NCBI GenBank assembly: GCA_038870975.1
Contig: JAVZJD010000001.1
Location: forward strand, 608,001 to 672,000
Direction of reading: 5' to 3'
Origin: Candidatus Bathyarchaeia archaeon
GTDB lineage: Archaea > Thermoproteota > CALKCG01 > B24
Length of the DNA: 64,000 nt
Shown here: positions 1 through 64,000 of the stretch, piece after piece
How the letters are laid out: every line of letters starts with the position of its first letter
Position numbering within the stretch: position 1 is the first letter of the stretch
The notes under the pieces: model-generated
The model's input: the letters and a program-made list of their open reading frames with translations, nothing else
Database searches by the model: none
What the model was told of the DNA's origin: nothing
Made by a program: the position numbers and the translations under genes

Positions 1-186
1 ATAGACTTCCCTTAAAGCCGCCTCACGTACAGTTTCACCGAGCTCGATTAAACCGCCTGGAACAGACCATCTTCCTGAGCCTGGATTGAATCGACGCTTA
101 ATTAAGAGAACCTTACTTCCAGACTTAATAAAAACAGAGACTGCTACAACTGGTCTAACTGGATACTCTCTAGAGTTAAAAACCAT
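1..186 (-). CDS. NUDIX hydrolase (5' part; runs off the window start)
   Basis: Manual translation MVFNSREYPVRPVVAV...RWSVPGGLIELGETVREAALREVY contains the Nudix box GX5EX7RE. Not in the ORF track. Confidence 0.85.
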   Translation of the reverse strand, partial: MVFNSREYPVRPVVAVSVFIKSGSKVLLIKRRFNPGSGRWSVPGGLIELGETVREAALREVY

Positions 187-265
187 TTTTCAATCACAGT
201 ATTATAAACCCATCCTGAGTGAAAAACTTAATGAATATACTGTCTTAACTATAATGGGGTAAATA

Positions 266-1577
266 TTGGTCAGACTTTACGCCGATCTACATGTACATAG
301 TAGGTATTCAGCTGCAACAAGTAGAGATATGACGATTGAGGAAATCGATTTCTACGCTACTATGAAAGGACTTAACATAGTTGGCACTGGAGACGCTTTA
401 CATGGGTCTTGGCTTAAAGAACTTAAAAGTAAACTCACCGAAGTGGATGATTCTGGAATTTATAAAAGTAAGAGCGGAGGTTCAACACTTTTCATAGTTC
501 AAACAGAAGTTGCTACTATTCATGAGTATGAGGGGAAAACTAGGAGGATACACCACGTCATAACTATGTCAAACCTAGACAAGGCAGAAGAACTTAGAGA
601 AAAACTTAGAAGATATGGCGAATTGGATACAGATGGACGACCGATACTCTCAATTAGACCAGCTGAACTTGTGGAAATCCTCTTAGAGACAGATAGAAAC
701 ATTGTTATTTTCCCGGCTCATGCTTGGACGCCATGGTGGGGTATATTCGGCTCCATAAGTGGAGTCAATAAAATGGAGGAATGCTATGAAGATATGGCTA
801 AACATATAAATGCCCTTGAAACGGGTCTTAGCTCTGACCCATCTATGAACTGGAGGATTTCAGCTTTAGATAGATACACTCTTCTAAGCTTCTCAGATTC
901 TCACAGTCCCTATCCATATAGATTGGGCAGGGAGGCTACTGTCTTCAATTTAAAGGAGAAGACATACAGAGAAATTGCCGAAGCGATTAAAAATAAAGAC
1001 CCTACGAAAATAGTGATGACAGTCGAAGTTAACCCGGCCTACGGGAAAGGCTTTAAACCCCCCGATGTACCATTGGTCGGGCCATAGAAAGTGTGGCATA
1101 GGACCACTATCGCCTGAAGAGGCCTCTAAACTTAAATATAAATGCCCTATCTGCGGTAGAACGCTTACGAAGGGTGTTGAAAGCAGAATTGAAGAGTTGG
1201 CCGACCGGCCTAGGGGATTTAAGCCTTATAACGCCATACCGTATGTTTCAACATTGCCGCTCCATGAGCTCATAGCATTGTCTCATGGTTTAGACCCATC
1301 TTATGAGGGAGCGTTATCCACTAAGAAGGTTTGGGAAACCTATCGAAACTTAACATCGAAACTTGGAAGTGAATATTTCATCCTTCTGGAGGCTTCACGT
1401 GAAGATATTTTGAAAATCACAGATAACATGAAGCTGGTTGAACTTATAACTGCTCAGAGAACAGGCTCCTTAAGGATAAAACCTGGTTTTGATGGGGTTT
1501 ACGGTAGACTCGTATTTGAAGCAGGCGAAGATGTGAAGATGATTAAAGCTTCAAAGAAGCTGGAGGACTTTTTATGA
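266..1577 (+). CDS. endoQ: Endonuclease Q (PHP-domain DNA repair endonuclease), split by a 19-nt BHB intron; join(266..1047,1067..1577), 430 aa
   Basis: ORF 266-1087 has the PHP motifs DLHVHS, GTGD, HH, PAHAWTP, ETGLSSD, SDSHS and LGRE. ORF 1065-1577 has YHWSGHRKC, CPICG and PGFDGVYG. Removing 1048-1066 gives the continuous EVNPAYGKYHWSGHRKC. Confidence 0.88.
1048..1066 (+). other. Putative BHB-type mRNA intron (19 nt, AGGCTTTAAACCCCCCGAT) in endoQ
   Basis: 4-bp helix CGGG(1042-45)/CCCG(1061-64); 3-nt bulges AAA(1046-48) and ATG(1065-67); inner GG/CC stem; outer TA/TA plus a 7-bp helix CCCGGCC(1033-39)/GGTCGGG(1075-81). Canonical cuts restore the frame. Confidence 0.85.
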
Positions 1578-1706
1578 AATACTTTACGAAAGAAGCTGGA
1601 GGCCTTGGCGTTCATAGTGGATCACACCGATCGAACGGATTTTTAAGTGTAATCTTGTAAGAATACTTATTATACCGTCTCCAATTCTTCTCCTCTTAAG
1701 AGCAGG

Positions 1707-3437
1707 TTGACTTTAGAATTCGAAATTAAAGATCGGGATGCTGGAGCTAGACTTGGCAAAATTAGAGTTAAGGGGAAAACTGTTGAAACTCCTCTCTTTC
1801 TGCCGGTCTATAATCCGAATATACCTATTATACCTCCTGTTGAAATGAAAGAGAAGTATGGTTTTAAAGCGATAATGACTAATGCATATATAATATATAA
1901 AAACGAGGCTTTAAGAGAGAAAGCTCTTAAGAATGGTATACATTCTTTTTTAAACTTCGATGGAATAGTATTTACGGATTCAGGTGCATATCAAAGCTTT
2001 AAGAGTAGATTAGCATTAAAACAAGAAGAAATAATTAGTTTTCAAGAGAAAATAAACGTTGACGTAGGAGTCATGTTGGATGTACCATCTCGCGGCGAAA
2101 GCTTCGAGGAATGTAGGGAAAGCGTTATAGAAACCGCTAAACGGGGGGAGGAGTGGTCTACTTTAAGGTCTAAAGGTAGGATTGCTTGGGAGGGTGTTAT
2201 ACAGGGCGGAGCCTATCCTGAGCTTTTAGAATTATCGTGTAGACTTATGTCCAACTTCGACTTTGACGTATTCGCTGTGGGAGTCCCGCCGAAATATTGG
2301 ATGAGTTATAACTTCGAGTTCATAGCTATCCAGGGATTGAATAGCAGGATTAATATTTCCCCGGAAAAACCCTTACATGCGTTTGGAATGGGTAATCCGA
2401 TAGTACTGTCTCTTCTAACAGCGATAGGTTATGACATATTTGACTCTGCCAGTTATGCTATTTACGCTAAAGACGGAAGATATATGACTGAGTGGGGTGT
2501 TAAGCGAATCGAAGAATTAGACTACCTACCGTGCAACTGCCCTCAATGTTCAAATAGAGACCTAGGTGAAATTAGAAGAATGGCTAAAGATGAGCGTATA
2601 AACTTCTTAGCGAGGCATAACCTTTATGCAATATGTAGGGAAATAAACGCTATAAAACAAGCCATAAGAGAGAATAGACTATGGGAGCTTGTCCAGCAAA
2701 GGGCGAGAGCTCATCCAAAAGTACTTGAAGCCCTCATAAGAGCCTTCAAAGATGGTTGGAGCTACTTTAAAATGGTAGACCCAATAAGGAAGAGGTCTGC
2801 CCTCTTCTACTCGGGTGAAGAGACGAGTTTAAGACCTGAACTTAGAAGAGCATTGGAGAGAGTTAAGAAGAGGCTTGGTTCTGATAAAGTCCCATCAGCT
2901 TTATCCGAGGTCTATCCTTTCGGACAATGCATTCTTAAAAATGAGATTCTAAACTTTGATGGGAAGGAATACAGCGACTTGGAGAAAATTAGGATAATAG
3001 CAGACTACCAGTTTGGTTCAGAAGTTGGATCGAGGCTAATACCTGATGATGCATTTATAGAGAAAAGCAGGCGTACTGGCAGAATTAGACGCATATGGAT
3101 TGGGGATAAACTTATAGGAGCAATAAGGCCTAGTGATGGCTTCATAAGTTTGGGCTTAGAAGGCGCTCTTAGACTTAGGAAGATCTTACAGCCTCCAAAG
3201 TATAGGGTTTATGTAGATGAAGATTTAAAGCTTATCCAAACGGTTAAATCAGGCGGAGATGTTTTCTCGAAATTTGTTACTAAATGCGACCCAGAGATAG
3301 TTCCAAAGGAGGAAGTTATGGTGGTTGACCAAAGCGATTCGCTGTTGGCTGTCGGCCAAGCAGTTTTAGCGGGCTTTGAAATGGGTAAGTTTAGAAGAGG
3401 CATTGCCGTTAAAGTTAGGAGGGGGATTGAAGGGTGA
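1707..3437 (+). CDS. tgtA: Archaeosine tRNA-guanine(15) transglycosylase
   Basis: ETPLFLPV, TDSGAYQ, DIFDSASY, CNCPQC...HN zinc site and a C-terminal PUA domain. Confidence 0.92.
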   Translation: MTLEFEIKDRDAGARLGKIRVKGKTVETPLFLPVYNPNIPIIPPVEMKEKYGFKAIMTNAYIIYKNEALREKALKNGIHSFLNFDGIVFTDSGAYQSFKSRLALKQEEIISFQEKINVDVGVMLDVPSRGESFEECRESVIETAKRGEEWSTLRSKGRIAWEGVIQGGAYPELLELSCRLMSNFDFDVFAVGVPPKYWMSYNFEFIAIQGLNSRINISPEKPLHAFGMGNPIVLSLLTAIGYDIFDSASYAIYAKDGRYMTEWGVKRIEELDYLPCNCPQCSNRDLGEIRRMAKDERINFLARHNLYAICREINAIKQAIRENRLWELVQQRARAHPKVLEALIRAFKDGWSYFKMVDPIRKRSALFYSGEETSLRPELRRALERVKKRLGSDKVPSALSEVYPFGQCILKNEILNFDGKEYSDLEKIRIIADYQFGSEVGSRLIPDDAFIEKSRRTGRIRRIWIGDKLIGAIRPSDGFISLGLEGALRLRKILQPPKYRVYVDEDLKLIQTVKSGGDVFSKFVTKCDPEIVPKEEVMVVDQSDSLLAVGQAVLAGFEMGKFRRGIAVKVRRGIEG

Positions 3438-4135
3438 AGACGAAGAGCTTCATCAAATTTTTTGATACTCCTGAGCTTGAAAATCCCATCCTTATAGAGG
3501 GGCTTCCAGGAATAGGTTTAGTTGCTAGCTTAGCCGCACACTATATTATAGAAAAGTTTAAAGCCAGTAAATTCTGCGACATTAAGTCGCCCTTCTTTAA
3601 GCCCATAGCTATTGTTGGCAGAAACGGTTATCTGAGACACCCAATAAGTAGCTTATTTTATGTTAAGATGCCGTCTGATGCCAGAGGAGACCTTATAATA
3701 CTATATGGAAATAGTCAGGCGTCTACATTTACAGGTCAAAATGATTTAGCCGAGACAATTATAGATTTAGCTTCCAAGTTTAGATGTAGTACCGTTGTGA
3801 CTCTTGGTGGATTTTCAACATTAACACCGTCAAGTCCACCCAAAGTTTACTATGCTACAAATTGCTTAGAGTATTCTTCAATATTTAGAGACATGGGTCT
3901 ACCGAAGTTATCTGGACGGGTATATGGAATAGCCGGAGTTTTAGCTGGTTTAGCTAAGCTTAGAGGAATGCGAAGTATCTGCCTACTTGGAGAAGTTAAG
4001 AGTGGAGAATTAGGTCGAGAAGCAGCAGAAGAAATTCTAAAAGTATTGAGTGTTTTTCTAAACTTCCATATTGAGCTAGCTAATTTAGAAAAATGTCTAG
4101 ACCACGTAAAGGAGGATGCTCTCGGTTTAGTATAG
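3434..4135 (+). CDS. Proteasome assembly chaperone (PAC2) family protein
   Basis: ILIEGLPGIGLVASLAA N-terminus; VVTLGG; GIAGVLAGLAKLRGM..CLLGE. Confidence 0.85.
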   Translation: MKTKSFIKFFDTPELENPILIEGLPGIGLVASLAAHYIIEKFKASKFCDIKSPFFKPIAIVGRNGYLRHPISSLFYVKMPSDARGDLIILYGNSQASTFTGQNDLAETIIDLASKFRCSTVVTLGGFSTLTPSSPPKVYYATNCLEYSSIFRDMGLPKLSGRVYGIAGVLAGLAKLRGMRSICLLGEVKSGELGREAAEEILKVLSVFLNFHIELANLEKCLDHVKEDALGLV

Positions 4136-4139
4136 TTTG

Positions 4140-4574
4140 CTATTCCGCTACTTCTCTAATGAACTCTTCATAAATCTTCTGAACTCTCTCAGCAGCTGGA
4201 CCTGAACCTTCAATTACTCCTTTCTCCGTGACCCTTATCTTATCCATAACTACTATTACACCCTGATCCTCATACAATTTGACGAGCCTTGGGAAAACTC
4301 TCTCAAGTCTTTCAGCCAGATTTCTGAGGCTTAAAGGTTTTTCAGACGTGTATACCTGTGCTATAATTCCACCACTTATTATAAGCCTATACATAACTGT
4401 TCCTTTTTCATCTCTAGCATCTCGAAGCGATAGATTCAATCTATCTGGATCGAAACCCGTTAAAATTCCCGTGTATTTTTTCCCATCTATTGTAATAACG
4501 GTGACGTTTTTATTTAATAAAGAAGCCATCTCTTCTGCAAACTTGCTTCTAGATACTAAGCTCACTTCCGACAC
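4140..4574 (-). CDS. Lsm/Sm-like RNA-binding protein with C-terminal extension (SmAP3-like)
   Basis: Sm1 motif LNKNVTVITIDGKKYTGILTGFD..NLSL plus a C-terminal domain ending GPAAERVQKIY. Confidence 0.85.
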   Translation of the reverse strand: MSEVSLVSRSKFAEEMASLLNKNVTVITIDGKKYTGILTGFDPDRLNLSLRDARDEKGTVMYRLIISGGIIAQVYTSEKPLSLRNLAERLERVFPRLVKLYEDQGVIVVMDKIRVTEKGVIEGSGPAAERVQKIYEEFIREVAE

Positions 4575-4727
4575 CCTTGAAATACTTATTAGAACATCTC
4601 AGTAAATTAAGAGTTATCCTACGACTCCATATAGAAGTCTCTCAGCTTTAAAACCAGCTTGTCTTTAAACAAAGAAGAGTTCGAATAAAATTTAAGGGCT
4701 TGAACAAGCACATATTACCAGATACAT

Positions 4728-5003
4728 TTGGGTAGGAGAAGAAGAAGGAAAGTTTTACGGACGTTTAGAAGAATTATACCAAAGGTTTTCACATGTCCAA
4801 TATGTGGGAGAAGGACAATAACCGTGCGGATAATTAGAGAGACAAATATTGCACATGTAGCATGCGGATCGTGTAAAATATCGGGCGATGTTGCACTCTC
4901 CGAGGGTATGACTGCTGTCGACGCGTATTGTACATGGTATGATGAAGTCGTGTCTGGGAAAGGGTCTGAAGAGGTTAAACAGGTAAGCTCTGAGGGGGTT
5001 TAA
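4728..5003 (+). CDS. elf1: Transcription elongation factor Elf1
   Basis: MGRRRRR...PKVFTCPICG...CGSC...VDAYCTWYD zinc ribbon. Confidence 0.9.
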   Translation: MGRRRRRKVLRTFRRIIPKVFTCPICGRRTITVRIIRETNIAHVACGSCKISGDVALSEGMTAVDAYCTWYDEVVSGKGSEEVKQVSSEGV

Positions 5004-5045
5004 ATTCATACAATAGTGTATGGATGATGTAACCGGAGGCATACT

Positions 5046-5831
5046 ATGACCGTCAAATTGGGGAAAGTCGAAAAGTATTTGATTAAGAGGATTGATGAAG
5101 AGGGGGCTCTACATGTACCATTAATAGACCCTGAAAACGTTTCGCCAGAGAGAGCTGCTGAAATAAGCGTTATCGCTGAAAAAATGGGATCAGCAGCTAT
5201 AATGGTGGGTGGATCAACCGTTGCTTCCACCAGTAAATTAAACGATGTTATAAAACTTATTAGAGAAAAAATTTCAATACCAACGATACTATTTCCAAAC
5301 AATCTTTCAGGCATAAGTCCATATGCAGACGCCATATGGTTTATGTCGCTTCTAAACTCGTTAAATCCATACTACATAATAGGTGCACAGGTTTTAGGCG
5401 CCTCCGCCGTTAAAGAGTATGGATTAGAGCCGCTTCCTCTCGCATACTTAATCATAGGAGACGGGGGTGCGGCTGGATACATCGGCCAAGCCCACCCAAT
5501 ACCTTACGATAAACCCGAGATAGCGGCGTTATACGCATTAGCCGCCCAGTATCTCGGTATGAGATTCGTATATCTTGAAGCAGGATCTGGAGCGAAAAAT
5601 CCAGTTCCAGTTGAAATGGTTGCTTTAGTTAGAAAAACCATAAGCATCCCCATTATAGTTGGTGGTGGTTTAAGGCATCCAGATGCTGTAGAAGAGAGGG
5701 TTTACGCTGGTGCTGATATAATCGTAACTGGGACGGTGGTGGAGACGTCCATGGACGTCGAGAGCTCACTACGACTCTTCGTAGATTCTGTGAAGAGAGG
5801 TTTCAAGAGAAGATGCGAGAGGCAGATGTAA
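5046..5831 (+). CDS. Geranylgeranylglyceryl phosphate synthase
   Basis: LIDP, VGGS, FMSLLNS, YLEAGSGA and GGGLR motifs. Confidence 0.92.
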   Translation: MTVKLGKVEKYLIKRIDEEGALHVPLIDPENVSPERAAEISVIAEKMGSAAIMVGGSTVASTSKLNDVIKLIREKISIPTILFPNNLSGISPYADAIWFMSLLNSLNPYYIIGAQVLGASAVKEYGLEPLPLAYLIIGDGGAAGYIGQAHPIPYDKPEIAALYALAAQYLGMRFVYLEAGSGAKNPVPVEMVALVRKTISIPIIVGGGLRHPDAVEERVYAGADIIVTGTVVETSMDVESSLRLFVDSVKRGFKRRCERQM

Positions 5832-5832
5832 A

Positions 5833-8800
5833 TTGGAGCCTCAACCCGGTTTAAATTCATCAGACGAATATGAAGAATACTTTAAGACTATAGAGTTTCA
5901 ACTTAGAGCCCTTTACAATATTGCGCATGAAGCTAGGTCTAAAGGATTGGATCCAAATCCACAACCTGAGCCGAAACTCTCAAAGGATTTAGCTGAACGT
6001 GTAGAGTTTTTAGTTGGTCCCAAGGGAATTGCAGAGCGTATAAGGGAACTCAGTTCTACGATGAGTAGAGAGGCTTTAGCATTAAAGGTTTCAGAGGATA
6101 TAATCTATAAGGGCTACGGTAGATTAAGCCCAGAGAAAATTGCTGATCAGAGTTTAAGAACTGCTTTAGCCATAATAACTGAAGGTGTCACAGTAGCACC
6201 TGTTCAAGGAATATCAAAAGTTTCAATAAAAACGAATACGGACGGTTCTAAATACTTGGCTGTATATTTTGCAGGTCCTATAAGGCCTGCCGGGGGGACG
6301 GAACAAGCCTTCACAGTTGTAATAGCGGATTTTATTAGGAAAAAACTCGGGCTAGATAGGTGGAAGCCGTCTGAAGAAGAAGTCTTTAGACTCATAGAGG
6401 AGATTAGAACATATGAGAGGTTTATACGCCCCTTCCAGTATCAAGTTCCAGACAGCGTTTTAGAGAAGATAATTCGAAACCTACCCGTTGAAGTAACTGG
6501 TGTTGAGACAGACCCCGTTGAAGTAACATCTTACAGAGACTTACCTAGGGTCGAGACCAACAGAGTAAGAGGGGGAGCTTTGATAGTGCTTAATGACGGA
6601 TTGGCAGGTAGAGCTAGGAAACTTTTGAAGATTATAGAATCTCTTGGAATAGAAGACTGGAAGTGGATAGGGAATGTATGGAACTCCAATCAGAATGGAG
6701 GAAGCGTGGAAACCATAGAAACGATGTACCTTGAGGAGATACTTGCTGGTAGACCCGTCTTTGGATTTCCATCGAAATTCGGAGGATTTAGAGTAAGGTA
6801 TGGGCGTGCTAGGAATACTGGGTTTGCAGCACTAGGAATACATCCAGCAACCATGGTGATAGTTGATAGTTTCTTAGCAGTAGGTACTCAGATAAAAACT
6901 GAAAAACCAGGTAAAGCAGGCATAGTTGCATCAGTGGATTCTATAGAACCACCTATCGTTAAGCTCAAAGACGGTTCCGTTGTAAGAGTTGAGACAATTG
7001 AAGAAGCATTAAACGTCAAAGATAAGATTGATAAAATACTTTTTCTAGGGGATATTCTCATAAGCTTCTACGAGTTTCTTGAAAATAAGGCTAATCTACT
7101 TCCACCTGGTTTTACGGAAGAATTATGGAGTCAAATGCTCTTAAATAGTTTAAGAGAAAAATATGGATTAGACTACGAAAAGTTCAGTATAGCCTCTAAA
7201 ATATCTGTTAATAGGCTTAAAGCGTTTATAGAAGACCCGTTTTATACGAAGCCTTCACCTACCGAAGCTTTAACTATATCCCGTCTACTAGGAATACCCA
7301 TCCATCCGCGTTTTATTTACGCATGGGAAAATCTAACGTTTAAAGAGCTTAAACAACTGCGGAGGACCCTCTCAGAGGCTGAAATTGAATATGTTAATGG
7401 TATTATCAAACGATTGAGATTAAAGAACGATCAGATTATTAAAGACATTCTTGAGAGACTTCTTCTCCCCCACCGAGTGGCAGGAGGGTGGATAATCATA
7501 GAGGACGATGGCTACGTATTATATGAATGCCTAAAGCCCAATACGATGATAGATATAGACAGCTTGAATATAGACAACATTTTCAATGTAATATCTACGA
7601 TTTCAGGAGTTGAAGTTAAACCCAAATTCATAAGTTTCATAGGCGCCCGAATGGGTAGACCGGAGAAGGCCAATCGAAGACTCATGAAAACTTCAGTTCA
7701 CAGTTTATTTCCCATAGGTCTTGCGGGGGGATTTAGAAGAAACATAGTAGAAGCCGCCGAGAAAGACTTTGTAGAGGTTGAATTAGTCCACCGTAAATGC
7801 TCGACGTGCGGTTTTGAAACGTACAGACCAATTTGCCCTAGGTGTGGAGGTAAAACGACCGTTCAATATGGATGCCCAGCCTGTGGAAGACCATTGAGTG
7901 TAGACGCCGTATGTCCATCTTGTAAAACCCCTTCGTCTGCTTACAGGAAAATGCGTATAGCTCTAAAGAATGAATTGTATAATTCGCTAAGAAGCCTAGA
8001 TTCTCCAAAGCTGGAGACGATTAAAGGCGTTATTAAACTTATGAATGCTACTAGAACACCAGAACCCCTCGAAAAGGGAATATTGAGGGCCAAATATGAC
8101 CTGACGGTGTTTAAAGACGGTACCATTAGATTCGATATGACAAATGCTCCATTAACTCATTTCAAACCATCGGAGATAAATACGCCTATTCCCAAGCTTA
8201 AGGAGCTTGGATATTATAGGGATTTCAATGATAAACCACTTGAAAGCCCCGATCAAATATGTGAGCTTAAAATCCACGATATAATACTTCCAAAGAGCTG
8301 CGGTAAATATCTTGTGAAGGTGGCAAATTTCATAGATGAGTTGCTCGAAAAATTCTATAGGTTACCAACGTTCTATAACGTTAAAAACGAAAACGATCTC
8401 ATAGGGCACTTGGTTATTGGACTTGCTCCCCATACGTCAGTTGGCGTAGTCGGTAGAATCATAGGTTTTACCGATGCAAATGTATGCTTTGCCCATCCAT
8501 ATTGGCATGCTTGTAAGAGGAGAGATTGCGATGGAGATGAGGATTCCATTATGCTTGCTTTAGACAGCTTGATAAATTTCTCAGTTGAATATCTGCCAGC
8601 TCAAGTAGGGGGTTTAATGGATGCACCACTTATGATAACTTATAGGATTAATCCCTTAGAAGTTGACTCTGCGGTTCATAGTTTGGATGTTTCAGACAAG
8701 TACCCTATGGATTTTTACAGCATGTGTTTTAAAGAAGTCGACGCTAGGGAAGCTAAGGATTTAATAGAAATTGTTGAGAAAAGACTTAGCTCTAATATAC

Positions 8801-9306
8801 AGTTTAAAGGGTTTAAATACACACATCCTACAGCAACCATAGCCGGCGGAAATCTAAAGACGAGTTATAAAAAGCTTAAAACCATGAATCAGAAAATGTT
8901 AAGCCAACTCACTCTTGCGGATAAAATACTAGCGGTCGACGCCGCTAAAATCGCTGAGAAAATTTTGACAACGCATCTACTTAAGGATATAACTGGCAAT
9001 CTCAGAGCGTTTACATCTCAGACATTTAGATGTAAAGTTTGTAATACAAAATACCGTAGAGTACCTTTAAGTGGAAAGTGTAGAAGATGCGGCGGTAAGT
9101 TGATATTAACAGTTTTCAAGGGAGGTATTGAAAAATACCTTAAAATGGCTGAAAACATCATTGAGAAGTATAAACTTGGAAATTACTACCACCAAAGACT
9201 CATGTTAATAAAGGATGAGATATCTACGCTCCTAGTTAACGGTAAGACTGGCGCACAAGAAAGCCTAAGCAAGTTTATTCACGATTCAGAAATTAGAAGC
9301 ACTTAA
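5833..9306 (+). CDS. polC: DNA polymerase D large subunit DP2 (no intein)
   Basis: AGPIRPAGGT, LAGRPVF, RYGRARNTG, HACKRRDCDGDED catalytic motif and C-terminal zinc fingers. Confidence 0.97.
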   Translation: MEPQPGLNSSDEYEEYFKTIEFQLRALYNIAHEARSKGLDPNPQPEPKLSKDLAERVEFLVGPKGIAERIRELSSTMSREALALKVSEDIIYKGYGRLSPEKIADQSLRTALAIITEGVTVAPVQGISKVSIKTNTDGSKYLAVYFAGPIRPAGGTEQAFTVVIADFIRKKLGLDRWKPSEEEVFRLIEEIRTYERFIRPFQYQVPDSVLEKIIRNLPVEVTGVETDPVEVTSYRDLPRVETNRVRGGALIVLNDGLAGRARKLLKIIESLGIEDWKWIGNVWNSNQNGGSVETIETMYLEEILAGRPVFGFPSKFGGFRVRYGRARNTGFAALGIHPATMVIVDSFLAVGTQIKTEKPGKAGIVASVDSIEPPIVKLKDGSVVRVETIEEALNVKDKIDKILFLGDILISFYEFLENKANLLPPGFTEELWSQMLLNSLREKYGLDYEKFSIASKISVNRLKAFIEDPFYTKPSPTEALTISRLLGIPIHPRFIYAWENLTFKELKQLRRTLSEAEIEYVNGIIKRLRLKNDQIIKDILERLLLPHRVAGGWIIIEDDGYVLYECLKPNTMIDIDSLNIDNIFNVISTISGVEVKPKFISFIGARMGRPEKANRRLMKTSVHSLFPIGLAGGFRRNIVEAAEKDFVEVELVHRKCSTCGFETYRPICPRCGGKTTVQYGCPACGRPLSVDAVCPSCKTPSSAYRKMRIALKNELYNSLRSLDSPKLETIKGVIKLMNATRTPEPLEKGILRAKYDLTVFKDGTIRFDMTNAPLTHFKPSEINTPIPKLKELGYYRDFNDKPLESPDQICELKIHDIILPKSCGKYLVKVANFIDELLEKFYRLPTFYNVKNENDLIGHLVIGLAPHTSVGVVGRIIGFTDANVCFAHPYWHACKRRDCDGDEDSIMLALDSLINFSVEYLPAQVGGLMDAPLMITYRINPLEVDSAVHSLDVSDKYPMDFYSMCFKEVDAREAKDLIEIVEKRLSSNIQFKGFKYTHPTATIAGGNLKTSYKKLKTMNQKMLSQLTLADKILAVDAAKIAEKILTTHLLKDITGNLRAFTSQTFRCKVCNTKYRRVPLSGKCRRCGGKLILTVFKGGIEKYLKMAENIIEKYKLGNYYHQRLMLIKDEISTLLVNGKTGAQESLSKFIHDSEIRST

Positions 9307-9349
9307 ATAGTGAATTTTTCTTAAACCATGAGGAGCTAAAGACGGGTGG

Positions 9350-11008
9350 TTGGTGCATAGTATGCGTAGAGTGGAAAGTTATGTACTATTGACCGTAGTT
9401 ATCATACTTATGTTTACTCCATCTGTACGACCTACCGACAACATAACATACGAGAGGAAAATAACTCTATATTCTACTGGATACATTCTTTTAGAAGATC
9501 GGATTGCGGGTTTCACTGAAAAGCCACTCACTTTAAGATTTCCTAGAAATATTACTGATAATTTATTAGATTATAGAGCTGAAACAGCAGATGGTTTAAA
9601 TTTAAACGTAGAAATCTTCCAGCTAACGGAAAATGAGACCATTATAGAAATAGCGGATTCTGCTTCCTCGTCTCTAAAATTATTCCTTTTAATTAATGGT
9701 AGTGCGCTAATCGAGCAGAGAGAACCATTTACAATTTACTTACCCGTGTATCCTGGGTTAAATGCGGATATTGCAAGATTAAACTTTACACTGACAGTAC
9801 CAGAGACTACTGAGTTTAAAAATTATCCAAGCGATTTCAACAAGTCTGCTGGCAAAATTTGGCTTATACGTGAGAATTTAGAGCCTGACGCGTTTAGAGT
9901 TGAACAGATATCTATAACTAGAAGCCCGCTGTTCAAAGTTGAACAATTCAATAAAACCATTATAATCTCAGAAGTCGGAGACGTAATAATAGAGGAGTTT
10001 TACAGAATCTTAAACATTGGCTCGACTACCTCGGAAATATCTTTCAATCTTCCAGTTAACGCTTGCGAGGCAAAAGCTAAAGATGAATTTGGAAGCCTTC
10101 AATCTTCGGTGAAAACCCAAGGGGATTATCTAAAGCTGACGGTTAAACCAAGATACGAGTTAAGGAAAGGCGACAAGTATTCCTTGATAGTATCTTATAA
10201 ATTCCCAGCAGGTCTACTGACGGAGCATAGTCTATTCAAGGATTCCCATAAGCTGAGTATTAAATTGGAACCGGCTCTACCCGTATTTATTAGAATCCTA
10301 CATGTGAATTTGAAGATGCCTAGGTATTCTACGATCGTAGATATTAAACCTGAAAATTTCACGGTGAGGAAGAATGATGTTTTAAGTTTGATTTTAGAAA
10401 GTCGATATACTCCAATTCTATCTCCTATTAGACCACAGCCTATCCTCATGGTAAACTATAACTATAATGTTCTCTGGTCATCTATTCAACCAGTTCTATG
10501 GACACTATGTGGACTGGTCGTGATCGCAATCATACACTATACGCATAGAGTTAGAGCTATGAAAACAGTAGAGGCTACGTCTAAAGTTAGACCTTCTGTT
10601 GCTATTAAGGAGGTTCAAGAGTTTGTCTCAGCATATGAAGAAAAACTTAATCTCAGAAGGGAATTACGCAACCTTGAAAGCGACTATTTATCACGGAATA
10701 TATCGAAGGCTGAGTTTACAACACGCTCTACGAAAATTAAAAATAGGATTGCTGAAATCGATAGAATAATTGAAAACTTAAAACAAAACATTAGACAAGC
10801 CGGTTTCTCCGATGAATTGACCACCATAGAAGAGGCTGAAACCGATTTAAACATTTGTGACGTTGGTCTAAGCGAACTTAGAAATAGATATCGAACTGGC
10901 AAGGTTTCAAAACACGTCTATGAGCGGCTTCTCAACGAGTATAATAAACGAATCCGTAATAATGAGAATAAGATAAGAAGAGCTATTGAGGTAATTTCAT
11001 CGAGCTAA
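9350..11008 (+). CDS. Ribophorin-I-like membrane protein (signal peptide, two beta-rich luminal domains, one TM helix, coiled-coil tail)
   Basis: Hydrophobic N-terminus; KDEFGSL...KPRYELRKGDKYSLIVSY resembles the ribophorin I PRYPL..G motif; TM helix near aa 380; charged helical C-terminus. Confidence 0.6.
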   Translation: MVHSMRRVESYVLLTVVIILMFTPSVRPTDNITYERKITLYSTGYILLEDRIAGFTEKPLTLRFPRNITDNLLDYRAETADGLNLNVEIFQLTENETIIEIADSASSSLKLFLLINGSALIEQREPFTIYLPVYPGLNADIARLNFTLTVPETTEFKNYPSDFNKSAGKIWLIRENLEPDAFRVEQISITRSPLFKVEQFNKTIIISEVGDVIIEEFYRILNIGSTTSEISFNLPVNACEAKAKDEFGSLQSSVKTQGDYLKLTVKPRYELRKGDKYSLIVSYKFPAGLLTEHSLFKDSHKLSIKLEPALPVFIRILHVNLKMPRYSTIVDIKPENFTVRKNDVLSLILESRYTPILSPIRPQPILMVNYNYNVLWSSIQPVLWTLCGLVVIAIIHYTHRVRAMKTVEATSKVRPSVAIKEVQEFVSAYEEKLNLRRELRNLESDYLSRNISKAEFTTRSTKIKNRIAEIDRIIENLKQNIRQAGFSDELTTIEEAETDLNICDVGLSELRNRYRTGKVSKHVYERLLNEYNKRIRNNENKIRRAIEVISSS

Positions 11009-11013
11009 AAACA

Positions 11014-11021
11014 TTTATATA
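11014..11021 (+). promoter_or_regulatory. TATA box of the TRAM gene (TTTATATA with A-rich BRE)
   Basis: AAAAACA-TTTATATA about 25 nt upstream of the leader hairpin. Confidence 0.55.
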
Positions 11022-11043
11022 TTTGCTGAATCCTATGTTCTAC

Positions 11044-11119
11044 GGATTAAGAAGGTGAAAAAGCACCTCTCAAAAGAGGCCTTTTTCTACCTTCTTAACC
11101 CAATAATTCAAAAGGAGGT
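11044..11119 (+). promoter_or_regulatory. Structured 5' leader (22-bp hairpin plus SD GGAGGT) of the TRAM gene
   Basis: TTAAGAAGGT-GAAAAAG-ca-CCTCT-caaa-AGAGG-c-CTTTTTC-t-ACCTTCTTAA; SD at 11114-11119. Confidence 0.55.
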
Positions 11120-11125
11120 TAGATT

Positions 11126-11380
11126 ATGGAAAGGAGAAATAGGAGAAGGCGGCCGGCTACAGGCAGTTTCAGACCAGCTAGACCAGTGCCAGTTGTCGTT
11201 GGCGGTGAATACGATGTAGAAATAGAAAGCCTTGGAAGCAGAGGAGATGGAATAGCTAGAATCGAAGGCTTTGTGATATTCGTTAAGAATACTAAAGTTG
11301 GCGATAAGCTTAAAGTTAAAGTTAATTCCGTCAGTAGGAGGTTTGCCATAGCTACGCCGGTTGCTCAAGGTGGGGAGTAG
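11126..11380 (+). CDS. Single-TRAM-domain RNA-binding protein (archaeal cold-shock/RNA chaperone type)
   Basis: PVVVGGEYDVEIESLGSRGDGIARIEGFVIFV...GDKLKVKV..V.RRFAIA. Confidence 0.92.
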   Translation: MERRNRRRRPATGSFRPARPVPVVVGGEYDVEIESLGSRGDGIARIEGFVIFVKNTKVGDKLKVKVNSVSRRFAIATPVAQGGE

Positions 11381-11533
11381 TAGATAGAATACAATCCATT
11401 TCTAGGTATTTCTTTAAGACGAACAATATTTTTCTAGCAGTTTATCCTGTAAAATACTTTCGATTTTTCCATGGATCTCTGGAAACATTGAGGATATAGG
11501 AAAAACCTAATATTTTGTTTAAGACTTTTCCAA

Positions 11534-12259
11534 TTGTTGAAAAATAACGGTTTTAAACTCGAAGATGTAGACGATGTAGTTAAGTGTGAAATTGTTGATC
11601 GGATAAATCGATTTCTTGTAAAAGTAGTTATAGATGGCTTTTCAACTATAGCGTACATGAATAACACGGGTAGACTCTCAGAATTCTTAGTAACGGGTAA
11701 GAAGGCTTATTGTTTAAAAACGTATGGGGGGAAGACTGGGCATCGTCTTTTTGCAGTAGATGTTGAAGACGGTATGGCTGCAATTATAGATACTAAAATC
11801 CAAATGCGTCTTTTTGAAAAGGCAGTTAACGAGGGGTTAATATACTGGCTTGGAAAATGCAGAATAGTTAAGAGGAACTGTAGACTGGGTAGGTCTTTGA
11901 TAGACTATTTAGTAGAGCTAGACGGTAGACTCGCATATCTCGAAGTCAAAAGTGCGGTTTTACGGAATGATAGGGGTTACGCCATGTATCCAGACTGTCT
12001 AACCCTTAGGGGAAGAAAGCATATAATGGAGATTATAAAACATACTGAGGGCGGTGGTTTAGGAATAATATTATTCATAGCGGCACTACCATATGTCAGT
12101 GCTTTTAAACCAAATCCCATGGGAGATGCTGAAATACCAAAGCTACTTTTAAAAGCCTATGATGTTGGATGTATTTTAAAGGCGATAAGTATGCATTATG
12201 ATGGATACTCTTCATCATTCTACCTAGATAACTCAGACATTCCAGTAGTTCTCCAATAG
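11534..12259 (+). CDS. sfsA: SfsA DNA/RNA nuclease family
   Basis: RINRF, NTGRL, IDY, LEVKS and YPD...RGRKH. Confidence 0.9.
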   Translation: MLKNNGFKLEDVDDVVKCEIVDRINRFLVKVVIDGFSTIAYMNNTGRLSEFLVTGKKAYCLKTYGGKTGHRLFAVDVEDGMAAIIDTKIQMRLFEKAVNEGLIYWLGKCRIVKRNCRLGRSLIDYLVELDGRLAYLEVKSAVLRNDRGYAMYPDCLTLRGRKHIMEIIKHTEGGGLGIILFIAALPYVSAFKPNPMGDAEIPKLLLKAYDVGCILKAISMHYDGYSSSFYLDNSDIPVVLQ

Positions 12260-12261
12260 GA

Positions 12262-12906
12262 GTGGTCTACTTGTCTAGAGCAGATGAACTACTTGAAAAA
12301 ATTAACGGTTTAAAAAATAGCCATGTAAAAAAGTTGGTAGACATGCGCATGGAAGAATTTAAACAGAACGGCGGGAAAGCTAGTAGAGAAATTTTTAAAG
12401 AACTATGCTTCTGCATTTTAACAGCAAACTTTAACGCTGAAAGGAGTATAGAAATTCAGAAGAAGATAGATGACGGTTTTCTAACTCTTCCAATTTCCCA
12501 GCTGACGGAAGAGCTTAGGAAGCTTGGCCACCGTTACCCTCAGACAAGAGCACGGTATATTGTAGAAGCTAGGAGGTATGCCGACTCACTAAAAGATGTC
12601 ATTTCACGTTTTAAAGATTCAAGTCTACTGAGGGAATGGCTTACTAAAAACATAAAAGGGATTGGGTTTAAAGAGGCGAGCCATTTCCTCAGGAACATCG
12701 GCTATAGCGATTTAGCTATAATAGATTTTCACATAATCAACATACTATCGAAGTATGGCTTAACGGATAGACCCAAGACCATGACTAAGAAGAAGTACCT
12801 AGAAATAGAATCTATATTGAGGAAAATAGCTAAACTTTCAGACATTTCACTAGCTGAGCTTGATCTGTTCTTATGGTATCTTGAAACGGGTAAAGTTTTA
12901 AAATAA
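12262..12906 (+). CDS. ogg: 8-oxoguanine N-glycosylase/DNA lyase
   Basis: ELCFCILTAN, KGIGFKEASHFLRNIG, IIDFH and LDLFLWY..TGKVLK. Confidence 0.92.
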   Translation: MVYLSRADELLEKINGLKNSHVKKLVDMRMEEFKQNGGKASREIFKELCFCILTANFNAERSIEIQKKIDDGFLTLPISQLTEELRKLGHRYPQTRARYIVEARRYADSLKDVISRFKDSSLLREWLTKNIKGIGFKEASHFLRNIGYSDLAIIDFHIINILSKYGLTDRPKTMTKKKYLEIESILRKIAKLSDISLAELDLFLWYLETGKVLK

Positions 12907-12944
12907 GAGGGGGACTAAAATGTTATCTTAAATTAATGAATATA

Positions 12945-14819
12945 CTACGATATTTGAAGCCGCTGTTTAACTCTCTCTAAGGCTTCTCTAACTTCACTTA
13001 TACCCAATTTCTCAAGAGTCTCGCCCTTAGGTAAACCGTATTCATCCCATCCGGCTACTCTATAGTAAATCTGCTTCAGTTTATCGACATCTTCCCTTTT
13101 AACAGTTGCACCTTTCTTAGGTCCTGATGGTAGGGGTTCATAGAACCTAGGTGGATTATCATCGTCAACTCGTGGGTCCCAGTAGACATCTGGACCACCT
13201 AGTAGGAGTAGCGTTCTTTGAATTGCGGCTATTCTTGGAGCTATCTCATTATAGAGTTCATCTTCGGATATATTCCACCCAGCTACCGCTCTGAAAAACC
13301 TGTATACGTGCTCTTTCCTGAAGTTAAACCAGCATACAACTGCAGAATCTATGAGTATTATTTCCCATTCCTCTGGTCTGTTCTTCTCATCTAGATTCGA
13401 GACGGATGTATGGTCTCCACCTTGCAGATTGCAGACGTAAGCTGTAGGTTTTGTATAGTCTAAGCCACTCCTTATACCATGGGCTCCTACCCCTATACCT
13501 TTAACTTGCACAGCATACGGCATCGCGTCAATTTTCTTCATTTTGCTTATCTTTAAGGCAGCTCTATACGTGCCTTCAGCCAAAACATCTCCAATACCTA
13601 CTCTATGTGCTATCATTTCCTGAAGTTTTGCAAAGGCTTCAACATCTCCCCATTTAAGTTCAAACCCTAAATCTTCCTTTGTCAATATACCGCGTTGGTA
13701 TAATTCGGCCGTGAAACCTAATACATTACCAACTTGTATGCCGCATAAGCCGAGGTCGTCTGCTTTAGCAGACAAATACACACTTCCATCTGGTTCAAAT
13801 ACTCCAAGATTCGTACCTAAGTATGCTTGCAGTTCGTAGTCTGGATTATCCGTTAAAGTGCCTTTAAACTTACCGTATTTAATCATGGCCAATTTGAGAC
13901 ATGTTGTAGGACATCCAAAGTCTCCCCAGAATCTTTTAATCCAAACTTTGCTCTCGAAGGAGCTCGACCCATATCTAGCTTCATCATGCCATTCTTCCTG
14001 CCAATTCCTAACAGGTTCACTGCTTGTATCAGCGCCAACAGTATACCCCGCTGAACCCGTACCCCAATACCTCATCGTAAATGACCGTGTAAGACTTTTA
14101 CAGACATCGTCTAAGGCTTTCCCGAACTCATCTGGCTCTGCAACTTCAGGTAGTGGACCAGTGCCTTTAACGGCTATTGCTTTAAGCATTTTAGACCCCA
14201 TAACTGCTCCATAGCCTCCATACCCAGCAGCATGTGTAATTTTAGCAGCTACGGCTGCAATTCGGACTCTATTTTCACCAGCAGGACCTATATATAGGAT
14301 GCTCGGCTCTTTACAAACGCCTCGTAATTGATGCTTTTTAGATGCTTCACTCCTAAGCTCTCTAGTAAGCGTTCTCAACGTTTCTTTTGCGTCTTTCCCC
14401 CAGATGTGTAATGCATCTTTAATTTCCACTTCTTCATCTTCAATCCATATATAGACTGGTTTTTCAGCAACACCGTTTACAATTATCCCGTCATATCCTG
14501 CACACTTAAGTTCAACCCCAAACTCTCCTCCCACCGTTGACCCCACTATACCGTTACTTTGAGGAGATTTGCCTGTTACGCAGACCCTTCCTCCTGGATA
14601 GTAGCCAGTTAATGGACCAGTAAGTATGAGAAGTATATTATCAGGTCCCAGGGGATCTATTTCTTCCCATTTTTGACCAAGCCTATCCCATAGGAGTTTA
14701 ACGCCTAAACCACGACCCCCTATGTATCTACGCATAACGCTCCTATCTACTTTAGTGATCTTCACATTTTTCGTCGACAGGTCAACTTCTAAAAGTCTAC
14801 CCCACCACCCATATGGCAT
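12945..14819 (-). CDS. Tungsten aldehyde:ferredoxin oxidoreductase family protein
   Basis: GGRGLG, KSPQS, IGPAGEN, GAVMGSKMLKAI and DDLGL motifs; start MPYGWWG overlaps the upstream stop. Confidence 0.9.
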   Translation of the reverse strand: MPYGWWGRLLEVDLSTKNVKITKVDRSVMRRYIGGRGLGVKLLWDRLGQKWEEIDPLGPDNILLILTGPLTGYYPGGRVCVTGKSPQSNGIVGSTVGGEFGVELKCAGYDGIIVNGVAEKPVYIWIEDEEVEIKDALHIWGKDAKETLRTLTRELRSEASKKHQLRGVCKEPSILYIGPAGENRVRIAAVAAKITHAAGYGGYGAVMGSKMLKAIAVKGTGPLPEVAEPDEFGKALDDVCKSLTRSFTMRYWGTGSAGYTVGADTSSEPVRNWQEEWHDEARYGSSSFESKVWIKRFWGDFGCPTTCLKLAMIKYGKFKGTLTDNPDYELQAYLGTNLGVFEPDGSVYLSAKADDLGLCGIQVGNVLGFTAELYQRGILTKEDLGFELKWGDVEAFAKLQEMIAHRVGIGDVLAEGTYRAALKISKMKKIDAMPYAVQVKGIGVGAHGIRSGLDYTKPTAYVCNLQGGDHTSVSNLDEKNRPEEWEIILIDSAVVCWFNFRKEHVYRFFRAVAGWNISEDELYNEIAPRIAAIQRTLLLLGGPDVYWDPRVDDDNPPRFYEPLPSGPKKGATVKREDVDKLKQIYYRVAGWDEYGLPKGETLEKLGISEVREALERVKQRLQIS

Positions 14820-15349
14820 TAAACCCACCCCTCCCATTCTTCGCCATAAACTTTTAAAGCCAAATCTCTGACTACGTCTTCAGGTCTTCTAGCGTAGACT
14901 TTGTAGGCTTGTGTTGGAAATCTAGGAATTTTTATAAGTGCATTATAGCCAGCTTCTGTGCAAACTCGAACGCATTCTGGTTCTCCTCCACATAAGTCGC
15001 ATATCACGGCGTACCGCATCCTCGGATGAATATAGGGTACTTTACCAGGGCAAGCATCTATACATTTACCGCATCCAGTACATTTATCTACGTCTACTAA
15101 GACCGCACCAGTTTTATCATCCACAGTCAATGCGTTGAACGGACACGCGGAAACGCATGGATAGTCTGGGCACTGAGTACATAGATGTGGGATTTCAAGC
15201 CCCGGTATAAGCATAAAGACACGTATTCTTGAAGCCTCAGGCCATATTCTTCCTTCGTGTCTTAAAGAGCAGATTATTTCACATCTCCGACAGCCGCTAC
15301 AGCGTTCATAGTCTCTAAATATCCATATTTTTGCCTTCTCTTCACCCAA
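14819..15349 (-). CDS. 4Fe-4S polyferredoxin partner of the AOR
   Basis: CSGCRRCEIIC, CTQC..PCVSACP, CTGCGKCIDACP and CDLC..C motifs. Confidence 0.9.
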   Translation of the reverse strand: MGEEKAKIWIFRDYERCSGCRRCEIICSLRHEGRIWPEASRIRVFMLIPGLEIPHLCTQCPDYPCVSACPFNALTVDDKTGAVLVDVDKCTGCGKCIDACPGKVPYIHPRMRYAVICDLCGGEPECVRVCTEAGYNALIKIPRFPTQAYKVYARRPEDVVRDLALKVYGEEWEGWV

Positions 15350-15386
15350 TAAACAATCACCTAGTTAGATTTTCAGCAAAATGGCT

Positions 15387-16175
15387 TTATAATTTTTCCC
15401 CAGATCTTGCTCTTCTGGCGGCTCTGTTAGCTATTAAACCTGCTACAACACCAGCAGCTACTCCAGAATCTATGTTTACAACAGCTAAGCCTAGCGGACA
15501 TGCTTGAAGCATCGCCTGTAAGGCTGCCAATCCATCGCCTCCGAATCCATATCCTTGAGATGTTGGAACCCCTATTACTGGAACATCCACTAGACTGGCT
15601 ACTAAAGACGGGAGAGCCCCCTCTCTACCTGCTATGGCGATAATAACGTCAACATTTTTCGCCAACATCTCTTTCACTGCTTCAAACACTCTATGCAATC
15701 CGGCAACACCTACATCATAAGCCTTGTACACTTCACAACCCATTTCTTCAGCGATTAAACGGGCTTCTTCAGCTATGGGTATGTCCGCTGTTCCAGCCGT
15801 TATTATTCCAACACGCCCCCCGCAAGCACATCTAACGTCTTTCCGACGTAAAATTATCATACGGGCTTTCTCGTGAGTCTCGACAATAACTCCCTTCTTC
15901 GAAAAAATATCCTTAAACTTCTCTAAGGTTTGTTTATCGACTCTACTCACAATCAACCGGTCAGTTTTCTCAAGAACGTTTAGACAGATTTCTAAGAGGT
16001 CTTCTAAATCCTTCCCTTCTGCTAGAATTATCTCAGGTACTTTTCTTCTAAGCTCTCTACCGATATCTATGCGAGCTATTTCAGAGACATACTCTACTGT
16101 GAATAGTTTAAGGGCTCTCAATGCCTCTTCAAGAGAGATTTCGCCTTTAGAAAGCTTCTTCAAAACTTCCTCCAT
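15387..16175 (-). CDS. larB: Nickel-pincer cofactor biosynthesis protein LarB
   Basis: TAGTAD, DVGVAGLHR, AGREGALPS, PTSQGYG and VVNIDSG. Confidence 0.92.
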   Translation of the reverse strand: MEEVLKKLSKGEISLEEALRALKLFTVEYVSEIARIDIGRELRRKVPEIILAEGKDLEDLLEICLNVLEKTDRLIVSRVDKQTLEKFKDIFSKKGVIVETHEKARMIILRRKDVRCACGGRVGIITAGTADIPIAEEARLIAEEMGCEVYKAYDVGVAGLHRVFEAVKEMLAKNVDVIIAIAGREGALPSLVASLVDVPVIGVPTSQGYGFGGDGLAALQAMLQACPLGLAVVNIDSGVAAGVVAGLIANRAARRARSGEKL

Positions 16176-16299
16176 AAGTAGCCCATTTAAGAAAAGGCAT
16201 ATAACCTTTAAATAGTTTTAGCAAATTTGCTCTAAAGCATAAAACATGACGAAATAAACAGGTAAAGTTTAGATATTTTTAACTGGCTATTTAACTCAA

Positions 16300-17547
16300 G
16301 TGCAAAATATGAAGATTCTATATATCGACTGCTCTTTAGCCGGTATATCTGGCGACATGATGCTTTCAGCTCTCCTAAACCTTGGAGCAAAAATAGACCT
16401 TGAAAAGCTTTCCAAATCCATCATGGAGAGCCTCGATGGCGTTAAACAGCTGGAAGTATCGTATAATATCGGATCTAAGATGGGCTTTCAAGCTGGTTTA
16501 CTAAGGGTTACTTTTTCCGATTCTAAATACTGTAGGCGGGGAATCGAATTGAAGAATGGTTTGGAGAAAACGCTGGAACATATGAGCGCTGGTCGTAAAG
16601 CGAAAGAGTACGCTGTTAGAGTTCTTGAAACACTTTTAAATGCTGAAAGCATTATACATGGCGAGACAGTAGATGAAGTTCATTTACATGAAATAGGCTC
16701 ACCAGATACCCTAGTAGATATAGTGGGAACAGCTTTAGCTTTGGAAGAGCTCGGCGTTTTTGAAGATGTTAAAGTGTATGGTAGTCCTATATCGGTGGGT
16801 GTTGGACTGGTTAAGACGGAGCATGGATATCTTCCAATACCAGCACCAGTAACCCTTGAAATTTTAAAATCTAGAGGCTATCCTTTTAAAGGCGGCCCTG
16901 TTGAGGGGGAGCTGGCAACGCCAACTGGTGTTGCCTTACTTGTAAACATTGTAGATGAAGTTGTACAGATGCACCCGTTAATTAAACCCATTAAAGTTGG
17001 ATATGGTGCTGGCTTTAAGGAACTTTCTGATGTTCCCAATATTCTGAGGCTTATTTATGGTGAACAGCAAACTCACTATATTCAGGAAGATGTCTATGTT
17101 TTAGAGACGAATATAGACGATGTCCAAGGGGAAGTTTTAGGACATGTCATTGAGAAACTCATTGAAAATGGAGCGAAAGATGCATGTGCCATACCAATCA
17201 CATGTAAGAAGAGTAGACCGGGATACATTCTTAAAGTAATTTCAGATTGTGAAAATCTCAATAGTATGGTAGACATTATTTTCAGAGAGACCGGCACCTT
17301 AGGAATTAGGTCGACGAAAACATCTAGATTTATCGTTCCTAGAGAGTTCAAAACGGTAACAGTTCAGATAAATGGTGTAGACTTCTCGGTTAAAGTTAAA
17401 ATAGCTAGAGACTTCAGAGGAAGAGTTGTCAGAGTTAAACCCGAGTATGAGGATCTAAAAAAGATTTCAAGCCTTACAGGCATACCGGTGAGAGAACTTT
17501 CTTCGATGATTGAAGAAAAAGCTAAAGATTACCTGAAAACTTCTTAA
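16300..17547 (+). CDS. larC: Nickel-pincer cofactor nickel insertase LarC
   Basis: AGISGDM, VHLHEIG..D, ELATPTG, ETNIDD, KKSRPG, ETGTLG and KPEYED. Confidence 0.93.
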   Translation: MQNMKILYIDCSLAGISGDMMLSALLNLGAKIDLEKLSKSIMESLDGVKQLEVSYNIGSKMGFQAGLLRVTFSDSKYCRRGIELKNGLEKTLEHMSAGRKAKEYAVRVLETLLNAESIIHGETVDEVHLHEIGSPDTLVDIVGTALALEELGVFEDVKVYGSPISVGVGLVKTEHGYLPIPAPVTLEILKSRGYPFKGGPVEGELATPTGVALLVNIVDEVVQMHPLIKPIKVGYGAGFKELSDVPNILRLIYGEQQTHYIQEDVYVLETNIDDVQGEVLGHVIEKLIENGAKDACAIPITCKKSRPGYILKVISDCENLNSMVDIIFRETGTLGIRSTKTSRFIVPREFKTVTVQINGVDFSVKVKIARDFRGRVVRVKPEYEDLKKISSLTGIPVRELSSMIEEKAKDYLKTS

Positions 17548-17589
17548 CGTTTAAATAAGCCATCTGTCATCCTTCTCTAAGGTGGTTTA

Positions 17590-17982
17590 TTGGCTTACTG
17601 GCACAGCGACCTTCACAAGCGTAAAAGAACTGGAGGGAAAAGCCATCCATACAGGGGCAGGAGGAAATACGAGCGGGGTGGATACCCCGTTGAAACACAA
17701 GTAGGCGATAGAGCTATAAGAGTGGAACGCGTCAGAGGCGGGAATGTAAAGATTAGAGTGATTAGAGATAGCACTGTCAATTTAAGTATTCCATCTTCTG
17801 GCAAGACCGTCAAATGTAAGATTTTACGGGTAGTTAAAAACCCGTCGAATAAAGACTATGATAGAAGAGGAGTAATAACTAAAGGAACTATAATTGAAAC
17901 GGAACATGGCTTAGCTAGAGTAACAAGTAAACTTAGCTCGGATGGTGTAGTAAACGCTGTACTCATAGAATCTAAGGCCTAG
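17590..17982 (+). CDS. rps8e: 30S ribosomal protein S8e
   Basis: KRKRTGG, RVRGGN, NPSN...RRGVITKG and DGVVNAV. Confidence 0.93.
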   Translation: MAYWHSDLHKRKRTGGKSHPYRGRRKYERGGYPVETQVGDRAIRVERVRGGNVKIRVIRDSTVNLSIPSSGKTVKCKILRVVKNPSNKDYDRRGVITKGTIIETEHGLARVTSKLSSDGVVNAVLIESKA

Positions 17983-18111
17983 ATTTAGGTCTAAATAAGA
18001 CTAAACTTTGTTTAAGTCTTCTATAGCTATGCGGCTTTGACCGAAGCATTAGGTAGTTTTGTAAACTTTCTATTTTTGGTTGAAATAATGGAGGGGAGAG
18101 TTAAGTAAGAA

Positions 18112-18654
18112 CTACCACCACATTTTCTTAAGCGGCATAGCAAGTATTTCCCTAATCTCAAGTTTTTTAGACCTATCTCTACTAAACATATCACTAGTCT
18201 TACAGGCTCTAGCTACTATAGCTGTATCTGACCCTCTATCTGTTCCTGCGACTGCTATAACATCTTCTCCAGTACTTATAGCTTCAAGGTCTGAAGCTAT
18301 AAGAATAACTTCTACACAGACTTTAAACCCCTGACCTAGTGTATAGAAGCTGTTTCTAATGCTGTCCATCCCACGTGAATGTAGGGGTAGATGCGTCTTA
18401 TCTAAGGGTTTTCCCCCGTATTTTACTATCTCCTCCTTAAATCCCTTGTCCATTTCTTCGTAAGATACCGCTATGACGTTACATAGCCCTTTGAGGGCTT
18501 TGGCGAATTTGACGCCTGTTTCGCCGGTCGTACTTGCGACCACAACTGTTTTAATGTCTCCCTCTTTAATTCTTCTAATTACACAATCTAAAACAGCATC
18601 GGTATTCACTGGTCCAGGTTCTTTAAAATATACGACTTGTTTTACTATACTCAT
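18112..18654 (-). CDS. Pyruvate kinase C-terminal-like (alpha/beta) domain protein
   Basis: YFKEPGPVNT, VVASTTGETG, GQGFKVCVE and AGTDRGSDTA. Confidence 0.8.
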   Translation of the reverse strand: MSIVKQVVYFKEPGPVNTDAVLDCVIRRIKEGDIKTVVVASTTGETGVKFAKALKGLCNVIAVSYEEMDKGFKEEIVKYGGKPLDKTHLPLHSRGMDSIRNSFYTLGQGFKVCVEVILIASDLEAISTGEDVIAVAGTDRGSDTAIVARACKTSDMFSRDRSKKLEIREILAMPLKKMWW

Positions 18655-18700
18655 GCCACTACTATTGTTGTCCCAGAAGACTTATAAGCAATTTGCCCAT

Positions 18701-19840
18701 CTAGATGTATACGCCGCGCTTCTTAGCGTAATCAACCATGAGTAGAAAATTCTCAGCATTAGTATTAATCGATACGTTTGCTGAAGCCGATAAAACGTAT
18801 CCTCTATCTCCCCCTTCACGTATACACCTCTCAACTTCCGCTACTACGTCTTCCCATCTACCGAATTCAAGTACTCTGGGGTCTACGTTTCCTACAAGGC
18901 ATATTCTATCACCGTAATTTTGTTTAACCCATTTTAAACTCATTCCAGCTGTTACGTCTATACCTTGATATGCATTTATCCCAGCGTCTACAACATCTGA
19001 AAGTATTGATGCGATGTTTCCATCTGAATGGAGGACTGCAAAGGCACCTCTACGTTTAAAAGCGTCGCATTGCTTTTTAAGAGCAGGTTTTACAAACCTC
19101 CTGAACATTTCAGGGGAAAGCCAAGGGCCCAATTTATGGCCGTAATCTACACACATTTGTATGGCATCTGCCCCTTCATCGATGGCCCATTTGCCGACTT
19201 CTAAAGCGTACTTGGTATTGGAATCTATGAGAGCCTCGACAGCTTCGGGGCGTTTATATGCCCATATGAGCACGTGTTTAAGTAGATTTGGGTTTGAGAC
19301 TATAGGTCCCCAGGATCCGTCGGCATCAAAGGATAGGAAGAATTCTCCTTTAACTTCCTTCACAAGATACCTTAATACGTCAAATATTTTAGGGTTGACT
19401 TCAATAGTAGAACTTCTACAAATTTCGATTAATTCGCCTGGGTCATAGTTTGCAGGCTCATCCATATCCCAGAGAGTCCCACCAGTCCATTTATATCTCC
19501 TCCCATTTATCATCCACATGTGTTTACCGAGCTTTTTCAGGGTTTTAGGTTTAGCCGTATAGGCTGAAACAACTCTTATCCAGTCAATCCCCGTTATTCT
19601 ATGGAGGAGGAGAAGTTCTCTAGACATATGTTTATTTATACTATCTACGTCTAAACTATTTTCCAACATTAGTGAATAAACAGCCTCAGGATTATGTATG
19701 AGGATAGAATCCGCGGGTTTTCCAAGTATTCTAGACGCGATCACAGGTGGTATATGCATCTCGTATAGTGGAACTCTATCGGGTGTCGAAATTTCCATAG
19801 CTTTTACTACTCTCTCCCAAGAATTCATACATCTTGACAA
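18701..19840 (-). CDS. Uroporphyrinogen decarboxylase / MtaA-type methyltransferase family protein
   Basis: PDRVP, DYG...LSPEMFRRF, HSDG, GNVDP and GYVLS. Confidence 0.8.
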   Translation of the reverse strand: MSRCMNSWERVVKAMEISTPDRVPLYEMHIPPVIASRILGKPADSILIHNPEAVYSLMLENSLDVDSINKHMSRELLLLHRITGIDWIRVVSAYTAKPKTLKKLGKHMWMINGRRYKWTGGTLWDMDEPANYDPGELIEICRSSTIEVNPKIFDVLRYLVKEVKGEFFLSFDADGSWGPIVSNPNLLKHVLIWAYKRPEAVEALIDSNTKYALEVGKWAIDEGADAIQMCVDYGHKLGPWLSPEMFRRFVKPALKKQCDAFKRRGAFAVLHSDGNIASILSDVVDAGINAYQGIDVTAGMSLKWVKQNYGDRICLVGNVDPRVLEFGRWEDVVAEVERCIREGGDRGYVLSASANVSINTNAENFLLMVDYAKKRGVYI

Positions 19841-19916
19841 ACATATACTGGCAGTAAAAATAGTTTTCCATTGTAAGGGGTGAAATTTATATGCCTATTT
19901 GGACAGAATTTAAATC

Positions 19917-20528
19917 ATGCCCAAGTATGTTAAACGTACGGGACCAAATTGCAAACTTGAAAATCGTAGGGTAGCCATAGTGGTTGCCCATGAATTTGAA
20001 GACGTGGAGCTTTTATACCCATTTCTAAGGCTCAGCGAGGAGGGAGCTGAAGTAATAATAGCACCTGTTGAAGCAGGTTTACATCCAAGACCATCTGTCA
20101 AGGATAAGCCAGTAACCGGACGATACGGAACTCCAATACCTCTTGAAGTCTTTGAAGAAGGCGGTAGATACGTTATAAAGAAGATAAGCCAAATAGACTT
20201 AGAAGACTTAGATGCATTAATAATCCCAGGAGGCTTCTCTCCAGATGCCTTAAGATTAGTACCCGAGGTTTTGGAGCTTGTTAGGAAAGCCTATGAGCGT
20301 GGTAAGATTATAGCGGCGATATGTCACGGTCCTCAAGTCCTAATATCAGCCGGATTGGTGAAAGGCAGGAAAGTGACAAGCTATGTAGCTATTAAGGATG
20401 ATTTGATAAATGCTGGAGCGATTTTCGTAGATGAGCCGGCGGTTAGAGATGGAAATATTATAACTGGTAGAGTACCGGATGATCTACCGGAATTTTGCCA
20501 AATGATAATTGAATCTTTAGCAACTTAG
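19917..20528 (+). CDS. PfpI/DJ-1 family protein
   Basis: FEDVE, IPGG..PD.LR, AICHGP and DGNIITGR.PDDL. Confidence 0.92.
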   Translation: MPKYVKRTGPNCKLENRRVAIVVAHEFEDVELLYPFLRLSEEGAEVIIAPVEAGLHPRPSVKDKPVTGRYGTPIPLEVFEEGGRYVIKKISQIDLEDLDALIIPGGFSPDALRLVPEVLELVRKAYERGKIIAAICHGPQVLISAGLVKGRKVTSYVAIKDDLINAGAIFVDEPAVRDGNIITGRVPDDLPEFCQMIIESLAT

Positions 20529-20829
20529 CTTTTTACTTCTCCAATTGCCGATACAGTTTCAAACACTTTTAAGAGCGCGGTCAAACGTTACCATTACCTT
20601 AAAAGTTAAGAGTAGACGCGTAGTTTCACTTCGTATAGAGGCGTCTGCACATACATGAAGAAAGCCGGAGGAAGAGATAAACTAAAAATTTAAGGTAGAA
20701 GCATCAGTATTTTCAATAAAACACTATACATGTACTTTAGTCTGGTGCAAATTTTACGGAATAAGGAGTAACCTATTATTCAAGGAATTTCAGGTTAAAG
20801 CATTCACGTGATTGATTACAGTGGTCTTG

Positions 20830-21711
20830 CTATAACTTCTTTGACGATACTTTAGACAATACTGGCTTAACTATGACCGTTATGATTAATGATACGGCTA
20901 CTTGTCCGAATACATCTCTGAATAATGATATTAGCGCTGGTCCAAGTCCCTTAATGAACACGTTTACGTAAAAGTATGTTAAAGCCATGACTATTCCCCC
21001 CAATAAGCATAAAGCTATTTGTATGTATATCCTCCGACCTTTGCCGAAGCCTGCTATAAACCCTTCAAGTCCATGAGCAGGTATTGATATAAACCACCTT
21101 GGATAGCCTACGTATAGGTCTGCAGCTACAGCGCCAATTGCTCCTATAAGAGCCCCTGCCTTCGGACCATATATAAGGGCGGCTATAAATATTACAGAGT
21201 CGCCTATGTGCGTATACCCGCCCGTCGGCGATGGAAAAAATTGCCCTGTGAAGGCGGTAGCTGAGGCTGTTAAAGCTGAGAATATTGCTATAGAGGCTGT
21301 TTCAACTGTTGAAAGTTTTAACGTAGGTGGAGTTGCACTAGGTTCATATGATAACCCTGAACCGTAAGCTAACAATCCAATCGATATTAAACCCAACGTT
21401 TCAAGGAAGACTAGAGTTTGAAGATCCATGAGCTTTACAGATGACATGGAAGCTATTCCGAAGACCACGGCTAAAACTGATAGTAAAGACGCCCAGAAGC
21501 CGCTACTAATTGCTGAAGCTGAAGCAAGAAGTAGCGATAGAAGACTTAATGTTAACAATAGGCTTAAATTGTTCTTCAAAATGCTGGGCAGATTTACAGC
21601 CTCCAGTATTCCGAATCCAGCTGTGTAAACCACGAAGGCAGCTTCAATAATTCCATATAGCATTATTAGAATAGCACCAGAGATAAGTAGGTAGGACCTA
21701 AGACCTCTCAT
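20830..21711 (-). CDS. ECF transporter S component with N-terminal membrane extension
   Basis: PTGGYTHIGD...GP..GA..GA..ADL..GY..W; highly hydrophobic. Confidence 0.8.
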   Translation of the reverse strand: MRGLRSYLLISGAILIMLYGIIEAAFVVYTAGFGILEAVNLPSILKNNLSLLLTLSLLSLLLASASAISSGFWASLLSVLAVVFGIASMSSVKLMDLQTLVFLETLGLISIGLLAYGSGLSYEPSATPPTLKLSTVETASIAIFSALTASATAFTGQFFPSPTGGYTHIGDSVIFIAALIYGPKAGALIGAIGAVAADLYVGYPRWFISIPAHGLEGFIAGFGKGRRIYIQIALCLLGGIVMALTYFYVNVFIKGLGPALISLFRDVFGQVAVSLIITVIVKPVLSKVSSKKL

Positions 21712-21994
21712 TTAGTATCTAAAAATATTCAAGATTTACCTTTAATATATTTAAGTTTTTCCTTGAAATTTTATATCACCCATGGAAAGAGGCAACCTCC
21801 AGTTAAATGTATGAAGTAGTTTTTAAGCCTCATATTACCATAATGGTTAATAGTATACAAGATTTGCAGATGCCCTTAATACGAGCCAGTAGGTGTGATA
21901 TAACCATCCTTCTCCCAGCCATCATAGGCAGTTAACGACAGACCTGAAAGAAGAACAAAAATTGGGGCTTACCGTAAAACAGCTCTTTTAAAAA

Positions 21995-22103
21995 TGGCGG
22001 GCCCGGCGGGAGTTGAACCCGCGACCACCGGGTTACTTCAGTAATTTGGGGCATTCTTCTTACTTTAAAAGCCCGGCACTCTACCATTCTGAGCTACGGG
22101 CCC
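21995..22103 (-). tRNA. tRNA-Lys(UUU) with a 32-nt intron at 37/38 (22034-22065); CCA encoded
   Basis: Cloverleaf GGGCCCG...CCGGG-CTTTTA^A-CCCGG...TTCAACT...CGGGCCC-G-CCA; BHB with CTTT/GAAG helix and AGTAA/TTACT inner stem. Confidence 0.95.
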
Positions 22104-22203
22104 ACTTATCGCTTAATATGAAAATTCTCCTTTTTAAGGTTTCTCAGCGTGCGAGTCTAAAGCCTATAAGCTTGAGTCTTTATCCTATAGTTTTAGGGAG
22201 ACT

Positions 22204-23079
22204 TTGGAAGTAGGTATTTTAACTAGAAATGAGTTCTCATGGTGTAGTCTTCAACTAAAACAAGCTTTAAACAGCAGAGGTTGTAAATTTACATGTCTTA
22301 GTTTTAACGATTTAACTGCTTATATAGGTTTTGAGAACAGTGTACGTTTTAAGGGCAGACCCATTGAAGAACTCGATGCACTCATAGTCAGGCCCATAGG
22401 CAGAGGTTCACTTGAGGAGATAATTTTCCGCATGGATCTTTTAAGAGCAATTGAAAGTTTAGGGGTATACGTGGTTAATAGAGCCGAAGCCATAGAGAGA
22501 GCTGTAGACAAATACCTTTCACTTTTCCTATTGAAAAAAGCCGGATTGCCTGTCCCAAGAACAATAGTCACTGAAAACCCAAGAATCAGTTTGGAAGCTT
22601 TTAAAAAGCTTAATTCAAAAGTTGTCTTAAAGCCGATTTTTGGATCGAGGGGTTTTGGATTGACGAGGGTTAGAAGCCGTCAGACACTCTACCGCTTAAC
22701 AAGCGTTTTAAGCTACTATCGCCACGTTGTCTACATGCAAGAGTATATCCCCCACTCTAGGGAAGACGTTAGAGCATTCGTAGTCGGAGATAACGTTGTA
22801 GCATCGATGAAGAGAATTGGAGCCACGTGGAGAACGAACATAGCCCAGGGAGGTAAACCTGAGCCTTACAAGCTTTCTGAAGAATTGAAAGATGCTGCTT
22901 TAAAAGCATGCAGAATTTTGGGATGTGAAATAGCTGGTGTTGACATTCTAAATCCGAGTGGCGAATTCTGTATAAATGAGGTGAATAGTCAGCCAGACTG
23001 GAGAGGGTTGCAAAACGTCTCAGAGGTGAATATAGCTGGAGAAATCGTAGACTACGTAGTATCAAAAGTTAAACGCTAG
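22204..23079 (+). CDS. RimK-family ATP-grasp glutamate ligase (MptN/CofF-like)
   Basis: DK, KPIFGSRG, QEYI, DVR, WRTN, GVD and NEVNS; convergent with cofE. Confidence 0.85.
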   Translation: MEVGILTRNEFSWCSLQLKQALNSRGCKFTCLSFNDLTAYIGFENSVRFKGRPIEELDALIVRPIGRGSLEEIIFRMDLLRAIESLGVYVVNRAEAIERAVDKYLSLFLLKKAGLPVPRTIVTENPRISLEAFKKLNSKVVLKPIFGSRGFGLTRVRSRQTLYRLTSVLSYYRHVVYMQEYIPHSREDVRAFVVGDNVVASMKRIGATWRTNIAQGGKPEPYKLSEELKDAALKACRILGCEIAGVDILNPSGEFCINEVNSQPDWRGLQNVSEVNIAGEIVDYVVSKVKR

Positions 23080-23831
23080 CGAAACAGATCTCTCTCTATA
23101 GGTCTCACGAGGTCTTTAGCTGATCCTTCACCTCTGATTGGCTTAAATCCCCTTATTATGGCCACAGGTATCTTTGAAAGCTTACCCATAACGAGTTCAG
23201 CCGCCGCTGCAAGCTCATCAGCTACGGCTATAGCTGTAACTTTAAGTGTATATCCATATGGATCGTTTAAACCCCTATAGTCTGTGATGGGCATCATACC
23301 TGCTACTCCAACTGCAAAATTAACCTGACCAATCCGCCAAGCTCTGCCAAACGTATCAGACACTATAACTGCTACGTCAACTCCTTTAATCTCCCTTATA
23401 CGTTCTCTAATTCTTCTGGCGGATTCATCTGGGTCTATCGGTAGAAGTGAAACTGTATCGTCACCAGGTATGTTAGACTTATCCACTCCGGAGTTTGCAC
23501 ATACAAATCCATGCCTAGTCTCAGTTATTATGTGTCCATCTCTCACTCTAACTATACGTTTTGCTTCTCTAAGTATTACTTCTACAAGCCTAGGGTCTTT
23601 TCCTTCAGCCTCTGCAAGATTGATAGCAAAATCCGAGGGTGTGATTTCCCTTAAGCGTACTATTCTATTCTCAGCCTTAGACACTATCTTCTGAGATACA
23701 ACTACGATGTCGTCGTCCATAAGACCTACGTTACTTCTTTCGGCTGCTTCAACTATAAGCTTAGGTAAATCGTCGCCAGGTTTAACCTCAGGAATCCCCT
23801 CTAAACCATAAATACATATTTTACGACTCAT
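23076..23831 (-). CDS. cofE: Coenzyme F420-0:L-glutamate ligase
   Basis: IPEVKPGDDL, QKIVSKAE, ANSGVDKSN, DTFGRAWR and DLFR; start taken at MSRKICI. Confidence 0.92.
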   Translation of the reverse strand: MSRKICIYGLEGIPEVKPGDDLPKLIVEAAERSNVGLMDDDIVVVSQKIVSKAENRIVRLREITPSDFAINLAEAEGKDPRLVEVILREAKRIVRVRDGHIITETRHGFVCANSGVDKSNIPGDDTVSLLPIDPDESARRIRERIREIKGVDVAVIVSDTFGRAWRIGQVNFAVGVAGMMPITDYRGLNDPYGYTLKVTAIAVADELAAAAELVMGKLSKIPVAIIRGFKPIRGEGSAKDLVRPIERDLFR

Positions 23832-24182
23832 TATACCACTTGAGCTATAAACGGTAATATTTAAAAATGTTTGAAATAGAATCTTTACTTTTAATAATCT
23901 CAGCAGATTCAAGCTAGGAATTTTGATTCGGACACTTTTATACCCTTAAACAATCATATGACACTTCATAACGTCAGTAATACTTCAATTTGTTGGAATT
24001 TTAACGGAGTCTATTTATCCTCTAGTAAAACTGGAATCTCATGCTTTATCATAAGATCGATAGCTGTTTAGATGAGTGGACACTCTAACGAGGATGAGTA
24101 TTTTAGCTTAGGGGCTATTCCAAAAAATTAATACGTTTAAAAGTGAGATTTTAAACCATCAGTAAGGGGGGCTAAAACTACC

Positions 24183-25763
24183 ATGGAGTTTAAACTTAGA
24201 GGAGAAGTTCGAGTGAGTGGTAGTTTAGAGAATTTAAAAGAAGCTGTGACTTCTTGGATTGGTGAACTTAATAGAGACGTTTTAATGAGGGGGGCTAAGA
24301 CTCCTGAGGAGGGCGCCAGAATATCTGACTGGAAGATCGAGGAAAATAGACTGCTACTTACAATAGAGTCTGGAAGGACTGTTAGAGCCCATTCAGCCCT
24401 ATTAAGAGTTAGAAACTTTCTCGCGGATAAGCTTGGACAGTATAAGTTGGGTGTGAGAGGTTTAAAAGCCGAAGAAATTAGAGTAACTTTCGATGGTTTA
24501 GCTGCGTCAACTGATGCCATCGAAAAACTTTTAGAAAATCTAGCCGAAGTCGAAAGAATCGAAGGTAAAATAGTAATAGTCTTTAGAGATGTTAGCAGTA
24601 GAGATTTAGAGAAGGGTGTTATAGACCGTGTTTTAAAGAAGATTGAACCTTTAGCAAAGAAAGAACTTATTACCGTGGAGAAAACGCTCACTACAGTTTC
24701 AGTGGTAAGAGAGCAAAAGCTTGTCCCAATGGGGTATGTAATCAAAGCTTCATCTGTGAAAGACGTCAAATTTAATGGAGACGTTTCAGATTGGGCTGAA
24801 AAGCTTAATTGGATTAAAAGATATCCTGGGAGGGGGCAGTGGATTTTAACAGCCCCTATGACTGCTTTAATCAACCTTATATCAGATATGATAATAAATG
24901 ATGTTTTAAAGCCTATGGGTTTTGTAGAGTGGATGCTCCCCAAATTAACACCTCTTCAAGTTATGGCTAAAATGCCTGGCTACTTTGACAATCTTGCAGA
25001 GGGTATGCTCTATGTTTTCACACCTGAACGGGAGGAGGAGGCTTTAAAAGAATTTAAACGCAAGTTTTCGCTTACTGGCGAACTAGACCTTGAATCTTTA
25101 AAGAGAGAGCTTAGTGGTCCTAATTACGTCTTAGAGCCTGCTCAATGCACACCCTTCTACCAGTTTTTCTCGGGGGAAATCGTCAACTTAGACGATTTAC
25201 CAGTTAAGATATTCGATCGAAGCGGCTGGACATGGAGGTGGGAGGGGAAGGCGACTAGGGGACTTGAAAGGACTACTGAATTCTATAGAATAGAGGCTAT
25301 TTGGCTGGCGAGTCCTGAAGATGCCGTTAGAATACGCGATGCAGTAGCTGAGAAATCTATGGAGCTTGCAGATAAAAAGCTTGATCTAGAAGTTAGAATG
25401 GTTGTAGGCGCACCATTCTACATGAGTAGCGATGAAGCTTCTAAAACTTATGTCGATATATCGAGTAGCGATAAGATTCCTACAATCGACTTGGAGGCTT
25501 GGCTCCCCTACAGAGGCTCTAGAGAAGACTCTGAATGGCTTGAAATCGGAGGAGCATTCTCATGCCATAGAGATAAGTATGTGAAAAGTTTTAAGATCAA
25601 GGAAGCCAAGAATAGAGATGTTTGGACTGGTTGCTCAGGCTTCGGCATAACCCGGTGGGCTACAGCGTTTTTAGCTCAGAAGGGTTTCAACCCAAATGAT
25701 TGGCCCAGTGAAGTCAAGCGTAGATTAGGAGAATTACCCAAACCAGTTAAAACGATTACTTAA
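24183..25763 (+). CDS. serS: Seryl-tRNA synthetase, methanogen (type 2) form
   Basis: SGRTVRAHSALLR N-domain, PGRGQW, PAQC.PFY, SGWTWRWE, EF.RIE and WTGCSG (Cys/Glu/Cys zinc ligands). Confidence 0.9.
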   Translation: MEFKLRGEVRVSGSLENLKEAVTSWIGELNRDVLMRGAKTPEEGARISDWKIEENRLLLTIESGRTVRAHSALLRVRNFLADKLGQYKLGVRGLKAEEIRVTFDGLAASTDAIEKLLENLAEVERIEGKIVIVFRDVSSRDLEKGVIDRVLKKIEPLAKKELITVEKTLTTVSVVREQKLVPMGYVIKASSVKDVKFNGDVSDWAEKLNWIKRYPGRGQWILTAPMTALINLISDMIINDVLKPMGFVEWMLPKLTPLQVMAKMPGYFDNLAEGMLYVFTPEREEEALKEFKRKFSLTGELDLESLKRELSGPNYVLEPAQCTPFYQFFSGEIVNLDDLPVKIFDRSGWTWRWEGKATRGLERTTEFYRIEAIWLASPEDAVRIRDAVAEKSMELADKKLDLEVRMVVGAPFYMSSDEASKTYVDISSSDKIPTIDLEAWLPYRGSREDSEWLEIGGAFSCHRDKYVKSFKIKEAKNRDVWTGCSGFGITRWATAFLAQKGFNPNDWPSEVKRRLGELPKPVKTIT

Positions 25764-25888
25764 ATTTTCAACTAGAGATTTCTCTCGATGGAACCTCCAT
25801 AAAACCCCTATTTTAGAGCCTCTAAAGGAAAAGTTCATCCTGATATGCTCAGATAAAGACCTATGTAGAGCTACGGAATAGAAGGGGA

Positions 25889-25920
25889 GTTTCCAACTTT
25901 TGCTTCCAAAAGTTGGAAAC
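25889..25920. repeat. Perfect 14-bp inverted repeat between convergent genes (terminator or REP-like element)
   Basis: GTTTCCAACTTTTG-CTTC-CAAAAGTTGGAAAC. Confidence 0.6.
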
Positions 25921-25988
25921 GGGATCTTTCCTCAAATAAGCATCTCAACAAATTCACAGTCATGTTGAAAACATGCTTGACTTGGAGA

Positions 25989-26438
25989 TTATCGTATAGT
26001 CACTCCAAACTCTTCCTTTAAAACTCTTAAAACAAGCATTGTCACCGTGTTTTTAACCCCAGGTATAGCACCAACTTGATCGATCACTTCAGTAAGCTCT
26101 TTCTTACTTCCGACTTTAACGTCTATTAACGCTGAGAACTCACCTGTTACGTCATAAACAGCGTAAACTCCATCGATTTCGCGAATTCTCTTTAAGATAC
26201 TTTCATAAAGCGACGGGTCTGCCTGTAAACCTATGAAAGCCCTTATAGGAAGCCCAATCTTATCTGGGTCCAGTATCGTATAGAAGCCTTTTATAACCCC
26301 TTCTTCAACAAGTTTTTTAACCCTTAAATGAACAGTGCCCTCGCTTACACCTAGTTGTTTAGCTATTTTCACGAAGCTCATTCTAGCGTCATTTTTAAGA
26401 AAATTTAAAATCTTCTTGTCTAAATCGTCAAGGTTCAT
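25989..26438 (-). CDS. Lrp/AsnC transcriptional regulator
   Basis: LDDLDKKIL..L..DAR.SF..IA..LGVSEGTV..RVKKL...GVI HTH. Confidence 0.93.
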   Translation of the reverse strand: MNLDDLDKKILNFLKNDARMSFVKIAKQLGVSEGTVHLRVKKLVEEGVIKGFYTILDPDKIGLPIRAFIGLQADPSLYESILKRIREIDGVYAVYDVTGEFSALIDVKVGSKKELTEVIDQVGAIPGVKNTVTMLVLRVLKEEFGVTIR

Positions 26439-26488
26439 AATTGTCTCGATAAATATTTTTCAAAGTCCTCACATATATGTCTTAGCAG

Positions 26489-27169
26489 TTGGGAATATTG
26501 GAAGATTTGGTGAAGCGAGAAGTTTTAAAAACACTTTTAAAAATTAAACGGACTGAAAATTGGAGCCTGGCAAAACTTAGTGAAGAAACTAGGGTGCCAG
26601 TTGAAATAGTCAGAAGCATTTTAACGGAAATTGCGGATGCTGTTGTAGTGAAAGATGACACTGTTAGTATAGCTGATCACGGTAAGGTTCAAATCGCCAT
26701 ATACTGTCTTAATCTAGCTACAGATCCATTATACATCTCTAAGTATTTAAATTGGAGAGAATTTGAAGATTTCACAGCGGCTATCGTAGATGCTTATGGA
26801 TATGTTGTCTACAGAAGCTTTAGATTTAAAAGCATCAATCGACGTTGGGAAGTAGATATTTTGGCTATTAAAAAGCCGATTTTACTGTGTTTAAACTGTA
26901 AACACTTTCTTAAACAAAGCTGGTCTTCTTTGAGAAGAGCCGCTTTAGAAGAGTTTGAGAGAGCTGAAGCCTTACGGCAAGCACTACCGAAATTGAAACT
27001 TGAGCCCAAACCGGCTAAGGGATGGAGAATTCTACCGACTCTAATAACACTACTTACGCCTAAGTTTAAATTTTACGATAAAATTCCAATAGTCAAGGTG
27101 ACTGAGTTGAGAAGTTTTCTTGAAGAACTGCCTTTACACGCCGATTCGCTAAAATTTTTACAGGTCTAG
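26489..27169 (+). CDS. HTH plus PD-(D/E)XK (NERD/Mrr-like) domain protein
   Basis: WREFE...EVDILA...LNCK restriction-endonuclease-like motif after an N-terminal HTH. Confidence 0.65.
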   Translation: MGILEDLVKREVLKTLLKIKRTENWSLAKLSEETRVPVEIVRSILTEIADAVVVKDDTVSIADHGKVQIAIYCLNLATDPLYISKYLNWREFEDFTAAIVDAYGYVVYRSFRFKSINRRWEVDILAIKKPILLCLNCKHFLKQSWSSLRRAALEEFERAEALRQALPKLKLEPKPAKGWRILPTLITLLTPKFKFYDKIPIVKVTELRSFLEELPLHADSLKFLQV

Positions 27170-27184
27170 TAGGGGTGTCTACAC

Positions 27185-27709
27185 TTAGACATACGCCATT
27201 TTTCGTTCTGGATAAGTTTTACTGAAGAACTCTTCAACTTTCTTAGTCAATTCTTCATCTATGGGTTTTTCGGATTCGAATAATGGAGTCCTACGCTTTA
27301 CGGCATATTTACCCAATCCAAACATGAGTATGGTTTTTAAGTCGTCTTGCGGGAATAATGCTTGAAAACCAAAGGGTTGACCTTCATTAAAGACCTTCAT
27401 AAATATTTCAGAGTTTAAGTCGCGTATCTCCGCTCCTACAGTTATGTAACTGTAGGGGTTTATTGGTTTAGATTTAAGCTTCCAGAGTAATTCGTTTCTA
27501 TGGGATATGTAGAAGTCTAGTCTTCCTCCACTGTCAAGACCTGCGAGAACACTCCAACCACGGCTATCTTTATCGTAAATATCCTTTATGCGTTTAACTA
27601 TCTGACTCCCGAGCTCTATCAACATCTCTATACTTGAAGACCGCAGTTGAGGTAAATAAACCTTAATAACGGTCTTCTTTTTAATCTTATAATGGCACTT
27701 TCCATCCAC
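27185..27709 (-). CDS. Hypothetical protein (true start probably later, near MLIELGSQ)
   Basis: Open frame filling the gap between genes; no motif recognised. Confidence 0.55.
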   Translation of the reverse strand: MDGKCHYKIKKKTVIKVYLPQLRSSSIEMLIELGSQIVKRIKDIYDKDSRGWSVLAGLDSGGRLDFYISHRNELLWKLKSKPINPYSYITVGAEIRDLNSEIFMKVFNEGQPFGFQALFPQDDLKTILMFGLGKYAVKRRTPLFESEKPIDEELTKKVEEFFSKTYPERKMAYV

Positions 27710-27754
27710 TTTTAGATACGACTATTTCTTAAGAGTGAGAGATTATGGGAGGGG

Positions 27755-28159
27755 TTGGCTTTAGAGCTAGAAGTATGGTTTATGGGTTATAGTGGTAGGA
27801 AAACTAGGGATTTTTTAGACTCCCTTAAGAATAATCATATAGAGCTCCTTGTCGATATTAGAAGATTCCCTACTTCTAAAGTGGAAGACTTTAGAAGGGA
27901 TGTATTGGCTGAACTTCTTAGACGCGAGAACATAGCATATTTATGGTTAGGCGACTTGCTTGGGGGTTATAGACATGGAGGATTTGAAAAATACATGGAG
28001 ACAGATGACTTTAAAAAAGGACTGGATATATTAATTGGGGAAATCTCTAGAAGAAGGATTTGCATAATGTGTCTTGAACGCAATCAGAAATACTGTCACA
28101 GACGTTTCATAGCCGAAGCCTTAAAGAAGAGGGGTTTTAAAGTGATAGGAATACCGTAA
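27755..28159 (+). CDS. DUF488 family protein
   Basis: GYS, LVDIRRFP.SK, LGGYR and MCLE....CHR. Confidence 0.88.
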   Translation: MALELEVWFMGYSGRKTRDFLDSLKNNHIELLVDIRRFPTSKVEDFRRDVLAELLRRENIAYLWLGDLLGGYRHGGFEKYMETDDFKKGLDILIGEISRRRICIMCLERNQKYCHRRFIAEALKKRGFKVIGIP

Positions 28160-28292
28160 TCGAAACTCTTAATTAGCAGAAAAAAGAATAAACTTGAATG
28201 GCGAATGAAGATAGGATGATTTACAGAGCGTAGAGCTATGAAGCCAGACGGGCGGACTGACGCCTTCCACATGTCGTTGCAAATAATCGTCA

Positions 28293-29120
28293 CTAAAGCT
28301 CTTCTATCAGTTGCTCATAAAATGATAGATGCTTATTCGAATCTGCGTTGACAAACAATCTTCCAGAGCCTTTTTCATTAAGGTCCCCTATGAACGTGTA
28401 AAAGCGCCCTTTCAATCTTTCAGTCTCTACCCTAATACTCGGTCTAATTTCTTCAAAGCTAAAACTTGCGAGGATTGATGGAATATAGCCGAGCACGATT
28501 ATTCTACCATTTTTCATAAAAGCTCCAGCACCCATACCGCACCCACCTTTTATAAGTATAGTGCCGCCAATCATATGGATCCCTGGAAAACCGCCAACAT
28601 CACCATCAACCATGATCAGTCCGTTCTTCATTTTATAGCCTATATTCCAACCAGTTTTACCGTGAACCACTATAGTTCCTCCCCTCATGCCGAAGTTTTC
28701 ACCTCTATAAGCCCCTCCTAGAAAGTCTCCCACATCACCGTAGACCTCTATAGAGCCGCCTTTCATTTTAGCCCCTAACCATGGTCCAGCGGAGCCTTCT
28801 ATTATAATCTTACCACCTCTCATGGCTTCACCAAATCCTATGCCTGCTATTCCTTTAATTCGTATTATACCGCGGCTCATCTCTCTACCGATTCTCCTAA
28901 CTTTTGAGAAGTCTCCGATAAATTCAAGCGTAGTTTCTTCAGCCTCTCCAACTTCCTTTATCTTAAACAGCTCTTCCAAACGCTTCCTTTTATTTCCCTC
29001 GTAGACTTCAACGTTTAAGACCTCCGACAATTGCTTCTCTTCAAATAATTCAGGTTTTAAATTATCCGCTAATATTGGAAGCTTAAAATCGTAAGCTGGG
29101 GTTAACTGATAGATTTTCAA
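28293..29120 (-). CDS. fwdC: Formylmethanofuran dehydrogenase subunit C
   Basis: Repeated GxxMxGG beta-helix (GXGXG) motifs; operon context. Confidence 0.93.
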   Translation of the reverse strand: MKIYQLTPAYDFKLPILADNLKPELFEEKQLSEVLNVEVYEGNKRKRLEELFKIKEVGEAEETTLEFIGDFSKVRRIGREMSRGIIRIKGIAGIGFGEAMRGGKIIIEGSAGPWLGAKMKGGSIEVYGDVGDFLGGAYRGENFGMRGGTIVVHGKTGWNIGYKMKNGLIMVDGDVGGFPGIHMIGGTILIKGGCGMGAGAFMKNGRIIVLGYIPSILASFSFEEIRPSIRVETERLKGRFYTFIGDLNEKGSGRLFVNADSNKHLSFYEQLIEEL

Positions 29121-29121
29121 A

Positions 29122-30825
29122 TTAAATACCTCCCTTAATGCTTAATGGATGAGAATTAACGAGGAGACTTTCATCGGTAATATAGTTTTCAAATTCAACG
29201 GTATAATAATCTCTAAATCTTCTACGGATATCTGAAACAACTGAATCTTCAAGGTCTTTTGAAATTGATGGGTTAACCCAGAAAATCGCTCCATCAACAC
29301 TTTTAACTACTTCACCGTTTACACAAACTATATTCCCAGCTTTTATCGTATATGCAGCTTTTCTAAACGCCTTTCTAATCAACTTGTAGTCTCTAGATAG
29401 GTCAATATTACGCGGATTAAAGTTGTATATCGCTATATCTGCATCAGCTCCAACTCCGAGGTGCCCCTTTGAGCTTAAACCTAAAATCTTAGCAGTGCCA
29501 GCTCTAGTAATTATGGCTATCTCATAGAGGCTGTATTCTCTGTCAATACTGTTGAGTAATGTTCTCCTCAAGGCCCTAGGATTCACTTTTTTCATGGTGG
29601 CTTCTCTAGCCTTACGGCTTATAAGCCAGGCCATAACCCTTGGGTATTCAGTGAATGGCCCAGCATTCGGATGGTCTGTTGTGAGGAAAACCCTCCATGG
29701 GTCTTTAATTAATAGAGCAAGCTCAAGCCCTGTGATCCATTGAATTGCATGTACGTAGTTTCGCTTCTTATATCTAAATGGTACGACTCCAGCTGAAGTT
29801 TCACATTCTACATCTGCATTAACCCATTTATAGTCCGTTAAAAGGTGAAGTTGAAATTGAAATGGGCCATCTGCAGTCATTGTCGTAGCATTGGAGAATA
29901 TGACCTGGCCTATATCTATAACTACGTGAGAATGCTTGTTTACGTAGTCGGCTACTTCCGGCGCTCCTGAATATAATTCAATCCAACTTTCACCAGCATA
30001 AGAGTTAAACTGGCAGTGAGTCAAGTATATAATCGGTTTGGATCCATCATATAAGTCTCTAACACAATCCATAGTCTCTATGAGAGTTTTATAATTTCCA
30101 GGCTGTCCAAGCCTATTGGCGTGTACATGTATAGGATGGGGGGCGTTTATCATCAGATTAACCTTACACAATCCCCTTAAGATCTCCCTCGGCGTCAAAT
30201 TAAACCCAAGTACGTTATCATCTAGGTTTCTGACGTTTCTTCCCCATCCCCACGACTCTAAACCACCGGGGTTCACAATTTTTAAAGCATATCCTTTTAA
30301 AGACTTTAAAAGCCAAGCTGTATAAGCCGCACATTCTTTAATCATGCCTTTTTCAAGATACTCCATTATAAACCAGCAATCTCCTACAAGGGGGAAAGAA
30401 GCTTTATCTACTATGGGAATATCATTAAGCTCCTCAATTGTATGCTTCTGTTTAAGCATTGGAGTTGCGGGTTCTACAACCATGGTGTAACCCATTCTGG
30501 CGTAACGGTAGCCAGTTACGAAAGTCGAGGGGACTGTATATCCTACACCCGACCTCAAACCGGGTTTACGTAGCTCATAGTCTCTATAATGGTCTTCAGG
30601 CCTTAGAGCTCTACCCGAGTTGACCTTTGAACCTGCTACATGACTGTGTATATCTACTCCTCCAGGCATTACAACCATACCAGTCGCATTTATGACCTTA
30701 ACATCGGTCCCTTTAACGTCTTCTACTATTTTGCCATTTTCCACGGCAATATCGATAATTTCACCATCAATGCCATTTATCGGATCAAAAACAAGACCAT
30801 TTTTTATCAGCAGTTTTCCAGACAT
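29122..30825 (-). CDS. fwdA: Formylmethanofuran dehydrogenase subunit A
   Basis: PGGVDIHSH, KIVNPGG, HVHAN, HCQF and TTDHPNAGPF. Confidence 0.95.
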   Translation of the reverse strand: MSGKLLIKNGLVFDPINGIDGEIIDIAVENGKIVEDVKGTDVKVINATGMVVMPGGVDIHSHVAGSKVNSGRALRPEDHYRDYELRKPGLRSGVGYTVPSTFVTGYRYARMGYTMVVEPATPMLKQKHTIEELNDIPIVDKASFPLVGDCWFIMEYLEKGMIKECAAYTAWLLKSLKGYALKIVNPGGLESWGWGRNVRNLDDNVLGFNLTPREILRGLCKVNLMINAPHPIHVHANRLGQPGNYKTLIETMDCVRDLYDGSKPIIYLTHCQFNSYAGESWIELYSGAPEVADYVNKHSHVVIDIGQVIFSNATTMTADGPFQFQLHLLTDYKWVNADVECETSAGVVPFRYKKRNYVHAIQWITGLELALLIKDPWRVFLTTDHPNAGPFTEYPRVMAWLISRKAREATMKKVNPRALRRTLLNSIDREYSLYEIAIITRAGTAKILGLSSKGHLGVGADADIAIYNFNPRNIDLSRDYKLIRKAFRKAAYTIKAGNIVCVNGEVVKSVDGAIFWVNPSISKDLEDSVVSDIRRRFRDYYTVEFENYITDESLLVNSHPLSIKGGI

Positions 30826-32109
30826 CTATCTCAACCTCCTAAGTATATGGGTTAAAATCTCAACGTCTGATAAAATTCCAGGAGGAGGTTCGATAATCTT
30901 CTTGAGTTGTATAGGAACACCATCCATTCTATAAGCCGTTCCAGCAGTTTCAATTCCAACATAAGCAACTGGTATCGCAACGTCAGCCATTTTAACTGTC
31001 GGTGTTATACTCGGATCTAAAATGATGAGCTTTACGTTTTTAAGCTTTTCAACGATGGAATATGGCAGATGGCTACATGGATCAGCGCCTACGACAAAAA
31101 GTAGATCGCATTCACCTCTGGCTAATACATCCACAGCTGATGTTTCTCCGGGGTTATACCTTGGATAACCCATTGAGAAGTCTACGCAGAAAGGATACCC
31201 AGTTTGCCAAGTGAAGACTTCATTGGCTCCAGTTACATTGAAGTGACCTCTCATAGGAATCATTACAAACTTTGTTTTCTTATTCAGGTCTCTAGTAAGA
31301 GCTATAGCAGCCTCGATGTTATGTTCTTTTCCATAGCTCATCGTAAGACCTAAGCCGAAGAATAATGCTCCAAATCTTGCGTTAACCATTATATCGGCTA
31401 ATTCCTCAAGCTTTGCCACTGCAACACCGCCAACTTCTTCAACTTCTAAATCTAAATCGTTTATCAATGCTCTTAAAGCTGTTAAAATTTCAAAGTCAGT
31501 ATTTGGTCTAACTTGGATAAACATATCCGCCATTGCGGCCGTGGGCGTTTTCCTAACATCTACAACCACCATACGTCTGTCTTTTCTACCAGTTACAAAT
31601 CTACCAGTAGATAGAGGACCGTAGCGCATCATATGCCTAGGATGAGCTTCCAAAGGATTGCAACCCCAGTACAGTATTAGGTCCGCTCTATGTCTAACTT
31701 GTCCCAGCGTCGCTGAAGGGATTCCCATATCTTGAAGGCCTAGAATCGTTGGGCCATGACATACGACAGATATGTTGTCTGCAAGACCACCGGATAAATC
31801 GGCCATTTCTAAGCATAGCTTTATTGCTTCACAACTGGTACATCCAAACCCATAGAAGACAGGGTAGTTGGAACTTTTAACCATTTCCACGGTTTTTTCG
31901 ATTGCCTTTTCTAGACCTGTCTCTACAGACTCTCCGTTAACTTTAACCCGTGGTTTTAGAAGTCTATTTTCACTTACACTTAAGAATTTACCACGACCAA
32001 GTGCGCATGCATTCCTAACGTTTATTATTTTATTAGATTCGACCTCGACCTCTAAATCGTCGCAACAGCATCCGCAAAAAGGACATAACACGTTTTTAAA
32101 GACCTCCAA
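30826..32109 (-). CDS. fwdB: Formylmethanofuran dehydrogenase subunit B (Cys form)
   Basis: CPFCGCCCDD, VCHGP, AHPRH, MRGHFNVTG and AYRMDGVP. Confidence 0.95.
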   Translation of the reverse strand: MEVFKNVLCPFCGCCCDDLEVEVESNKIINVRNACALGRGKFLSVSENRLLKPRVKVNGESVETGLEKAIEKTVEMVKSSNYPVFYGFGCTSCEAIKLCLEMADLSGGLADNISVVCHGPTILGLQDMGIPSATLGQVRHRADLILYWGCNPLEAHPRHMMRYGPLSTGRFVTGRKDRRMVVVDVRKTPTAAMADMFIQVRPNTDFEILTALRALINDLDLEVEEVGGVAVAKLEELADIMVNARFGALFFGLGLTMSYGKEHNIEAAIALTRDLNKKTKFVMIPMRGHFNVTGANEVFTWQTGYPFCVDFSMGYPRYNPGETSAVDVLARGECDLLFVVGADPCSHLPYSIVEKLKNVKLIILDPSITPTVKMADVAIPVAYVGIETAGTAYRMDGVPIQLKKIIEPPPGILSDVEILTHILRRLR

Positions 32110-32112
32110 CTT

Positions 32113-32481
32113 TCAGCCCTCCTTTTGACCACTTGCTTTAACAGGTTCAACTTCAACTTCTAACCCTTTGAAGCTAGGCATTCCAGTTCCATGTGTATTA
32201 GGGCTTGTTAAACTATTAACGCAAGGACCGTATGCCATGAAAATTATCCCTGGATGAGGAGCATACCTAGATTTCACCGCTTGAACTATAATGCTTCCAT
32301 GTTGGGAACTTATCCTAACGTTATCTCCTTCAACTATGTTAAGTCTACTCATATCCTCAGGGTCCATTTGACATACCGCTGTAGCATTCACATAGCGTTT
32401 TGAAAATTTACCCGTCTCCTTTCCCAATCCCTGTTCAAGACTTCTACCGGATACAAGTACCATTTTAACCAGACTAACCAC
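32113..32481 (-). CDS. fwdD: Formylmethanofuran dehydrogenase subunit D
   Basis: SGRSLEQG, GP..N and TGMPSFKG. Confidence 0.9.
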   Translation of the reverse strand: MVSLVKMVLVSGRSLEQGLGKETGKFSKRYVNATAVCQMDPEDMSRLNIVEGDNVRISSQHGSIIVQAVKSRYAPHPGIIFMAYGPCVNSLTSPNTHGTGMPSFKGLEVEVEPVKASGQKEG

Positions 32482-32601
32482 CGCCTAAGATGATTTAAAC
32501 AATCACTCTGAAAGAAATTTCATATACATAACCAGTTTAAAATTGTTTTCTATATAGTAAGACTTATTCTTTACACGTACTACTATAGTGTAGGTGACCA
32601 C

Positions 32602-33879
32602 TTGGAAAAAACATCCCGTATAGCTGGATTTTACAAATTAAGCTTGGAAGATAGGCTACGGATAGTAGCTGAATTTGCAGATTTAACAGAGGAAGAATGT
32701 AACTTACTTAGAGATACTGGCAGTCTAGAACTCGGTTTAGCTGATAGGATGATTGAAAATGTCATAGGTGTGATGCATATACCGTTAGGCGTTGCTTTAA
32801 ATTTTCTTATAAACGGAAGAGACTACTTAGTGCCTATGGCTATAGAAGAGCCGAGTGTTGTAGCAGCAGCAAGTAATGCCGCTAAAATAGCCAGAGCCAA
32901 GGGAGGCTTTCAAGCTTCTACTACACCACCTATAATGATTGGTCAAATACAACTCGTTAAAGTTCCAGACCCATATGGAGCCAAGTACACTATTCTAGTC
33001 CATAAGGAAGAAATTCTAAGTAAAGCTAACGAACAAGACCCAGTGCTAGTTAAATTGGGTGGTGGCGCTAAAGATTTAGAAGTTAGAGTCGTCGAATCTG
33101 ACTTGGGACCTATGGTCATTACACATCTTCTTGTAGACGTTAGAGATGCTATGGGTGCCAACGCTGTCAATACAATGGCTGAAGCTGTCGCACCATTAAT
33201 AGAGAAGCTTACTGGAGGAAAAGTTTATCTGCGTATTATTTCAAACCTGGCCGTTTATCGGCTTGCAAGAGCCAAAGCGGTATTCGATAAAGGAGAATTA
33301 GGTGGTGAAGAGGTCGTCGAAGGAATCTTATATGCGTATCACTTTGCTAAATCCGACCCGTTTAGATGCGCAACACACAACAAGGGAATTATGAATGGTA
33401 TAATCGCAGTGGCACTTGCTACGGGTAATGACACTAGGGCCTTAGAAGCTGGCGCCCATGCATATGCTGCCAGAACAGGCAAATACCAGCCGCTTACAAC
33501 TTGGGAAGTAAACAATGATGGTGATTTAGTAGGTACGATAGAGTTGCCCCTAGCCGTTGGAATAATAGGCGGGGCTACTAGATCTAACCCTCTAGCGAGG
33601 GTTTGTTTGAAGATTTTAGGCGTAAAATCTGCTTGTGAATTAGCCGAAGTTATGGCCTCTGTAGGATTAGCGCAAAATCTCGCGGCGTTAAAAGCATTGG
33701 CTACGGAAGGTATTCAAAGGGGACATATGAAGCTTCATGCTAGAAATATAGCTATAATGGCTGGCGCCACAGGTGAGTTGATAGATGAAGTGGCAGACAG
33801 GATGGTGAAAGAGAGGATTATAAGAGTCGATAAAGCTAAAGAAATTCTACAGGAACTTCTTGAAAAGAGGGGTAAGTAG
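32602..33879 (+). CDS. mvaA: Class II HMG-CoA reductase
   Basis: [24 protein letters not shown] and [10 protein letters not shown]. Confidence 0.93.
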
Positions 33880-34193
33880 GATTTTATGATAATGTTTTTA
33901 GTTTTTCACAGCTTTTATACACTAGCGTATTTTTATTTTATGTTCTCTGCGAAGAGGGTTTAGAAAAGAATTTAAATGTAGATCTCGTGGAAAACCTTCC
34001 GTGAGCTGTGTTTCTGTAAACGCACAGTATAGGAACGTAGACATACGGTGATTCCTGCACTAATAGTAACATTTAGAAGCTGTAGAAGAGAAAGAGAGTT
34101 GGTACGTAAAGCTAGAACTCTGTCCAACTCTCATAAAATGTAAAGGTTAATAAGATTGAAAGCAGGATAGTTTCCTGCTTAGGGGGGATGGAA

Positions 34194-36417
34194 ATGCCTA
34201 GGTATAAGACGACGGCTGAAATCCTTAGGATAATTAAGGATAAGGAGCTTATTCGAAAGGCTTAAGGCTAGAACCTTAAGCCCGAAAAATATAGGTATTA
34301 TAGCTCACGTAGATCACGGTAAAACCACCATGTCTGATAGTCTTCTCGCTGCCTGCGGACTGCTTTCACCATCAGTAGCTGGTCAGGCCTTAGCATTAGA
34401 CTACATGGAGGAGGAACAGCAGAGACAAATGACTATTAAAGCCGCTAACGTGAGCCTCTACTATGAATATGAAAATAAACCGTACGTCATAAATTTAATA
34501 GATACCCCTGGACACATAGACTTTACAGGGAAAGTTACAAGGTCTCTACGGGCAATAGATGGGGCTGTTGTTGTCGTAGATGCTGTTGAAGGTGTGATGA
34601 CACAAACAGAAACTGTAACGAGACAGGCTTTAGAAGAGCGTGTTAAACCAGTACTATACATCAATAAGATCGATAGGTTGATCAACGAACTCAAGCTCTC
34701 ACCGCAGAAAATACAAGAAACAATTGTTAAGATAGTCAAGGATTTTAACAGTTTAATCGAAATGTATGCCGAACCAGAGTATAGAAACACTTGGAAAGTT
34801 AGCTTCACAAACAACAGCGTAGCATTAGGCTCTGCAAAGTACAAGTGGGGGTTTACACTTAAAACTGCCCAGAGGAAAGGCGTAAAATTCTCCGATGTTG
34901 TAGCGGCTTATCAAGAGGGCAACATAGATCATTTGGTGAAAGCAGTTCCACTCCATGAAGCAATATTAGAAATGGTTATCGAGCATCTCCCCCCACCCCA
35001 TGTTGCTCAAAAGTATAGAATACCTAAGATTTGGAGAGGCGATCTATCTTCTGATGTCGGTAAGGCTATGCTAGAATGTGATGACAATGGCCCCGTAGTC
35101 ATGTGCGTCTCCAATATAACTGTCGACCCGCAAGCAGGTATAGTTGCTACTGGTAGATTATTTTCAGGGACCATAAATTCAGGTGATAACATTTATCTGA
35201 TAGGCGCTAAATCCTACAGTAGGGTTCAACAGGTCTGTATATACATGGGACCCAATAGAGAAATCGTCGGCAGTCTATCGGCTGGAAACATACCAGCTCT
35301 ACTAGGACTTGATAAGGCTAGGGCAGGTGAAACAATCTCATCTGTGCAGGATATTGTGCCATTTGAAGCCGTCAAATATGTGACCGAGCCTGTTGTAACT
35401 ATAGCGATAGAGCCTAAATATAGTAGAGATTTACCTAAACTAGTTGATATATTGAATAGACTTACAATAGAAGATCCAAACTACGTAATCAAGATCGACC
35501 AAGAAAGTGGAGAATACCTACTCTCAGGAATTGGACAAGTACATCTGGAAATAGCTTTAACTCTAATAGGTAAAACCGGTTTAGAAATCGTAACATCTCC
35601 ACCAACAGTTATATATAGAGAGAGCATCAGGAGCGCGGCGGGACCATTTATGGCTAAATCTCCAAACAAACATAATAGAGCATTCATAAGCGTTGAACCA
35701 CTAGACCCTGAGATAGTAGAGCTTATAACCTCAGGTCAACTTAATGATTCCTTAGATCGAAGGACAATAGCTAACATTCTTAGAGAGCATGGATGGCCTG
35801 CTGAAGAAGCTAGAAACGTTTGGAGCATAGACCAACATGGATGTATTTTAGTGGATAGGACTAAAGGTATCCAGTACCTTAACGAAGTTAAGGATTATAT
35901 AGTTTCAGGGTTCCTCTCAGCTATGGACGATGGGCCGCTTACGAGAGAGTATGTTAGAGGTGTAAAGGTTAACCTTGAAAACGCTGAATTACACTCCGAC
36001 CCTGCACACAGAGGCCCAGCTCAAATAATACCAATGGTTCGTAGGGCGATCTATGCATGCCTTCTATCGGCAGATCCAATCCTACTTGAACCTATAATGA
36101 AGCTTGTGAGTAGGGCTCCGACTGAAATGGTTGGCGCTCTTACAAAAATCATTACATCTAGAAGGGGACGCATTTTAACAATAGATCAAAAAGAATACGT
36201 TATTCAAGTTGAAGGAGAAATACCTGCTGCTGAAACATTCGACTTAGCGAATGTTATAAGATCGGCAACATCTGGTAGGGCTTTTTGGAGCCTACCATTT
36301 TCAAGATGGGCTCCAGTGCCATCATCTATGCTGTCTCAACTCGTAAGTGAAATACGAAAGCGTAAGGGATTACCTCCAGAACCCCCGAAGGCTGAAAACT
36401 TCATGGATAAAGACTAA
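34194..36417 (+). CDS. fusA: Translation elongation factor EF-2, split by a 31-nt BHB intron; join(34194..34257,34289..36417), 730 aa (alternative start 34188)
   Basis: Exon 1 reads MPRYKTTAEILRIIKDKELIR after a GGGGGG SD. Exon 2 continues NIGIIAHVDHGKTT, DTPGH, NKID and the HRG diphthamide loop. The unspliced frame stops at TAA 34263. Confidence 0.93.
34258..34288 (+). other. Putative BHB-type mRNA intron (31 nt, AGGCTTAAGGCTAGAACCTTAAGCCCGAAAA) in EF-2
   Basis: Helix TTCG(34252-55)/CGAA(34283-86); bulges AAA(34256-58) and AAA(34287-89); perfect 9-bp inner stem GGCTTAAGG/CCTTAAGCC; outer TA/TA. Canonical cuts give ATT CGA AAT ATA GGT = IRNIG. Confidence 0.92.
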
Positions 36418-36424
36418 CTCTTCC

Positions 36425-36534
36425 ACTCAATTCTAAGGCTAAACACCAATTAAATTCCAGCTGAATAGAGCGTGCTCTATTCAGCTACTCAATTCTAATG
36501 CTTAACAGTCTATTCAGCTGATGACTGTTAAGCA
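36425..36534. repeat. Cluster of direct and inverted repeats downstream of EF-2
   Basis: ACTCAATTCTAA twice (36425, 36487); AGCTGAATAGAGC/GCTCTATTCAGCT (36459-36486); TGCTTAACAGTC/GACTGTTAAGCA (36499-36534). Confidence 0.7.
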
Positions 36535-36701
36535 ATAATCTAACTATATCCATGTTGGAAACTGCTTCTAGATAGGTATACAAGGATTTGAAGTCCTTAT
36601 ATTGTTTTATATAATAAACTTTAAGCTTTCTCTCATTCTCAACAGTCATCATTTCAGCTCATCATAAAGCAGTAGACACGTAGATTTTAGTAAAGAATGG
36701 C

Positions 36702-37886
36702 TTATGTAAAATCAGAGTGCCTTCGTAACATATCAACCTCTGTTATACCTTCTCTGACGGCTAATAGGTAGATAAAACTCTCTAGGAAGAAGAGCGTTCT
36801 AAGCTCAAATATCGATTCAAGAGGATTCTTAGGAAGGTAGCTACTTCTAAGTCCTTTAATCTTATAGATTACCCTACCGGGTATTACTATTACAGAATTG
36901 CTATTTGATGCTAATTGACTCTCAGCATAAGATGTTATTGAGACGACTCTAGCACCTTTACTTTTAGCTTTTTCCGCCATAAGAGACGGAATATAGCCAC
37001 CAGACCCAGAAATTATCAAAACCGTGTCTCTAGGTCCAACCGATACACTACCTTTATCTTTCCAAAAATAGCATTCACGGTCTTCATTTGGCCTACAGCA
37101 ATGTCTAAGCCTTGTTACGAAAAAGGAGCCAACTATTCCAGAGAAGCCTTCTCCAACAACCACAGTTTTACCAGTCAGAGGATTTAGAGGAGATCTAGGC
37201 TTAGGTAGAGAGTAATACAATGATTTGAAATCACTCTGAGATGGCGTATAGCTCTTTAAACCCTCCATCAGTTTCTTAAACCATGTATAAGAATCGCTTT
37301 CGATAAATGACCCTACAAAACTCAGTGAAAAAAGCATCGTCCTAAGCTCGTATAGTGTTCCCATTGGTGTTAGAGGAGCATATTGGACGCCGATCAACTG
37401 TCTAACATAGTAGTCTTCCATGTGGTAGTTTAAAACCTCTTTACCGGGTATTTCGACTATTAAGTCAGATAGCTCTGCTAGAGGACTTTCGACGTTTGAT
37501 GTTATAGATACAATCTTAGCATTAGCATCGTGGGCTATTCTAGCCGTTTCAAGTGTATACGTAGTTACACCACTTCCTGAAAAGGCTATGAGAACATCTT
37601 CACTCCTCAGTACATATGGGATATCGTCAGGTCCATAGACTTGTTCAAAGCCTAAATTTCTTAAGAACCTGGTAAAAACTTCAGCATTTCCGCCAGATCT
37701 ACCGACCCCAACGCATATTATTCTTCTGGAGTTTCTTAAAAATTCCTTCAAGGCCTCCAATTTACTCCCATCTGGAAAACTGAAGCCTTCAACAAGTTTT
37801 ACGAGTCTATTGTAGATGTACGATATCTCTTCATTGGATTCCATTGCCATTCTAGCCGCCTCTATTCTATGGAATAGTAAGCTCAC
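36702..37886 (-). CDS. Tandem SIS-domain protein (6-phospho-3-hexuloisomerase-like)
   Basis: Two SIS repeats: GVGRSG..SGSG.T..PMGTLYE and GEGFSG..SGSG..SIFE. Confidence 0.8.
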   Translation of the reverse strand: MSLLFHRIEAARMAMESNEEISYIYNRLVKLVEGFSFPDGSKLEALKEFLRNSRRIICVGVGRSGGNAEVFTRFLRNLGFEQVYGPDDIPYVLRSEDVLIAFSGSGVTTYTLETARIAHDANAKIVSITSNVESPLAELSDLIVEIPGKEVLNYHMEDYYVRQLIGVQYAPLTPMGTLYELRTMLFSLSFVGSFIESDSYTWFKKLMEGLKSYTPSQSDFKSLYYSLPKPRSPLNPLTGKTVVVGEGFSGIVGSFFVTRLRHCCRPNEDRECYFWKDKGSVSVGPRDTVLIISGSGGYIPSLMAEKAKSKGARVVSITSYAESQLASNSNSVIVIPGRVIYKIKGLRSSYLPKNPLESIFELRTLFFLESFIYLLAVREGITEVDMLRRHSDFT

Positions 37887-38017
37887 ATGCTAGTATAACC
37901 TTTTCCCTACCCAACAATGTTGAAAATAGTGCTCTGTATGTTTAATGCACAGTTATCAGTATAAATCAACCTATTGAATAGCAAAACATTTACCTGAGCT
38001 TTGCCTTCTTCTTTACT

Positions 38018-39058
38018 ATGCATTACCTACATAGAGTCGAATGTGTTAAAAAGATCCTAACGGATGAAAATACAGATTTATTTATGATAACTGATCCTAA
38101 AAACGTCTTGTACTTAACTGGTTTTGAAGGGGGGAAACTCTTCATATCGCAGGATGATGAGCCGATTCTAATAGTCTCTGCTTTAAGTTTTGAAGAGGCA
38201 GAAGATGTTGCTAAGGGGGTGCATATTCAACGAGTACCATTGAGCGAATCTATGAAGAATTTCAGTTTAAATGTTTTGAAAGAACTTAGACCTAAGTCGA
38301 TATTTTACGACGATTTATCAGTTTCAGACTATTTAAGTTTGGAAGCCTTGGGTTTTAAGCTTAGAGATGGTTCAAGATATATCTCCCATCTTAGGAGAAG
38401 GAAGGACGAGACGGAGGTTGAATATATACGTAGAGCAGCTGAATTGACTGGAGAACTTATGGAAATTTTAATGACACATATTAAACCTGGAATAAGAGAA
38501 AACGACCTTGCGAAAGAAGCGGATATATTCATACGAGAACGTGGGCTCGAATATGCATTTCCAGTGATAATTGTTTCAGGGTTTAAATCATCCTATCCAC
38601 ATGGTAAACCATCTTTAAAAACCATCTCAGAATGCGAACCTGTGACGATAGATTTAGGAGTAAAATATGAAGGATACTGTGTAGATATGACTAGAAGTTT
38701 CATAGTTGGTCGAAACCCAGAATATGAGACCGTCCTTGAAGATGTAACCAACGCCCAGGGATTAGCGTTAAATTGCGTAAAGGCAGGCATTCAATGTAGA
38801 GACGTAGATAGAGTTGTGAGAGAATTTCTCGACAGTAAAGGCTACGGTGAACTTTTCATCCACAGTCTTGGACATGGTGTAGGTCTGGATATACATGAGC
38901 CACCATCTCTTAATCCACTTAGCGAAGATATATTGATGGAAAATGAGGTGGTAACGATAGAGCCTGGCATTTACTTCAAAAATAAGTTTGGTTGTAGAGT
39001 GGAAGATACGGTTTTAGTGCTTAAAGACAGATGTAAAGTGTTGACATCCGATAAGTAA
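38018..39058 (+). CDS. Xaa-Pro aminopeptidase (M24)
   Basis: PHG, D.G...GY..D.TR, HSLGHGVGLDIHE.P, TIEPGIY and RVED. Confidence 0.93.
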   Translation: MHYLHRVECVKKILTDENTDLFMITDPKNVLYLTGFEGGKLFISQDDEPILIVSALSFEEAEDVAKGVHIQRVPLSESMKNFSLNVLKELRPKSIFYDDLSVSDYLSLEALGFKLRDGSRYISHLRRRKDETEVEYIRRAAELTGELMEILMTHIKPGIRENDLAKEADIFIRERGLEYAFPVIIVSGFKSSYPHGKPSLKTISECEPVTIDLGVKYEGYCVDMTRSFIVGRNPEYETVLEDVTNAQGLALNCVKAGIQCRDVDRVVREFLDSKGYGELFIHSLGHGVGLDIHEPPSLNPLSEDILMENEVVTIEPGIYFKNKFGCRVEDTVLVLKDRCKVLTSDK

Positions 39059-39135
39059 GAGCAGTTATTACCAAGTTGAGCGAAACGGGTTGACTGAAGT
39101 AATCGTTAAATTTAACTACGTGGCTTAACAGCAAG

Positions 39136-39711
39136 ATGATAGAAGAGATCTTCAAAGCAGCTATATCTCTGTTTATAATAATGAGCCCCTTCTCAAGCAT
39201 ACCAGTTTTCCTAGCTGTAACGCGGAATACTAGAAGGAAGTTAAAGCCCGCTTCTCAAGCAATTGGGGTTGCATCTGTAACGCTATTTACTTTCCTATTC
39301 TTAGGTCGTGAAATCATGAATATTTTTAGCATAAGCTTTTTCTCCTTAAAAATAGCCGGAGGAGTTGTTTTAACAATCTTAGGAATTGAACTCATACTTG
39401 GCACTTCATTCATTAAAGTTGAAGGGGAGGATTATTCACCTGCTATTTCACTTATAGGTACACCTCTACTTACTGGACCAGGTGTCATAGTTTCAACTAT
39501 GATTTTCACTCAGGAATATGGGTACATAATAACCATAATAGCAGCTACGATTTCCCTTACCGCTAGCTGGCTTATACTTTTATGCTCTGAGTATATTGAT
39601 AGAGTTGTTGGAGATTTTTGGCGTGAGACTGTTTCAAGAGTGACTGGCTTTCTATTGGTGGCTGTCGCCGTCGAATTTATCGTATCGGGGATAAGACTTA
39701 CATTAACGTAA
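39136..39711 (+). CDS. MarC family membrane protein
   Basis: IMSPFSSIPVF, IAGG, PLLTGPG and SRVTGFLL. Confidence 0.88.
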   Translation: MIEEIFKAAISLFIIMSPFSSIPVFLAVTRNTRRKLKPASQAIGVASVTLFTFLFLGREIMNIFSISFFSLKIAGGVVLTILGIELILGTSFIKVEGEDYSPAISLIGTPLLTGPGVIVSTMIFTQEYGYIITIIAATISLTASWLILLCSEYIDRVVGDFWRETVSRVTGFLLVAVAVEFIVSGIRLTLT

Positions 39712-39724
39712 GTAAAAGTCTTCC

Positions 39725-40525
39725 TTATAATGCTTTATACTGGACTTTAAATTCTGAATCCGTCAGAATTGAGCAGGAGCAACTTCTATCTGAAGGCAGG
39801 CTTTTTATGGTTTCTTCAAGGATTCTCATGGTTACTTCTCTTTTTCTAAGAGCTATGTCCGAGACCTCTTTGCTCGTTATTCGACTCTGCATACCAGCTG
39901 CCATATTCGATATTATACATAGAGAAGCATAGCATAATCCAAGTTCTCTAGCTAGAGCTGCTTCAGGACAGCCAGTCATACCTACGACATCCGCACCTAG
40001 AACTCTGAACATTCTTATTTCTGCAACTGTTTCAAATCGAGGACCTTCCGTACATACATAAGTAGACTTATCCCATACAATTTCACCCAGTTTACACGCC
40101 GATTTTAATAGAAAATGTCTAAGCTCTTCACAATATGGCCTTGTAAAATCTATGTGGACCACTGGTTGAGTGTCGTAGAATGTATAACATCTACGCTTAG
40201 TGAAGTCTATTAGATTGTGTGGAACTGCAAAATCCCCCGGTTTCATAATTGGATTTATAGCGCCTACTGTGTTAACGGCAAGCAACCTATTAACTCCAAG
40301 TTCTTTCAAAGACCATAAGTTAGCTCTATATTCTACCATATGCGGTGGGTTTTCATGACTAACACCATGTCTTAAAACGACTAAAGTCTCGACATCACCT
40401 ATGGCAACTCTAAAAACGATAACCTTCTTAAAGTTAAACGGTGTTTCAACTTCAATAGTTTCCAAGACCTTTAAATCACTCTCAAAACCAGAACCTAGAA
40501 TTATCCCGTGGCGTATACTCTTCAA
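39725..40525 (-). CDS. Methylthioadenosine / purine nucleoside phosphorylase (MTAP family)
   Basis: GIILGSG, RHG..H..PPH, EGPRFET.AE and VVGMT..PE..LARE. Confidence 0.9.
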   Translation of the reverse strand: MKSIRHGIILGSGFESDLKVLETIEVETPFNFKKVIVFRVAIGDVETLVVLRHGVSHENPPHMVEYRANLWSLKELGVNRLLAVNTVGAINPIMKPGDFAVPHNLIDFTKRRCYTFYDTQPVVHIDFTRPYCEELRHFLLKSACKLGEIVWDKSTYVCTEGPRFETVAEIRMFRVLGADVVGMTGCPEAALARELGLCYASLCIISNMAAGMQSRITSKEVSDIALRKREVTMRILEETIKSLPSDRSCSCSILTDSEFKVQYKAL

Positions 40526-41703
40526 GTCTCCTCAACTCTCCAGATCTTTAAAAGTCTATCTCTAAATTTATGAGCCACAAGAGTGGAAGTCACTATAAGA
40601 ACCGTTGCTAGTATTACCCAGAAGAAGAAGGCTATAGTCGCTGGATGCAGTACGGATGTGGGTGGCGTCTTGATGAGGGGTATCGAGTTAGCTATCGTTC
40701 CAAATATCATAACTACCGAGATAATTCCTACGATGTCTCCTAGGAATTTCAAGCTTTTGTTTATGTAGTCATAAATAGCTTTACTAATTATTAAAGTTGA
40801 GAAGCCCGCCAGGAAGAAGCCTAAGACACCTTCAATGAAGCTTGCAAGTATTACATTAAAGTGGTTTATGAAACTCTGAAGATCCGCAAGTTTCTCCATA
40901 GGAACGTTTGCTATAACGGATGAAAAGCCTTGTGAAAAACCAAGTCCACACATTATTATGCATACTACGTATCCGAAAACCCTTATGAGAATCGATGGCT
41001 TTGATGAGACTTCCGACACTATGTAACTTACAGACTTATCTATACCAAACCCTTTAATGAATAACGTTAAACCCGCAATCATGAGTATCACAGTAAATGT
41101 GTAGGGTATGAGGGGGATCTCAGGATACAGGAGGGTTAACATATATAAAATCGAAAATGATAAAACTACTAAACCTGGTATTCCAAGCGTCCATTTAGTA
41201 TACCTGGGGTCTTGAATTAGCATAGTTAAATACCTTGTTAATATGTACCAGCTAGTTTCAATGGATTCGCTATGTTTAACTGCAAACCTCCTAACAGAAA
41301 TTATCGGAATCTGAGATTGTATTATCGGTGAAATCTCCTGGTCAGTATATCCGTCTGAGACCAGTATTGCTGCGTCAGCAGGATATATCTTAAGCGTTTC
41401 TCTTAGAGACTCGGATATCTTTCTATCCGCCTCAATCCCGCCATTCTTGGAACCAGTTAAAACCGCCACTTCATAATCACTTGATTTATCTTTAGATTTT
41501 AAATTGTCCATTATACGTACAGCTTCAAACATAGCGTTTGCATCCGCTTCCTCAGGATCATTAATTATAAGCTTTAAAGCAGCCTCAAGGACTTTCTCTT
41601 TCCCAATAACCGGAGATTTTACACCCGCTTTAACACCCAGATCGTCATCTTTATCTATGCATAAAACGAGAATTCTCATCGACTCTTTTTTGATTTCGTC
41701 CAT
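40522..41703 (-). CDS. DUF373 family membrane protein
   Basis: LVLCIDKDDDLG.K, DPEEADAN and VSDG..D, followed by multiple TM helices. Confidence 0.88.
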   Translation of the reverse strand: MDEIKKESMRILVLCIDKDDDLGVKAGVKSPVIGKEKVLEAALKLIINDPEEADANAMFEAVRIMDNLKSKDKSSDYEVAVLTGSKNGGIEADRKISESLRETLKIYPADAAILVSDGYTDQEISPIIQSQIPIISVRRFAVKHSESIETSWYILTRYLTMLIQDPRYTKWTLGIPGLVVLSFSILYMLTLLYPEIPLIPYTFTVILMIAGLTLFIKGFGIDKSVSYIVSEVSSKPSILIRVFGYVVCIIMCGLGFSQGFSSVIANVPMEKLADLQSFINHFNVILASFIEGVLGFFLAGFSTLIISKAIYDYINKSLKFLGDIVGIISVVMIFGTIANSIPLIKTPPTSVLHPATIAFFFWVILATVLIVTSTLVAHKFRDRLLKIWRVEET

Positions 41704-42542
41704 TAAATTACCCCCATGTCTTCAGCTTCAGCTAAGATTTTAAGATCCTCAGCTGTAATGCGCTCTCCTTTTCTAAGTTTATCTAAAATAATATTGGCAT
41801 TCTTCATCAAAAATGATTTAGCTTCTTCTTCAATTTTCTTTTTCTCTTCTGTTTCTAATTTTTTAAGTTCTTCTGATATTGCTTTTTCTTTGACTCTCAA
41901 TTCTTCTACTTCATTTATCTTTTGGAGAAGCTCTCTATGGTAGCCAGCGGCTTCCCTTCTTAACGATTTAACCATTTCATCAAGTTGAACGATAGCCTTT
42001 TTAATTGCCTCCCTTTTATCATTTATCTCTTCAATTCTACTTTTGATAGTCTTTATTTTGATTTTAATCGCTTCTCTAGATGCCTTAAGCTCCATGAGGT
42101 CGTTCTTAAGTTCTAATATTTCCTCTTGATGTTTCACTTCCTTTTCCAGTTTAGCAACTTCGCTTGCAATCTTCTTCTCAAACCTTAGATCCGTAGGAGA
42201 AGTCTGAAGTTTCCACTCCAGACTAGAAATACGTCTCCTAAGCTCTTTCAGTGGAACGTTAGAACCTTTAATTTTGAGTTTGACTTCGCTTATAAGTTGT
42301 CTAGTTTCTCTGAGTTTAGAATACTCAGAATTTAATTCATCTTTCAAATTGAAAATTTCTAAACTTAAGTTTTTATATTCTAATCTAAGCATTTTAATTT
42401 TTACAATAGCCTCTTTGATTTCAGCGTTCAATTTATTACGTTTCTCTTTAATCTGCTTAATATGCTCCAACAAATTCCTACGATTATTAGAGAGCTCTTT
42501 TAATTCAGATACTAGAGCATTGTACTTTCTATTTAGCTCCAA
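41703..42542 (-). CDS. Archaeal coiled-coil protein (COG1340-like)
   Basis: Long heptad pattern; LEWKLQT and KLRKGERITAEDL motifs. Confidence 0.75.
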   Translation of the reverse strand: MELNRKYNALVSELKELSNNRRNLLEHIKQIKEKRNKLNAEIKEAIVKIKMLRLEYKNLSLEIFNLKDELNSEYSKLRETRQLISEVKLKIKGSNVPLKELRRRISSLEWKLQTSPTDLRFEKKIASEVAKLEKEVKHQEEILELKNDLMELKASREAIKIKIKTIKSRIEEINDKREAIKKAIVQLDEMVKSLRREAAGYHRELLQKINEVEELRVKEKAISEELKKLETEEKKKIEEEAKSFLMKNANIILDKLRKGERITAEDLKILAEAEDMGVI

Positions 42543-42584
42543 TTCTACCTGCTAAAAAATATAGAGGATTTAAAACTTAAAGAT

Positions 42585-43226
42585 TTAGCGAGGAGCAGTA
42601 GTTGTAGATGTATCTGGAGTCGGCAGTGTTGGAAGCTCTGGGAGCTTCTCTTTAAGTCTATGTTCAGCTACGGCTGCAGCTTCCTCAAGTATCTTCCTAG
42701 CTTCTTCATTAGCCGCCTCCATATCAACACTCATGCCAGTTGCTTCACCGACTTCAACAACCATCTTACCGATTTCATCACTTATAGCTCCTATTTCATA
42801 ACTGACTTCGGGAATTACACCAGCTAGGTCTTTCTGAATAGCCTTAAGTATGCCAGCTACAGGCATTATAGCGGCTGCTGTTTCACCAAGCTGATGGACA
42901 GTCTCTAACCTCAGTAGAGCTTTTTCGAGAGCCAACTGTGCACCTAAGACTACTTTAGCCATTTTACGTGCTTCTGCACATTCATTAGCATAAAGGGCTG
43001 CTCTAGCAGAATCACCTTTCATATGAGCACTAACACACTTTTCAAAGAGCTCTTTCTCATGACGCTCCATTCTCATAGCTGCCCCTTCAACTCTCGAATA
43101 TTGTACTTTAAGCCTATGAATAGCCATTGTAAGCCTCTGCTTTAGAGGGGTTCTGTCGAATATCCTTCCGCCTTTATCCCACTTCTTCATGGACATTTTA
43201 AACGCCTCGTAAATAGACCGAGACAA
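42585..43226 (-). CDS. ESCRT-III / CdvB-like (Snf7) protein
   Basis: LFEKCV......ARAALYANECAEARK; LE...LRLET; EEARKILEEA; Pro-rich tail LPELPTLP. Confidence 0.88.
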   Translation of the reverse strand: MSRSIYEAFKMSMKKWDKGGRIFDRTPLKQRLTMAIHRLKVQYSRVEGAAMRMERHEKELFEKCVSAHMKGDSARAALYANECAEARKMAKVVLGAQLALEKALLRLETVHQLGETAAAIMPVAGILKAIQKDLAGVIPEVSYEIGAISDEIGKMVVEVGEATGMSVDMEAANEEARKILEEAAAVAEHRLKEKLPELPTLPTPDTSTTTAPR

Positions 43227-43402
43227 AACGTTCTTTAATGAATTGTTTAAAGGAAACTGTAGAATAAACGTTTAAAATCACATGAAGTTTAATAGTTTCA
43301 ATACATTTGAAGGACAGTAATCTTGGAGTTATATAATACTTATAGCACTACAAGAGTATTATCAGCTTTATTTTTAAGACAGTTTTTTCCAAAAAATCTT
43401 GT

Positions 43403-44215
43403 ATGCGAAAAGTCATAACACTTCTAACGGATTTTGGATTATCAGATCCATATCCATCAATCATGAAAGGGGTAATATTGAGTATAAATCCAGAGGCGAC
43501 GATAGTCGATATTTCCCACTCAATAGAAAGGTTTAACGTTAGAATGGGGGCATTCATACTTGCTTACGCCGTCGACTATTTCCCAGAGGATAGTATCCAC
43601 GTAGCCGTGGTAGACCCTGGTGTTGGAACCGTTAGAAAGCCGATTATCATAAAATGCTGTAAAGGTTATCTTATAGGACCCGACAATGGTCTTCTAATAC
43701 CAGCTGCTGAAAAACTCGGTTTAAGAGAAGTATATGAAGTAGATATCCGTAAAGTTTCTAATGGTTATGTCTCTCATACTTTTCATGGTAGAGATGTTTT
43801 CGCCCCAGTAGCAGCTAGAATATCTAAGGGTGAAACTCCAGATCTATTTGGAAGACCATATGAGCGTTATGTTAAATTTACTCTGCCAAAACCTAATGTG
43901 TTAGATGGATGTATTATGGGGGAAGTCCTTTACATAGACAGTTTTGGAAATGTTGTGACAAACATAGATGACTTAACTGTTAAGTCTTTAAATATTAAAA
44001 TTGGGGACCTCCTACTCATCAGAACGGCCCACAATAATTTCAAAGTTAGATTTGTAGACGCCTATGGAGCTATTGAGCCAGGAGCCCCACTGGCGATAAT
44101 CAATAGTTTTAAGAGGCTTGAGTTGGCTGTGAATTTAGGCGATGGAAGCAGATTCTTTAAATTGAAGGTTGGTGACGCTGTAGAAGTGTGTTTGGCAAAA
44201 AACAATATATTATAG
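43403..44215 (+). CDS. SAM hydroxide adenosyltransferase (DUF62 family)
   Basis: TLLTDFG, VVDPGVGT.R, GPDNG, TFHGRDVF and DSFGN. Confidence 0.92.
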   Translation: MRKVITLLTDFGLSDPYPSIMKGVILSINPEATIVDISHSIERFNVRMGAFILAYAVDYFPEDSIHVAVVDPGVGTVRKPIIIKCCKGYLIGPDNGLLIPAAEKLGLREVYEVDIRKVSNGYVSHTFHGRDVFAPVAARISKGETPDLFGRPYERYVKFTLPKPNVLDGCIMGEVLYIDSFGNVVTNIDDLTVKSLNIKIGDLLLIRTAHNNFKVRFVDAYGAIEPGAPLAIINSFKRLELAVNLGDGSRFFKLKVGDAVEVCLAKNNIL

Positions 44216-44242
44216 TTCAATGGTATAGTTTACTTAAACTCC

Positions 44243-45031
44243 ATGACCTTGATTAGAAGCCTACTTAAGATATTTGGAGTCTACCGGTTTTACTTATGGT
44301 GGTTAAAGAGAGAAGTTAAAAATGGCAGTATTCCAAGCCATGTTGGGATAATTCTCGACGGTAATAGGCGCTGGGCTTATAAACATGGTTACCCTCCATG
44401 GTTAGGGCATAAATTCGGCGCGGAAAAAGTTGAAGAAGTCCTTAAATGGTGTCTTAACCTTGGAGTTAAAACAGTTACACTTTATGCATTTTCAACTGAG
44501 AACTTTAAGAGACCTCAACGCGAAATCGAAGAGTTATTTAAGCTATTTCAAGAGAAATTGGTTAAACTTCTATCTGTTCGTGAAATACACGACTACCACG
44601 TTAAAGTCAAGTTCATAGGTGCACTAGAACTGTTACCTGAAGAGCTTAAAGAGCTGATTGACGAAATAGAATCGAAGACAGCAAACTATGAAGAACGTTG
44701 GCTTAACATAGCACTAGCATATGGTGGAAGAAGGGAAATCGTAGACGCAGTTAGGAAAATAGCCAAATTGGTAGAAACAGGCTCCCTTAAACCTGAAGAA
44801 ATAGATGAAGAGCTTCTACAGAAATTCCTATATACAGCCTACCTACCGAATCCAGAGCCAGACTTGATAATAAGGACAAGCGGTGAGGAGAGATTAAGCG
44901 GTTTTCTACTGTGGCAAAGTGCATATAGTGAGCTTTGTTTTCTAGAAGTCTACTGGCCTGAGTTTCGTGAAATAGACTTGCTTAGAGCTATTAGAGTTTA
45001 CCAGAGTAGACAGCGAAGATTTGGAAGATAG
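44243..45031 (+). CDS. uppS: Cis-prenyltransferase (undecaprenyl diphosphate synthase family)
   Basis: ILDGNRRW, FSTENFKR, YGGR.EI and RTSGEERLSGFLLWQ. Confidence 0.95.
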   Translation: MTLIRSLLKIFGVYRFYLWWLKREVKNGSIPSHVGIILDGNRRWAYKHGYPPWLGHKFGAEKVEEVLKWCLNLGVKTVTLYAFSTENFKRPQREIEELFKLFQEKLVKLLSVREIHDYHVKVKFIGALELLPEELKELIDEIESKTANYEERWLNIALAYGGRREIVDAVRKIAKLVETGSLKPEEIDEELLQKFLYTAYLPNPEPDLIIRTSGEERLSGFLLWQSAYSELCFLEVYWPEFREIDLLRAIRVYQSRQRRFGR

Positions 45032-45089
45032 AGGAATATAGGCTAAGTTTAAACTTAAAAAGAAAATACTAGTAATGTGGGGGTAGATT

Positions 45090-45788
45090 TTGACCGAGCT
45101 CAATGAAGAGCTTTTAAAGCTCATAAATATGATATGTGATGAGAAGCTAAGAGCGCTTGTATTAGACCTATTTAAAAATCCGAGTTTTAAGCTTGCAGAG
45201 GGACAATTAACGCCGATAGTGTTTGAGCATGGGCTAGGCTCCATAGGATTTCACCATTCGTATAAAGGTGGACTGTTAGATCATACTATTTCATGTAGCA
45301 AAATAGGTCTAGCAATATGTCAGACACTTGAAGAAGTATATGGTTTCAAAGTTAATGGCGACTATATCTTAGCAGCGACTCTAATACATGACATATATAA
45401 GACTGCTGTTTACGATGAGACTTCGCCTACAGGCTTAAGTCAACTAGGTGAAAGAATAGATCACCATACACTTGTGGTTTCAGAGCTTATAAGACGCGGT
45501 TTTCCGCTAGAAGTCATCCATGCGGTTCTGGCGATTCATGGACAATATGGTCCAATGAGCCCAAAAACAATCGAGGCATTAATAGCCCATTTAGCAGATC
45601 AGGTCGACTCAACATTTTGCGATAGAGTTTCAAAAGCTGCCAAAAACTTGATTAAAATTGCAACTGGGGAAGAACCCAAAACACTTACTCTAAGAGAAGC
45701 GATTTCAATTATACTTGCCAAACAGAGTGGGGGATGGAGTTCGCTTAAGGAGTTACATCAAAAAAGCGGTAAAGAAATTAATCGATAA
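45090..45788 (+). CDS. HD-domain protein
   Basis: HHSYKGGLLDHT, HDIYK, IHG and HLAD..DS. Confidence 0.85.
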   Translation: MTELNEELLKLINMICDEKLRALVLDLFKNPSFKLAEGQLTPIVFEHGLGSIGFHHSYKGGLLDHTISCSKIGLAICQTLEEVYGFKVNGDYILAATLIHDIYKTAVYDETSPTGLSQLGERIDHHTLVVSELIRRGFPLEVIHAVLAIHGQYGPMSPKTIEALIAHLADQVDSTFCDRVSKAAKNLIKIATGEEPKTLTLREAISIILAKQSGGWSSLKELHQKSGKEINR

Positions 45789-45882
45789 GGTCGATTTAAA
45801 AAACGGGATAATGAAGGGGAGTAGAAACTGCGCAATATGTCTTCAGTTAAGTTTATATATGATAGATTTAAAAACACTATTC

Positions 45883-46003
45883 GGTTGCCGGCCATAGGGT
45901 GTGGGTCCGACCCGTTCCCATTCCGAACACGGAAGTCAAACCACACCACGTCTCCCTTCTCCCTAGTGGGAGACCCTAGGAGAGGAGGGGGATGCTGGCA
46001 ACC
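45883..46003 (+). rRNA. rrf: 5S rRNA (stand-alone)
   Basis: Helix I GGTTGCCGGC/GCTGGCAACC; conserved CCCGTTCCCATTCCGAACACGGAAGTCAA; 121 nt; TATA box TTTATATA about 25 nt upstream. Confidence 0.93.
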
Positions 46004-46056
46004 TCACAGTGAATGTTTATATTTCAATGAGTTTATTCATAGTTTAGGAACAGCTT

Positions 46057-47175
46057 ATGAATCCAGAGATGGTGTTACACCAGGTTTTATCTTCTGAGGG
46101 AGATAGAATAGGGCTTATTTTTCAAGCCATATTTATAGCGTTATTTTTATTTAGTATATTCTACGGGCAAAGATTTCAGGTTTGGATGATGCTTAAGAAT
46201 GTTGAAATTGGTCTTAATAGAATTAAGAGAATGAGAGATAATGCTAGACAAGCGATATTGGATGTATTAAGACGTTTTAATAACGACCCCGGTTTAGAAA
46301 GCACAGTCGATAGATTGCTTGAATATTTTTGGATACCTCCTACTTCCATAGACCCATTTGGAGTCATCGGTAAAATAGACCATCTTCTTAATGTAAGAGA
46401 GAGAAGATTCCGATGGGAGCTTAAAAGCATAGTGCCAAATATTGATGAAAGTAGGCTTAGAAATCTTGAAAACCTCGTTGAAATAGGTATTTCCCTAGAT
46501 CAGATATACCGGATAATGCGTCACTATTATCTTTTAGGTAAGAAAACCATGAGCCTCTTCCTAATATATCAGGCAGAAGCGCTTATGCCGACTGTCCTCC
46601 AAGAAGCTGAAGCATTAACAGACGCCATTAAATCTTTTAGTACAGGTCAACCTATAGGGGATGGTGTTGGAAGTCTCGTAGCCGCACGTTTCATGTACGG
46701 TGCTGAGAAAACACTCATATCGGAAGATACCATAGTAGCAGAAGTTGAATTTGAGGGGAGGAATCTTATAGTTGTTAAGGCTCTTGGACCAGGTGGAAAT
46801 GTTGGCAGACCAGGTGAAGCTGTTGAGAAAATTTTAAACAATAGAAGAGTGGCCGCTGTAATAATGGTGGATGCGGCTCTAAAACTCGAAGGTGAAGAAG
46901 TTGGCGAGGTTGCTGAGGGAGTGGGTGCGGCTATCGGGGGTATAGGTGTTGACAAGTTCAAGATAGAAGAAGCGGCTAAAAAGTTCAATGTGCCACTTTA
47001 TGCTGTAGTTGTTAAAGAATCTATGTCTGATGCACTCTCTACTATGAAATGGGAAATATACGTAGGTGTGGAGAAGGCTATCAATAGGATTAGAAGGCTT
47101 ATAAGAGAGAAGACTGAGATTGGAGATACCGTGGTATTAGTAGGGGTAGGCAATACTATAGGTATAGGACAATAG
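46057..47175 (+). CDS. DUF1512 family protein
   Basis: P..IDP.G, GQPIGDGVG, VDAALKLEGE and GVGNTIGI. Confidence 0.85.
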   Translation: MNPEMVLHQVLSSEGDRIGLIFQAIFIALFLFSIFYGQRFQVWMMLKNVEIGLNRIKRMRDNARQAILDVLRRFNNDPGLESTVDRLLEYFWIPPTSIDPFGVIGKIDHLLNVRERRFRWELKSIVPNIDESRLRNLENLVEIGISLDQIYRIMRHYYLLGKKTMSLFLIYQAEALMPTVLQEAEALTDAIKSFSTGQPIGDGVGSLVAARFMYGAEKTLISEDTIVAEVEFEGRNLIVVKALGPGGNVGRPGEAVEKILNNRRVAAVIMVDAALKLEGEEVGEVAEGVGAAIGGIGVDKFKIEEAAKKFNVPLYAVVVKESMSDALSTMKWEIYVGVEKAINRIRRLIREKTEIGDTVVLVGVGNTIGIGQ

Positions 47176-47176
47176 T

Positions 47177-47584
47177 ATGGAGGGGGATGATATGCCTATG
47201 AAAAACAGCATGAGTTTTCTTATCGTATTCCTCCTAATGATGGCTTTAATTACGCTCAGCATATTTTTCCTATTCTTAGCTGTTAATGCTTGGTCTCGTG
47301 GCTTTGAGGGGACGGCTATTCATTACTCCATAGCTGGTCTGATGGGCTTAATACTGTCTACGTATACTCTAGCTAGGATGATTCGGAGGAAGCCTTCAAT
47401 CTCCACGGTTTTCAACTATGAAGTTCAAACGCTGTTACAGTGTTTAAAATGTGGATTTTCAAACACCAGGAGTTTTGTCGCTGGAGATTACGTGCTGGGT
47501 TCAAGTGATAAATGTCCTCATTGCTCTTCAACTATGGTTATACTTGCCATCTATAGGGTTGACTCTGAGAAGGGGAAACGTTAA
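47177..47584 (+). CDS. Small membrane protein with C-terminal zinc ribbon
   Basis: Two TM helices, then CLKC...GDYV...CPHC. Confidence 0.7.
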   Translation: MEGDDMPMKNSMSFLIVFLLMMALITLSIFFLFLAVNAWSRGFEGTAIHYSIAGLMGLILSTYTLARMIRRKPSISTVFNYEVQTLLQCLKCGFSNTRSFVAGDYVLGSSDKCPHCSSTMVILAIYRVDSEKGKR

Positions 47585-48480
47585 AGTATAAAGCCAGTAA
47601 GCCCTATTACACCATCCTCTACGACTAATATTGTTTCTTCGGCTTGAGCTACGAACCCTCTGCTGACTTCTACAAGCGGTCTGTAGATTTTTATGAATGG
47701 AGAATTTTTCAATTTAAACCATGTATTTTCGACATTGTACTCAAGCTTCGTGGCATATATCCATCTCTCAGCAAAAGGTAACCCGTCAAATTTATCCCAC
47801 AGTATTTTCAAAAAAGCATTGGCTTCAACATCTTTGATCTTCTTATAGGATATGCATCTGTATATCGTCGGCTTACCCGATTCGATGACCGTTCCATCGG
47901 CCCAATGCTCAGTTATAAACGGTTCGATCGCATAAACACCATGTAGTTTGAATTTTCCACCCCGTAGTGGAATGTTTGGTATTGAAATACCCGCGTGTAA
48001 ATTGTACCTGGCAATTTCATGACCTGATAGGTTTTTTATCGGTTTTAACCCGTATGCGTTGGCCACTTTGGAAATAACTTCACCAATATCGTATACATTA
48101 ACCGAAGCCTTTATGTTTTTTAAGGCTTTTCTCAACGCTTCCTCAGCTACCTCCTTAAGAAGGAGGTACCTTTCGTCTAAAACTACTGTAATAGCAGTAT
48201 CAACTATGTAACCATCCACGTGTACACCAAAATCTATTTTAACTAAAGACTGTTCTGGAATTTTTAACACATCCATACGATCCGCGGTGTAGTGGGCTGC
48301 AATTTCGTTTATGCAGATATTGCATGGAAAAGCAGGTTCTCCGCCTCGACTTTTTATAAAACCCTCTATTTTCTCACATATATCTAAAACGTTAGCTCCG
48401 ATTTTAACGATAGATGTGGCGAATGCCCTAGTCTTTTCAGCAATTTCTCCGGCTTTAAAATACGGTTCAAAGATATCCAT
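47581..48480 (-). CDS. map: Methionine aminopeptidase type II
   Basis: AFPCN..N..AAHY, D.GVHVDG...D, NLSGH and AIEPF; start MDIFEPY after a GGTG SD. Confidence 0.93.
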   Translation of the reverse strand: MDIFEPYFKAGEIAEKTRAFATSIVKIGANVLDICEKIEGFIKSRGGEPAFPCNICINEIAAHYTADRMDVLKIPEQSLVKIDFGVHVDGYIVDTAITVVLDERYLLLKEVAEEALRKALKNIKASVNVYDIGEVISKVANAYGLKPIKNLSGHEIARYNLHAGISIPNIPLRGGKFKLHGVYAIEPFITEHWADGTVIESGKPTIYRCISYKKIKDVEANAFLKILWDKFDGLPFAERWIYATKLEYNVENTWFKLKNSPFIKIYRPLVEVSRGFVAQAEETILVVEDGVIGLTGFIL

Positions 48481-48491
48481 CTTAACACCCA

Positions 48492-48580
48492 TGGGCCCGC
48501 CGGGACTCGAACCCGGGACTTCCCGCTTTCTACGCTCTCCTCCGCAGGCGGGTGTCCTATCCGTGCTAGACGACGGGCCC
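48492..48580 (-). tRNA. tRNA-Arg(GCG) with a 14-nt intron at 37/38 (48528-48541); CCA not encoded
   Basis: GGGCCCG...CCCGC-CTGCGG^A-GCGGG...TTCGAGT...CGGGCCC-A; BHB helix CTGC/GTAG. Confidence 0.93.
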
Positions 48581-48863
48581 CTGTAAGTACTGTTTTCAAT
48601 AGCTACGTAAAAACTCTTTCTTCTTAAGACTCTATATCTAGTTTGGATGAGATCAAAGTATCAAGTTGGATCGGAATTATTTATGTTGAAGTTTTTAGAT
48701 GAGAAGTGATAAGGTTTTAAGCTATAGATTTATAAACTGACTGTATAAAAACGATTGCCGTTTTCACGGTGATTTAACCATTGAACGAGTCAACAACCAT
48801 AAAAATTTTATATCTTAAACTTTAAGTAGAACCAAACGCCTCAGTCTTATCAGGTGCGACTTA

Positions 48864-49208
48864 ATGTCATTCTACAGGTATATAGATTATCTACTTAAAG
48901 AGAAGAAGAACCTTGAGGAGAAGCTTAAGACGTTAGATAAAGCAGAAGTTATAAGGTTTGGTAGACAACTTATAGCTACCTACCAGCAGAGCCTTCAAGG
49001 CTTCGACGAATGGTTTACGAATTACGGAATAATGGAGAAGATGGAGCCCGAATTGGTACGGGAAATCGTTACAAACCTTATGAATATAGGTTTTGAGCTT
49101 CTTAAGTATGATAGAGATATAACCATGATGTGGCTTGAAAGGGAGCAGAAAGAGATGAAAAGGAAGAAGGAAGAAGAGGAGAAGAAGAAGCAAACTTCCA
49201 TAATATAG
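48864..49208 (+). CDS. DUF2153-like archaeal protein
   Basis: SLQGFDEW...M..E.V......LLKYD pattern recalled from this family. Confidence 0.6.
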   Translation: MSFYRYIDYLLKEKKNLEEKLKTLDKAEVIRFGRQLIATYQQSLQGFDEWFTNYGIMEKMEPELVREIVTNLMNIGFELLKYDRDITMMWLEREQKEMKRKKEEEEKKKQTSII

Positions 49209-49235
49209 TCTAAAAAGAAGATAGAAAGCATAGTT

Positions 49236-49871
49236 TCAATTCGTAGAAATCCGTGTTAATCTAGCACCGCAATTTGGACAATACAAATAGTTTCCGGTTA
49301 TGCGATACCCACAGAATGGACACTTTAAGACTGTATAAACTCCTTCTACACGTGTAGGTGTAGTAACACTTACTGACAGCGATTTCTTAAGGACATTGTA
49401 GACGGATAGAGCGCCTGCCACTATGGGTAGAACTATGCCTATTGGAATTATCCAATACGACTGGGAAAGGTTCGATGCTTGCGGGAAGGATACGTAAACA
49501 CTATCGATGCTGCTGAAGATAGCAGGCGCGGCTAAGCCTAATGTAATGGCGATCGTAATTGAACGTATATCTATATCTCTACGTTTAGACTCCTTTAGTA
49601 ATATCACTCCACTCACAAGAACCATTAGAGCCGCTATGGATCTAACTGGGAATATTTCCATCCATCCTTGGGAAATCTCCCCATTCATATTGGAGTAAAA
49701 GTAGCCTAGTAGTGGAAACTCTAAAACTGCAAATGTCTCTTCCACAGAAGAACCACGGACATAATAGTTTGTTACACCCACTATCATAGTCCAAGGTATT
49801 AGAAGTGATATGAGCATTAATACTCCAGCTATTGAAATGGCTCTACCACTTGGCTCCCCCTTTAATTCCAC
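49236..49871 (-). CDS. Membrane protein with C-terminal double zinc ribbon
   Basis: Four hydrophobic segments and CPFCG...YCPNCG. Confidence 0.7.
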   Translation of the reverse strand: MELKGEPSGRAISIAGVLMLISLLIPWTMIVGVTNYYVRGSSVEETFAVLEFPLLGYFYSNMNGEISQGWMEIFPVRSIAALMVLVSGVILLKESKRRDIDIRSITIAITLGLAAPAIFSSIDSVYVSFPQASNLSQSYWIIPIGIVLPIVAGALSVYNVLKKSLSVSVTTPTRVEGVYTVLKCPFCGYRITGNYLYCPNCGARLTRISTN

Positions 49872-50129
49872 AGGAACTCAACCTCATTTATAGATTAAAA
49901 TCGATAATGACAAATAAAGGTATCTGTTTGGAAAATGTATTCTATAACAAAGCGTTTGAAGTAAAATCTCCATCCGAATAATCTTTAATTTTTCCATGAA
50001 GGCGCCTTTAAAGTCGCCATAATGATGAGAGGATTCTTCACGTTGTTCCACATATTTTTACATTACAAATTTTTAAATAGAAGTCCCCCCTCAGAAAGCA
50101 TATATACAGAGATTCTAAAGTTTATAGCG

Positions 50130-50732
50130 ATGTTTGAGGTTGCTGTAGAGCCCTGCGTTTTAACGGCTAATAAAACATCTCTCATAATAGTAGATATGCA
50201 AAAGGATTTCATTTATAGTAATGGCAGACTATACGTACCTGGCTCTGAAAGAATAGTGACTTCTTTAAAGGCTCTTTTAGAGAAGTGTAGAGCAAGTGGG
50301 TTAACTGTGATTTTTACGCAAGATTGGCATCCGGAAAACGCATCAGAATTTAGGATATGGCCAAAGCATTGCGTCGCGGGAACCCAAGGTGCTGATATAA
50401 TAGACGAATTAAAGCCAAACCCAGGTGAACTTGTAGTTAAAAAAGAGACTTACGACGCTTTCTTCAATACGAAGCTTGAAGACATTCTCATTAAAGCAGG
50501 AGTTGAAAACCTTATTGTGACTGGTGTTGTCGCAAACATATGCGTACTACATACAGCTGGAAGTGCCGCTTTAAGAGGGTTTAAGATAGTTTTACCAGTG
50601 GATTGCACCGCTGCTTTAAACGACTTTGATCTTAAACTTACCATAAGACAGGTTTCCTTTCTATACAGGGGGATAATAACATCGAGTGAATTAATATCAT
50701 TCAACCATTCTCAACCTCCGAGGTCATTTTAA
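50130..50732 (+). CDS. Isochorismatase/nicotinamidase family cysteine hydrolase
   Basis: VDMQKDF, QDWH, WPKHC, K..YDAF and ANICV; start moved to MFEVAV. Confidence 0.9.
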   Translation: MFEVAVEPCVLTANKTSLIIVDMQKDFIYSNGRLYVPGSERIVTSLKALLEKCRASGLTVIFTQDWHPENASEFRIWPKHCVAGTQGADIIDELKPNPGELVVKKETYDAFFNTKLEDILIKAGVENLIVTGVVANICVLHTAGSAALRGFKIVLPVDCTAALNDFDLKLTIRQVSFLYRGIITSSELISFNHSQPPRSF

Positions 50733-51902
50733 TCCACCATAAAGACTTTCAAAGTCTTCCATTGAATAAAATCCTATTAGATGTAAATTTCCAATGTGGA
50801 CATTTTTAAGCCGTTTTTTGGCCACTCTATAACATTCTACGACCTGCTCTATAGGGGTGACTGGTAAATCTCTCATTAAATAGTCAGGGTGGAAAATGAG
50901 AAGAGAATATGGGATTTCAGGGTTTAGGTCTGCTAGAAACCTAGCTATACCTTCTACTTCTTCTGCGTCTACATAACCGGGTACGAGAAGAGTTGTAGCT
51001 GTTAAAATAGGCATGTCTGGTCGTTCCATGTAAAACCTATTATAAAGCGCCTCGAAATTTTCAAATGCCCTTCTATTTGAAACACCGCTTAAAGCAACGC
51101 TTAAGGCGTTAGAATAAGCTTTAAGGTCGAATTTTATATTCCCACCTGTCTTGAAAGATATTTCACCAGCTTCATTAACTAGAACTTTGTTACCACAACC
51201 ATTCCATTCAAAACAAATCCTCAGAATTCTCTCTCCACGAAGATATTCAAGAACATGTTTGGAGGCGTTTATAGCAAAAGGTAGTTGTGGCTCTGGTGAA
51301 CCGCCGAAAAAGCACCAACATGATATCCGTGTATTTGATAGCGTTACTTGAATTAGCTCTTTATCTGTTATAATCCGCGCTTCTTCAAACCTTTTATGCG
51401 AATAGTTTTGACAGAATAGGCAGTTGAAGTTGCATCCGTAGAAGAAGATAGCTAGATTATAATAGTTGTATTCTGGCCCTTTAGTATACGCGTACTTTGG
51501 ATAACCCGCACCCGTTCCAGCTGGGCAGAACCATGTGCTACAGCAGTTTGTCACATGTGGATCGAGGTAATAGTACAATAGTGCTTTATTCTTATCTACA
51601 TATGATTTTAAATATCCATTCTCACTCCATCTTAAGCCACAGAAACCTAGTTCACCATTGCCTATAATACAATCATTTGAACATATGCCGCATCTGACTC
51701 CATTTTGTGTTTTATATGGCTGTGGTGGTAGTTTGTACTGTTCTCTAGACTTCCTATGGGCATCTAAAGCTATTTTCAAGCTTTCTTCAGGGTTTTCACG
51801 TATACATCTTACACAGACCCCTAAATAGCTTGATATTAGGGATGACTTCAATCCGCATATTTTACATTCCTTCACATTTTTAGTTTTAGAAAGGGGGGAC
51901 AC
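50724..51902 (-). CDS. Radical SAM protein (PflA-like family)
   Basis: GCNFNCLFCQN, FGGSPEP and N-terminal Cys clusters. Confidence 0.88.
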   Translation of the reverse strand: MSPLSKTKNVKECKICGLKSSLISSYLGVCVRCIRENPEESLKIALDAHRKSREQYKLPPQPYKTQNGVRCGICSNDCIIGNGELGFCGLRWSENGYLKSYVDKNKALLYYYLDPHVTNCCSTWFCPAGTGAGYPKYAYTKGPEYNYYNLAIFFYGCNFNCLFCQNYSHKRFEEARIITDKELIQVTLSNTRISCWCFFGGSPEPQLPFAINASKHVLEYLRGERILRICFEWNGCGNKVLVNEAGEISFKTGGNIKFDLKAYSNALSVALSGVSNRRAFENFEALYNRFYMERPDMPILTATTLLVPGYVDAEEVEGIARFLADLNPEIPYSLLIFHPDYLMRDLPVTPIEQVVECYRVAKKRLKNVHIGNLHLIGFYSMEDFESLYGGLK

Positions 51903-52037
51903 TCGAATCTAAAAGATTTATGGAAAACATAGACTTAAACATATTTCTAAAATATCACATGGTAAACTATGGACGTATTAACTAAAAAATAATAAAACTG
52001 TTAAAATCCAATTATCGAATAAATGTTCATTGTATAG

Positions 52038-53555
52038 ATGGGTTCTGAAACATTAAAGGATGCCGTTCGGATGATCGTAGCACGCGGTTTACAAATAGAG
52101 CCTAAGGCTTTAGAGAGGCTTAGTAAACTTGACCAAGATATGCTACATACAACTGTAAGCAGGATTCTAAATAAAGCCGTGGAGAGAGGAGAGTTTATTA
52201 TAACCCTTAGAGACGTTGAAGAATTTTGCCAAATAAAGAGAGAACAGGTAGAAGTATCCGTCGCCGTTAAGCATGTGCCAGCTAAAGAAGTGGAGCCTAA
52301 ACTTGAAGTTTTATTCGACCCTACGGATAAGATCCACGGCGGTGATAGCGTAGACGACTTCTATAAGTATTTTAAAAGTAGATTTAAGAAGCTCGAGAAA
52401 ATACTTCGGAGAAGAATCGACGCTGGAGGTAGTAGTACAATATCCAACGTGTTGAAAGCTAGTCTAAAAAGTCATGTGAAATTCATAGGGATGGTAACTG
52501 AAAAAGTTAAACGAAAAGGGTTTAGAATGCAACTTGAAGATCTTGAATCTTCAATAACAGTCATAATCTCCGAAAACTCGGATAGAAAATTGATAGAAAA
52601 AGCGCTCATGGTCTTACAGGATCAAGTTATCTGTGTATCTGGTATTAAGGTGGCAGATGACGTCGTTTTAGCAGATGATATCATATTTCCGGATATTCCA
52701 GATCATAAAGCTAGAAGAAGCGATGAAGAGATTTATGCTGTCTTAACATCAGATATTCACATTGGAAGTAAGCTTTTCATGGAAAAATGCTTCGAGAAGT
52801 TTCTAAGATGGTTAAATGGCTTAGAAGGGTCTGAGCCTTTTAGAGAATTGGCAAGTAAAGTTAAATATCTTCTAGTATGTGGAGATTTAGTCGATGGTGT
52901 AGGAGTTTACCCAGGTCAAGATAGAGAACTAGCCGTAGATTCCCTAACGCAACAATATAGACTTGCCGCAGAGTATTTTGCTAAGATTCCAGAGTATATA
53001 GAGACAGTAGTCATACCTGGGAATCATGACGCCTCTAGGCAAGCGCTTCCCCAACCTGCAATTTTCAGGAAATATTCAGAACCTCTCTATAATTTAAATA
53101 ATGTCAGAATGTTTGGGAATCCATGTTGGATATCTGTCCATGGCGTGGATGTACTCATGTATCACGGTAGAAGTCTAGATGATATTATAGCCTATATACC
53201 AGGGCTAACATTCCAAGAGCCAGATAAAGCTATGGAGATTTTACTTAAAGCAAGACATTTAACTCCTATATATGGGTTGAGGACTGCTATAGCCCCTGAA
53301 GCTGAAGACTATCTCGTAATTGAAAGAGAGCCGACCATCTTCCATTCAGGACACATACACTTCGCGAAACACAGATTTTATAGAGGAAGTTTAATCGTTA
53401 ACTCCGGTGCTTGGCAGAATCAAACAGAGTATCAGAAGAGGAATGGTTTAAAACCGTTACCAGGCGTTGTTCCAATTGTGAATTTAAAAACCCTCCAAGT
53501 AATCTACCTCGACTTTAGAGGGGCTAGCTTAGAAGCAAAGGCGGAAGCCCTTTAG
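52038..53555 (+). CDS. polB: DNA polymerase D small subunit DP1 (proofreading exonuclease)
   Basis: SDIHIGS, GDLVDG, PGNHD, YHGRS, GHIH and NSGAWQ. Confidence 0.95.
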   Translation: MGSETLKDAVRMIVARGLQIEPKALERLSKLDQDMLHTTVSRILNKAVERGEFIITLRDVEEFCQIKREQVEVSVAVKHVPAKEVEPKLEVLFDPTDKIHGGDSVDDFYKYFKSRFKKLEKILRRRIDAGGSSTISNVLKASLKSHVKFIGMVTEKVKRKGFRMQLEDLESSITVIISENSDRKLIEKALMVLQDQVICVSGIKVADDVVLADDIIFPDIPDHKARRSDEEIYAVLTSDIHIGSKLFMEKCFEKFLRWLNGLEGSEPFRELASKVKYLLVCGDLVDGVGVYPGQDRELAVDSLTQQYRLAAEYFAKIPEYIETVVIPGNHDASRQALPQPAIFRKYSEPLYNLNNVRMFGNPCWISVHGVDVLMYHGRSLDDIIAYIPGLTFQEPDKAMEILLKARHLTPIYGLRTAIAPEAEDYLVIEREPTIFHSGHIHFAKHRFYRGSLIVNSGAWQNQTEYQKRNGLKPLPGVVPIVNLKTLQVIYLDFRGASLEAKAEAL

Positions 53556-54078
53556 CGATAATTTTTGCGACTCTCAGCGGTTCCGGCATTTTTCCCAAAA
53601 GCGTAGTTTCTCTTAACAATTTAGCCGCTTCATCTAAAGTTAAGCCTTGCACAGCTACAATTAGTTTTACGCAACCCAAGGAGAGTTCCACTGGGGTAGT
53701 TTTCTCTAGTATTCGGAGACGCTCTTGCCAATCTAAAAACCTCATCCTTAAAGCTTTCTTAACACGTTGAATATCTGGCTTACGGTCAAGAATACATAAA
53801 ACCGGATAGGATGTTTCTTCATACAGTCTACATGCATCTATTAAATTGAAGCCCGCATATGGCACTCCATGGAGGAGGATTAAGTCTAATAAACCTGCTT
53901 TCGAAACGAATGTTAAAGCTTTATCGGTAGCATCTAGGCCATCGACTTTAACTGTATCTATGAAGAGCTTTTCCAGTAAAAAGCCATCCATAACAACACC
54001 TATGAGAAGAGCTTCACTTAGAAAATGTCTTCCGACAGTAAAACAGCCATCTTCTATCGCTAGAATCCTCCTACGCAT
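53524..54078 (-). CDS. DUF99 family (endonuclease V-like) protein
   Basis: LAIEDG, VDGLDAT, AGFN and PEPLRVAK. Confidence 0.85.
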   Translation of the reverse strand: MRRRILAIEDGCFTVGRHFLSEALLIGVVMDGFLLEKLFIDTVKVDGLDATDKALTFVSKAGLLDLILLHGVPYAGFNLIDACRLYEETSYPVLCILDRKPDIQRVKKALRMRFLDWQERLRILEKTTPVELSLGCVKLIVAVQGLTLDEAAKLLRETTLLGKMPEPLRVAKIIAKGLPPLLLS

Positions 54079-54161
54079 TCTTACATTGAAAAATACAACA
54101 AAACCAGTAGATAGCTTTTATCATCCATAATTGAACAATTATGGTGTAGAACTTCCATAAA

Positions 54162-55403
54162 CTATGTCGCTGGTGACTTAGGAGAATATTCCAAGATGAA
54201 ATTCAACCTTGGATCCCCAGATAAAAAGGCTTTCAATGTTTTTAACGGTACATTAAGCTTTATTTGTTTAGAGCGGCCATGCCTTCCAAGACTTACAACT
54301 TTAGCATTTATTATCCCTAATGCATCTAGCTCGGCTAATAATCCGCTTACTCTTCTCTGCGTCAGAGGTTCTAAACCAATTTCAGAGCAAAGTTCCGCGT
54401 ATATATCGTAGATGACGCCCGTCATAATACGATTCACAGATTCACGTTTTTTCAAAAGGAAAATGCTTGATAAGAGAAGCTTTGAATGAAGCGGTAGTGT
54501 TTTTAAAACTTCAAGCACTCTATCTTCTTCAATTTTACTCTGAGCGGCTCTAACATGTTCTTCAAGAACATTGTTGGCTCCTTCTCTTTCAGCTATTTCA
54601 GCTGAAACTCTTAAAAGGTCCAAAGCTCTTCTAGCATCCCCATGTTCAGATGCTGCTAGAGCAGCGCAGAGTCTTAAGGCAGCTTCAGTACAGGTATTGG
54701 GTTTGAGTGCAAGCTTAACTCTATCCTGTAGAATATCGAAAAGTTCATCGGCAGTATAGGGTCTGAAAACAAGCTCTTCTTCACTTAAACAACTTAAAAC
54801 TCTGGGGTCTAAGTAGTCTTTAAATTGAAGATCATTGGATATTCCTATTATTACAAGCTTGCCATATTCGGATTCTTCGTTTATTCTCGTGAGTTTGTAA
54901 AGTAATTCATCTCCATAGTTTTTAATAAGAATATCAACCTCATCAAGAACTATTATAAGAATGGTTCCTATCATCTTCAATCCATTCTTGAACCGTTTGA
55001 AAACCTCACTTGACGAAAGACCAGTGAAGGGAACGTTGACTCCAATACTCTCACATAAATGTGTTAAAATTCTATAATCAGAACCATCAGTCCTACAGTT
55101 TATATAACAAATTTTTAATGGATTATCAACTTCGACGCTCTTCTTCGAAAGATGTTTAAGAACATATCTGGCCACTGCTGTTTTACCAGTGCCAGGCTTT
55201 CCATAGATGAATATGTTTGAACATCTATTTCCTTTCAATGTCGGTGCAAGTATCATTCCAAGTCTAGCTATTTGATCCTCCCTATGGGGGAGAAAATCGG
55301 GAACGTAGTCATGTCTGAGACACTCTCTATTCTTGAAGATTGTAGATCCCTCAATATATCTGTCGAAGATGTTAGAAAGAGGAGAGTCCTCCAGACGTTC
55401 CAC
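54162..55403 (-). CDS. cdc6: Orc1/Cdc6 replication initiator
   Basis: DYVP..LPHRE, GKPGTGKT, LDEVD, GDARRALDLLR and a wHTH with G..GR; GTG start inferred. Confidence 0.95.
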   Translation of the reverse strand: MERLEDSPLSNIFDRYIEGSTIFKNRECLRHDYVPDFLPHREDQIARLGMILAPTLKGNRCSNIFIYGKPGTGKTAVARYVLKHLSKKSVEVDNPLKICYINCRTDGSDYRILTHLCESIGVNVPFTGLSSSEVFKRFKNGLKMIGTILIIVLDEVDILIKNYGDELLYKLTRINEESEYGKLVIIGISNDLQFKDYLDPRVLSCLSEEELVFRPYTADELFDILQDRVKLALKPNTCTEAALRLCAALAASEHGDARRALDLLRVSAEIAEREGANNVLEEHVRAAQSKIEEDRVLEVLKTLPLHSKLLLSSIFLLKKRESVNRIMTGVIYDIYAELCSEIGLEPLTQRRVSGLLAELDALGIINAKVVSLGRHGRSKQIKLNVPLKTLKAFLSGDPRLNFILEYSPKSPAT

Positions 55404-55669
55404 CCTGATTTTAGGGGGTGTGGAATGTTGATAAAAACTTATCAGTAGAGGAGAATGTATCTTCAAGTTATTTAAATTAAACAGAGACCCCCACCCTAAC
55501 ACTTCCTTTCTAGGCTCTTATTCACAAGATGAGAAATATTGTGAACAATGTATAAACTAAATAGTTAAAATAGTTAAACTAGAAAACTTATATAAAGACC
55601 CCTTTCCTAATAAAAGGGGGAGGTTTTATCCAAAAATAAAATACTCAAGATATTCTATTAAACAACCTC

Positions 55670-55688
55670 TCCAGTTGAAATTAGGGGT
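55670..55688 (+). promoter_or_regulatory. Origin recognition box (ORB)
   Basis: TCCAGTTGAAATTAGGGGT matches the archaeal ORB consensus with G-string. Confidence 0.88.
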
Positions 55689-55830
55689 CTGGGGAGGCTA
55701 TCTTATGAAAAGCTTCTCCTAGTTATTCACTTCTTCACTTCTAGTTAACTCCATGGGAAAAATGAACCCTTTCCTGTTAAAAAATAGATTTTTTACCCTC
55801 TTAATCATCTACTTTTCCTGTGAATAAGGA

Positions 55831-55850
55831 ACCCCTTGATTTCTACTGGA
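55831..55850 (-). promoter_or_regulatory. Origin recognition box (ORB), inverted
   Basis: Reverse complement TCCAGTAGAAATCAAGGGGT faces the ORB at 55670 across about 140 bp. Confidence 0.88.
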
Positions 55851-56026
55851 GTTTTTGAAGAAAAAATCTAGAAGCTTCTTTCTTTAAAGCTTCACTTTTG
55901 TGAAAATGTGAAGAAGAAAAAATTGAAAATTTTTATTCTTTTCAAAAAATAACGATTTTTTATGGTTTTTCTTTTCACATATTCTCTAGTAACTTTTTTA
56001 CTTCTATCCTGTGAATCTATTAGCAG

Positions 56027-56437
56027 ATGCCTAAGTCAAGGTTGAAGTTTGAAGCAGAAGATGAAACTGGTGGAAAATTAACTATAACTTTGGAAGGAGC
56101 GGTATCTAGAGATAAGATTCTTCAAATCTTAGACCTCATAGAACTTATGGGTGGATTGTCCAATAAAAGACAATCTACTGATGAATCCGAATCATCTACT
56201 AAGCTTGAGAGAATCAAGAAGATAATAATGGAGAAGTTCCCAGTAGGTTGGTTTTCATCTAGGGATATTCAAGCTGAATACGAGTCGCTGTTTAATGAGC
56301 AGATAAGGTTGAGCACGGTTTCTACCTATCTTCAAAGACTCCATAACAATGGCTTTCTTTTAAGATCTGGTTCTCGAGCTATGCGGAATTATAAACTTAA
56401 TAAAATGGCGCTATCCCGTGTTTCAGACTCTACTTAG
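56027..56437 (+). CDS. Small winged-helix DNA-binding protein, divergent from cdc6
   Basis: WFSSRDIQ..Y.......LSTVSTYLQRL...G.L.RSG...R.Y wHTH pattern. Confidence 0.75.
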   Translation: MPKSRLKFEAEDETGGKLTITLEGAVSRDKILQILDLIELMGGLSNKRQSTDESESSTKLERIKKIIMEKFPVGWFSSRDIQAEYESLFNEQIRLSTVSTYLQRLHNNGFLLRSGSRAMRNYKLNKMALSRVSDST

Positions 56438-56446
56438 TTTAAATTT

Positions 56447-57046
56447 TTACTCTAAGATTTTCCCTGCTTCTACACCTAGAAAAGTCGTTATTAAGTCGAT
56501 CTTAGCTATTATCCCCTGGATTTTTCCGTTTTCAACAACTAAAACAGCGGGGGCTCCTCTTAAAAATATTTGAAGAACCTCATGAATAGGCGTATTTGGA
56601 GTTATTTCTGGAAAAGGCCCCTCCATAATATCTCGAATGGTCATCTTAAAGAATTTCTTAAAATCTTTCTCTCTCACCATGTGATGGATAATGGTTGACT
56701 CTTGAATAGCACCAATAGGGATATTGTTATCATCTACAACTGGAAGTTGAGAAATATCGTGTTTCTTCATAAGTCTAACAGCCACTTCAACGGGTTGTTT
56801 AGCGTTAATGCATATCACTGGTCTATGCATTATATGTCTTGCCACCTGCTCCTCTTTAACACTTGCGTTCTCTATAACATGCATTATTCTTTTAATCGTA
56901 GAGAGACGAGGATCAACATTACCTCTTTCAATCCTAGAAATTAGAGATTGGCTTAACCCCGCTTTTTCAGCAAGCTCTTTCTGAGTTAATCTAACGGCTT
57001 TTCTAAGTCGTCTGATAGTTTCTCCTGAAGGTATGCCATAAGACAT
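56447..57046 (-). CDS. XRE-HTH plus CBS-pair transcriptional regulator
   Basis: LTQKELA..AGLSQSLISRIERG.VDPRLST and two CBS domains (ISQLPVV). Confidence 0.9.
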   Translation of the reverse strand: MSYGIPSGETIRRLRKAVRLTQKELAEKAGLSQSLISRIERGNVDPRLSTIKRIMHVIENASVKEEQVARHIMHRPVICINAKQPVEVAVRLMKKHDISQLPVVDDNNIPIGAIQESTIIHHMVREKDFKKFFKMTIRDIMEGPFPEITPNTPIHEVLQIFLRGAPAVLVVENGKIQGIIAKIDLITTFLGVEAGKILE

Positions 57047-57206
57047 GAGGATCACAACTGAGTCCAACTTATATTTCATTAATAAGGGTAAAATAAAACT
57101 TGCCTATGCAGGAATTTTAGCTCCACCGTTTTTACTGGTTTTATTCGATGGAAAAAATGACGGGTGATATAAAGTTTGTTTAAAGAATGACATGATTGCA
57201 GGTCAA

Positions 57207-58172
57207 CTACCACCATGGTTTAACTTCTGGAGGTTCAACGGCAAGTAGAGGCTTAAGGTATGATATTGCCTGCTTTACACCAGCGTCTCTACTCATACAC
57301 GGATCTTCATGTTCAACTGAGAGGACGTAATTGTAGCCGACTTCTAGAAGAGCTGTTATTATACGTCGCCATGGCATTTCACCCCATCCAACTGTTCGAA
57401 ATCGAAAGCCTCTTGCAACTTTATTCCATGGCCCTACTGATAGTACCCCAGATGCTGAAGCGGTGTGAATAACCCTCTCAGAGTCTTTCGCATGGCAGTG
57501 AAATATCCGATCTTTCAACTCATATATGAATTGAACCGGGTCCATCCCTTGCCAAACTAAATGGCTCGGATCATAATTAAATCCAGCTGATGGATGGTTC
57601 CCCGATACTTCTAGGAGTTTCTTAGCAGTCTCCAAGTTGTAATTCATCTCTTGCGGATGGGTTTCGTAAGCTATCTTAATACCTTGGTCTCTAGCATGAT
57701 CTAATATTGGAAGCCATCTATCCTTAAATAGGCTCCAATAGCTCTCCCAAATTCTCTCATTTGCTGGTGGAAACACATACCACTTTGCCCAATCTGGGCA
57801 TCCGGTGAACGCATTGACCACAGGTACATCTAGGGCGGCTGCAGCTTCTATAGTCTTTATTAGCCTGGTTATTCCATATTTGACTTTTTCATCCGGTGTT
57901 CCTCTAAACCAATCGTCTGTGCTTTCATCTAAAGGACCCAGTATAAGTTGCCCTTCTAAGTGGTTACTTAAAGCAGAGATGACTAATCCATACTTTTCTA
58001 CAATCTTCTTATATTCAGATGCTCCGCCTTTCAGAACTTTCTCAACATCTATATGAGTGCTTCCTCGCCAAGCTGCTATCTCAACAGCCTCATAACCTAG
58101 TTCTGAGACAAACTTTAAGACTTCATCTATCGGCTTATCGTTATACAGTACGGTAAAAATTCCGATTTTCAT
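57207..58172 (-). CDS. Sugar phosphate isomerase/epimerase (xylose-isomerase-like TIM barrel)
   Basis: ETHP, NYDPSH, HCHAKD and SVEHED. Confidence 0.88.
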   Translation of the reverse strand: MKIGIFTVLYNDKPIDEVLKFVSELGYEAVEIAAWRGSTHIDVEKVLKGGASEYKKIVEKYGLVISALSNHLEGQLILGPLDESTDDWFRGTPDEKVKYGITRLIKTIEAAAALDVPVVNAFTGCPDWAKWYVFPPANERIWESYWSLFKDRWLPILDHARDQGIKIAYETHPQEMNYNLETAKKLLEVSGNHPSAGFNYDPSHLVWQGMDPVQFIYELKDRIFHCHAKDSERVIHTASASGVLSVGPWNKVARGFRFRTVGWGEMPWRRIITALLEVGYNYVLSVEHEDPCMSRDAGVKQAISYLKPLLAVEPPEVKPWW

Positions 58173-58274
58173 GTTTCTCCTATTAATTTCTAATCCTCAA
58201 AGGATTTTAAATTTATCCTATAGTAACTGCTAAGATTTAAATTGTTTTAAGCCTAACTTTTTAACGGTGTAACT

Positions 58275-59474
58275 ATGGGTGAAGAAGTGGGATTTGTTAC
58301 AATGGCCAAGGTTGAACGGAAAGTCGAGGAAATTAAAACCATCGGGATCGGTCTTCTTGGCTATGCTTTTATGGGTAAAGCTCACGCACATGCGTGGAAA
58401 TCTATTCCAACATACTACTGGCCTCCACCCGCCCTTCCTAGGCTCATAGCGATATGTGGAAGAACTGTAGATGCTCTTACTGAAGCCGCTAGGCGGTTTG
58501 GATTTGAAAAGTACTATACGGATTGGAATCTAATGATCAAAGACTCCAAGGTTGAAATTTTTGACAACTGCGGACCCAACAATATACATGCTGAACCATG
58601 TATAGCCGCCGCTGAAGCAGGTAAACACGTAATATGTGAAAAACCGCTCGGTAGGAATGCTGAAGAATCTAGAAAAATGTTTGAAGCAGTCCGAAAGGCT
58701 GGGGTCAAACACATGTGTGCCTACAACTACCGATTTGTACCAGCCGTTAGACTTGCTAAAAAACTTATAGAAGATGGTTTACTAGGTAGGATCTATCATT
58801 TTCGAGCACGCTATCTTCAGGAGTGGATTATGGATCCAAACTTTCCGTTGGTTTGGCGTTTAAGGAAAGACGTAGCTGGATCTGGTCCTCTGGGAGATTT
58901 AGGCTCTCATATAATAGATTTAGCCAGGTTCCTAGTGGGCGATATTAAAGCTGTGTCAGCCGTCACGAGGACATTTATAAAAGAAAGACCTCTACCTGAA
59001 GACCCGAGTAAAAAGGGCCTTGTAACAGTTGAAGATGCCTTCGCATCTGTGGTTGAGTTTGATAATGGTGCCATTGGAACACTTGAAGCCACTAGATTCG
59101 CAGGTGGTCGTAAAAACTATAATAGTTTTGAGATTAACGGTGAAAAAGCCTCCATAGAGTTTAACCTCGAACGTTTAAACGAGTTGAGAGTCTACTGGAG
59201 GGAAGAACCAGTCAGAGATATAATGGGTTGGCATGAGGTCCTTGTAACTGAAAGTTACCATCCATTTTACAGGTACTACTGGCCTCATGGACACATAGGT
59301 GGATGGGAGGATACTTTTAAGAACGAACTATACCACTTTCTAGACTGCGTAGTTAATGATAAGCCTGTAAACCCCTATGCCGCCACGTTTGAAGACGGTT
59401 GGAAAGTAGACGTCGTATGTGATGCTATTTTAAGCTCTGCTGAAACAGGTAAGCGTGTCTTAATCCAGTACTAA
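58275..59474 (+). CDS. Gfo/Idh/MocA oxidoreductase
   Basis: GYAFMGKAH, CEKPL, NYRFVPA and GDLGSH. Confidence 0.9.
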   Translation: MGEEVGFVTMAKVERKVEEIKTIGIGLLGYAFMGKAHAHAWKSIPTYYWPPPALPRLIAICGRTVDALTEAARRFGFEKYYTDWNLMIKDSKVEIFDNCGPNNIHAEPCIAAAEAGKHVICEKPLGRNAEESRKMFEAVRKAGVKHMCAYNYRFVPAVRLAKKLIEDGLLGRIYHFRARYLQEWIMDPNFPLVWRLRKDVAGSGPLGDLGSHIIDLARFLVGDIKAVSAVTRTFIKERPLPEDPSKKGLVTVEDAFASVVEFDNGAIGTLEATRFAGGRKNYNSFEINGEKASIEFNLERLNELRVYWREEPVRDIMGWHEVLVTESYHPFYRYYWPHGHIGGWEDTFKNELYHFLDCVVNDKPVNPYAATFEDGWKVDVVCDAILSSAETGKRVLIQY

Positions 59475-59539
59475 ACCTTTTTCAAAATATCTCAAAAGCC
59501 GATTTAAGATTTTAAGCTAGTTCCCCTATTATTTTTCCT

Positions 59540-60469
59540 GTGGAAATTAGAAAAGTTCAATTTAGTTCAGGTTCTCTTTTCATATCGCTTCCTAAACCTT
59601 GGGCTTCACGTCATGGTTTAAAGAAAGGCTCTCCTCTCTTCATAGAAGAGAGGGAGGATGGGGCTTTAGTCCTCCACCCGGTTGAAAAGATTAAAAATAC
59701 GTCTAAAAGTGTTCTAATTGAAATTTCTCCGGATGTTGAGAAGAAAATTACGAGCCGTTATTGGCTTGGATATGATTCAATTATCGTAAAATCTCCAAGT
59801 GGTAGAATAACATTGTCAGATAGAGAGAAGATTAAAAACTTAGTGAGGAGGCTCATAGGATTAGAGATAGTTGACGAATCTATATCGTCAATAGAACTTC
59901 AATGTTTTATAGAACCCGCTTCAGTTCCACCGGTAAAGGTACTGCGTAGAGAGCACTTGCTTACTTTGGCAATGCTTAAAGACCTTAAAGATGGTTTAAC
60001 TGACCATAGTCTGCTTGAATCAATAATAATCAGAGACGATGAAGTTGATAAACTATACTTCCTACTTGTACGTATCTTGAGAATGGCCATTCAAAACCCT
60101 TCATTGAGCAATAGGCTAGAAATTTCTCCATTAGACTGCATGGATTATCGTCTTGTGGCTTTTTTCATAGAGTCTCTAGCTGACTGCATAGTTTCGATTT
60201 CTGAGAAGCTTTTAGACGAGCGGAATTTTAACGGTACGACTGTTGAAAACGTCAAGACGGTGCTAGAAATTTTAACAGACGTATACGTGAAATCTATGGA
60301 GGCTTTTCTAGCCAAAGATTTCAAAAAGGCAGAACTTGCTAGAGCGGGGAAAGAGCAGTTCAATAATCTTATATCTTCCATCAGCTTGGGGAAAATGGGC
60401 TTCCTAATCCCCGAGCTCACAAGAATATGCAATATTTCTATCGATATCGCTGATCTAGTGATTCCTTAA
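59540..60469 (+). CDS. Phosphate uptake regulator (AbrB plus PhoU domains)
   Basis: RKVQ..SGS..ISLPK.W, DDEVDKLY and E.LAD. Confidence 0.88.
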   Translation: MEIRKVQFSSGSLFISLPKPWASRHGLKKGSPLFIEEREDGALVLHPVEKIKNTSKSVLIEISPDVEKKITSRYWLGYDSIIVKSPSGRITLSDREKIKNLVRRLIGLEIVDESISSIELQCFIEPASVPPVKVLRREHLLTLAMLKDLKDGLTDHSLLESIIIRDDEVDKLYFLLVRILRMAIQNPSLSNRLEISPLDCMDYRLVAFFIESLADCIVSISEKLLDERNFNGTTVENVKTVLEILTDVYVKSMEAFLAKDFKKAELARAGKEQFNNLISSISLGKMGFLIPELTRICNISIDIADLVIP

Positions 60470-60875
60470 CAATACCTAGGTATTCTCCACCGTCAATATC
60501 TATTTTTGAAAGCCCTCTAACGTATAAGACTGGTATTCTTAACTCCACCAATCGTCTCCTAAGGTTTAAATCGTTAGTAGCCACAGGAGTCTTCAATCTA
60601 CAAGCATACTGTTCTATTAGTGTATCTACTGGTTCTCCCCTGTCAATATCTACAATTTCCGCCTCAATTCTACTTAATAGTTGAATCGCAAGTCTAGCAT
60701 AATGGCTTCTCCTATCTGAGTCTGTGCTTAATCTAAGCATTTCCTCGTAGACTGGTTTTAAAACTACGAGCCTAACTCGTGAGTTCAACCTCTCTTCCAA
60801 CCTCTCAATAACGTCTATTCTTCTTCGGATGCATTCTAAAAGGAAGCTTGCATCTACAATCAGTTTGACGGTCAA
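60438..60875 (-). CDS. PIN-domain protein (Fcf1/Utp23-like), coupled to aIF2-gamma
   Basis: IVDASFL, VD and VATND..LRR; TTG start overlaps the aIF2-gamma TGA. Confidence 0.85.
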
Positions 60876-63800
60876 GTTATTACACCGTATCCTATTAGTC
60901 TCCACCTGTCATTTATTCTACGACTTATTGCGATTCTTTGACCCTTTGAAGCACACACTGGCTTCTTAAGCTCTACCGTGACGCGATTTTCTCTAACGTC
61001 TTTTACAGTGCCAAGTGTTACCGCTGTTAAAATGTTTAAAAGTAAGGGCTCCTTTAATTTTATCTTCTCCACTTTAAGTTGTTTTACAGCTCCGATTACC
61101 GTCTCAAAAAGTGAGACGTCTAATGTTATTTCACTAACTATGTCAGGTAGCATATCGGGCTTACCGACTACATTTCCAGCGAGGTTGTCGGCTTTGGTCA
61201 AACTCGGGTCTAGACTCGTACCTACACCTACCAATCCACCACATCTAGCCTCCTTAACATTTAAACCGCCATGTCTCAGTGAGACTATTCTCGTCATAAG
61301 AGGTTGAGCTATACTCCGGCCAGAGTTATCAGTTGATACTATCCCTGGGCGTATTTCAATTTCATCTCCAACTCTAAGCACACCCTGAACTATGGTCCCT
61401 CCAATCACTCCTCCAGAAAGCTCCGTAGCTCTTGTTCCAGGCTTGTTAATGTCGAACGATCTTACGACGTACATTAGCGGGGGTTTTAAGGGGTCTCGTT
61501 TAGGCGTAGGTATGTACTTCTCAATAGCCTCTATTAAGTAGTCTATATTAACTTTGTTCTGAGCAGATATGGGTATTATAGGGGCGTCTTCGGCTATTGT
61601 TCCTTTAACGAATTCCTTAATCTGCTGATAGTTTTTCAGGGCTTCTTGCGGCGTCACAAGTTCAATCTTGTTCTGAGCGATTACAATATTTTTGACACCA
61701 ACTATTTCTAAAGCAGCTAGATGCTCCTTTGTCTGAGGTTGAGGACACGGCTCGTTAGCGGCTATAACAAGTATGGCGCCATCCATGACGGCGGCTCCCG
61801 AAAGCATAGTTGCCATAAGTACTTCATGGCCAGGGGCGTCTACAAAGCTCACAACCCTAAGAAGTTCTGTCTTAGATCCACAGTTTGGACATGTCTGTTG
61901 AGTGGAGTAGCATTTTGGAGGTGGGCAGACTGGGCATTTGTAAAACCCTGCGTCGGCATATCCCAGTTTAATTGTGATACCTCTTTTTATCTCTTCACTA
62001 TGTCTACTTGTCCAAACGCCAGTTAAAGCCTCTACAAGCGTAGTATTATGACATATTATAGCTCCATCTCCGGCTACAAAGTTGGCGGTTTTCGGTACCA
62101 CTAGATCGATGACGTAACCTTTATAGTCTGACGAAGTTATTTCTGAAATTCTATCGAATAGGATGTCTGCGTCAAGTAGCATTCTAAAACGTTTAACAAA
62201 AGCCTTACACGAAGCCAAAGCGTCTTTTGTATATGAAACCAGGAAATCATAAACTAGGCGTACTGTTTTTGGGTCGTTTGAATTTAAAGCTCCTAGTAAT
62301 TTTTTCCTTGAAAGTCCTAATACTTCAGCCAACCTTTCCTGAGAGATTCCTAAAAGGAGTGCATGAGCCTTAAGCCTATCAGGCTCTAAGGTAAGTCCAT
62401 GAGAAGAGCGCTCTAAGATATTGAGTTGAAACTCTATATCTGATAGTAGTTCCCTTAGCTTTCCGTAGCTTAGTCTATGAGTTCTTTTACATGCTTCGTA
62501 GGCTTTATACCATGATGACCCTTTCATACGTAACTCATTTTTAGACTTATTAAAGTGTTCGCGCTTCAGACCTATGAGTGAACAGACTCTTGAGATTTCA
62601 TTATAGTCAACCTCTATAGAAAAGTTCGTTTCTTTAGACATATCATAAATTCTTCTAAGATACTCTTCAAGGTCATACTTTTTTCCATCCTCAAAACCTA
62701 TGTTATTTAAAAACCTTTTCAGGTTATCTCTGCCTGAGATCGATAACCTATGGTACTCTCTATGTCTTACTTTATCAAACTTTATGTTAAATCGGCTAAC
62801 TATGCCAAACCTAAGTAAGAGATAAGACAATATGATGACGTTATCTAAATTTGCTTGAGTAATTGATATCTGTCCAGATCTAGAGTTAAATTCTCCATCT
62901 AACGTAAAGAACCATCTTAAAAAAGTAGAAGCGTGTTCTTGCTTTAAACCAATAACCCACGACGGGATGGGTGAAGCTCTTTTATTCCCAGGTTTAAACC
63001 CAAATTTTAGCTTCAGGTAATCTATCAGAGGCTTACAATTGAGGTGGTAATTGATTTTTCCTGCGTGTTTAAATTCAACGCCAAACTTTTGCTTAGTTAT
63101 TTCTAGCACTTGTTTTAACATGGTCATCTGCTCCTTCTGAGCTATAGTTATTCTTCTATTAGAACTCGTTCCCTCAGACCATACGAATGCAAACCACTTT
63201 ACTAGGTCCTCATCTATTCCCTTTATATCTTTTAGAATCCTGTATTGGCATCCCCCTTTTCTCCTATAGGCGACCAAAAACTCGTCTTCTTTTAGAGTTG
63301 TTGGAGAAACAACCTTCAAGAGCTCGTTAAACTTCTCCTTAAAATTGTTATCGAAGTCTTTCTTCCCCTTAAAGACCTTGAGTACTTCGTCATAGCTCAA
63401 CCCCAGCTTCTTTGAAAGCTCTTTCATCGACATCCCAAGAAGAATTCTGAGCATTTCTAAGTCTTGAAGTGTAAGTCCATCTGTTCTCTTAAAATTCTCT
63501 GTAAGCTCCTTAAGTTTAAGGTAATCGACATATGTTACGATTTTGTAGTATTCTCTAAGATTCTCTATCACATCTGGAAATTCAAGTCTTTGACCATTTA
63601 GCTTCAATTCACGGGCAATAGCTATCTGTTCTCCTACCTTTAGCTCCATAGCTTTCACCCACTTCAATAAGCCCCGTCTATTGACTAAAAGGGGATGCGC
63701 TGGTGTTACACTGATCCTCCTTCCACTCGATGTACGTAAATGAATAATCTTACCGTTATAAGGTTGTAAATATACGTAGGCTTCGTTATCTGATAGCTTT

Positions 63801-64000
63801 AGCTCTTGGTCTAAACTCTTTACCATGCTCTCAGGAAGTTGATAGACGACGCAATCCTCCGACTGGCTTTGAAGCGTTAAACGTTTACCCTTAGCTTCAG
63901 CTATATCTTTAAGTTCATAACCCTTCATCAGATGTCCATTAAAAAGTATGACCTGGTCTAAACTCAAGCATTTGCCATGGTCGACGTGCCCGGCGGTGCC
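60872..64000 (-). CDS. eif2g: Translation initiation factor 2 gamma subunit, intein-containing (5' end outside the window)
   Basis: [10 protein letters not shown][intein][36 protein letters not shown] and RWRLIGYG. Confidence 0.95.
62045..63970 (-). mobile_element. Intein (642 aa) with LAGLIDADG homing endonuclease and two HTH-like inserts
   Basis: Starts CLSLD after GK; block B TPAHP; LAGLIDADG-like FAFVWSEG and [10 protein letters not shown]; ends [12 protein letters not shown] followed by T. Confidence 0.95.

What the first reader, a model, noticed from the sequence alone, without database searches (positions are those of the whole stretch)
1033..1081. Endonuclease Q gene is interrupted by a 19-nt BHB intron in the conserved YGKY motif
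Seen: two overlapping ORFs encode the N- and C-halves of EndoQ in frames offset by +1. The junction folds as CGGG/CCCG with bulges AAA and AUG, an inner GG/CC stem with an 8-nt loop, and an outer UA/UA plus a 7-bp exon-exon helix (1033-39/1075-81). Canonical cuts after 1047 and 1066 join AA+G into a Lys codon and restore PAYGKYHWSGHRKC (430 aa). Inference: this is a second, independent spliced mRNA, similar in size to the 14-nt tRNA-Arg intron in this window.
Basis: partly seen in the sequence, partly recalled or inferred. Interest (0 to 1): 0.88.

Follow-up and report, generated by a model that had tools for sequence, protein, structure and literature searches.

The report
tRNA-type mini-intron splitting EndoQ gene
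The only endonuclease Q (DNA-repair) gene of this hot-spring archaeon is broken by a 19-base insert shaped like a tRNA intron. Related genomes keep the insert with compensating changes, so the mRNA almost certainly has to be cut and rejoined, which papers document for only one other archaeal protein gene (cbf5); spliced RNA itself was not seen.

Summary
ORFs 266-1087 and 1065-1577 are the N- and C-parts of one EndoQ gene, offset by +1. [quoted passage not shown] Canonical cuts after 1047 and 1066 remove 19 nt and restore the near-universal P-A-Y-G-K-Y-H-W motif in a 430-aa protein.

Nine genomes from two families of this small class (NCBI label: Candidatus Bathyarchaeia) and seven metagenome contigs carry an insert in the same Lys codon. 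The lengths are 19, 20, 21, 30 and 31 nt. The 4-bp helix always pairs, with one compensatory G-C to A-U change and one G-U. About 130 other EndoQ genes are uninterrupted.

Both halves are under strong purifying selection (dN/dS 0.04-0.14). In five of nine genomes the C-half has no start codon.

The genome encodes a crenarchaeal-type two-subunit splicing endonuclease with the broad-specificity loop, and RtcB. I also checked cbf5 (17-nt intron at the published site) and EF-2 (31 nt, in this window), which are split the same way.

Splicing itself was not observed: no RNA read covered the junction.

Verdict: a new member of a known kind, the cbf5-type mRNA intron. The scan has noted similar introns before, in other genes of this genome and in Asgard endoQ genes.

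The parts
266..1047 (+). endoQ exon 1: PHP-type nuclease domain, 260 codons plus the first two bases (AA) of the Lys-261 codon
   Evidence: ORF. Matches PfuEndoQ residues 5-243 and TIGR00375 positions 2-238. dN/dS is 0.04-0.08 within the genus.
1048..1066 (+). 19-nt BHB intron: the third base of the 5' bulge, an 8-nt loop closed by 2 bp, the 3' strand of the central helix, and the first two bases of the 3' bulge
   Evidence: Differs at no more than 3 positions within the genus, although synonymous sites are near saturation (dS 0.8-2.3).
1067..1577 (+). endoQ exon 2: third base of the Lys codon, then the YHWSGHRKC zinc-finger region and C-terminal domain, stop included
   Evidence: Matches PfuEndoQ residues 256-381 and TIGR00375 positions 238-373. 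dN/dS is 0.06-0.14.
1042..1045 (+). 5' strand of the 4-bp central helix (CGGG), in exon 1
   Evidence: Pairs with 1061-1064. Paired in 8 of 8 distinct sequences, with one G-C to A-U double change and one G-U.
1061..1064 (+). 3' strand of the central helix (CCCG), in the intron
1046..1048 (+). 5' bulge AAA; predicted cut after 1047
   Evidence: Invariant in all variants. Published cbf5 work predicts the cut between the second and third bulge residues (PMC2738675).
1065..1067 (+). 3' bulge AUG; predicted cut after 1066
   Evidence: The bulge is AUG, AUA, AGA or CGA in relatives. Its third base is always A or G, so the joined codon is always Lys.
1049..1060 (+). Inner helix (G1049-C1060, G1050-C1059) and 8-nt loop
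   Evidence: Only 2 bp here. Relatives have 4 bp (G002, G007), 5 bp (G005), 8 bp (G011) and 9 bp (G008), with double changes at two pairs.
1033..1041 (+). Exonic outer pairing, 5' side: 7-bp exon helix strand 1033-1039 plus U1040 and A1041
   Evidence: Pairs with 1075-1081 and 1068-1069. Codon identity in the flanks is 0.69 against 0.44 in the rest of the gene in intron-bearing lineages, and 0.43 against 0.39 in intron-less ones.
1068..1081 (+). Exonic outer pairing, 3' side: U1068 and A1069, a 5-nt unpaired stretch 1070-1074, then helix strand 1075-1081
   Evidence: The exon helix has three mismatches in G008.

Best explanation
Positions 1048-1066 are an archaeal tRNA-type (bulge-helix-bulge) intron inside the coding sequence of the single endoQ gene. 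The primary transcript folds so that the exon bases CGGG pair with the intron bases CCCG. This leaves two 3-nt bulges on opposite strands. The two-subunit splicing endonuclease (EndA alpha and beta) cuts after the second base of each bulge. RtcB then joins the 2',3'-cyclic phosphate and 5'-OH ends. The joined mRNA encodes a 430-aa EndoQ with the intact YGKYHW motif. Unspliced mRNA can give only a 273-aa fragment that lacks the zinc-finger and C-terminal domains.

Shown here: the split, the motif geometry, exact frame restoration, conservation with compensatory changes across two families, purifying selection on both exons, and presence of the enzymes.

Inferred: that cleavage and ligation actually occur on this RNA, and with what efficiency.
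For: 1. The split lies at one profile position of EndoQ.
2. The BHB geometry is present, and the minimum-energy fold shows most of it.
3. Nine genomes and seven metagenome contigs carry inserts of 19, 20, 21, 30 or 31 nt in the same Lys codon. Some shift the frame by +1 or +2 and others carry an in-frame TAG. In every case the canonical BHB cuts give Lys followed by YHW.
4. The central helix is paired in 100% of cells, with one compensatory change and one G-U. The inner helix has two pairs with double changes. Sliding the partners by one to three columns drops pairing to 53% or less.
5. dN/dS is 0.04-0.14 in both halves while dS is 0.8-2.3.
6. Synonymous sites flanking the intron are extra-conserved only in intron-bearing lineages.
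7. 132 other EndoQ loci have a contiguous GK-YH, and apart from this class the listed matches among the 192 EndoQ-bearing genomes of the phylum sample have full-length frames.
8. The genome has two EndA paralogues. The alpha subunit is closest to the S. tokodaii, A. pernix and P. aerophilum catalytic subunits and aligns without gaps through the Crenarchaea-specific loop, with Lys at the K44 and R46 positions (PMC3241643). RtcB is present.
9. In the same genome, cbf5 is split by a 17-nt BHB insert between the first and second base of the catalytic Asp codon, the published cbf5 intron site (PMC2738675). EF-2 is split by a 31-nt BHB insert that is conserved with compensatory changes in four relatives.
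Against: No spliced transcript has been seen. The fold is no more stable than shuffled sequence (z = -0.18). In this genus the inner helix is only 2 bp, and the helix outside the 3' bulge is only two A-U pairs that the energy model does not form, so the motif is a minimal or relaxed BHB. The covariation rests on few independent events: 8 distinct sequences, with 12-27 of 500 shuffles reaching the observed values.
Confidence: 0.87

Rival explanations
1. The gene is a pseudogene, or the insert is a mutation or an assembly error. A 19-nt insertion broke endoQ and nothing removes it.
For: Read by table 11 the frame is broken. One distant relative, G192, does carry an ordinary frameshift in endoQ: a perfect 19-nt tandem duplication.
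Against: The insert is in 9 genomes and 7 independent metagenome contigs. Both halves keep dN/dS of 0.04-0.14 over divergences with dS of 0.8-2.3. The insert has BHB geometry with compensatory change. It is the only EndoQ match in the genome.
Confidence: 0.03
2. endoQ is a true split gene. The PHP-domain half and the zinc-finger/C-terminal half are translated separately and assemble into one enzyme.
For: In G000, G001 and G003 an ATG (the 3' bulge AUG) sits directly before the Tyr codon of the C-half.
Against: In G005, G006, G007, G008 and G011 the C-half frame has no ATG, GTG or TTG between the preceding stop and the conserved YHW. The first start codon lies 10-74 codons downstream, inside conserved sequence. 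This model does not explain the conserved BHB geometry or the constraint that the third bulge base is always a purine.
Confidence: 0.05
3. Translational recoding restores the protein from unspliced mRNA, by programmed frameshift, ribosome hopping as in T4 gene 60, or TAG read-through or pyrrolysine.
For: The published record notes that cbf5 introns were at first confused with translational frameshifting (PMC2738675). The 21- and 30-nt variants are in frame apart from one TAG.
Against: Three different recoding events would be needed at one site in close relatives: +1 for the 19- and 31-nt inserts, +2/-1 for 20 nt, and stop read-through for 21 and 30 nt. No matching take-off and landing codons flank the insert. 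Read-through would put 6-10 extra residues into a motif that is contiguous in 132 homologues.
Confidence: 0.03

Closest known systems
BHB intron in the cbf5 (archaeal dyskerin/pseudouridine synthase) pre-mRNA of Desulfurococcales and Sulfolobales (Watanabe 2002; Yoshinari 2006; Yokobori 2009, PMC2738675)
   Same: A short ORF-less insert inside a conserved motif of a protein-coding gene. The BHB is often relaxed. Cuts are predicted after the second bulge base. The hosts have a hetero-oligomeric EndA. Presence is patchy, with evidence of gain and loss. Gene callers miss it or take it for a frameshift. This genome also carries the cbf5 intron itself, at the published position.
   Different: The host gene is different (endoQ, DNA repair). 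The lineage is different (a 17-species class labelled Bathyarchaeia in NCBI records). The intron is only 19 nt here. For cbf5, spliced cDNA and in-vitro cleavage exist; here there is none.
Archaeal pre-tRNA introns, including the 14-nt intron of tRNA-Arg(GCG) at 48492-48580 (-) in this window
   Same: The layout is the same: third base of the 5' bulge, then an inner loop or hairpin, then a 4-base helix strand, then two bulge bases. The same enzymes are expected to act. The size range is similar.
   Different: There is no tRNA body to help recognition. The exons are coding sequence, so the exonic half of the motif is built from Tyr, Gly and Lys codons.
BHB intron in the 5' UTR of HVO_1309 mRNA, Haloferax volcanii (PMC7714728)
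   Same: An mRNA substrate of the tRNA splicing endonuclease, shown in vivo and in vitro.
   Different: It lies in the untranslated leader, so it does not interrupt a reading frame.
IRE1/RtcB unconventional splicing of XBP1 and HAC1 mRNA in eukaryotes
   Same: It works alike: a small intron (26 nt in XBP1) is defined by RNA structure and cut by a protein endonuclease. The ends are joined by RtcB in animals; yeast HAC1 uses a different tRNA ligase. Removal changes the reading frame. This comparison rests on my own knowledge of that pathway.
   Different: The nuclease is unrelated and the recognition motif is different (two stem-loops). That system is a stress-regulated switch. No regulation is known or implied here.

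Membership tests
Archaeal BHB (tRNA-type) intron in a pre-mRNA, cbf5 type | Two 3-nt bulges on opposite strands, separated by a 4-bp helix | tested here: met
   Helix 1042-1045/1061-1064 with bulges 1046-1048 and 1065-1067. The same geometry holds in all 8 distinct relatives' sequences, with the central helix 100% paired.
Archaeal BHB (tRNA-type) intron in a pre-mRNA, cbf5 type | Flanking helices on both sides of the bulges (strict hBHBh' form) | tested here: inconclusive
   The inner helix is only 2 bp in this genus and 4-9 bp in relatives. The outer helix next to the 3' bulge is two A-U pairs that the minimum-energy fold does not form, followed by a 7-bp exon helix after a 5-nt one-sided loop. 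This is best called a minimal or relaxed BHB, as most cbf5 introns are (PMC2738675).
Archaeal BHB (tRNA-type) intron in a pre-mRNA, cbf5 type | Cuts after the second base of each bulge restore an uninterrupted, conserved reading frame | tested here: met
   The result is a 430-codon frame with P-A-Y-G-K-Y-H-W. The same holds for inserts of 19, 20, 21, 30 and 31 nt in relatives.
Archaeal BHB (tRNA-type) intron in a pre-mRNA, cbf5 type | Structure conserved among relatives with compensatory substitutions | tested here: met
   One G-C to A-U change and one G-U in the central helix; two inner pairs with double changes; slid controls pair at 53% or less. The sample is small.
Archaeal BHB (tRNA-type) intron in a pre-mRNA, cbf5 type | Host encodes a broad-specificity splicing endonuclease and an RtcB ligase | tested here: met
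   Two PF01974 paralogues. The alpha subunit is closest to crenarchaeal catalytic subunits and keeps the specific loop, with Lys at the K44 position. The second paralogue is divergent. RtcB is present and interrupted by what looks like an intein. That the two subunits form a heterotetramer is inferred.
Archaeal BHB (tRNA-type) intron in a pre-mRNA, cbf5 type | Spliced mRNA, or cleavage by EndA, observed | not testable with these tools
   Only 4 reads from one metatranscriptome lay on the gene, at 251-862. None reached the junction.
Endonuclease Q (EndoQ, TIGR00375) | Sequence homology over the PHP domain, zinc finger and C-terminal domain to characterised P. furiosus EndoQ | tested here: met
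   5zb8/7k30: E 1.8e-42 for the N-part and 3.9e-13 for the C-part. Activity was not tested.
Endonuclease Q (EndoQ, TIGR00375) | Whole-protein score above the NCBIfam cut-off (326.6 bits) | tested here: inconclusive
   The halves could only be scored separately, at 107.2 and 84.6 bits. The joined protein could not be submitted.

The most novel reading that the evidence does not exclude
The endoQ intron is one of a lineage-wide set of mRNA micro-introns. In these thermophilic 'Bathyarchaeia' the tRNA-splicing enzymes would then serve as a general mRNA-splicing system for many genes. I verified three such genes in silico: endoQ, EF-2 and cbf5. Unverified scan notes add pcm, amrS, an Lrp/AsnC gene and mtnA. 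The introns sit inside highly conserved motifs. The cbf5 site is identical to the one in Crenarchaeota, and scan notes report an Asgard endoQ insert in the same GKYH motif. That pattern would point to an active, site-selective way of gaining introns, such as reverse splicing or homing, rather than to chance.
Probability: 0.35. Interest if true: 0.85.

Novelty: new member of a known kind. Interest (0 to 1): 0.7.

Why it matters
In the papers I could search, from 2009 to 2025, protein-mediated splicing inside an archaeal coding sequence is documented for cbf5 only, plus one 5'-UTR case in Haloferax.

A conserved intron in endoQ, alongside cbf5 and EF-2 introns in the same genome, has three consequences:
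- The tRNA-splicing machinery would have a wider mRNA role in at least this lineage.
- Standard gene callers would mis-annotate such genes as two ORFs or as pseudogenes, which biases completeness and metabolic reconstructions of MAGs.
- How small introns arise and persist in compact prokaryotic genomes becomes testable, because intron-bearing and intron-less sister families are available for comparison.

Tried and rejected
- RNA evidence: no RNA holder was listed for the stretch. Laying three same-study hot-spring metatranscriptomes (3-5% of each run read) and one set of contigs gave 4 reads in one run, at 251-862, none over the junction. This is no test of splicing.
- Pfam gave no hit for either half.
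- Fold energy against shuffles was not significant.
- Genome-wide search for BHB motifs that fuse two open frames: 666 candidates against 597-666 for decoys with the helix partner slid by one or two bases. Stricter filters left an excess of only about 10-25, which cannot be resolved without homology data. The first attempt timed out.
- A search for inserts with a core like the endoQ or EF-2 intron recovered EF-2. It also found an 18-nt hit in the AspRS gene with the identical 11-nt core, but there it encodes G-F-K-P in an uninterrupted 441-aa frame. I judged it a chance match because that stretch looks like a normal part of archaeal AspRS, a comparison from memory only, so I rejected it as an intron.
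- Idea that the introns are one mobile sequence family: the G000 EF-2 intron resembles the G008 endoQ intron in its stem. But the G008 EF-2 intron does not resemble the G008 endoQ intron, so there is no support for within-genome copying.
- The short endoQ frame in G192 is a 19-nt tandem duplication, not an intron. The one in G247 is a contig end.
- The EndoQ gene tree could not decide between one gain, with or without loss in family f3, and two gains.
- G004 could not be read because a scaffold gap starts right after the Lys codon.

Full report
**1. The observation**

The window holds two overlapping ORFs, 266..1087 (273 aa) and 1065..1577 (170 aa), in frames offset by +1.
- The first ORF matches Pyrococcus furiosus endonuclease Q (PDB 5zb8, 7k30) over residues 5-243, with E 1.8e-42.
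- The second ORF matches residues 256-381, with E 3.9e-13.
- Against NCBIfam TIGR00375, the first ORF covers profile positions 2-238 and the second covers 238-373. The break therefore falls at a single position of the family profile.
- Pfam has no model that hits either half.

- a 7-bp exon helix, 1033-1039 with 1075-1081;
- two A-U pairs, 1040-1041 with 1068-1069;
- a 4-bp helix, CGGG 1042-1045 with CCCG 1061-1064;
- a 5' bulge AAA (1046-1048) and a 3' bulge AUG (1065-1067);
- an inner 2-bp helix closing an 8-nt loop.

The minimum-energy fold of 1028-1086 reproduces this except for the two A-U pairs and a one-base shift of the inner pairing. Its energy is not better than that of shuffled sequence (z = -0.18). 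Cutting after the second base of each bulge removes 1048-1066 (19 nt). It joins AA with G into a Lys codon and gives a 430-codon frame that reads VNPAYGKYHWSGHRK across the joint.

**2. Relatives**

The tool places the genome in a class of only 17 species, comprising one order and four families. NCBI record titles call its members Candidatus Bathyarchaeia or Bathyarchaeota MAGs, mostly from hot springs, plus isolate B24.
- All seven readable genomes of the window's own family carry an insert in the same Lys codon. So do both EndoQ-bearing genomes of a second family.
- The insert lengths are 19 nt (four genomes), 20 nt (one), 21 nt (two), 30 nt (one) and 31 nt (one).
- One further genome has a scaffold gap at the site.
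- Seven metagenome contigs add the same variants.
- The two other families of the class are uninterrupted. So are 132 further EndoQ loci from archaea and bacteria, all with a contiguous G-K-Y-H.
- In a sample of 401 genomes of the phylum, 192 have EndoQ. Apart from this class, the listed matches have frames of about 410-490 aa, with two exceptions: a contig end and an ordinary 19-nt tandem duplication.

**3. Structure conservation**

The inserts shift the frame by +1 (19 and 31 nt) or +2 (20 nt), or carry an in-frame TAG (21 and 30 nt). In every case the canonical BHB cuts give Lys followed by Y-H-W.
- The third base of the 3' bulge is always A or G, while the first two bases vary.
- On an alignment of the 8 distinct sequences, the central helix pairs in all of them. 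It shows one double change (G-C to A-U, through a synonymous Gly codon change in the exon) and one G-U.
- Two inner-helix pairs show double changes. The inner helix ranges from 2 bp to 8-9 bp.
- Sliding the 3' partners by one to three columns lowers pairing from 94% to 53% or less.
- The number of independent changes is small, and the shuffle controls are only moderately exceeded (12-27 of 500).
- Codon identity at conserved residues next to the intron is 0.69, against 0.44 in the rest of the gene, in intron-bearing lineages. In intron-less lineages the figures are 0.43 and 0.39. This fits an RNA-level constraint on the exonic half of the motif.

**4. Is the gene alive?**

Within the genus, dN/dS is 0.04-0.08 for exon 1 and 0.06-0.14 for exon 2, at dS of 0.8-2.3. 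Over the same divergence the 19-nt intron differs at three positions at most. It is the only EndoQ match in the genome.

The C-half cannot be a separately translated gene in general. In five of nine genomes there is no start codon between the preceding stop and the conserved YHW. Recoding would need three different mechanisms at one site in close relatives. These results leave removal at the RNA level as the one explanation that fits all variants.

**5. Machinery and context**

The genome has two splicing-endonuclease paralogues.
- One is closest to the catalytic alpha subunits of Sulfolobus tokodaii, Aeropyrum pernix and Pyrobaculum aerophilum. It aligns without gaps through the Crenarchaea-specific loop, with Lys at the positions of A. 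pernix K44 and R46.
- That loop, and K44 in particular, confers cleavage of relaxed motifs outside the tRNA context (PMC3241643).
- The second paralogue is divergent, with weak matches to structural beta subunits.
- RtcB is present.

Two other genes in the same genome are split the same way.
- cbf5 is split by a 17-nt BHB insert between the first and second base of the catalytic Asp codon. This is the position published for Crenarchaeota (PMC2738675).
- EF-2, in this window, is split by a 31-nt BHB insert (34258-34288). Removing it restores ELIRNIGIIAHVDHGKTT.
- The EF-2 insert is also present, with compensatory changes, in four relatives. One of these belongs to a family that lacks the endoQ intron.
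- The tRNA-Arg(GCG) gene at 48492-48580 (-) has a 14-nt intron of the same layout.

**6. What was not shown**

No RNA read covered the junction. Splicing is therefore inferred, not observed. The EndoQ tree leaves the four relevant groups unresolved, so a single gain is neither excluded nor shown. My genome-wide scan could not separate real introns from chance motifs.

**7. Comparison and novelty**

The closest known case is the cbf5 pre-mRNA intron. Papers from 2009 to 2025 that I could search cite it as the only BHB intron inside an archaeal coding sequence, besides a 5'-UTR intron in Haloferax. No paper linking EndoQ to an intron was found.

The endoQ intron meets the defining features that can be tested in silico, in a relaxed form like most cbf5 introns. 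It is therefore a new member of a known kind.

Earlier notes of this scan, which are unchecked AI notes, report similar introns in other genes of this genome and in endoQ genes of Asgard archaea, one of them in the same GKYH motif. I verified only the cbf5 and EF-2 cases.

Confidence that this is a spliced BHB intron: 0.87.

Noticed in passing
window 34252-34289 (+): The EF-2 gene is split after about 22 codons by a 31-nt BHB insert (intron 34258-34288; central helix UUCG/CGAA; both bulges AAA; 9-bp inner hairpin). Removing it restores ELIRNIGIIAHVDHGKTT. The insert is present with compensatory changes in G002, G006, G008 and G012.
   Followed up: partly
window 48492-48580 (-): A tRNA-Arg(GCG) gene carries a 14-nt intron after position 37 (central helix CUGC/GUAG, 7-nt inner loop). 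ARAGORN reports it only as 'tRNA-???'.
   Followed up: partly
G000:C2:281540-281700 (-), outside the window (L193/L194): cbf5 is split by a 17-nt BHB insert between the first and second base of the catalytic Asp codon, restoring GGTLDPPATG. This is the site published for Desulfurococcales and Sulfolobales, here in a lineage labelled Bathyarchaeia.
   Followed up: partly
G000:C1:62226-65000 (-), L111/L112: RtcB sits in a 986-aa open frame. Profile positions 1-50 and 49-426 are separated by roughly 470 residues, which is probably an intein.
   Followed up: no
L027/L028 (G028:C11:60629-62497): In another family of the phylum, EndoQ lies in an 873-aa open frame with a large in-frame insertion in the PHP domain (query residues about 190-211). 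It is probably an intein.
   Followed up: no
L203 (G192:C1:256700-259000, minus strand): endoQ here is frameshifted by a perfect 19-nt tandem duplication just after the zinc-finger cysteines. This is an ordinary mutation or an assembly error, not an intron.
   Followed up: yes
L196 (G000:C1:217300-219700), AspRS gene: A BHB-like motif has the same 11-nt core as the endoQ intron. It encodes G-F-K-P in an uninterrupted 441-aa AspRS frame. I judged it a chance look-alike; no AspRS homologue was aligned.
   Followed up: yes
L006 2106-2207 (G004): A scaffold gap of about 100 N starts a few bases after the Lys codon, that is, right at the intron site of this MAG.
   Followed up: no
window 1-186 (-) and 1707-3437 (+): The neighbouring genes are a Nudix-box hydrolase fragment upstream on the minus strand and, downstream, a 576-aa ORF that looks like an archaeosine tRNA-guanine transglycosylase. 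Both names come from reading the translations; no family search was run.
   Followed up: no

Follow-up and report, generated by a model that had tools for sequence, protein, structure and literature searches.

Probable tRNA-type micro-introns in the aEF-2 and EndoQ coding sequences of a hot-spring Bathyarchaeia archaeon

Introduction

In the HAC1/XBP1 system, Ire1 cuts stem-loops in the mRNA and a tRNA ligase or RtcB joins the exons, which constitutes a proven stress-regulated switch. Multi-intron tRNAs and transposed intron families have reportedly been described in the Thermoproteales (Sugahara 2008; Fujishima 2010), where the intron families are defined by clear sequence similarity at different sites. 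The pre-mRNA introns of cbf5 in Crenarchaeota are 16-44 bp long and have a BHB or relaxed BHB motif (Watanabe 2002; Yokobori 2009, PMC2738675), and splicing has been confirmed for no gene except cbf5 (PMC2738675). The HVO_1309 mRNA of Haloferax volcanii, which serves the tRNA splicing endonuclease as a substrate both in vivo and in vitro, carries a BHB intron in its 5' UTR (Schwarz 2020, PMC7714728); in 2020 cbf5 was still listed as the only other mRNA case (PMC7714728), and in the searchable literature cbf5 alone is published as having BHB introns in its coding region.

The window analyzed here is a 64,000-nt stretch of DNA from Candidatus Bathyarchaeia archaeon (assembly GCA_038870975.1, contig JAVZJD010000001.1, positions 608,001-672,000 of the forward strand). 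The genes for aEF-2 and for the repair nuclease EndoQ of this hot-spring archaeon are each split by a tiny tRNA-type (BHB) insert in the coding sequence. We consider it very probable that both inserts are genuine pre-mRNA BHB introns and that the design they have in common reflects the general consensus of the organism's endonuclease and does not define a family of related introns.

Results

Both genes are present in one copy in the genome, and all of their parts lie on the forward strand of the window. EndoQ exon 1 (266-1047), taken from the ORF list, covers positions 2-234 of the NCBIfam profile TIGR00375, the family to which EndoQ belongs, and ends in ...AYG followed by the AA of a Lys codon. 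The 19-nt insert (1048-1066) was placed by direct reading and occurs at the same site in relatives; exon 2 (1067-1577) supplies the G of the Lys codon, continues with YHWSGHRKC... and covers profile positions 238-373, so that the two profile segments become contiguous once the insert is removed. The aEF-2 exon 1 (34194-34257, also from the ORF list) contains MPRYKTTAEILRIIKDKELIR and ends in the first base of an Asn codon. It is followed by the 31-nt insert (34258-34288), delimited by a spliced RNA contig, covariation and the fold, and by exon 2 (34289-36417), which starts with the remaining two bases of the Asn codon and runs through IGIIAHVDHGKTT... to the stop. Exon 2 matches the NCBIfam aEF-2 profile TIGR00490 with 872 bits over positions 22-720 and contains the Pfam GTP_EFTU and EFG domains, and in intron-less relatives the aEF-2 N-terminus runs straight into the same residues. 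In both genes the precise removal of the insert restores a conserved full-length reading frame. Both lengths are of the form 3n+1, as the original prediction had pointed out, but this property of the two introns in the window is not conserved among their orthologues.

The BHB geometry, with 3-nt bulges on opposite strands, a 4-bp helix between them and a cut after the second base of each bulge, is present at both sites by direct reading, in the MFE folds and with RNAalifold. The EndoQ site reads UA(1040-41)-CGGG(1042-45)-AA^A(1046-48)-GG..CC-CCCG(1061-64)-AU^G(1065-67)-UA(1068-69), where the central helix is 1042-1045/1061-1064, the 5' and 3' bulges are 1046-1048 and 1065-1067, the inner helix is 1049-1050/1059-1060 and the exon helix is 1040-1041/1068-1069. 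The EF-2 site reads UA(34250-51)-UUCG(34252-55)-AA^A(34256-58)-9-bp stem-CGAA(34283-86)-AA^A(34287-89)-UA(34290-91), with the central helix at 34252-34255/34283-34286, the bulges at 34256-34258 and 34287-34289, the 9-bp stem at 34259-34267/34274-34282, its loop at 34268-34273 and an in-frame TAA at 34263-34265. The exon-side helix is just 1-2 bp at these sites, which is the relaxed form of the BHB. The MFE folds hold the central helix, the 5' bulge, the inner stem and both of the distal exon helices (CCCGGCC/GGUCGGG in EndoQ, GAGCU/AGCUC in EF-2) that had been predicted as part of the design, but conservation of the distal helices stops at the closest family: that of EF-2 keeps two to three of its five pairs elsewhere, and that of EndoQ, judged by eye, is broken in one of four lineages. 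Against shuffled sequences the fold of the EF-2 intron gives z = -4.8, and that of the EndoQ site is no better than the shuffles (z = -0.17).

The removal of the EF-2 intron from RNA was observed. A 782-nt RNA contig from the metatranscriptome run X14 aligns to 34183-34255 and 34287-34995 and skips 31 nt. Because three bases fit on either side of the joint, the 34255/34287 joint corresponds to the removal of 34258-34288, and the 31-nt insert is exactly missing in this environmental RNA. The observation is that of one assembled contig from one run, which has no DNA from the same sample, and the RNA run X16 yielded no contig across the junction. The DNA runs X1 and X2 span the intron and contain no such joint. 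The X14 contig may instead reflect an intron-less EF-2 allele in the DNA of that population, against which stands the presence of the intron in every relative of the order. EndoQ, we infer, is spliced as well.

A different reading is that the inserts are never spliced, the two genes being pseudogenes, holding insertions or assembly errors, or being translated by ribosomal bypassing or frameshifting. It would account for the broken reading frames, and the CGAAA found at both ends of the EF-2 insert could be seen as a take-off/landing pair or a target-site duplication. We give it almost no credence. For EF-2 it is contradicted by the RNA contig that lacks the 31 nt, whereas in programmed bypassing or frameshifting the mRNA keeps the insert; the insert is present in independent DNA runs from several studies, EF-2 is both single-copy and essential, and compensatory changes extend over family-to-order distances in a covariation that fits a BHB and does not fit a take-off/landing pair. 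The CGAAA pair itself comes from the palindromic helix UUCGAA and is gone in relatives that have UCCG/CGGA.

The genome encodes RtcB and archease as well as two paralogs of EndA, of 186 and 185 aa. Both paralogs have an N- and a C-terminal domain, and one of them closely resembles crenarchaeal catalytic subunits (E = 6e-45). This gene complement agrees with the broad-specificity machinery that the original prediction had named as fitting, and the endonuclease is most likely of the broad-specificity type, a heteromer of the two paralogs. Which enzyme cuts, which one ligates and what roles the two EndA subunits have we infer.

The EF-2 site is occupied by an intron in 16 distinct sequences from related Bathyarchaeia, which come from four families of the order and three more lineages. 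These orthologous introns are 26-47 nt long, fall into all three classes modulo 3 and diverge quickly in sequence. Their pairing is kept in 159 of 160 pair cells, versus 22-87 of 160 when the partner is slid, and RNAalifold reports compensatory changes in eight of 12 pairs. Pair 2 of the central helix is U-A in eight of the 16 introns and C-G in the other eight; as first exon pair 13 introns have A-U and three have G-C, and all 16 share the 5' bulge AA^A. The EndoQ intron is found at the same site in eight distinct relatives, with lengths of 19, 20, 21, 30 and 31 nt, and is confined to two families; it is absent in all further families searched, where AYGKYHW is contiguous. Presence in relatives is patchy, as the original prediction had anticipated. 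Its central helix changes from CGGG/CCCG to CGGA/UCCG, a compensatory change of G-C to A-U, and RNAalifold finds four of 14 pairs to be compensatory, one of them in the central helix, in an alignment of only seven to eight sequences. The EF-2 intron is older than the order. The EndoQ intron is later: it dates to the ancestor of two families, and in this genus its length has fallen from about 30 nt to 19 nt. Sequence and length of both introns have since changed by drift while selection maintained the structure; the two are old and unequal in age, and they look vertically inherited. In a different lineage EF-2 carries an independent intron at another site, the result of a separate invasion. With the profiles rejoined, the covariation and the EF-2 RNA contig, the proposal holds that both inserts are BHB introns and that full-length protein depends on their removal.

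The motif by itself is no more than chance at both sites. A relaxed BHB descriptor fits about 350,000 places in the genome, and a genome-wide scan for BHBs that merge ORFs returned 5,786 cases versus 5,200-5,950 in frame-shifted decoys, background thus equalling signal; when tightened, the scan returned 126 versus 104-155. Micro-introns cannot be found by such a scan. Long-stem BHBs alone stand out, four having an inner stem of at least 8 bp versus one per decoy. The 8-mer AAAGGCTT, for which enrichment at the sites had been suggested, shows none in the window (6 occurrences versus 5.2 expected) and a mild excess genome-wide (286 versus about 214 expected), with two of the 286 at introns. What raises both sites above chance is the exact restoration of conserved protein motifs, together with the covariation in relatives and, for EF-2, the spliced RNA contig. 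Two candidates of the scan, L7Ae/S28e and DHQS/DHQase, are adjacent separate genes according to Pfam; the third candidate put to Pfam was a DeoC-family aldolase and is outside the verified set. That set comprises at least eight protein genes with BHB introns, namely EF-2, EndoQ, mat, pcm, Lrp/AsnC, mtnA, cbf5 (with an intron of 17 nt) and a radical-SAM gene. The expectation of many such introns genome-wide was right in kind, but the density is about one per 230 kb (eight genes in a 1.85-Mb genome), not the one per 32 kb suggested by the window.

The introns were also compared with each other and with those of the stable RNAs. There are many tRNA introns in this genome, and the five canonical ones found all begin with A. 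The 16S rRNA intron, CGGG-AA^A-GG...CC-CCCG-AA^A, has the same flavour as the two mRNA introns, the AA^A bulge with a G-C closing pair recurs in four of the six other mRNA introns (radical-SAM, Lrp, mat and mtnA), and the spliced junction is AA^R in six of the eight mRNA introns and likewise in that of the 16S rRNA. BLAST of intron against intron gave best matches of 6-9 nt with E >= 0.02 in a nine-sequence database and hence no significant similarity, at non-homologous sites included, and a BLAST search of the genome with each intron revealed no additional copy. For the EF-2 intron it did give a 15-nt match, which falls within the coding region of archease and is coincidental. In two relatives the EndoQ intron (AGGUUUAAGGC..GCCUAAGCC) looks like the EF-2 intron of this genus. 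Short words are held in common by EF-2 and EndoQ (AGGCUU) and by EF-2 and mtnA (GGCUUAAG), and stems of the latter type are seen not only in these two introns but also in the EndoQ intron of two relatives and in the independent EF-2 intron of the other lineage, a resemblance for which a generic consensus does not account.

The original prediction took the design of the two introns as the sign of one family. Such a mobile family of mini-introns, spread by a reversed endonuclease/ligase reaction or by RNA-mediated copying at anticodon-loop-like sites (about GAA^R), is in our judgment unlikely. In its favour can be counted the recurrent AA^R junctions, the words common to pairs of introns, the likeness of the relatives' EndoQ introns to this genus's EF-2 intron, the second invasion of EF-2 at another site in a different lineage and the repeated gains implied by the unequal intron ages. 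However, there is no significantly similar pair of introns and no extra genomic copy, and orthologues diverge so fast that the GGCUU identity within one genus is not inherited from copying at family or order depth. The 7-nt loop split between positions 6 and 7, which had been likened to tRNA 37/38, is mere BHB arithmetic, because any canonical BHB gives 4 + 2 + 1, and the intron 3' end is complementary to the exon because that is the central helix by definition. The exon helix beside this loop has only 1-2 bp, so it forms no anticodon-arm-like hairpin, and the exon site is set by conserved codons (Y-G-K-Y, I-R-N-I), which intron-less relatives have too. A bulge and closing pair that recur in the 16S rRNA and in most other mRNA introns argue for a general endonuclease consensus.

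An early in-frame stop at the third intron-spanning codon is found in 15 of the 16 EF-2 introns despite their divergent stems. By analogy with HAC1/XBP1, splicing might be a regulatory gate through which EndA/RtcB activity would set the output of EF-2 and EndoQ. Expression strictly requires splicing, the early stop would cleanly abort the unspliced EF-2 mRNA, and the long conservation of the EF-2 intron suggests that loss is not easy. We nevertheless find a gate unlikely: the host genes have no function in common (translation, repair, SAM synthesis, protein repair, a regulator, methionine salvage and pseudouridylation), close relatives manage without the EndoQ intron, and the retention of introns is explicable by the rarity of precise deletion, while assembled contigs cannot give ratios of spliced to unspliced RNA. 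It also seems improbable that Bathyarchaeia have an active class of BHB mini-introns inserting at GAA^R-type mRNA sites by reversed EndA/RtcB, with conserved early stops that would tie the expression of core genes such as EF-2 to tRNA-splicing capacity and perhaps let it be tuned thereby. Neither for gating nor for spread by reverse splicing did we find evidence in introns that are old and apparently vertical.

Discussion

Our results suggest a simple scheme for the maturation of the two mRNAs. The four bases of exon 1 that come just ahead of the 5' cut would be paired to the four intron bases just ahead of the 3' cut, the two 3-nt bulges flanking this 4-bp helix would each be cut by EndA after the second base, and the exons would be joined by RtcB with archease. 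Splicing would rebuild the Asn codon in EF-2 (...IR-N-IGIIAHVDHGKTT) and the Lys codon in EndoQ (...AYG-K-YHWSGHR). The unspliced EF-2 mRNA would meet a stop at the TAA three codons into the intron, and the unspliced EndoQ mRNA would be frameshifted. N4-AA^AG...C-N4'-AN^R is very probably the general substrate consensus of the endonuclease, common to the 16S intron, to most other mRNA introns and in part to tRNA introns.

For over two decades no archaeal coding sequence other than cbf5 has been known to require tRNA-type splicing. In the present case an essential translation factor appears to depend on it across a whole order of Bathyarchaeia, and at least eight such genes are present in one 1.85-Mb genome, which points to a wider role of EndA/RtcB in mRNA maturation than was assumed. 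Gene callers mis-annotate intron-bearing genes of this kind as split or truncated. With comparative data it becomes possible to test how protein-spliced introns arose in coding genes and how they spread.

As in HAC1/XBP1, a protein endonuclease would remove an mRNA intron that blocks the full protein and a tRNA ligase would join the exons; the endonuclease is EndA in place of Ire1, and stress regulation is a feature of HAC1/XBP1. HVO_1309 likewise has a BHB intron in an mRNA, but there the intron is in the leader, the reading frame is uninterrupted and the host is euryarchaeal. The introns of archaeal tRNAs and rRNAs have the same motif, enzymes and cut rule, and the AA^A/G-C flavour recurs in the organism's own 16S rRNA; those introns, however, reside in stable RNAs, and similarity of the Thermoproteales type was not found here. 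With crenarchaeal cbf5 our introns share their short length, their position in a conserved coding motif, patchy gain and loss and, by prediction, a host with hetero-oligomeric EndA. They differ from it in their hosts, which are aEF-2, EndoQ and at least five more genes in one genome, and in their lineage, the Bathyarchaeia.

Results

The window (C1:608001-672000) belongs to a genome of 1.85 Mb and 41% GC in two contigs; among named genomes, its nearest relatives are "Candidatus Bathyarchaeota/Bathyarchaeia" MAGs from hot springs. The genome carries one copy each of EndoQ and aEF-2, and the inserts read directly from the sequence of both genes are real introns, confirming the observation in the original prediction. 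The EndoQ insert (19 nt, window 1048-1066) lies at the site TA-CGGG-AA^A-GG-CTTTAAAC-CC-CCCG-AT^G-TA (1040-1069), where ^ is the cut in the 3-nt bulge. Since the TIGR00375 profile of this family matches the upstream ORF at positions 2-234 and the downstream ORF at 238-373, the two ORFs are one EndoQ gene cut within AYG-K-YHWSGHR. Immediately 3' of it is an archaeosine tRNA-guanine transglycosylase with TGT, C2 and PUA domains (1707-3437, +). The aEF-2 insert (31 nt, 34258-34288) lies in TA-TTCG-AA^A-GGCTTAAGG-CTAGAA-CCTTAAGCC-CGAA-AA^A-TA (34250-34291). The long ORF, a TIGR00490 match of 872 bits, begins at profile position 22, and its absent 21 residues (MPRYKTTAEILRIIKDKELIR) are encoded upstream in a different frame that stops at TAA 34263.

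Two of the public runs containing this stretch are metatranscriptomes, and the EF-2 mRNA was seen spliced in one assembled contig from one of them (X14), a run without DNA of the same sample. The 782-nt contig, which differs from the window at two bases, aligns to 34183-34255 and 34287-34995 and skips 31 nt. Because three bases at the joint can be assigned to either side, the gap corresponds to the exact removal of 34258-34288, the form predicted by the bulge-helix-bulge (BHB) cut rule. No such joint occurs in the DNA runs X1 and X2, where single contigs cross the intron.

The four families of the order all carry the EF-2 intron at the identical codon, as do three further lineages. In Wolframiiraptor, Calditenuis, Geocrenenecus, Hecatellales and others the intron is missing and IRNIGIIAH runs on unbroken. 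All 16 distinct EF-2 introns (26-47 nt) share a common fold. Pair 2 of the central helix is split evenly between U-A and C-G (eight each), A-U outnumbers G-C by 13 to three at the first exon pair, and the inner stems keep their pairing with nearly all different sequences. Pairing holds in 159/160 anchored pair cells but falls to 22-87 once the 3' partner is shifted 1-3 bases. RNAalifold independently recovered the helix (4 bp), the bulge (3 nt) and the stem (8 bp), 8/12 pairs showing compensatory changes. An in-frame UAA, UAG or UGA stands at intron positions 6-8 in 15/16 distinct introns (window 34263-34265 and orthologous loci L009-L022, L036 and L072) with differing stems, which is suggestive of selection for stops that may cut short the translation of unspliced mRNA. 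In a different lineage (L025-L028 in genomes G053, G046, G032 and G060) EF-2 is interrupted elsewhere by an independent BHB intron of 30 nt, which separates His from Val in AHVDHGKTT (GCCC-AU^A-CCUAAGGA...UCCUUAGG-GGGU-AA^G); EF-2 has therefore been invaded at least twice.

The EndoQ intron was found in families f1 and f2 (19, 20, 21, 30 and 31 nt); f3, f4 and all further families having the gene lack it. One lineage has CGGA/UCCG in place of the central helix CGGG/CCCG, and a second has CGGG/CCUG. Because their distributions differ, across the whole order and beyond as against f1 and f2, the two introns are of unequal age: that of EF-2 is older than the order, and that of EndoQ was gained in the ancestor of f1 and f2 and then shortened in the window's genus. 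In L046 (genome G008) and L047 (G011), the EndoQ introns, of 30 and 31 nt (AGGUUUAAGGC-UUUA-GCCUAAGCC and AGGCCUAGGCC...GCCUAAGCC), come closer to the EF-2 intron found in the window's genus than the EF-2 introns of these two relatives do, perhaps by convergence or by exchange between introns.

Every further intron was located in the genome and, apart from the 16S and tRNA cases, checked by profile. They interrupt mat (33 nt; AdoMet_Synthase profile 3-23 and 25-394), pcm (29 nt; PCMT 2-59 and 61-209), an Lrp/AsnC gene (22 nt; 2-40 and 43-71), mtnA (19 nt; IF-2B 65-114 and 117-204), cbf5 (17 nt; 8-94 and 71-322 in two frames) and a radical-SAM gene (30 nt; exon 1 without a Pfam match). Counting EF-2 and EndoQ, eight protein genes carry such introns, a density of about one per 230 kb, so that the expectation of many introns genome-wide holds qualitatively. 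A genome scan for BHB motifs and ORFs could give no unbiased count, because chance BHBs are too frequent and merges of adjacent genes drown the signal. Three additional candidates from it were tested; two failed. The third is a DeoC/LacD-family aldolase gene (L128; C2:549900-550600, +), which shows both an in-frame stop (ECEK*GMPY) and, close to the C-terminus, a change of frame. The junction of its 29-nt BHB candidate (550417-550445) is unconvincing, and the gene may be a pseudogene or have its introns wrongly placed.

The 16S rRNA, 102 kb upstream of the window, has a 139-nt BHB intron (C1:505691-505829, -; CGGG-AA^A-GG...CC-CCCG-AA^A) whose CGGG/CCCG helix and AA^A bulges are identical to those of the EndoQ intron. 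Several tRNAs contain introns of various lengths, five canonical ones being found. Within the window, tRNAs with anticodons UUU (21998-22103, -) and GCG (48492-48580, -), both mislabelled by ARAGORN, have canonical 37/38 introns of 32 nt (about 22034-22065) and 14 nt (about 48528-48541).

Discussion

The original prediction took the shared design of the EndoQ and EF-2 introns as the mark of one spreading family. Of the eight mRNA introns, however, six have the AA^A 5' bulge, as does the 16S intron; a G-C closing pair follows it directly in the latter and in 5/6 of these mRNA introns (the exception is mtnA, AA^AUGG), and the first base is A in all five canonical tRNA introns found. The pattern is thus the BHB consensus of the organism. 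The anticodon-like 7-nt loop split at 6/7 is BHB arithmetic (four helix, two bulge and one bulge bases), the complementarity of the intron 3' end to its own exon is the central helix itself, the 3n+1 length is not kept among orthologous introns, and AAAGGCTT does not mark intron sites. The distal exon helices are present in MFE folds, but that of EF-2 is lost beyond family f1. Introns of different genes have only 6-9-nt words in common, and GGCUU after the bulge is confined to the window's genus, in both genes, with GACCU, GGGGU, GAUGU, GGCCG and others in orthologues elsewhere. Stems of the CUUAAG/CCUAAGG type recur across several introns, including the independent EF-2 intron; selection for stop-bearing palindromes is one possible cause, the pattern being suggestive only. 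Nothing found here supports a spreading family, spread by reverse splicing or a regulatory gate by splicing.

As for the splicing machinery, EndA is present as two paralogs of 186 and 185 aa that both contain an N-terminal and a catalytic-type C-terminal domain. Catalytic subunits of the Sulfolobus, Aeropyrum and Pyrobaculum enzymes closely match one of them (E = 6e-45 to 1e-35), and the other is more divergent, with a weak match also to the Aeropyrum structural subunit. Judged by sequence, the pair fits the two-subunit, broad-specificity type, with subunit roles assigned by inference. RtcB and its partner archease are both encoded. The archease gene (C1:605121-605537) lies 2.5 kb upstream of the window's first base. 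The RtcB gene (L003/L004; C1:62226-65000, -) is a single 986-aa open frame in which profile positions 1-50 and 49-426 are separated by about 1.4 kb, an intein-sized insert within the very ligase expected to seal the exons.

When Yokobori 2009 (PMC2738675) described the cbf5 introns, splicing of any other gene was unconfirmed; Schwarz 2020 (PMC7714728) added a Haloferax intron, with cbf5 still the sole other mRNA case, and our literature search found no coding-region BHB introns reported later. The Haloferax intron lies in a 5'-UTR, whereas those of EF-2 and EndoQ lie inside the coding region, and against the 16-44 bp that Yokobori 2009 gives for cbf5 introns, the EndoQ intron measures 19 nt, that of EF-2 31 nt and that of this genome's own cbf5 17 nt.

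Follow-up and report, generated by a model that had tools for sequence, protein, structure and literature searches.

How a hot-spring archaeon might make elongation factor 2 (aEF-2) from a gene whose N-terminal codons and P-loop codons stand in different reading frames is the question raised by this locus, which lies within 64,000 nt of a Candidatus Bathyarchaeia archaeon contig, JAVZJD010000001.1 (hereafter the window). The first start of the long EF-2 ORF is ATG 34330, downstream of the P-loop. The P-loop codons (NIGIIAHVDHGKTT, 34288–34329) are in the +1 frame and are preceded by no ATG, GTG, or TTG. Upstream, an ORF at 34188–34265 encodes MEMPRYKTTAEILRIIKDKELIRKA and terminates at TAA 34263–34265. 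Its ATG 34188, in frame with exon 1, is not kept in frame in relatives, and the conserved EF-2 start is ATG 34194 (MPRYKTT...). The N-terminus encoded by exon 1 matches that of an intron-free EF-2 residue for residue (MPRYKTT...IRN). Exon 2 matches the TIGR00490 aEF-2 equivalog (E = 3e-263) over profile positions 21–720 of 720, and positions 1–20, which are absent from exon 2, are provided by exon 1. The block preceding the gene is near-invariant in an alignment of five congeneric sequences and is probably the promoter and short leader of EF-2.

Excision of 31 nt between the two frames yields ...KELIR-NIGIIAHVDHGKTT, a protein of 730 aa counted from start 34194, which aligns with an intron-free EF-2 (P0133) over residues 1–730 without a gap and with 92% identity. 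We consider it highly likely that the excised segment represents an intron of the bulge-helix-bulge (BHB) type within pre-mRNA from the sole aEF-2 gene, spliced by EndA and RtcB; cleavage, ligation, and the enzymes responsible are what we infer from the sequence. The first-pass annotation had proposed that the EF-2 ORF is called only after the P-loop, with the N-terminus in another frame ending at TAA 34263; that a 31-nt insert forms a UUCG/CGAA helix with two AAA bulges and a 9-bp hairpin; and that cuts by the EndA rule join KELIR to NIGIIAHVDHGKTT in a 730-aa protein with no residue changed. The ORFs, the coordinates, and the gapless alignment agree with these proposals in turn. A second intact EF-2, which it had named, together with expressed RNA free of a spliced junction, as evidence to the contrary, was not found in this 1.85-Mb, 92.9%-complete genome, where EF-2 is single-copy and the next matches are other GTPases (E = 5e-8 or weaker). 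No other copy of the intron sequence occurs elsewhere in the genome, so it is not a repeated or mobile element. The tryptic peptide NIGIIAHVDHGK is non-discriminating for the spliced EF-2 junction.

Table 1. Features of the EF-2 locus; coordinates are window positions, and cut sites, exons, and intron are predicted.
Feature	Position	Strand	Description
Conserved upstream block	34131–34187	+	AT-rich TATA-like segment, then G-rich Shine-Dalgarno-like run directly ahead of the start codon
Exon 1	34194–34257	+	MPRYKTTAEILRIIKDKELIR plus first base of the Asn codon
Central helix, 5' strand (UUCG)	34252–34255	+	4 bp with 34283–34286; in exon 1, Ile third position and Arg codon
5' bulge (AAA)	34256–34258	+	Predicted cut 34257/34258; AAA in 38 of 39 variants
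Putative EF-2 (aEF-2) pre-mRNA intron	34258–34288	+	31 nt; frame restored on removal; absent from SRR28530378 and SRR28530379 contigs
Intron hairpin	34259–34282	+	Perfect 9-bp stem 34259–67/34274–82, loop CUAGAA
In-frame stop TAA (exon-1 frame)	34263–34265	+	Inside the intron
Central helix, 3' strand (CGAA)	34283–34286	+	Intronic; pairs with 34252–34255
3' bulge (AAA)	34287–34289	+	Predicted cut 34288/34289; A34289 becomes second base of the Asn codon
Exon 2	34289–36417	+	Remainder of aEF-2, NIGIIAHVDHGKTT ... MDKD; stop 36415–36417; single continuous frame

In the proposed pathway, the last exon-1 bases of the transcript, UUCG, would pair with the intronic CGAA, and the resulting 4-bp helix, flanked by two 3-nt bulges and the 9-bp intron hairpin, would form a relaxed HBh' motif. 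A heterotetrameric α2β2 splicing endonuclease would cut after base 2 of each bulge, and RtcB would ligate the exons and probably circularise the 31-mer too. The predicted exon junction, CGA-AAU-AUA, would then be read as ...ELIR-N-IGIIAHVDHGKTT in the 730-aa EF-2, and ribosomes on unspliced RNA would halt at once at the conserved in-frame stop of the intron.

An insert is present at the identical codon in all 13 loci of the same order and in one locus from another class. A covariance model, R1, built from a 14-sequence alignment matches 15 of the 17 genomes of the organism's own GTDB class (17 species); the two without a match are those whose assemblies lack the EF-2 5' end. In a second class, which includes Bathyarchaeota isolate S4B2_HD70, the same model matches 26 of the 151 genomes in an even sample. 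An uninterrupted IRN(I/A)G is encoded in genomes sampled from the phylum's other families and in intron-free relatives such as Hecatellales, Nitrososphaeria, Caldarchaeales, and Wolframiiraptor. The comparison of EF-2 genes across related genomes that had been suggested at the outset has thus located the same-site insert in the order and in two classes, and intron-free relatives besides. The near relatives of the source are recorded as Candidatus Bathyarchaeota or Bathyarchaeia, from hot springs and Guaymas.

The RNAalifold consensus of the 14 sequences recovers the central helix, a 3-nt bulge, and the hairpin. Double-sided changes are seen in 7 of 12 pairs, including one in the central helix, and compensatory changes affect six of the eight aligned stem pairs of the intron hairpin. 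Paired cells reach 98.2% in the alignment, versus 84.6% in column shuffles and 16–61% when the 3' partners are slid by 1–3 columns. The central helix is paired in 100% of the aligned sequences with one compensatory pair, and its covariation between UUCG/CGAA and UCCG/CGGA couples a synonymous exon position (Ile) to an intron base.

The motif alone is not rare: the genome contains 95 compact BHB-like hairpins whose inner helix has at least 9 bp. Since such hairpins are common, the case for an intron rests on the position of the frame break, on covariation, and on frame restoration. The minimum-free-energy fold (-17.7 kcal/mol) has a moderate z of -2.7 versus shuffles, and in it the 3' bulge is slid to 5 nt. 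Because the exon-side (outer) helix has only 2 bp in the canonical register at 34258–34288, we class the motif as relaxed HBh', a form shared by many crenarchaeal substrates, and not as strict hBHBh'. Helices flanking both sides, as in the strict form, are not seen in any of 39 variants, where the outer helix has 0–2 bp. The 4-bp central helix of a BHB intron is present, in four variants among the 39 introns, and the two 3-nt bulges lie on opposite strands, each 3' of a helix strand, with their spacing kept in all 39. With so weak an outer helix, the 3' cut site would lack the enclosure of a strict BHB, and cutting would hinge on the ability, predicted from homology, of the α/β EndA to accept relaxed substrates.

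The public annotation of the gene is a 695-aa protein, as would be expected were the locus a pseudogene, an assembly error, or a source of a P-loop-less 695-aa protein and a small peptide. However, EF-2 has no second copy in the genome, the insert occurs in dozens of independent assemblies, and the stretch from the insert to the annotated ATG, which encodes the P-loop, is perfectly conserved but offers no start codon. The exons are conserved as coding sequence, whereas the intron drifts with compensatory changes, and this contrast also argues against a broken gene. We regard such a broken or artefactual gene as scarcely credible, and the 695-aa call seems to reflect a spliced gene that annotation truncates. 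The first-pass annotation had expected standard gene calling to truncate the gene, and close database homologues are indeed 692–695 aa long and start after the P-loop. Of the 120 best database homologues, about half are annotated in truncated form, starting either after the P-loop (692–695 aa) or in or just after the insert (about 700–723 aa), and many of these entries are named elongation factor EF-2 without comment.

The frame was then examined on 39 distinct introns, 15 from the organism's own class and 24 from the second class, with lengths of 25–54 nt. The lowest fold energy, when used to pick the BHB, mis-assigned about a quarter of the loci and was replaced by the conserved junction residues. 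Cuts after bulge base 2 restore the frame and (I/V)RN.G in 39 of 39 introns, a result that is partly circular for the junction residue used in picking but not for frame or structure. A functional junction, with the frame and IRN-G restored, is obtained in every case despite the range of 25–54 nt, and the lengths modulo 3 populate all three classes (9/17/13). The canonical cut is the sole solution with a 4-bp helix that restores frame and motif at nearly all 39 loci. Where the 3' bulge is AGA or AUA, Asp or His results if the genomic sequence is read as it stands or cut one base earlier, whereas the canonical cut gives Asn, as in the examined intron-free relatives. Relatives differ freely in the two intronic bases of the 3' bulge, bases 1 and 2 (AG, AU, AA, AC, UA, CA), while base 3 is always A. 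The Arg codon before the junction is CGA in all 39 intron-bearing genes, matching the requirement of the helix, whereas intron-free relatives use AGA, AGG, CGT, CGG, CGC, or CGA.

These variants also bear on translational recoding, in which a +1 frameshift, stop read-through, or a gene-60-type hop would carry ribosomes across uncut RNA. In this window taken by itself, the exon-2 frame is open from 34234, and a +1 shift before TAA 34263 would give EF-2 with about 10 additional residues. Across the three length classes of the 39 variants, however, recoding would need +1, -1, or read-through according to the species, and several variants have exon-2-frame stops inside the insert (e.g., LKA-stop-ALGPK). 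A hop from CGA to an intronic CGA or CGG would end in the wrong frame, with a stop no more than three codons on. No single bypassing or frameshifting rule serves all relatives, and stops occur in both frames. Moreover, the covariation maintains an RNA helix and not a peptide, and the natural intron-free EF-2 has no extra residues. Recoding is thus most improbable, and removal of the insert from the RNA is the reading we retain.

Unspliced EF-2 mRNA codes only for a peptide of 23–25 aa (23 aa from start 34194). A stop in the exon-1 frame is located at intron nucleotides 6–8 in 35 of the 39 variants (TAG in 21, TAA in 10, and TGA in 4) and within 17 nt in the remaining four. The stop is retained while its identity and the adjacent bases change, and it may have been kept by selection for immediate termination on unspliced RNA, with shared descent and helix constraints as alternative explanations. 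It would matter most in the nine introns with lengths divisible by three, where residues would otherwise be added beside the P-loop. An intein was considered and rejected, given an exon-1-frame stop in all 39 inserts and a length of only 25–54 nt. A group I or II self-splicing intron was likewise rejected, since the segment has 31 nt and matches nothing in Rfam at E <= 1. Across the region, neither Rfam nor tRNA scans gave a match.

A natural counterpart of the predicted product exists. The 90%-identity protein cluster of the genus has one 730-aa member, P0133 (MPRYKTTTEILKIIKDKELIRNIGIIAH...), which derives from two contigs, 15.8 and 15.5 kb long, in the Logan assemblies of runs SRR28530379 and SRR28530378. 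The DNA of these contigs, ...TTCGAA-ATATAGG..., has exactly the predicted junction, without exactly 31 nt, and their synteny is that of the window, with an HMG-CoA reductase gene upstream and a SIS-domain gene downstream. Residues 36–730 of P0133 are identical to P0004, a 695-aa call found on contigs of 73 kb and 45.6 kb (SRR28530381 and SRR28530383) and on two more of 20–50 kb. The 31-nt intron is present in both P0004 contigs that were fetched (SRR28530381 and SRR28530383). Intron-free and intron-bearing contigs differ by one mismatch over 15.8 kb, and a four-way comparison reveals three substitutions, each private to one run and none common to both intron-free contigs. The two forms are otherwise the same strain. 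A maximum-likelihood tree based on 2,112 nt of EF-2 coding sequence, starting at the Ala codon of the P-loop and ending with the stop, nests the intron-free sequence within the intron-bearing genus with 97/99 support. Its 11 rows comprised the intron-free contig, six intron-bearing sequences of the same genus, and two each from the sister genus and the order; this was the sole row set tried. The run accessions, which belong to a single SRA series, have no mention in the searchable literature.

Depending on whether the libraries are DNA or RNA, the intron-free contigs represent either a precise intron-loss allele or spliced RNA. We favour DNA, with a very recent and precise loss that segregates within one strain, as the somewhat more probable case, because the contigs are long and two-stranded and neighbouring introns are retained. 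SRR28530379 keeps the intron of the SAM synthetase gene, whose stem differs by a compensatory change from that in the genome of the window, and pcm is split in both SRR28530378 and SRR28530379. Otherwise, the libraries would be RNA-rich and dominated by spliced EF-2 reads. If the contigs are DNA, they indicate that the intron is dispensable, rather than giving evidence of splicing. Either way, a natural sequence has the exact predicted junction and shows that the 730-aa product is the functional protein.

As for the agent of a precise loss, no reverse transcriptase (PF00078) was found in the 92.9%-complete genome. Deletion through the CGAAA direct repeats that border the intron was rejected, as it would remove 29 nt and not 31; the sole microhomology fitting the observed 31-nt deletion is a 3-nt A-run. 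A search of JGI metagenome contigs for the exact, slightly degenerate spliced-junction pattern returned 0 matches.

Two genes of the genome carry the endonuclease catalytic domain (PF01974). EndA α (186 aa) matches EndA catalytic subunits from Sulfolobus tokodaii, Aeropyrum pernix, and Pyrobaculum aerophilum (E = 6e-45 to 1e-36) and retains GIDHAP, the motif in which entry 3AJV has His changed to Ala. Its K40 and K42 align gaplessly with K44 and R46 of the specificity loop of A. pernix. These A. pernix residues lie in a Crenarchaea-specific loop that confers cleavage of non-canonical and bulge-helix-loop (BHL) introns (PMC3241643). EndA β (185 aa) is without the catalytic His and resembles structural subunits. 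From these features, the host probably has a two-subunit α/β EndA of broad substrate range. RtcB is present (PF01139, 494 bits) within a 986-aa open frame that seems to bear an intein, and ARAGORN calls introns in 13 of the 44 tRNAs of the genome. The dependence of EF-2 production on EndA and RtcB, proposed in the first-pass annotation, gains support from the presence of both enzymes, the single-copy gene, conservation, covariation, and frame restoration.

The insert might instead be removed from the RNA by another route, through a different endonuclease or ligase or by self-cleavage. The weak outer helix means that the site is not a textbook EndA substrate, and the enzyme assignment comes from sequence. 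Nevertheless, the conserved features are those of an EndA substrate, namely the 4-bp helix, the 3-nt bulges, and the symmetric cuts after bulge base 2, and a group I or II ribozyme would not fit in so short an insert, which has no Rfam match. The host EndA is of the type known to cut relaxed motifs (PMC3241643), and hetero-oligomeric crenarchaeal EndAs are linked to cbf5 pre-mRNA splicing (Yoshinari 2006, as listed in PMC12397907). Such a route is improbable, and splicing by EndA and RtcB remains our preferred reading.

The closest known system is the cbf5 intron of Crenarchaeota (Watanabe 2002; Yoshinari 2006; Yokobori 2009; PMC2738675), which, like the EF-2 intron, is a short relaxed BHB in a coding sequence. 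The hosts of both have a hetero-oligomeric EndA, and both introns show gain and loss among relatives and are misread by gene callers as a frameshift or truncation. Precise secondary loss has been discussed for the cbf5 intron (PMC2738675). The EF-2 intron is located just before the P-loop in Bathyarchaeia-type archaea, whereas the cbf5 intron is at the catalytic Asp codon of Cbf5 in Crenarchaeota. Splicing of cbf5 is experimentally shown, and the EF-2 intron is known from its sequence. A 17-nt insert also seems to be present at the Asp codon of cbf5 in the genome studied here. Another relevant archaeon is Haloferax volcanii, in which EndA is homodimeric. Its HVO_1309 gene has a BHB intron in the 5' UTR that, as proposed for EF-2, makes an mRNA an EndA substrate, in this case both in vivo and in vitro (PMC7714728); unlike in EF-2, the intron is in an untranslated leader, and the protein sequence is independent of splicing. 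Non-canonical tRNA introns with relaxed BHB or BHL motifs, cut by α2β2 EndA (PMC3241643), share the predicted enzyme class, the Lys-bearing loop, and the cut geometry with the EF-2 intron, but the host RNA of the latter is a messenger, in which the exon half of the helix consists of codons. HAC1/XBP1 mRNA, spliced unconventionally in the cytoplasm by IRE1 plus an RNA ligase, resembles the splicing proposed for EF-2 in the spliceosome-free removal of a short intron and in a frame change that decides the protein. RtcB ligates the XBP1 exons (PMC8718801). In HAC1/XBP1, however, the nuclease is IRE1 and not the tRNA-splicing endonuclease, and splicing is stress-regulated.

The 2009 cbf5 paper refers to other cases as predicted only (PMC2738675), and a 2020 paper names cbf5 as the only mRNA BHB intron known besides its own Haloferax 5'-UTR case (PMC7714728). 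A 2025 structural paper cites only the cbf5 work (PMC12397907). The searchable literature holds no description of an EF-2 intron. In our view, the segment at 34258–34288 is genuine and very likely a spliced mRNA intron, one of the known BHB kind whose host gene is new and essential.

Putative mini-introns were noted in six genes of this genome, which encode EF-2, SAM synthetase, Cbf5, Pcm, EndoQ, and a radical-SAM enzyme. In a genome-wide census by structure and ORF restoration, the true cut rule performed no better than shifted decoys, yielding 1454, 51, and 73 candidates at three stringencies versus 1382–1484, 48–67, and 61–85 for the decoy rules. Since decoy rules score alike, introns cannot be counted by structure without homology, and we retained only those candidates whose junction shows recognisable conserved motifs. 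A more far-reaching and rather unlikely view is that the EF-2 intron is a control point, with EF-2 output gated by EndA/RtcB capacity, much as HAC1/XBP1 is gated by IRE1 and a ligase, and the stop serving as a fail-safe. On the same view, it would be one of lineage-wide mRNA mini-introns of 17–55 nt in core genes, for which the tRNA-splicing enzymes would constitute a general mRNA-splicing system, with copies still being lost from natural populations.

EF-2 is a common phylogenetic marker, and many public entries from these lineages are without the P-loop. In the searchable literature, cbf5 alone is a confirmed case of splicing of protein-coding sequence in archaea, the others being predicted (PMC2738675, PMC7714728). 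If the intron reading is true, the essential and highly expressed EF-2 of at least two uncultured archaeal classes would depend on the machinery of tRNA splicing. Since the EF-2 intron is widespread and more mini-introns appear in the same genome, mRNA splicing by EndA and RtcB may be routine in these lineages.

The bulge-helix-bulge (BHB) structure is also found in genes other than that of aEF-2. In the EndoQ insert, CGGG/CCCG forms the central helix and AAA and AUG are the bulges, and the canonical cut joins ...NPAYGK and YHWSGHR... in a single frame. The insert in cbf5 seems to interrupt the catalytic Asp codon (GHGGTL|DP), and its central helix CUCU/GGAG is accompanied by an AUA 3' bulge and an 8-bp exon-side helix. 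When the 17 nt are taken out, GHGGTLDPPATGVLP is regained. The published crenarchaeal cbf5 intron likewise breaks the codon of a catalytic residue (PMC2738675).

Removal of 33 nt from the SAM synthetase gene joins ...VEIVER with KGLGHPDYICD. The contigs of SRR28530379 and SRR28530380 carry a 32-nt version of this insert with a compensatory stem change, and close homologues of this SAM synthetase have truncated calls in databases. The pcm product is annotated as a truncated protein of 156-166 aa in most of its best 120 database matches. The pcm insert and that of the radical-SAM gene each contain a hairpin of 9-10 bp and an in-frame stop.

BHB inserts, RtcB ligase gene and intron-bearing tRNAs. 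C1 and C2, contigs of the window's own genome; L numbers, loci on them.
Feature	Location	Strand	Basis
EndoQ, 19-nt BHB micro-insert	window 1048-1066	+	helix, bulges, frame joining
cbf5, 17-nt insert	L089:1797-1813 (C2 about 281640-281656)	-	structure and restored reading
SAM synthetase, 33-nt BHB insert	C1 18966-19005 (L197)	-	junction reading
AmmeMemoRadiSam-type radical-SAM gene, 30-nt BHB insert	C1 783502-783538	+	junction NPIE|KKPLYHF
pcm, 29-nt BHB insert	C2 34530-34565	-	junction QTISAP|HMV
RtcB ligase gene	C1 62226-65000 (L087/L088)	-	986-aa open frame
"tRNA-Stop(tta)", intron-bearing	window 21995-22103	-	ARAGORN
tRNA-Cys, intron-bearing	window 48492-48580	-	ARAGORN

According to the ARAGORN calls, 13 of the 44 tRNAs in the whole genome contain introns, some of them at odd positions; the "tRNA-Stop(tta)" call is probably a mis-parsed intron. 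In the open frame of RtcB, the proposed exon-joining enzyme, profile positions 1-50 and 49-426 are separated by about 1.4 kb, and this gap looks like an intein.

Two members of the EF-2 cluster, P0175 and P0176, are oversized (1302-1304 aa versus 692-712 aa in their relatives). Both come from Logan contigs of about 7.6-7.9 kb and may represent a fusion or an intein-bearing form.

In the EF-2 intron itself, bases 6-8 (window 34263-34265) read as a stop when the frame of exon 1 is continued in 35 of the 39 loci, each a distinct intron version; the position is constant in these 35 variants, while the codon varies among TAG, TAA and TGA. The conserved stop may serve as a fail-safe against translation of unspliced mRNA.
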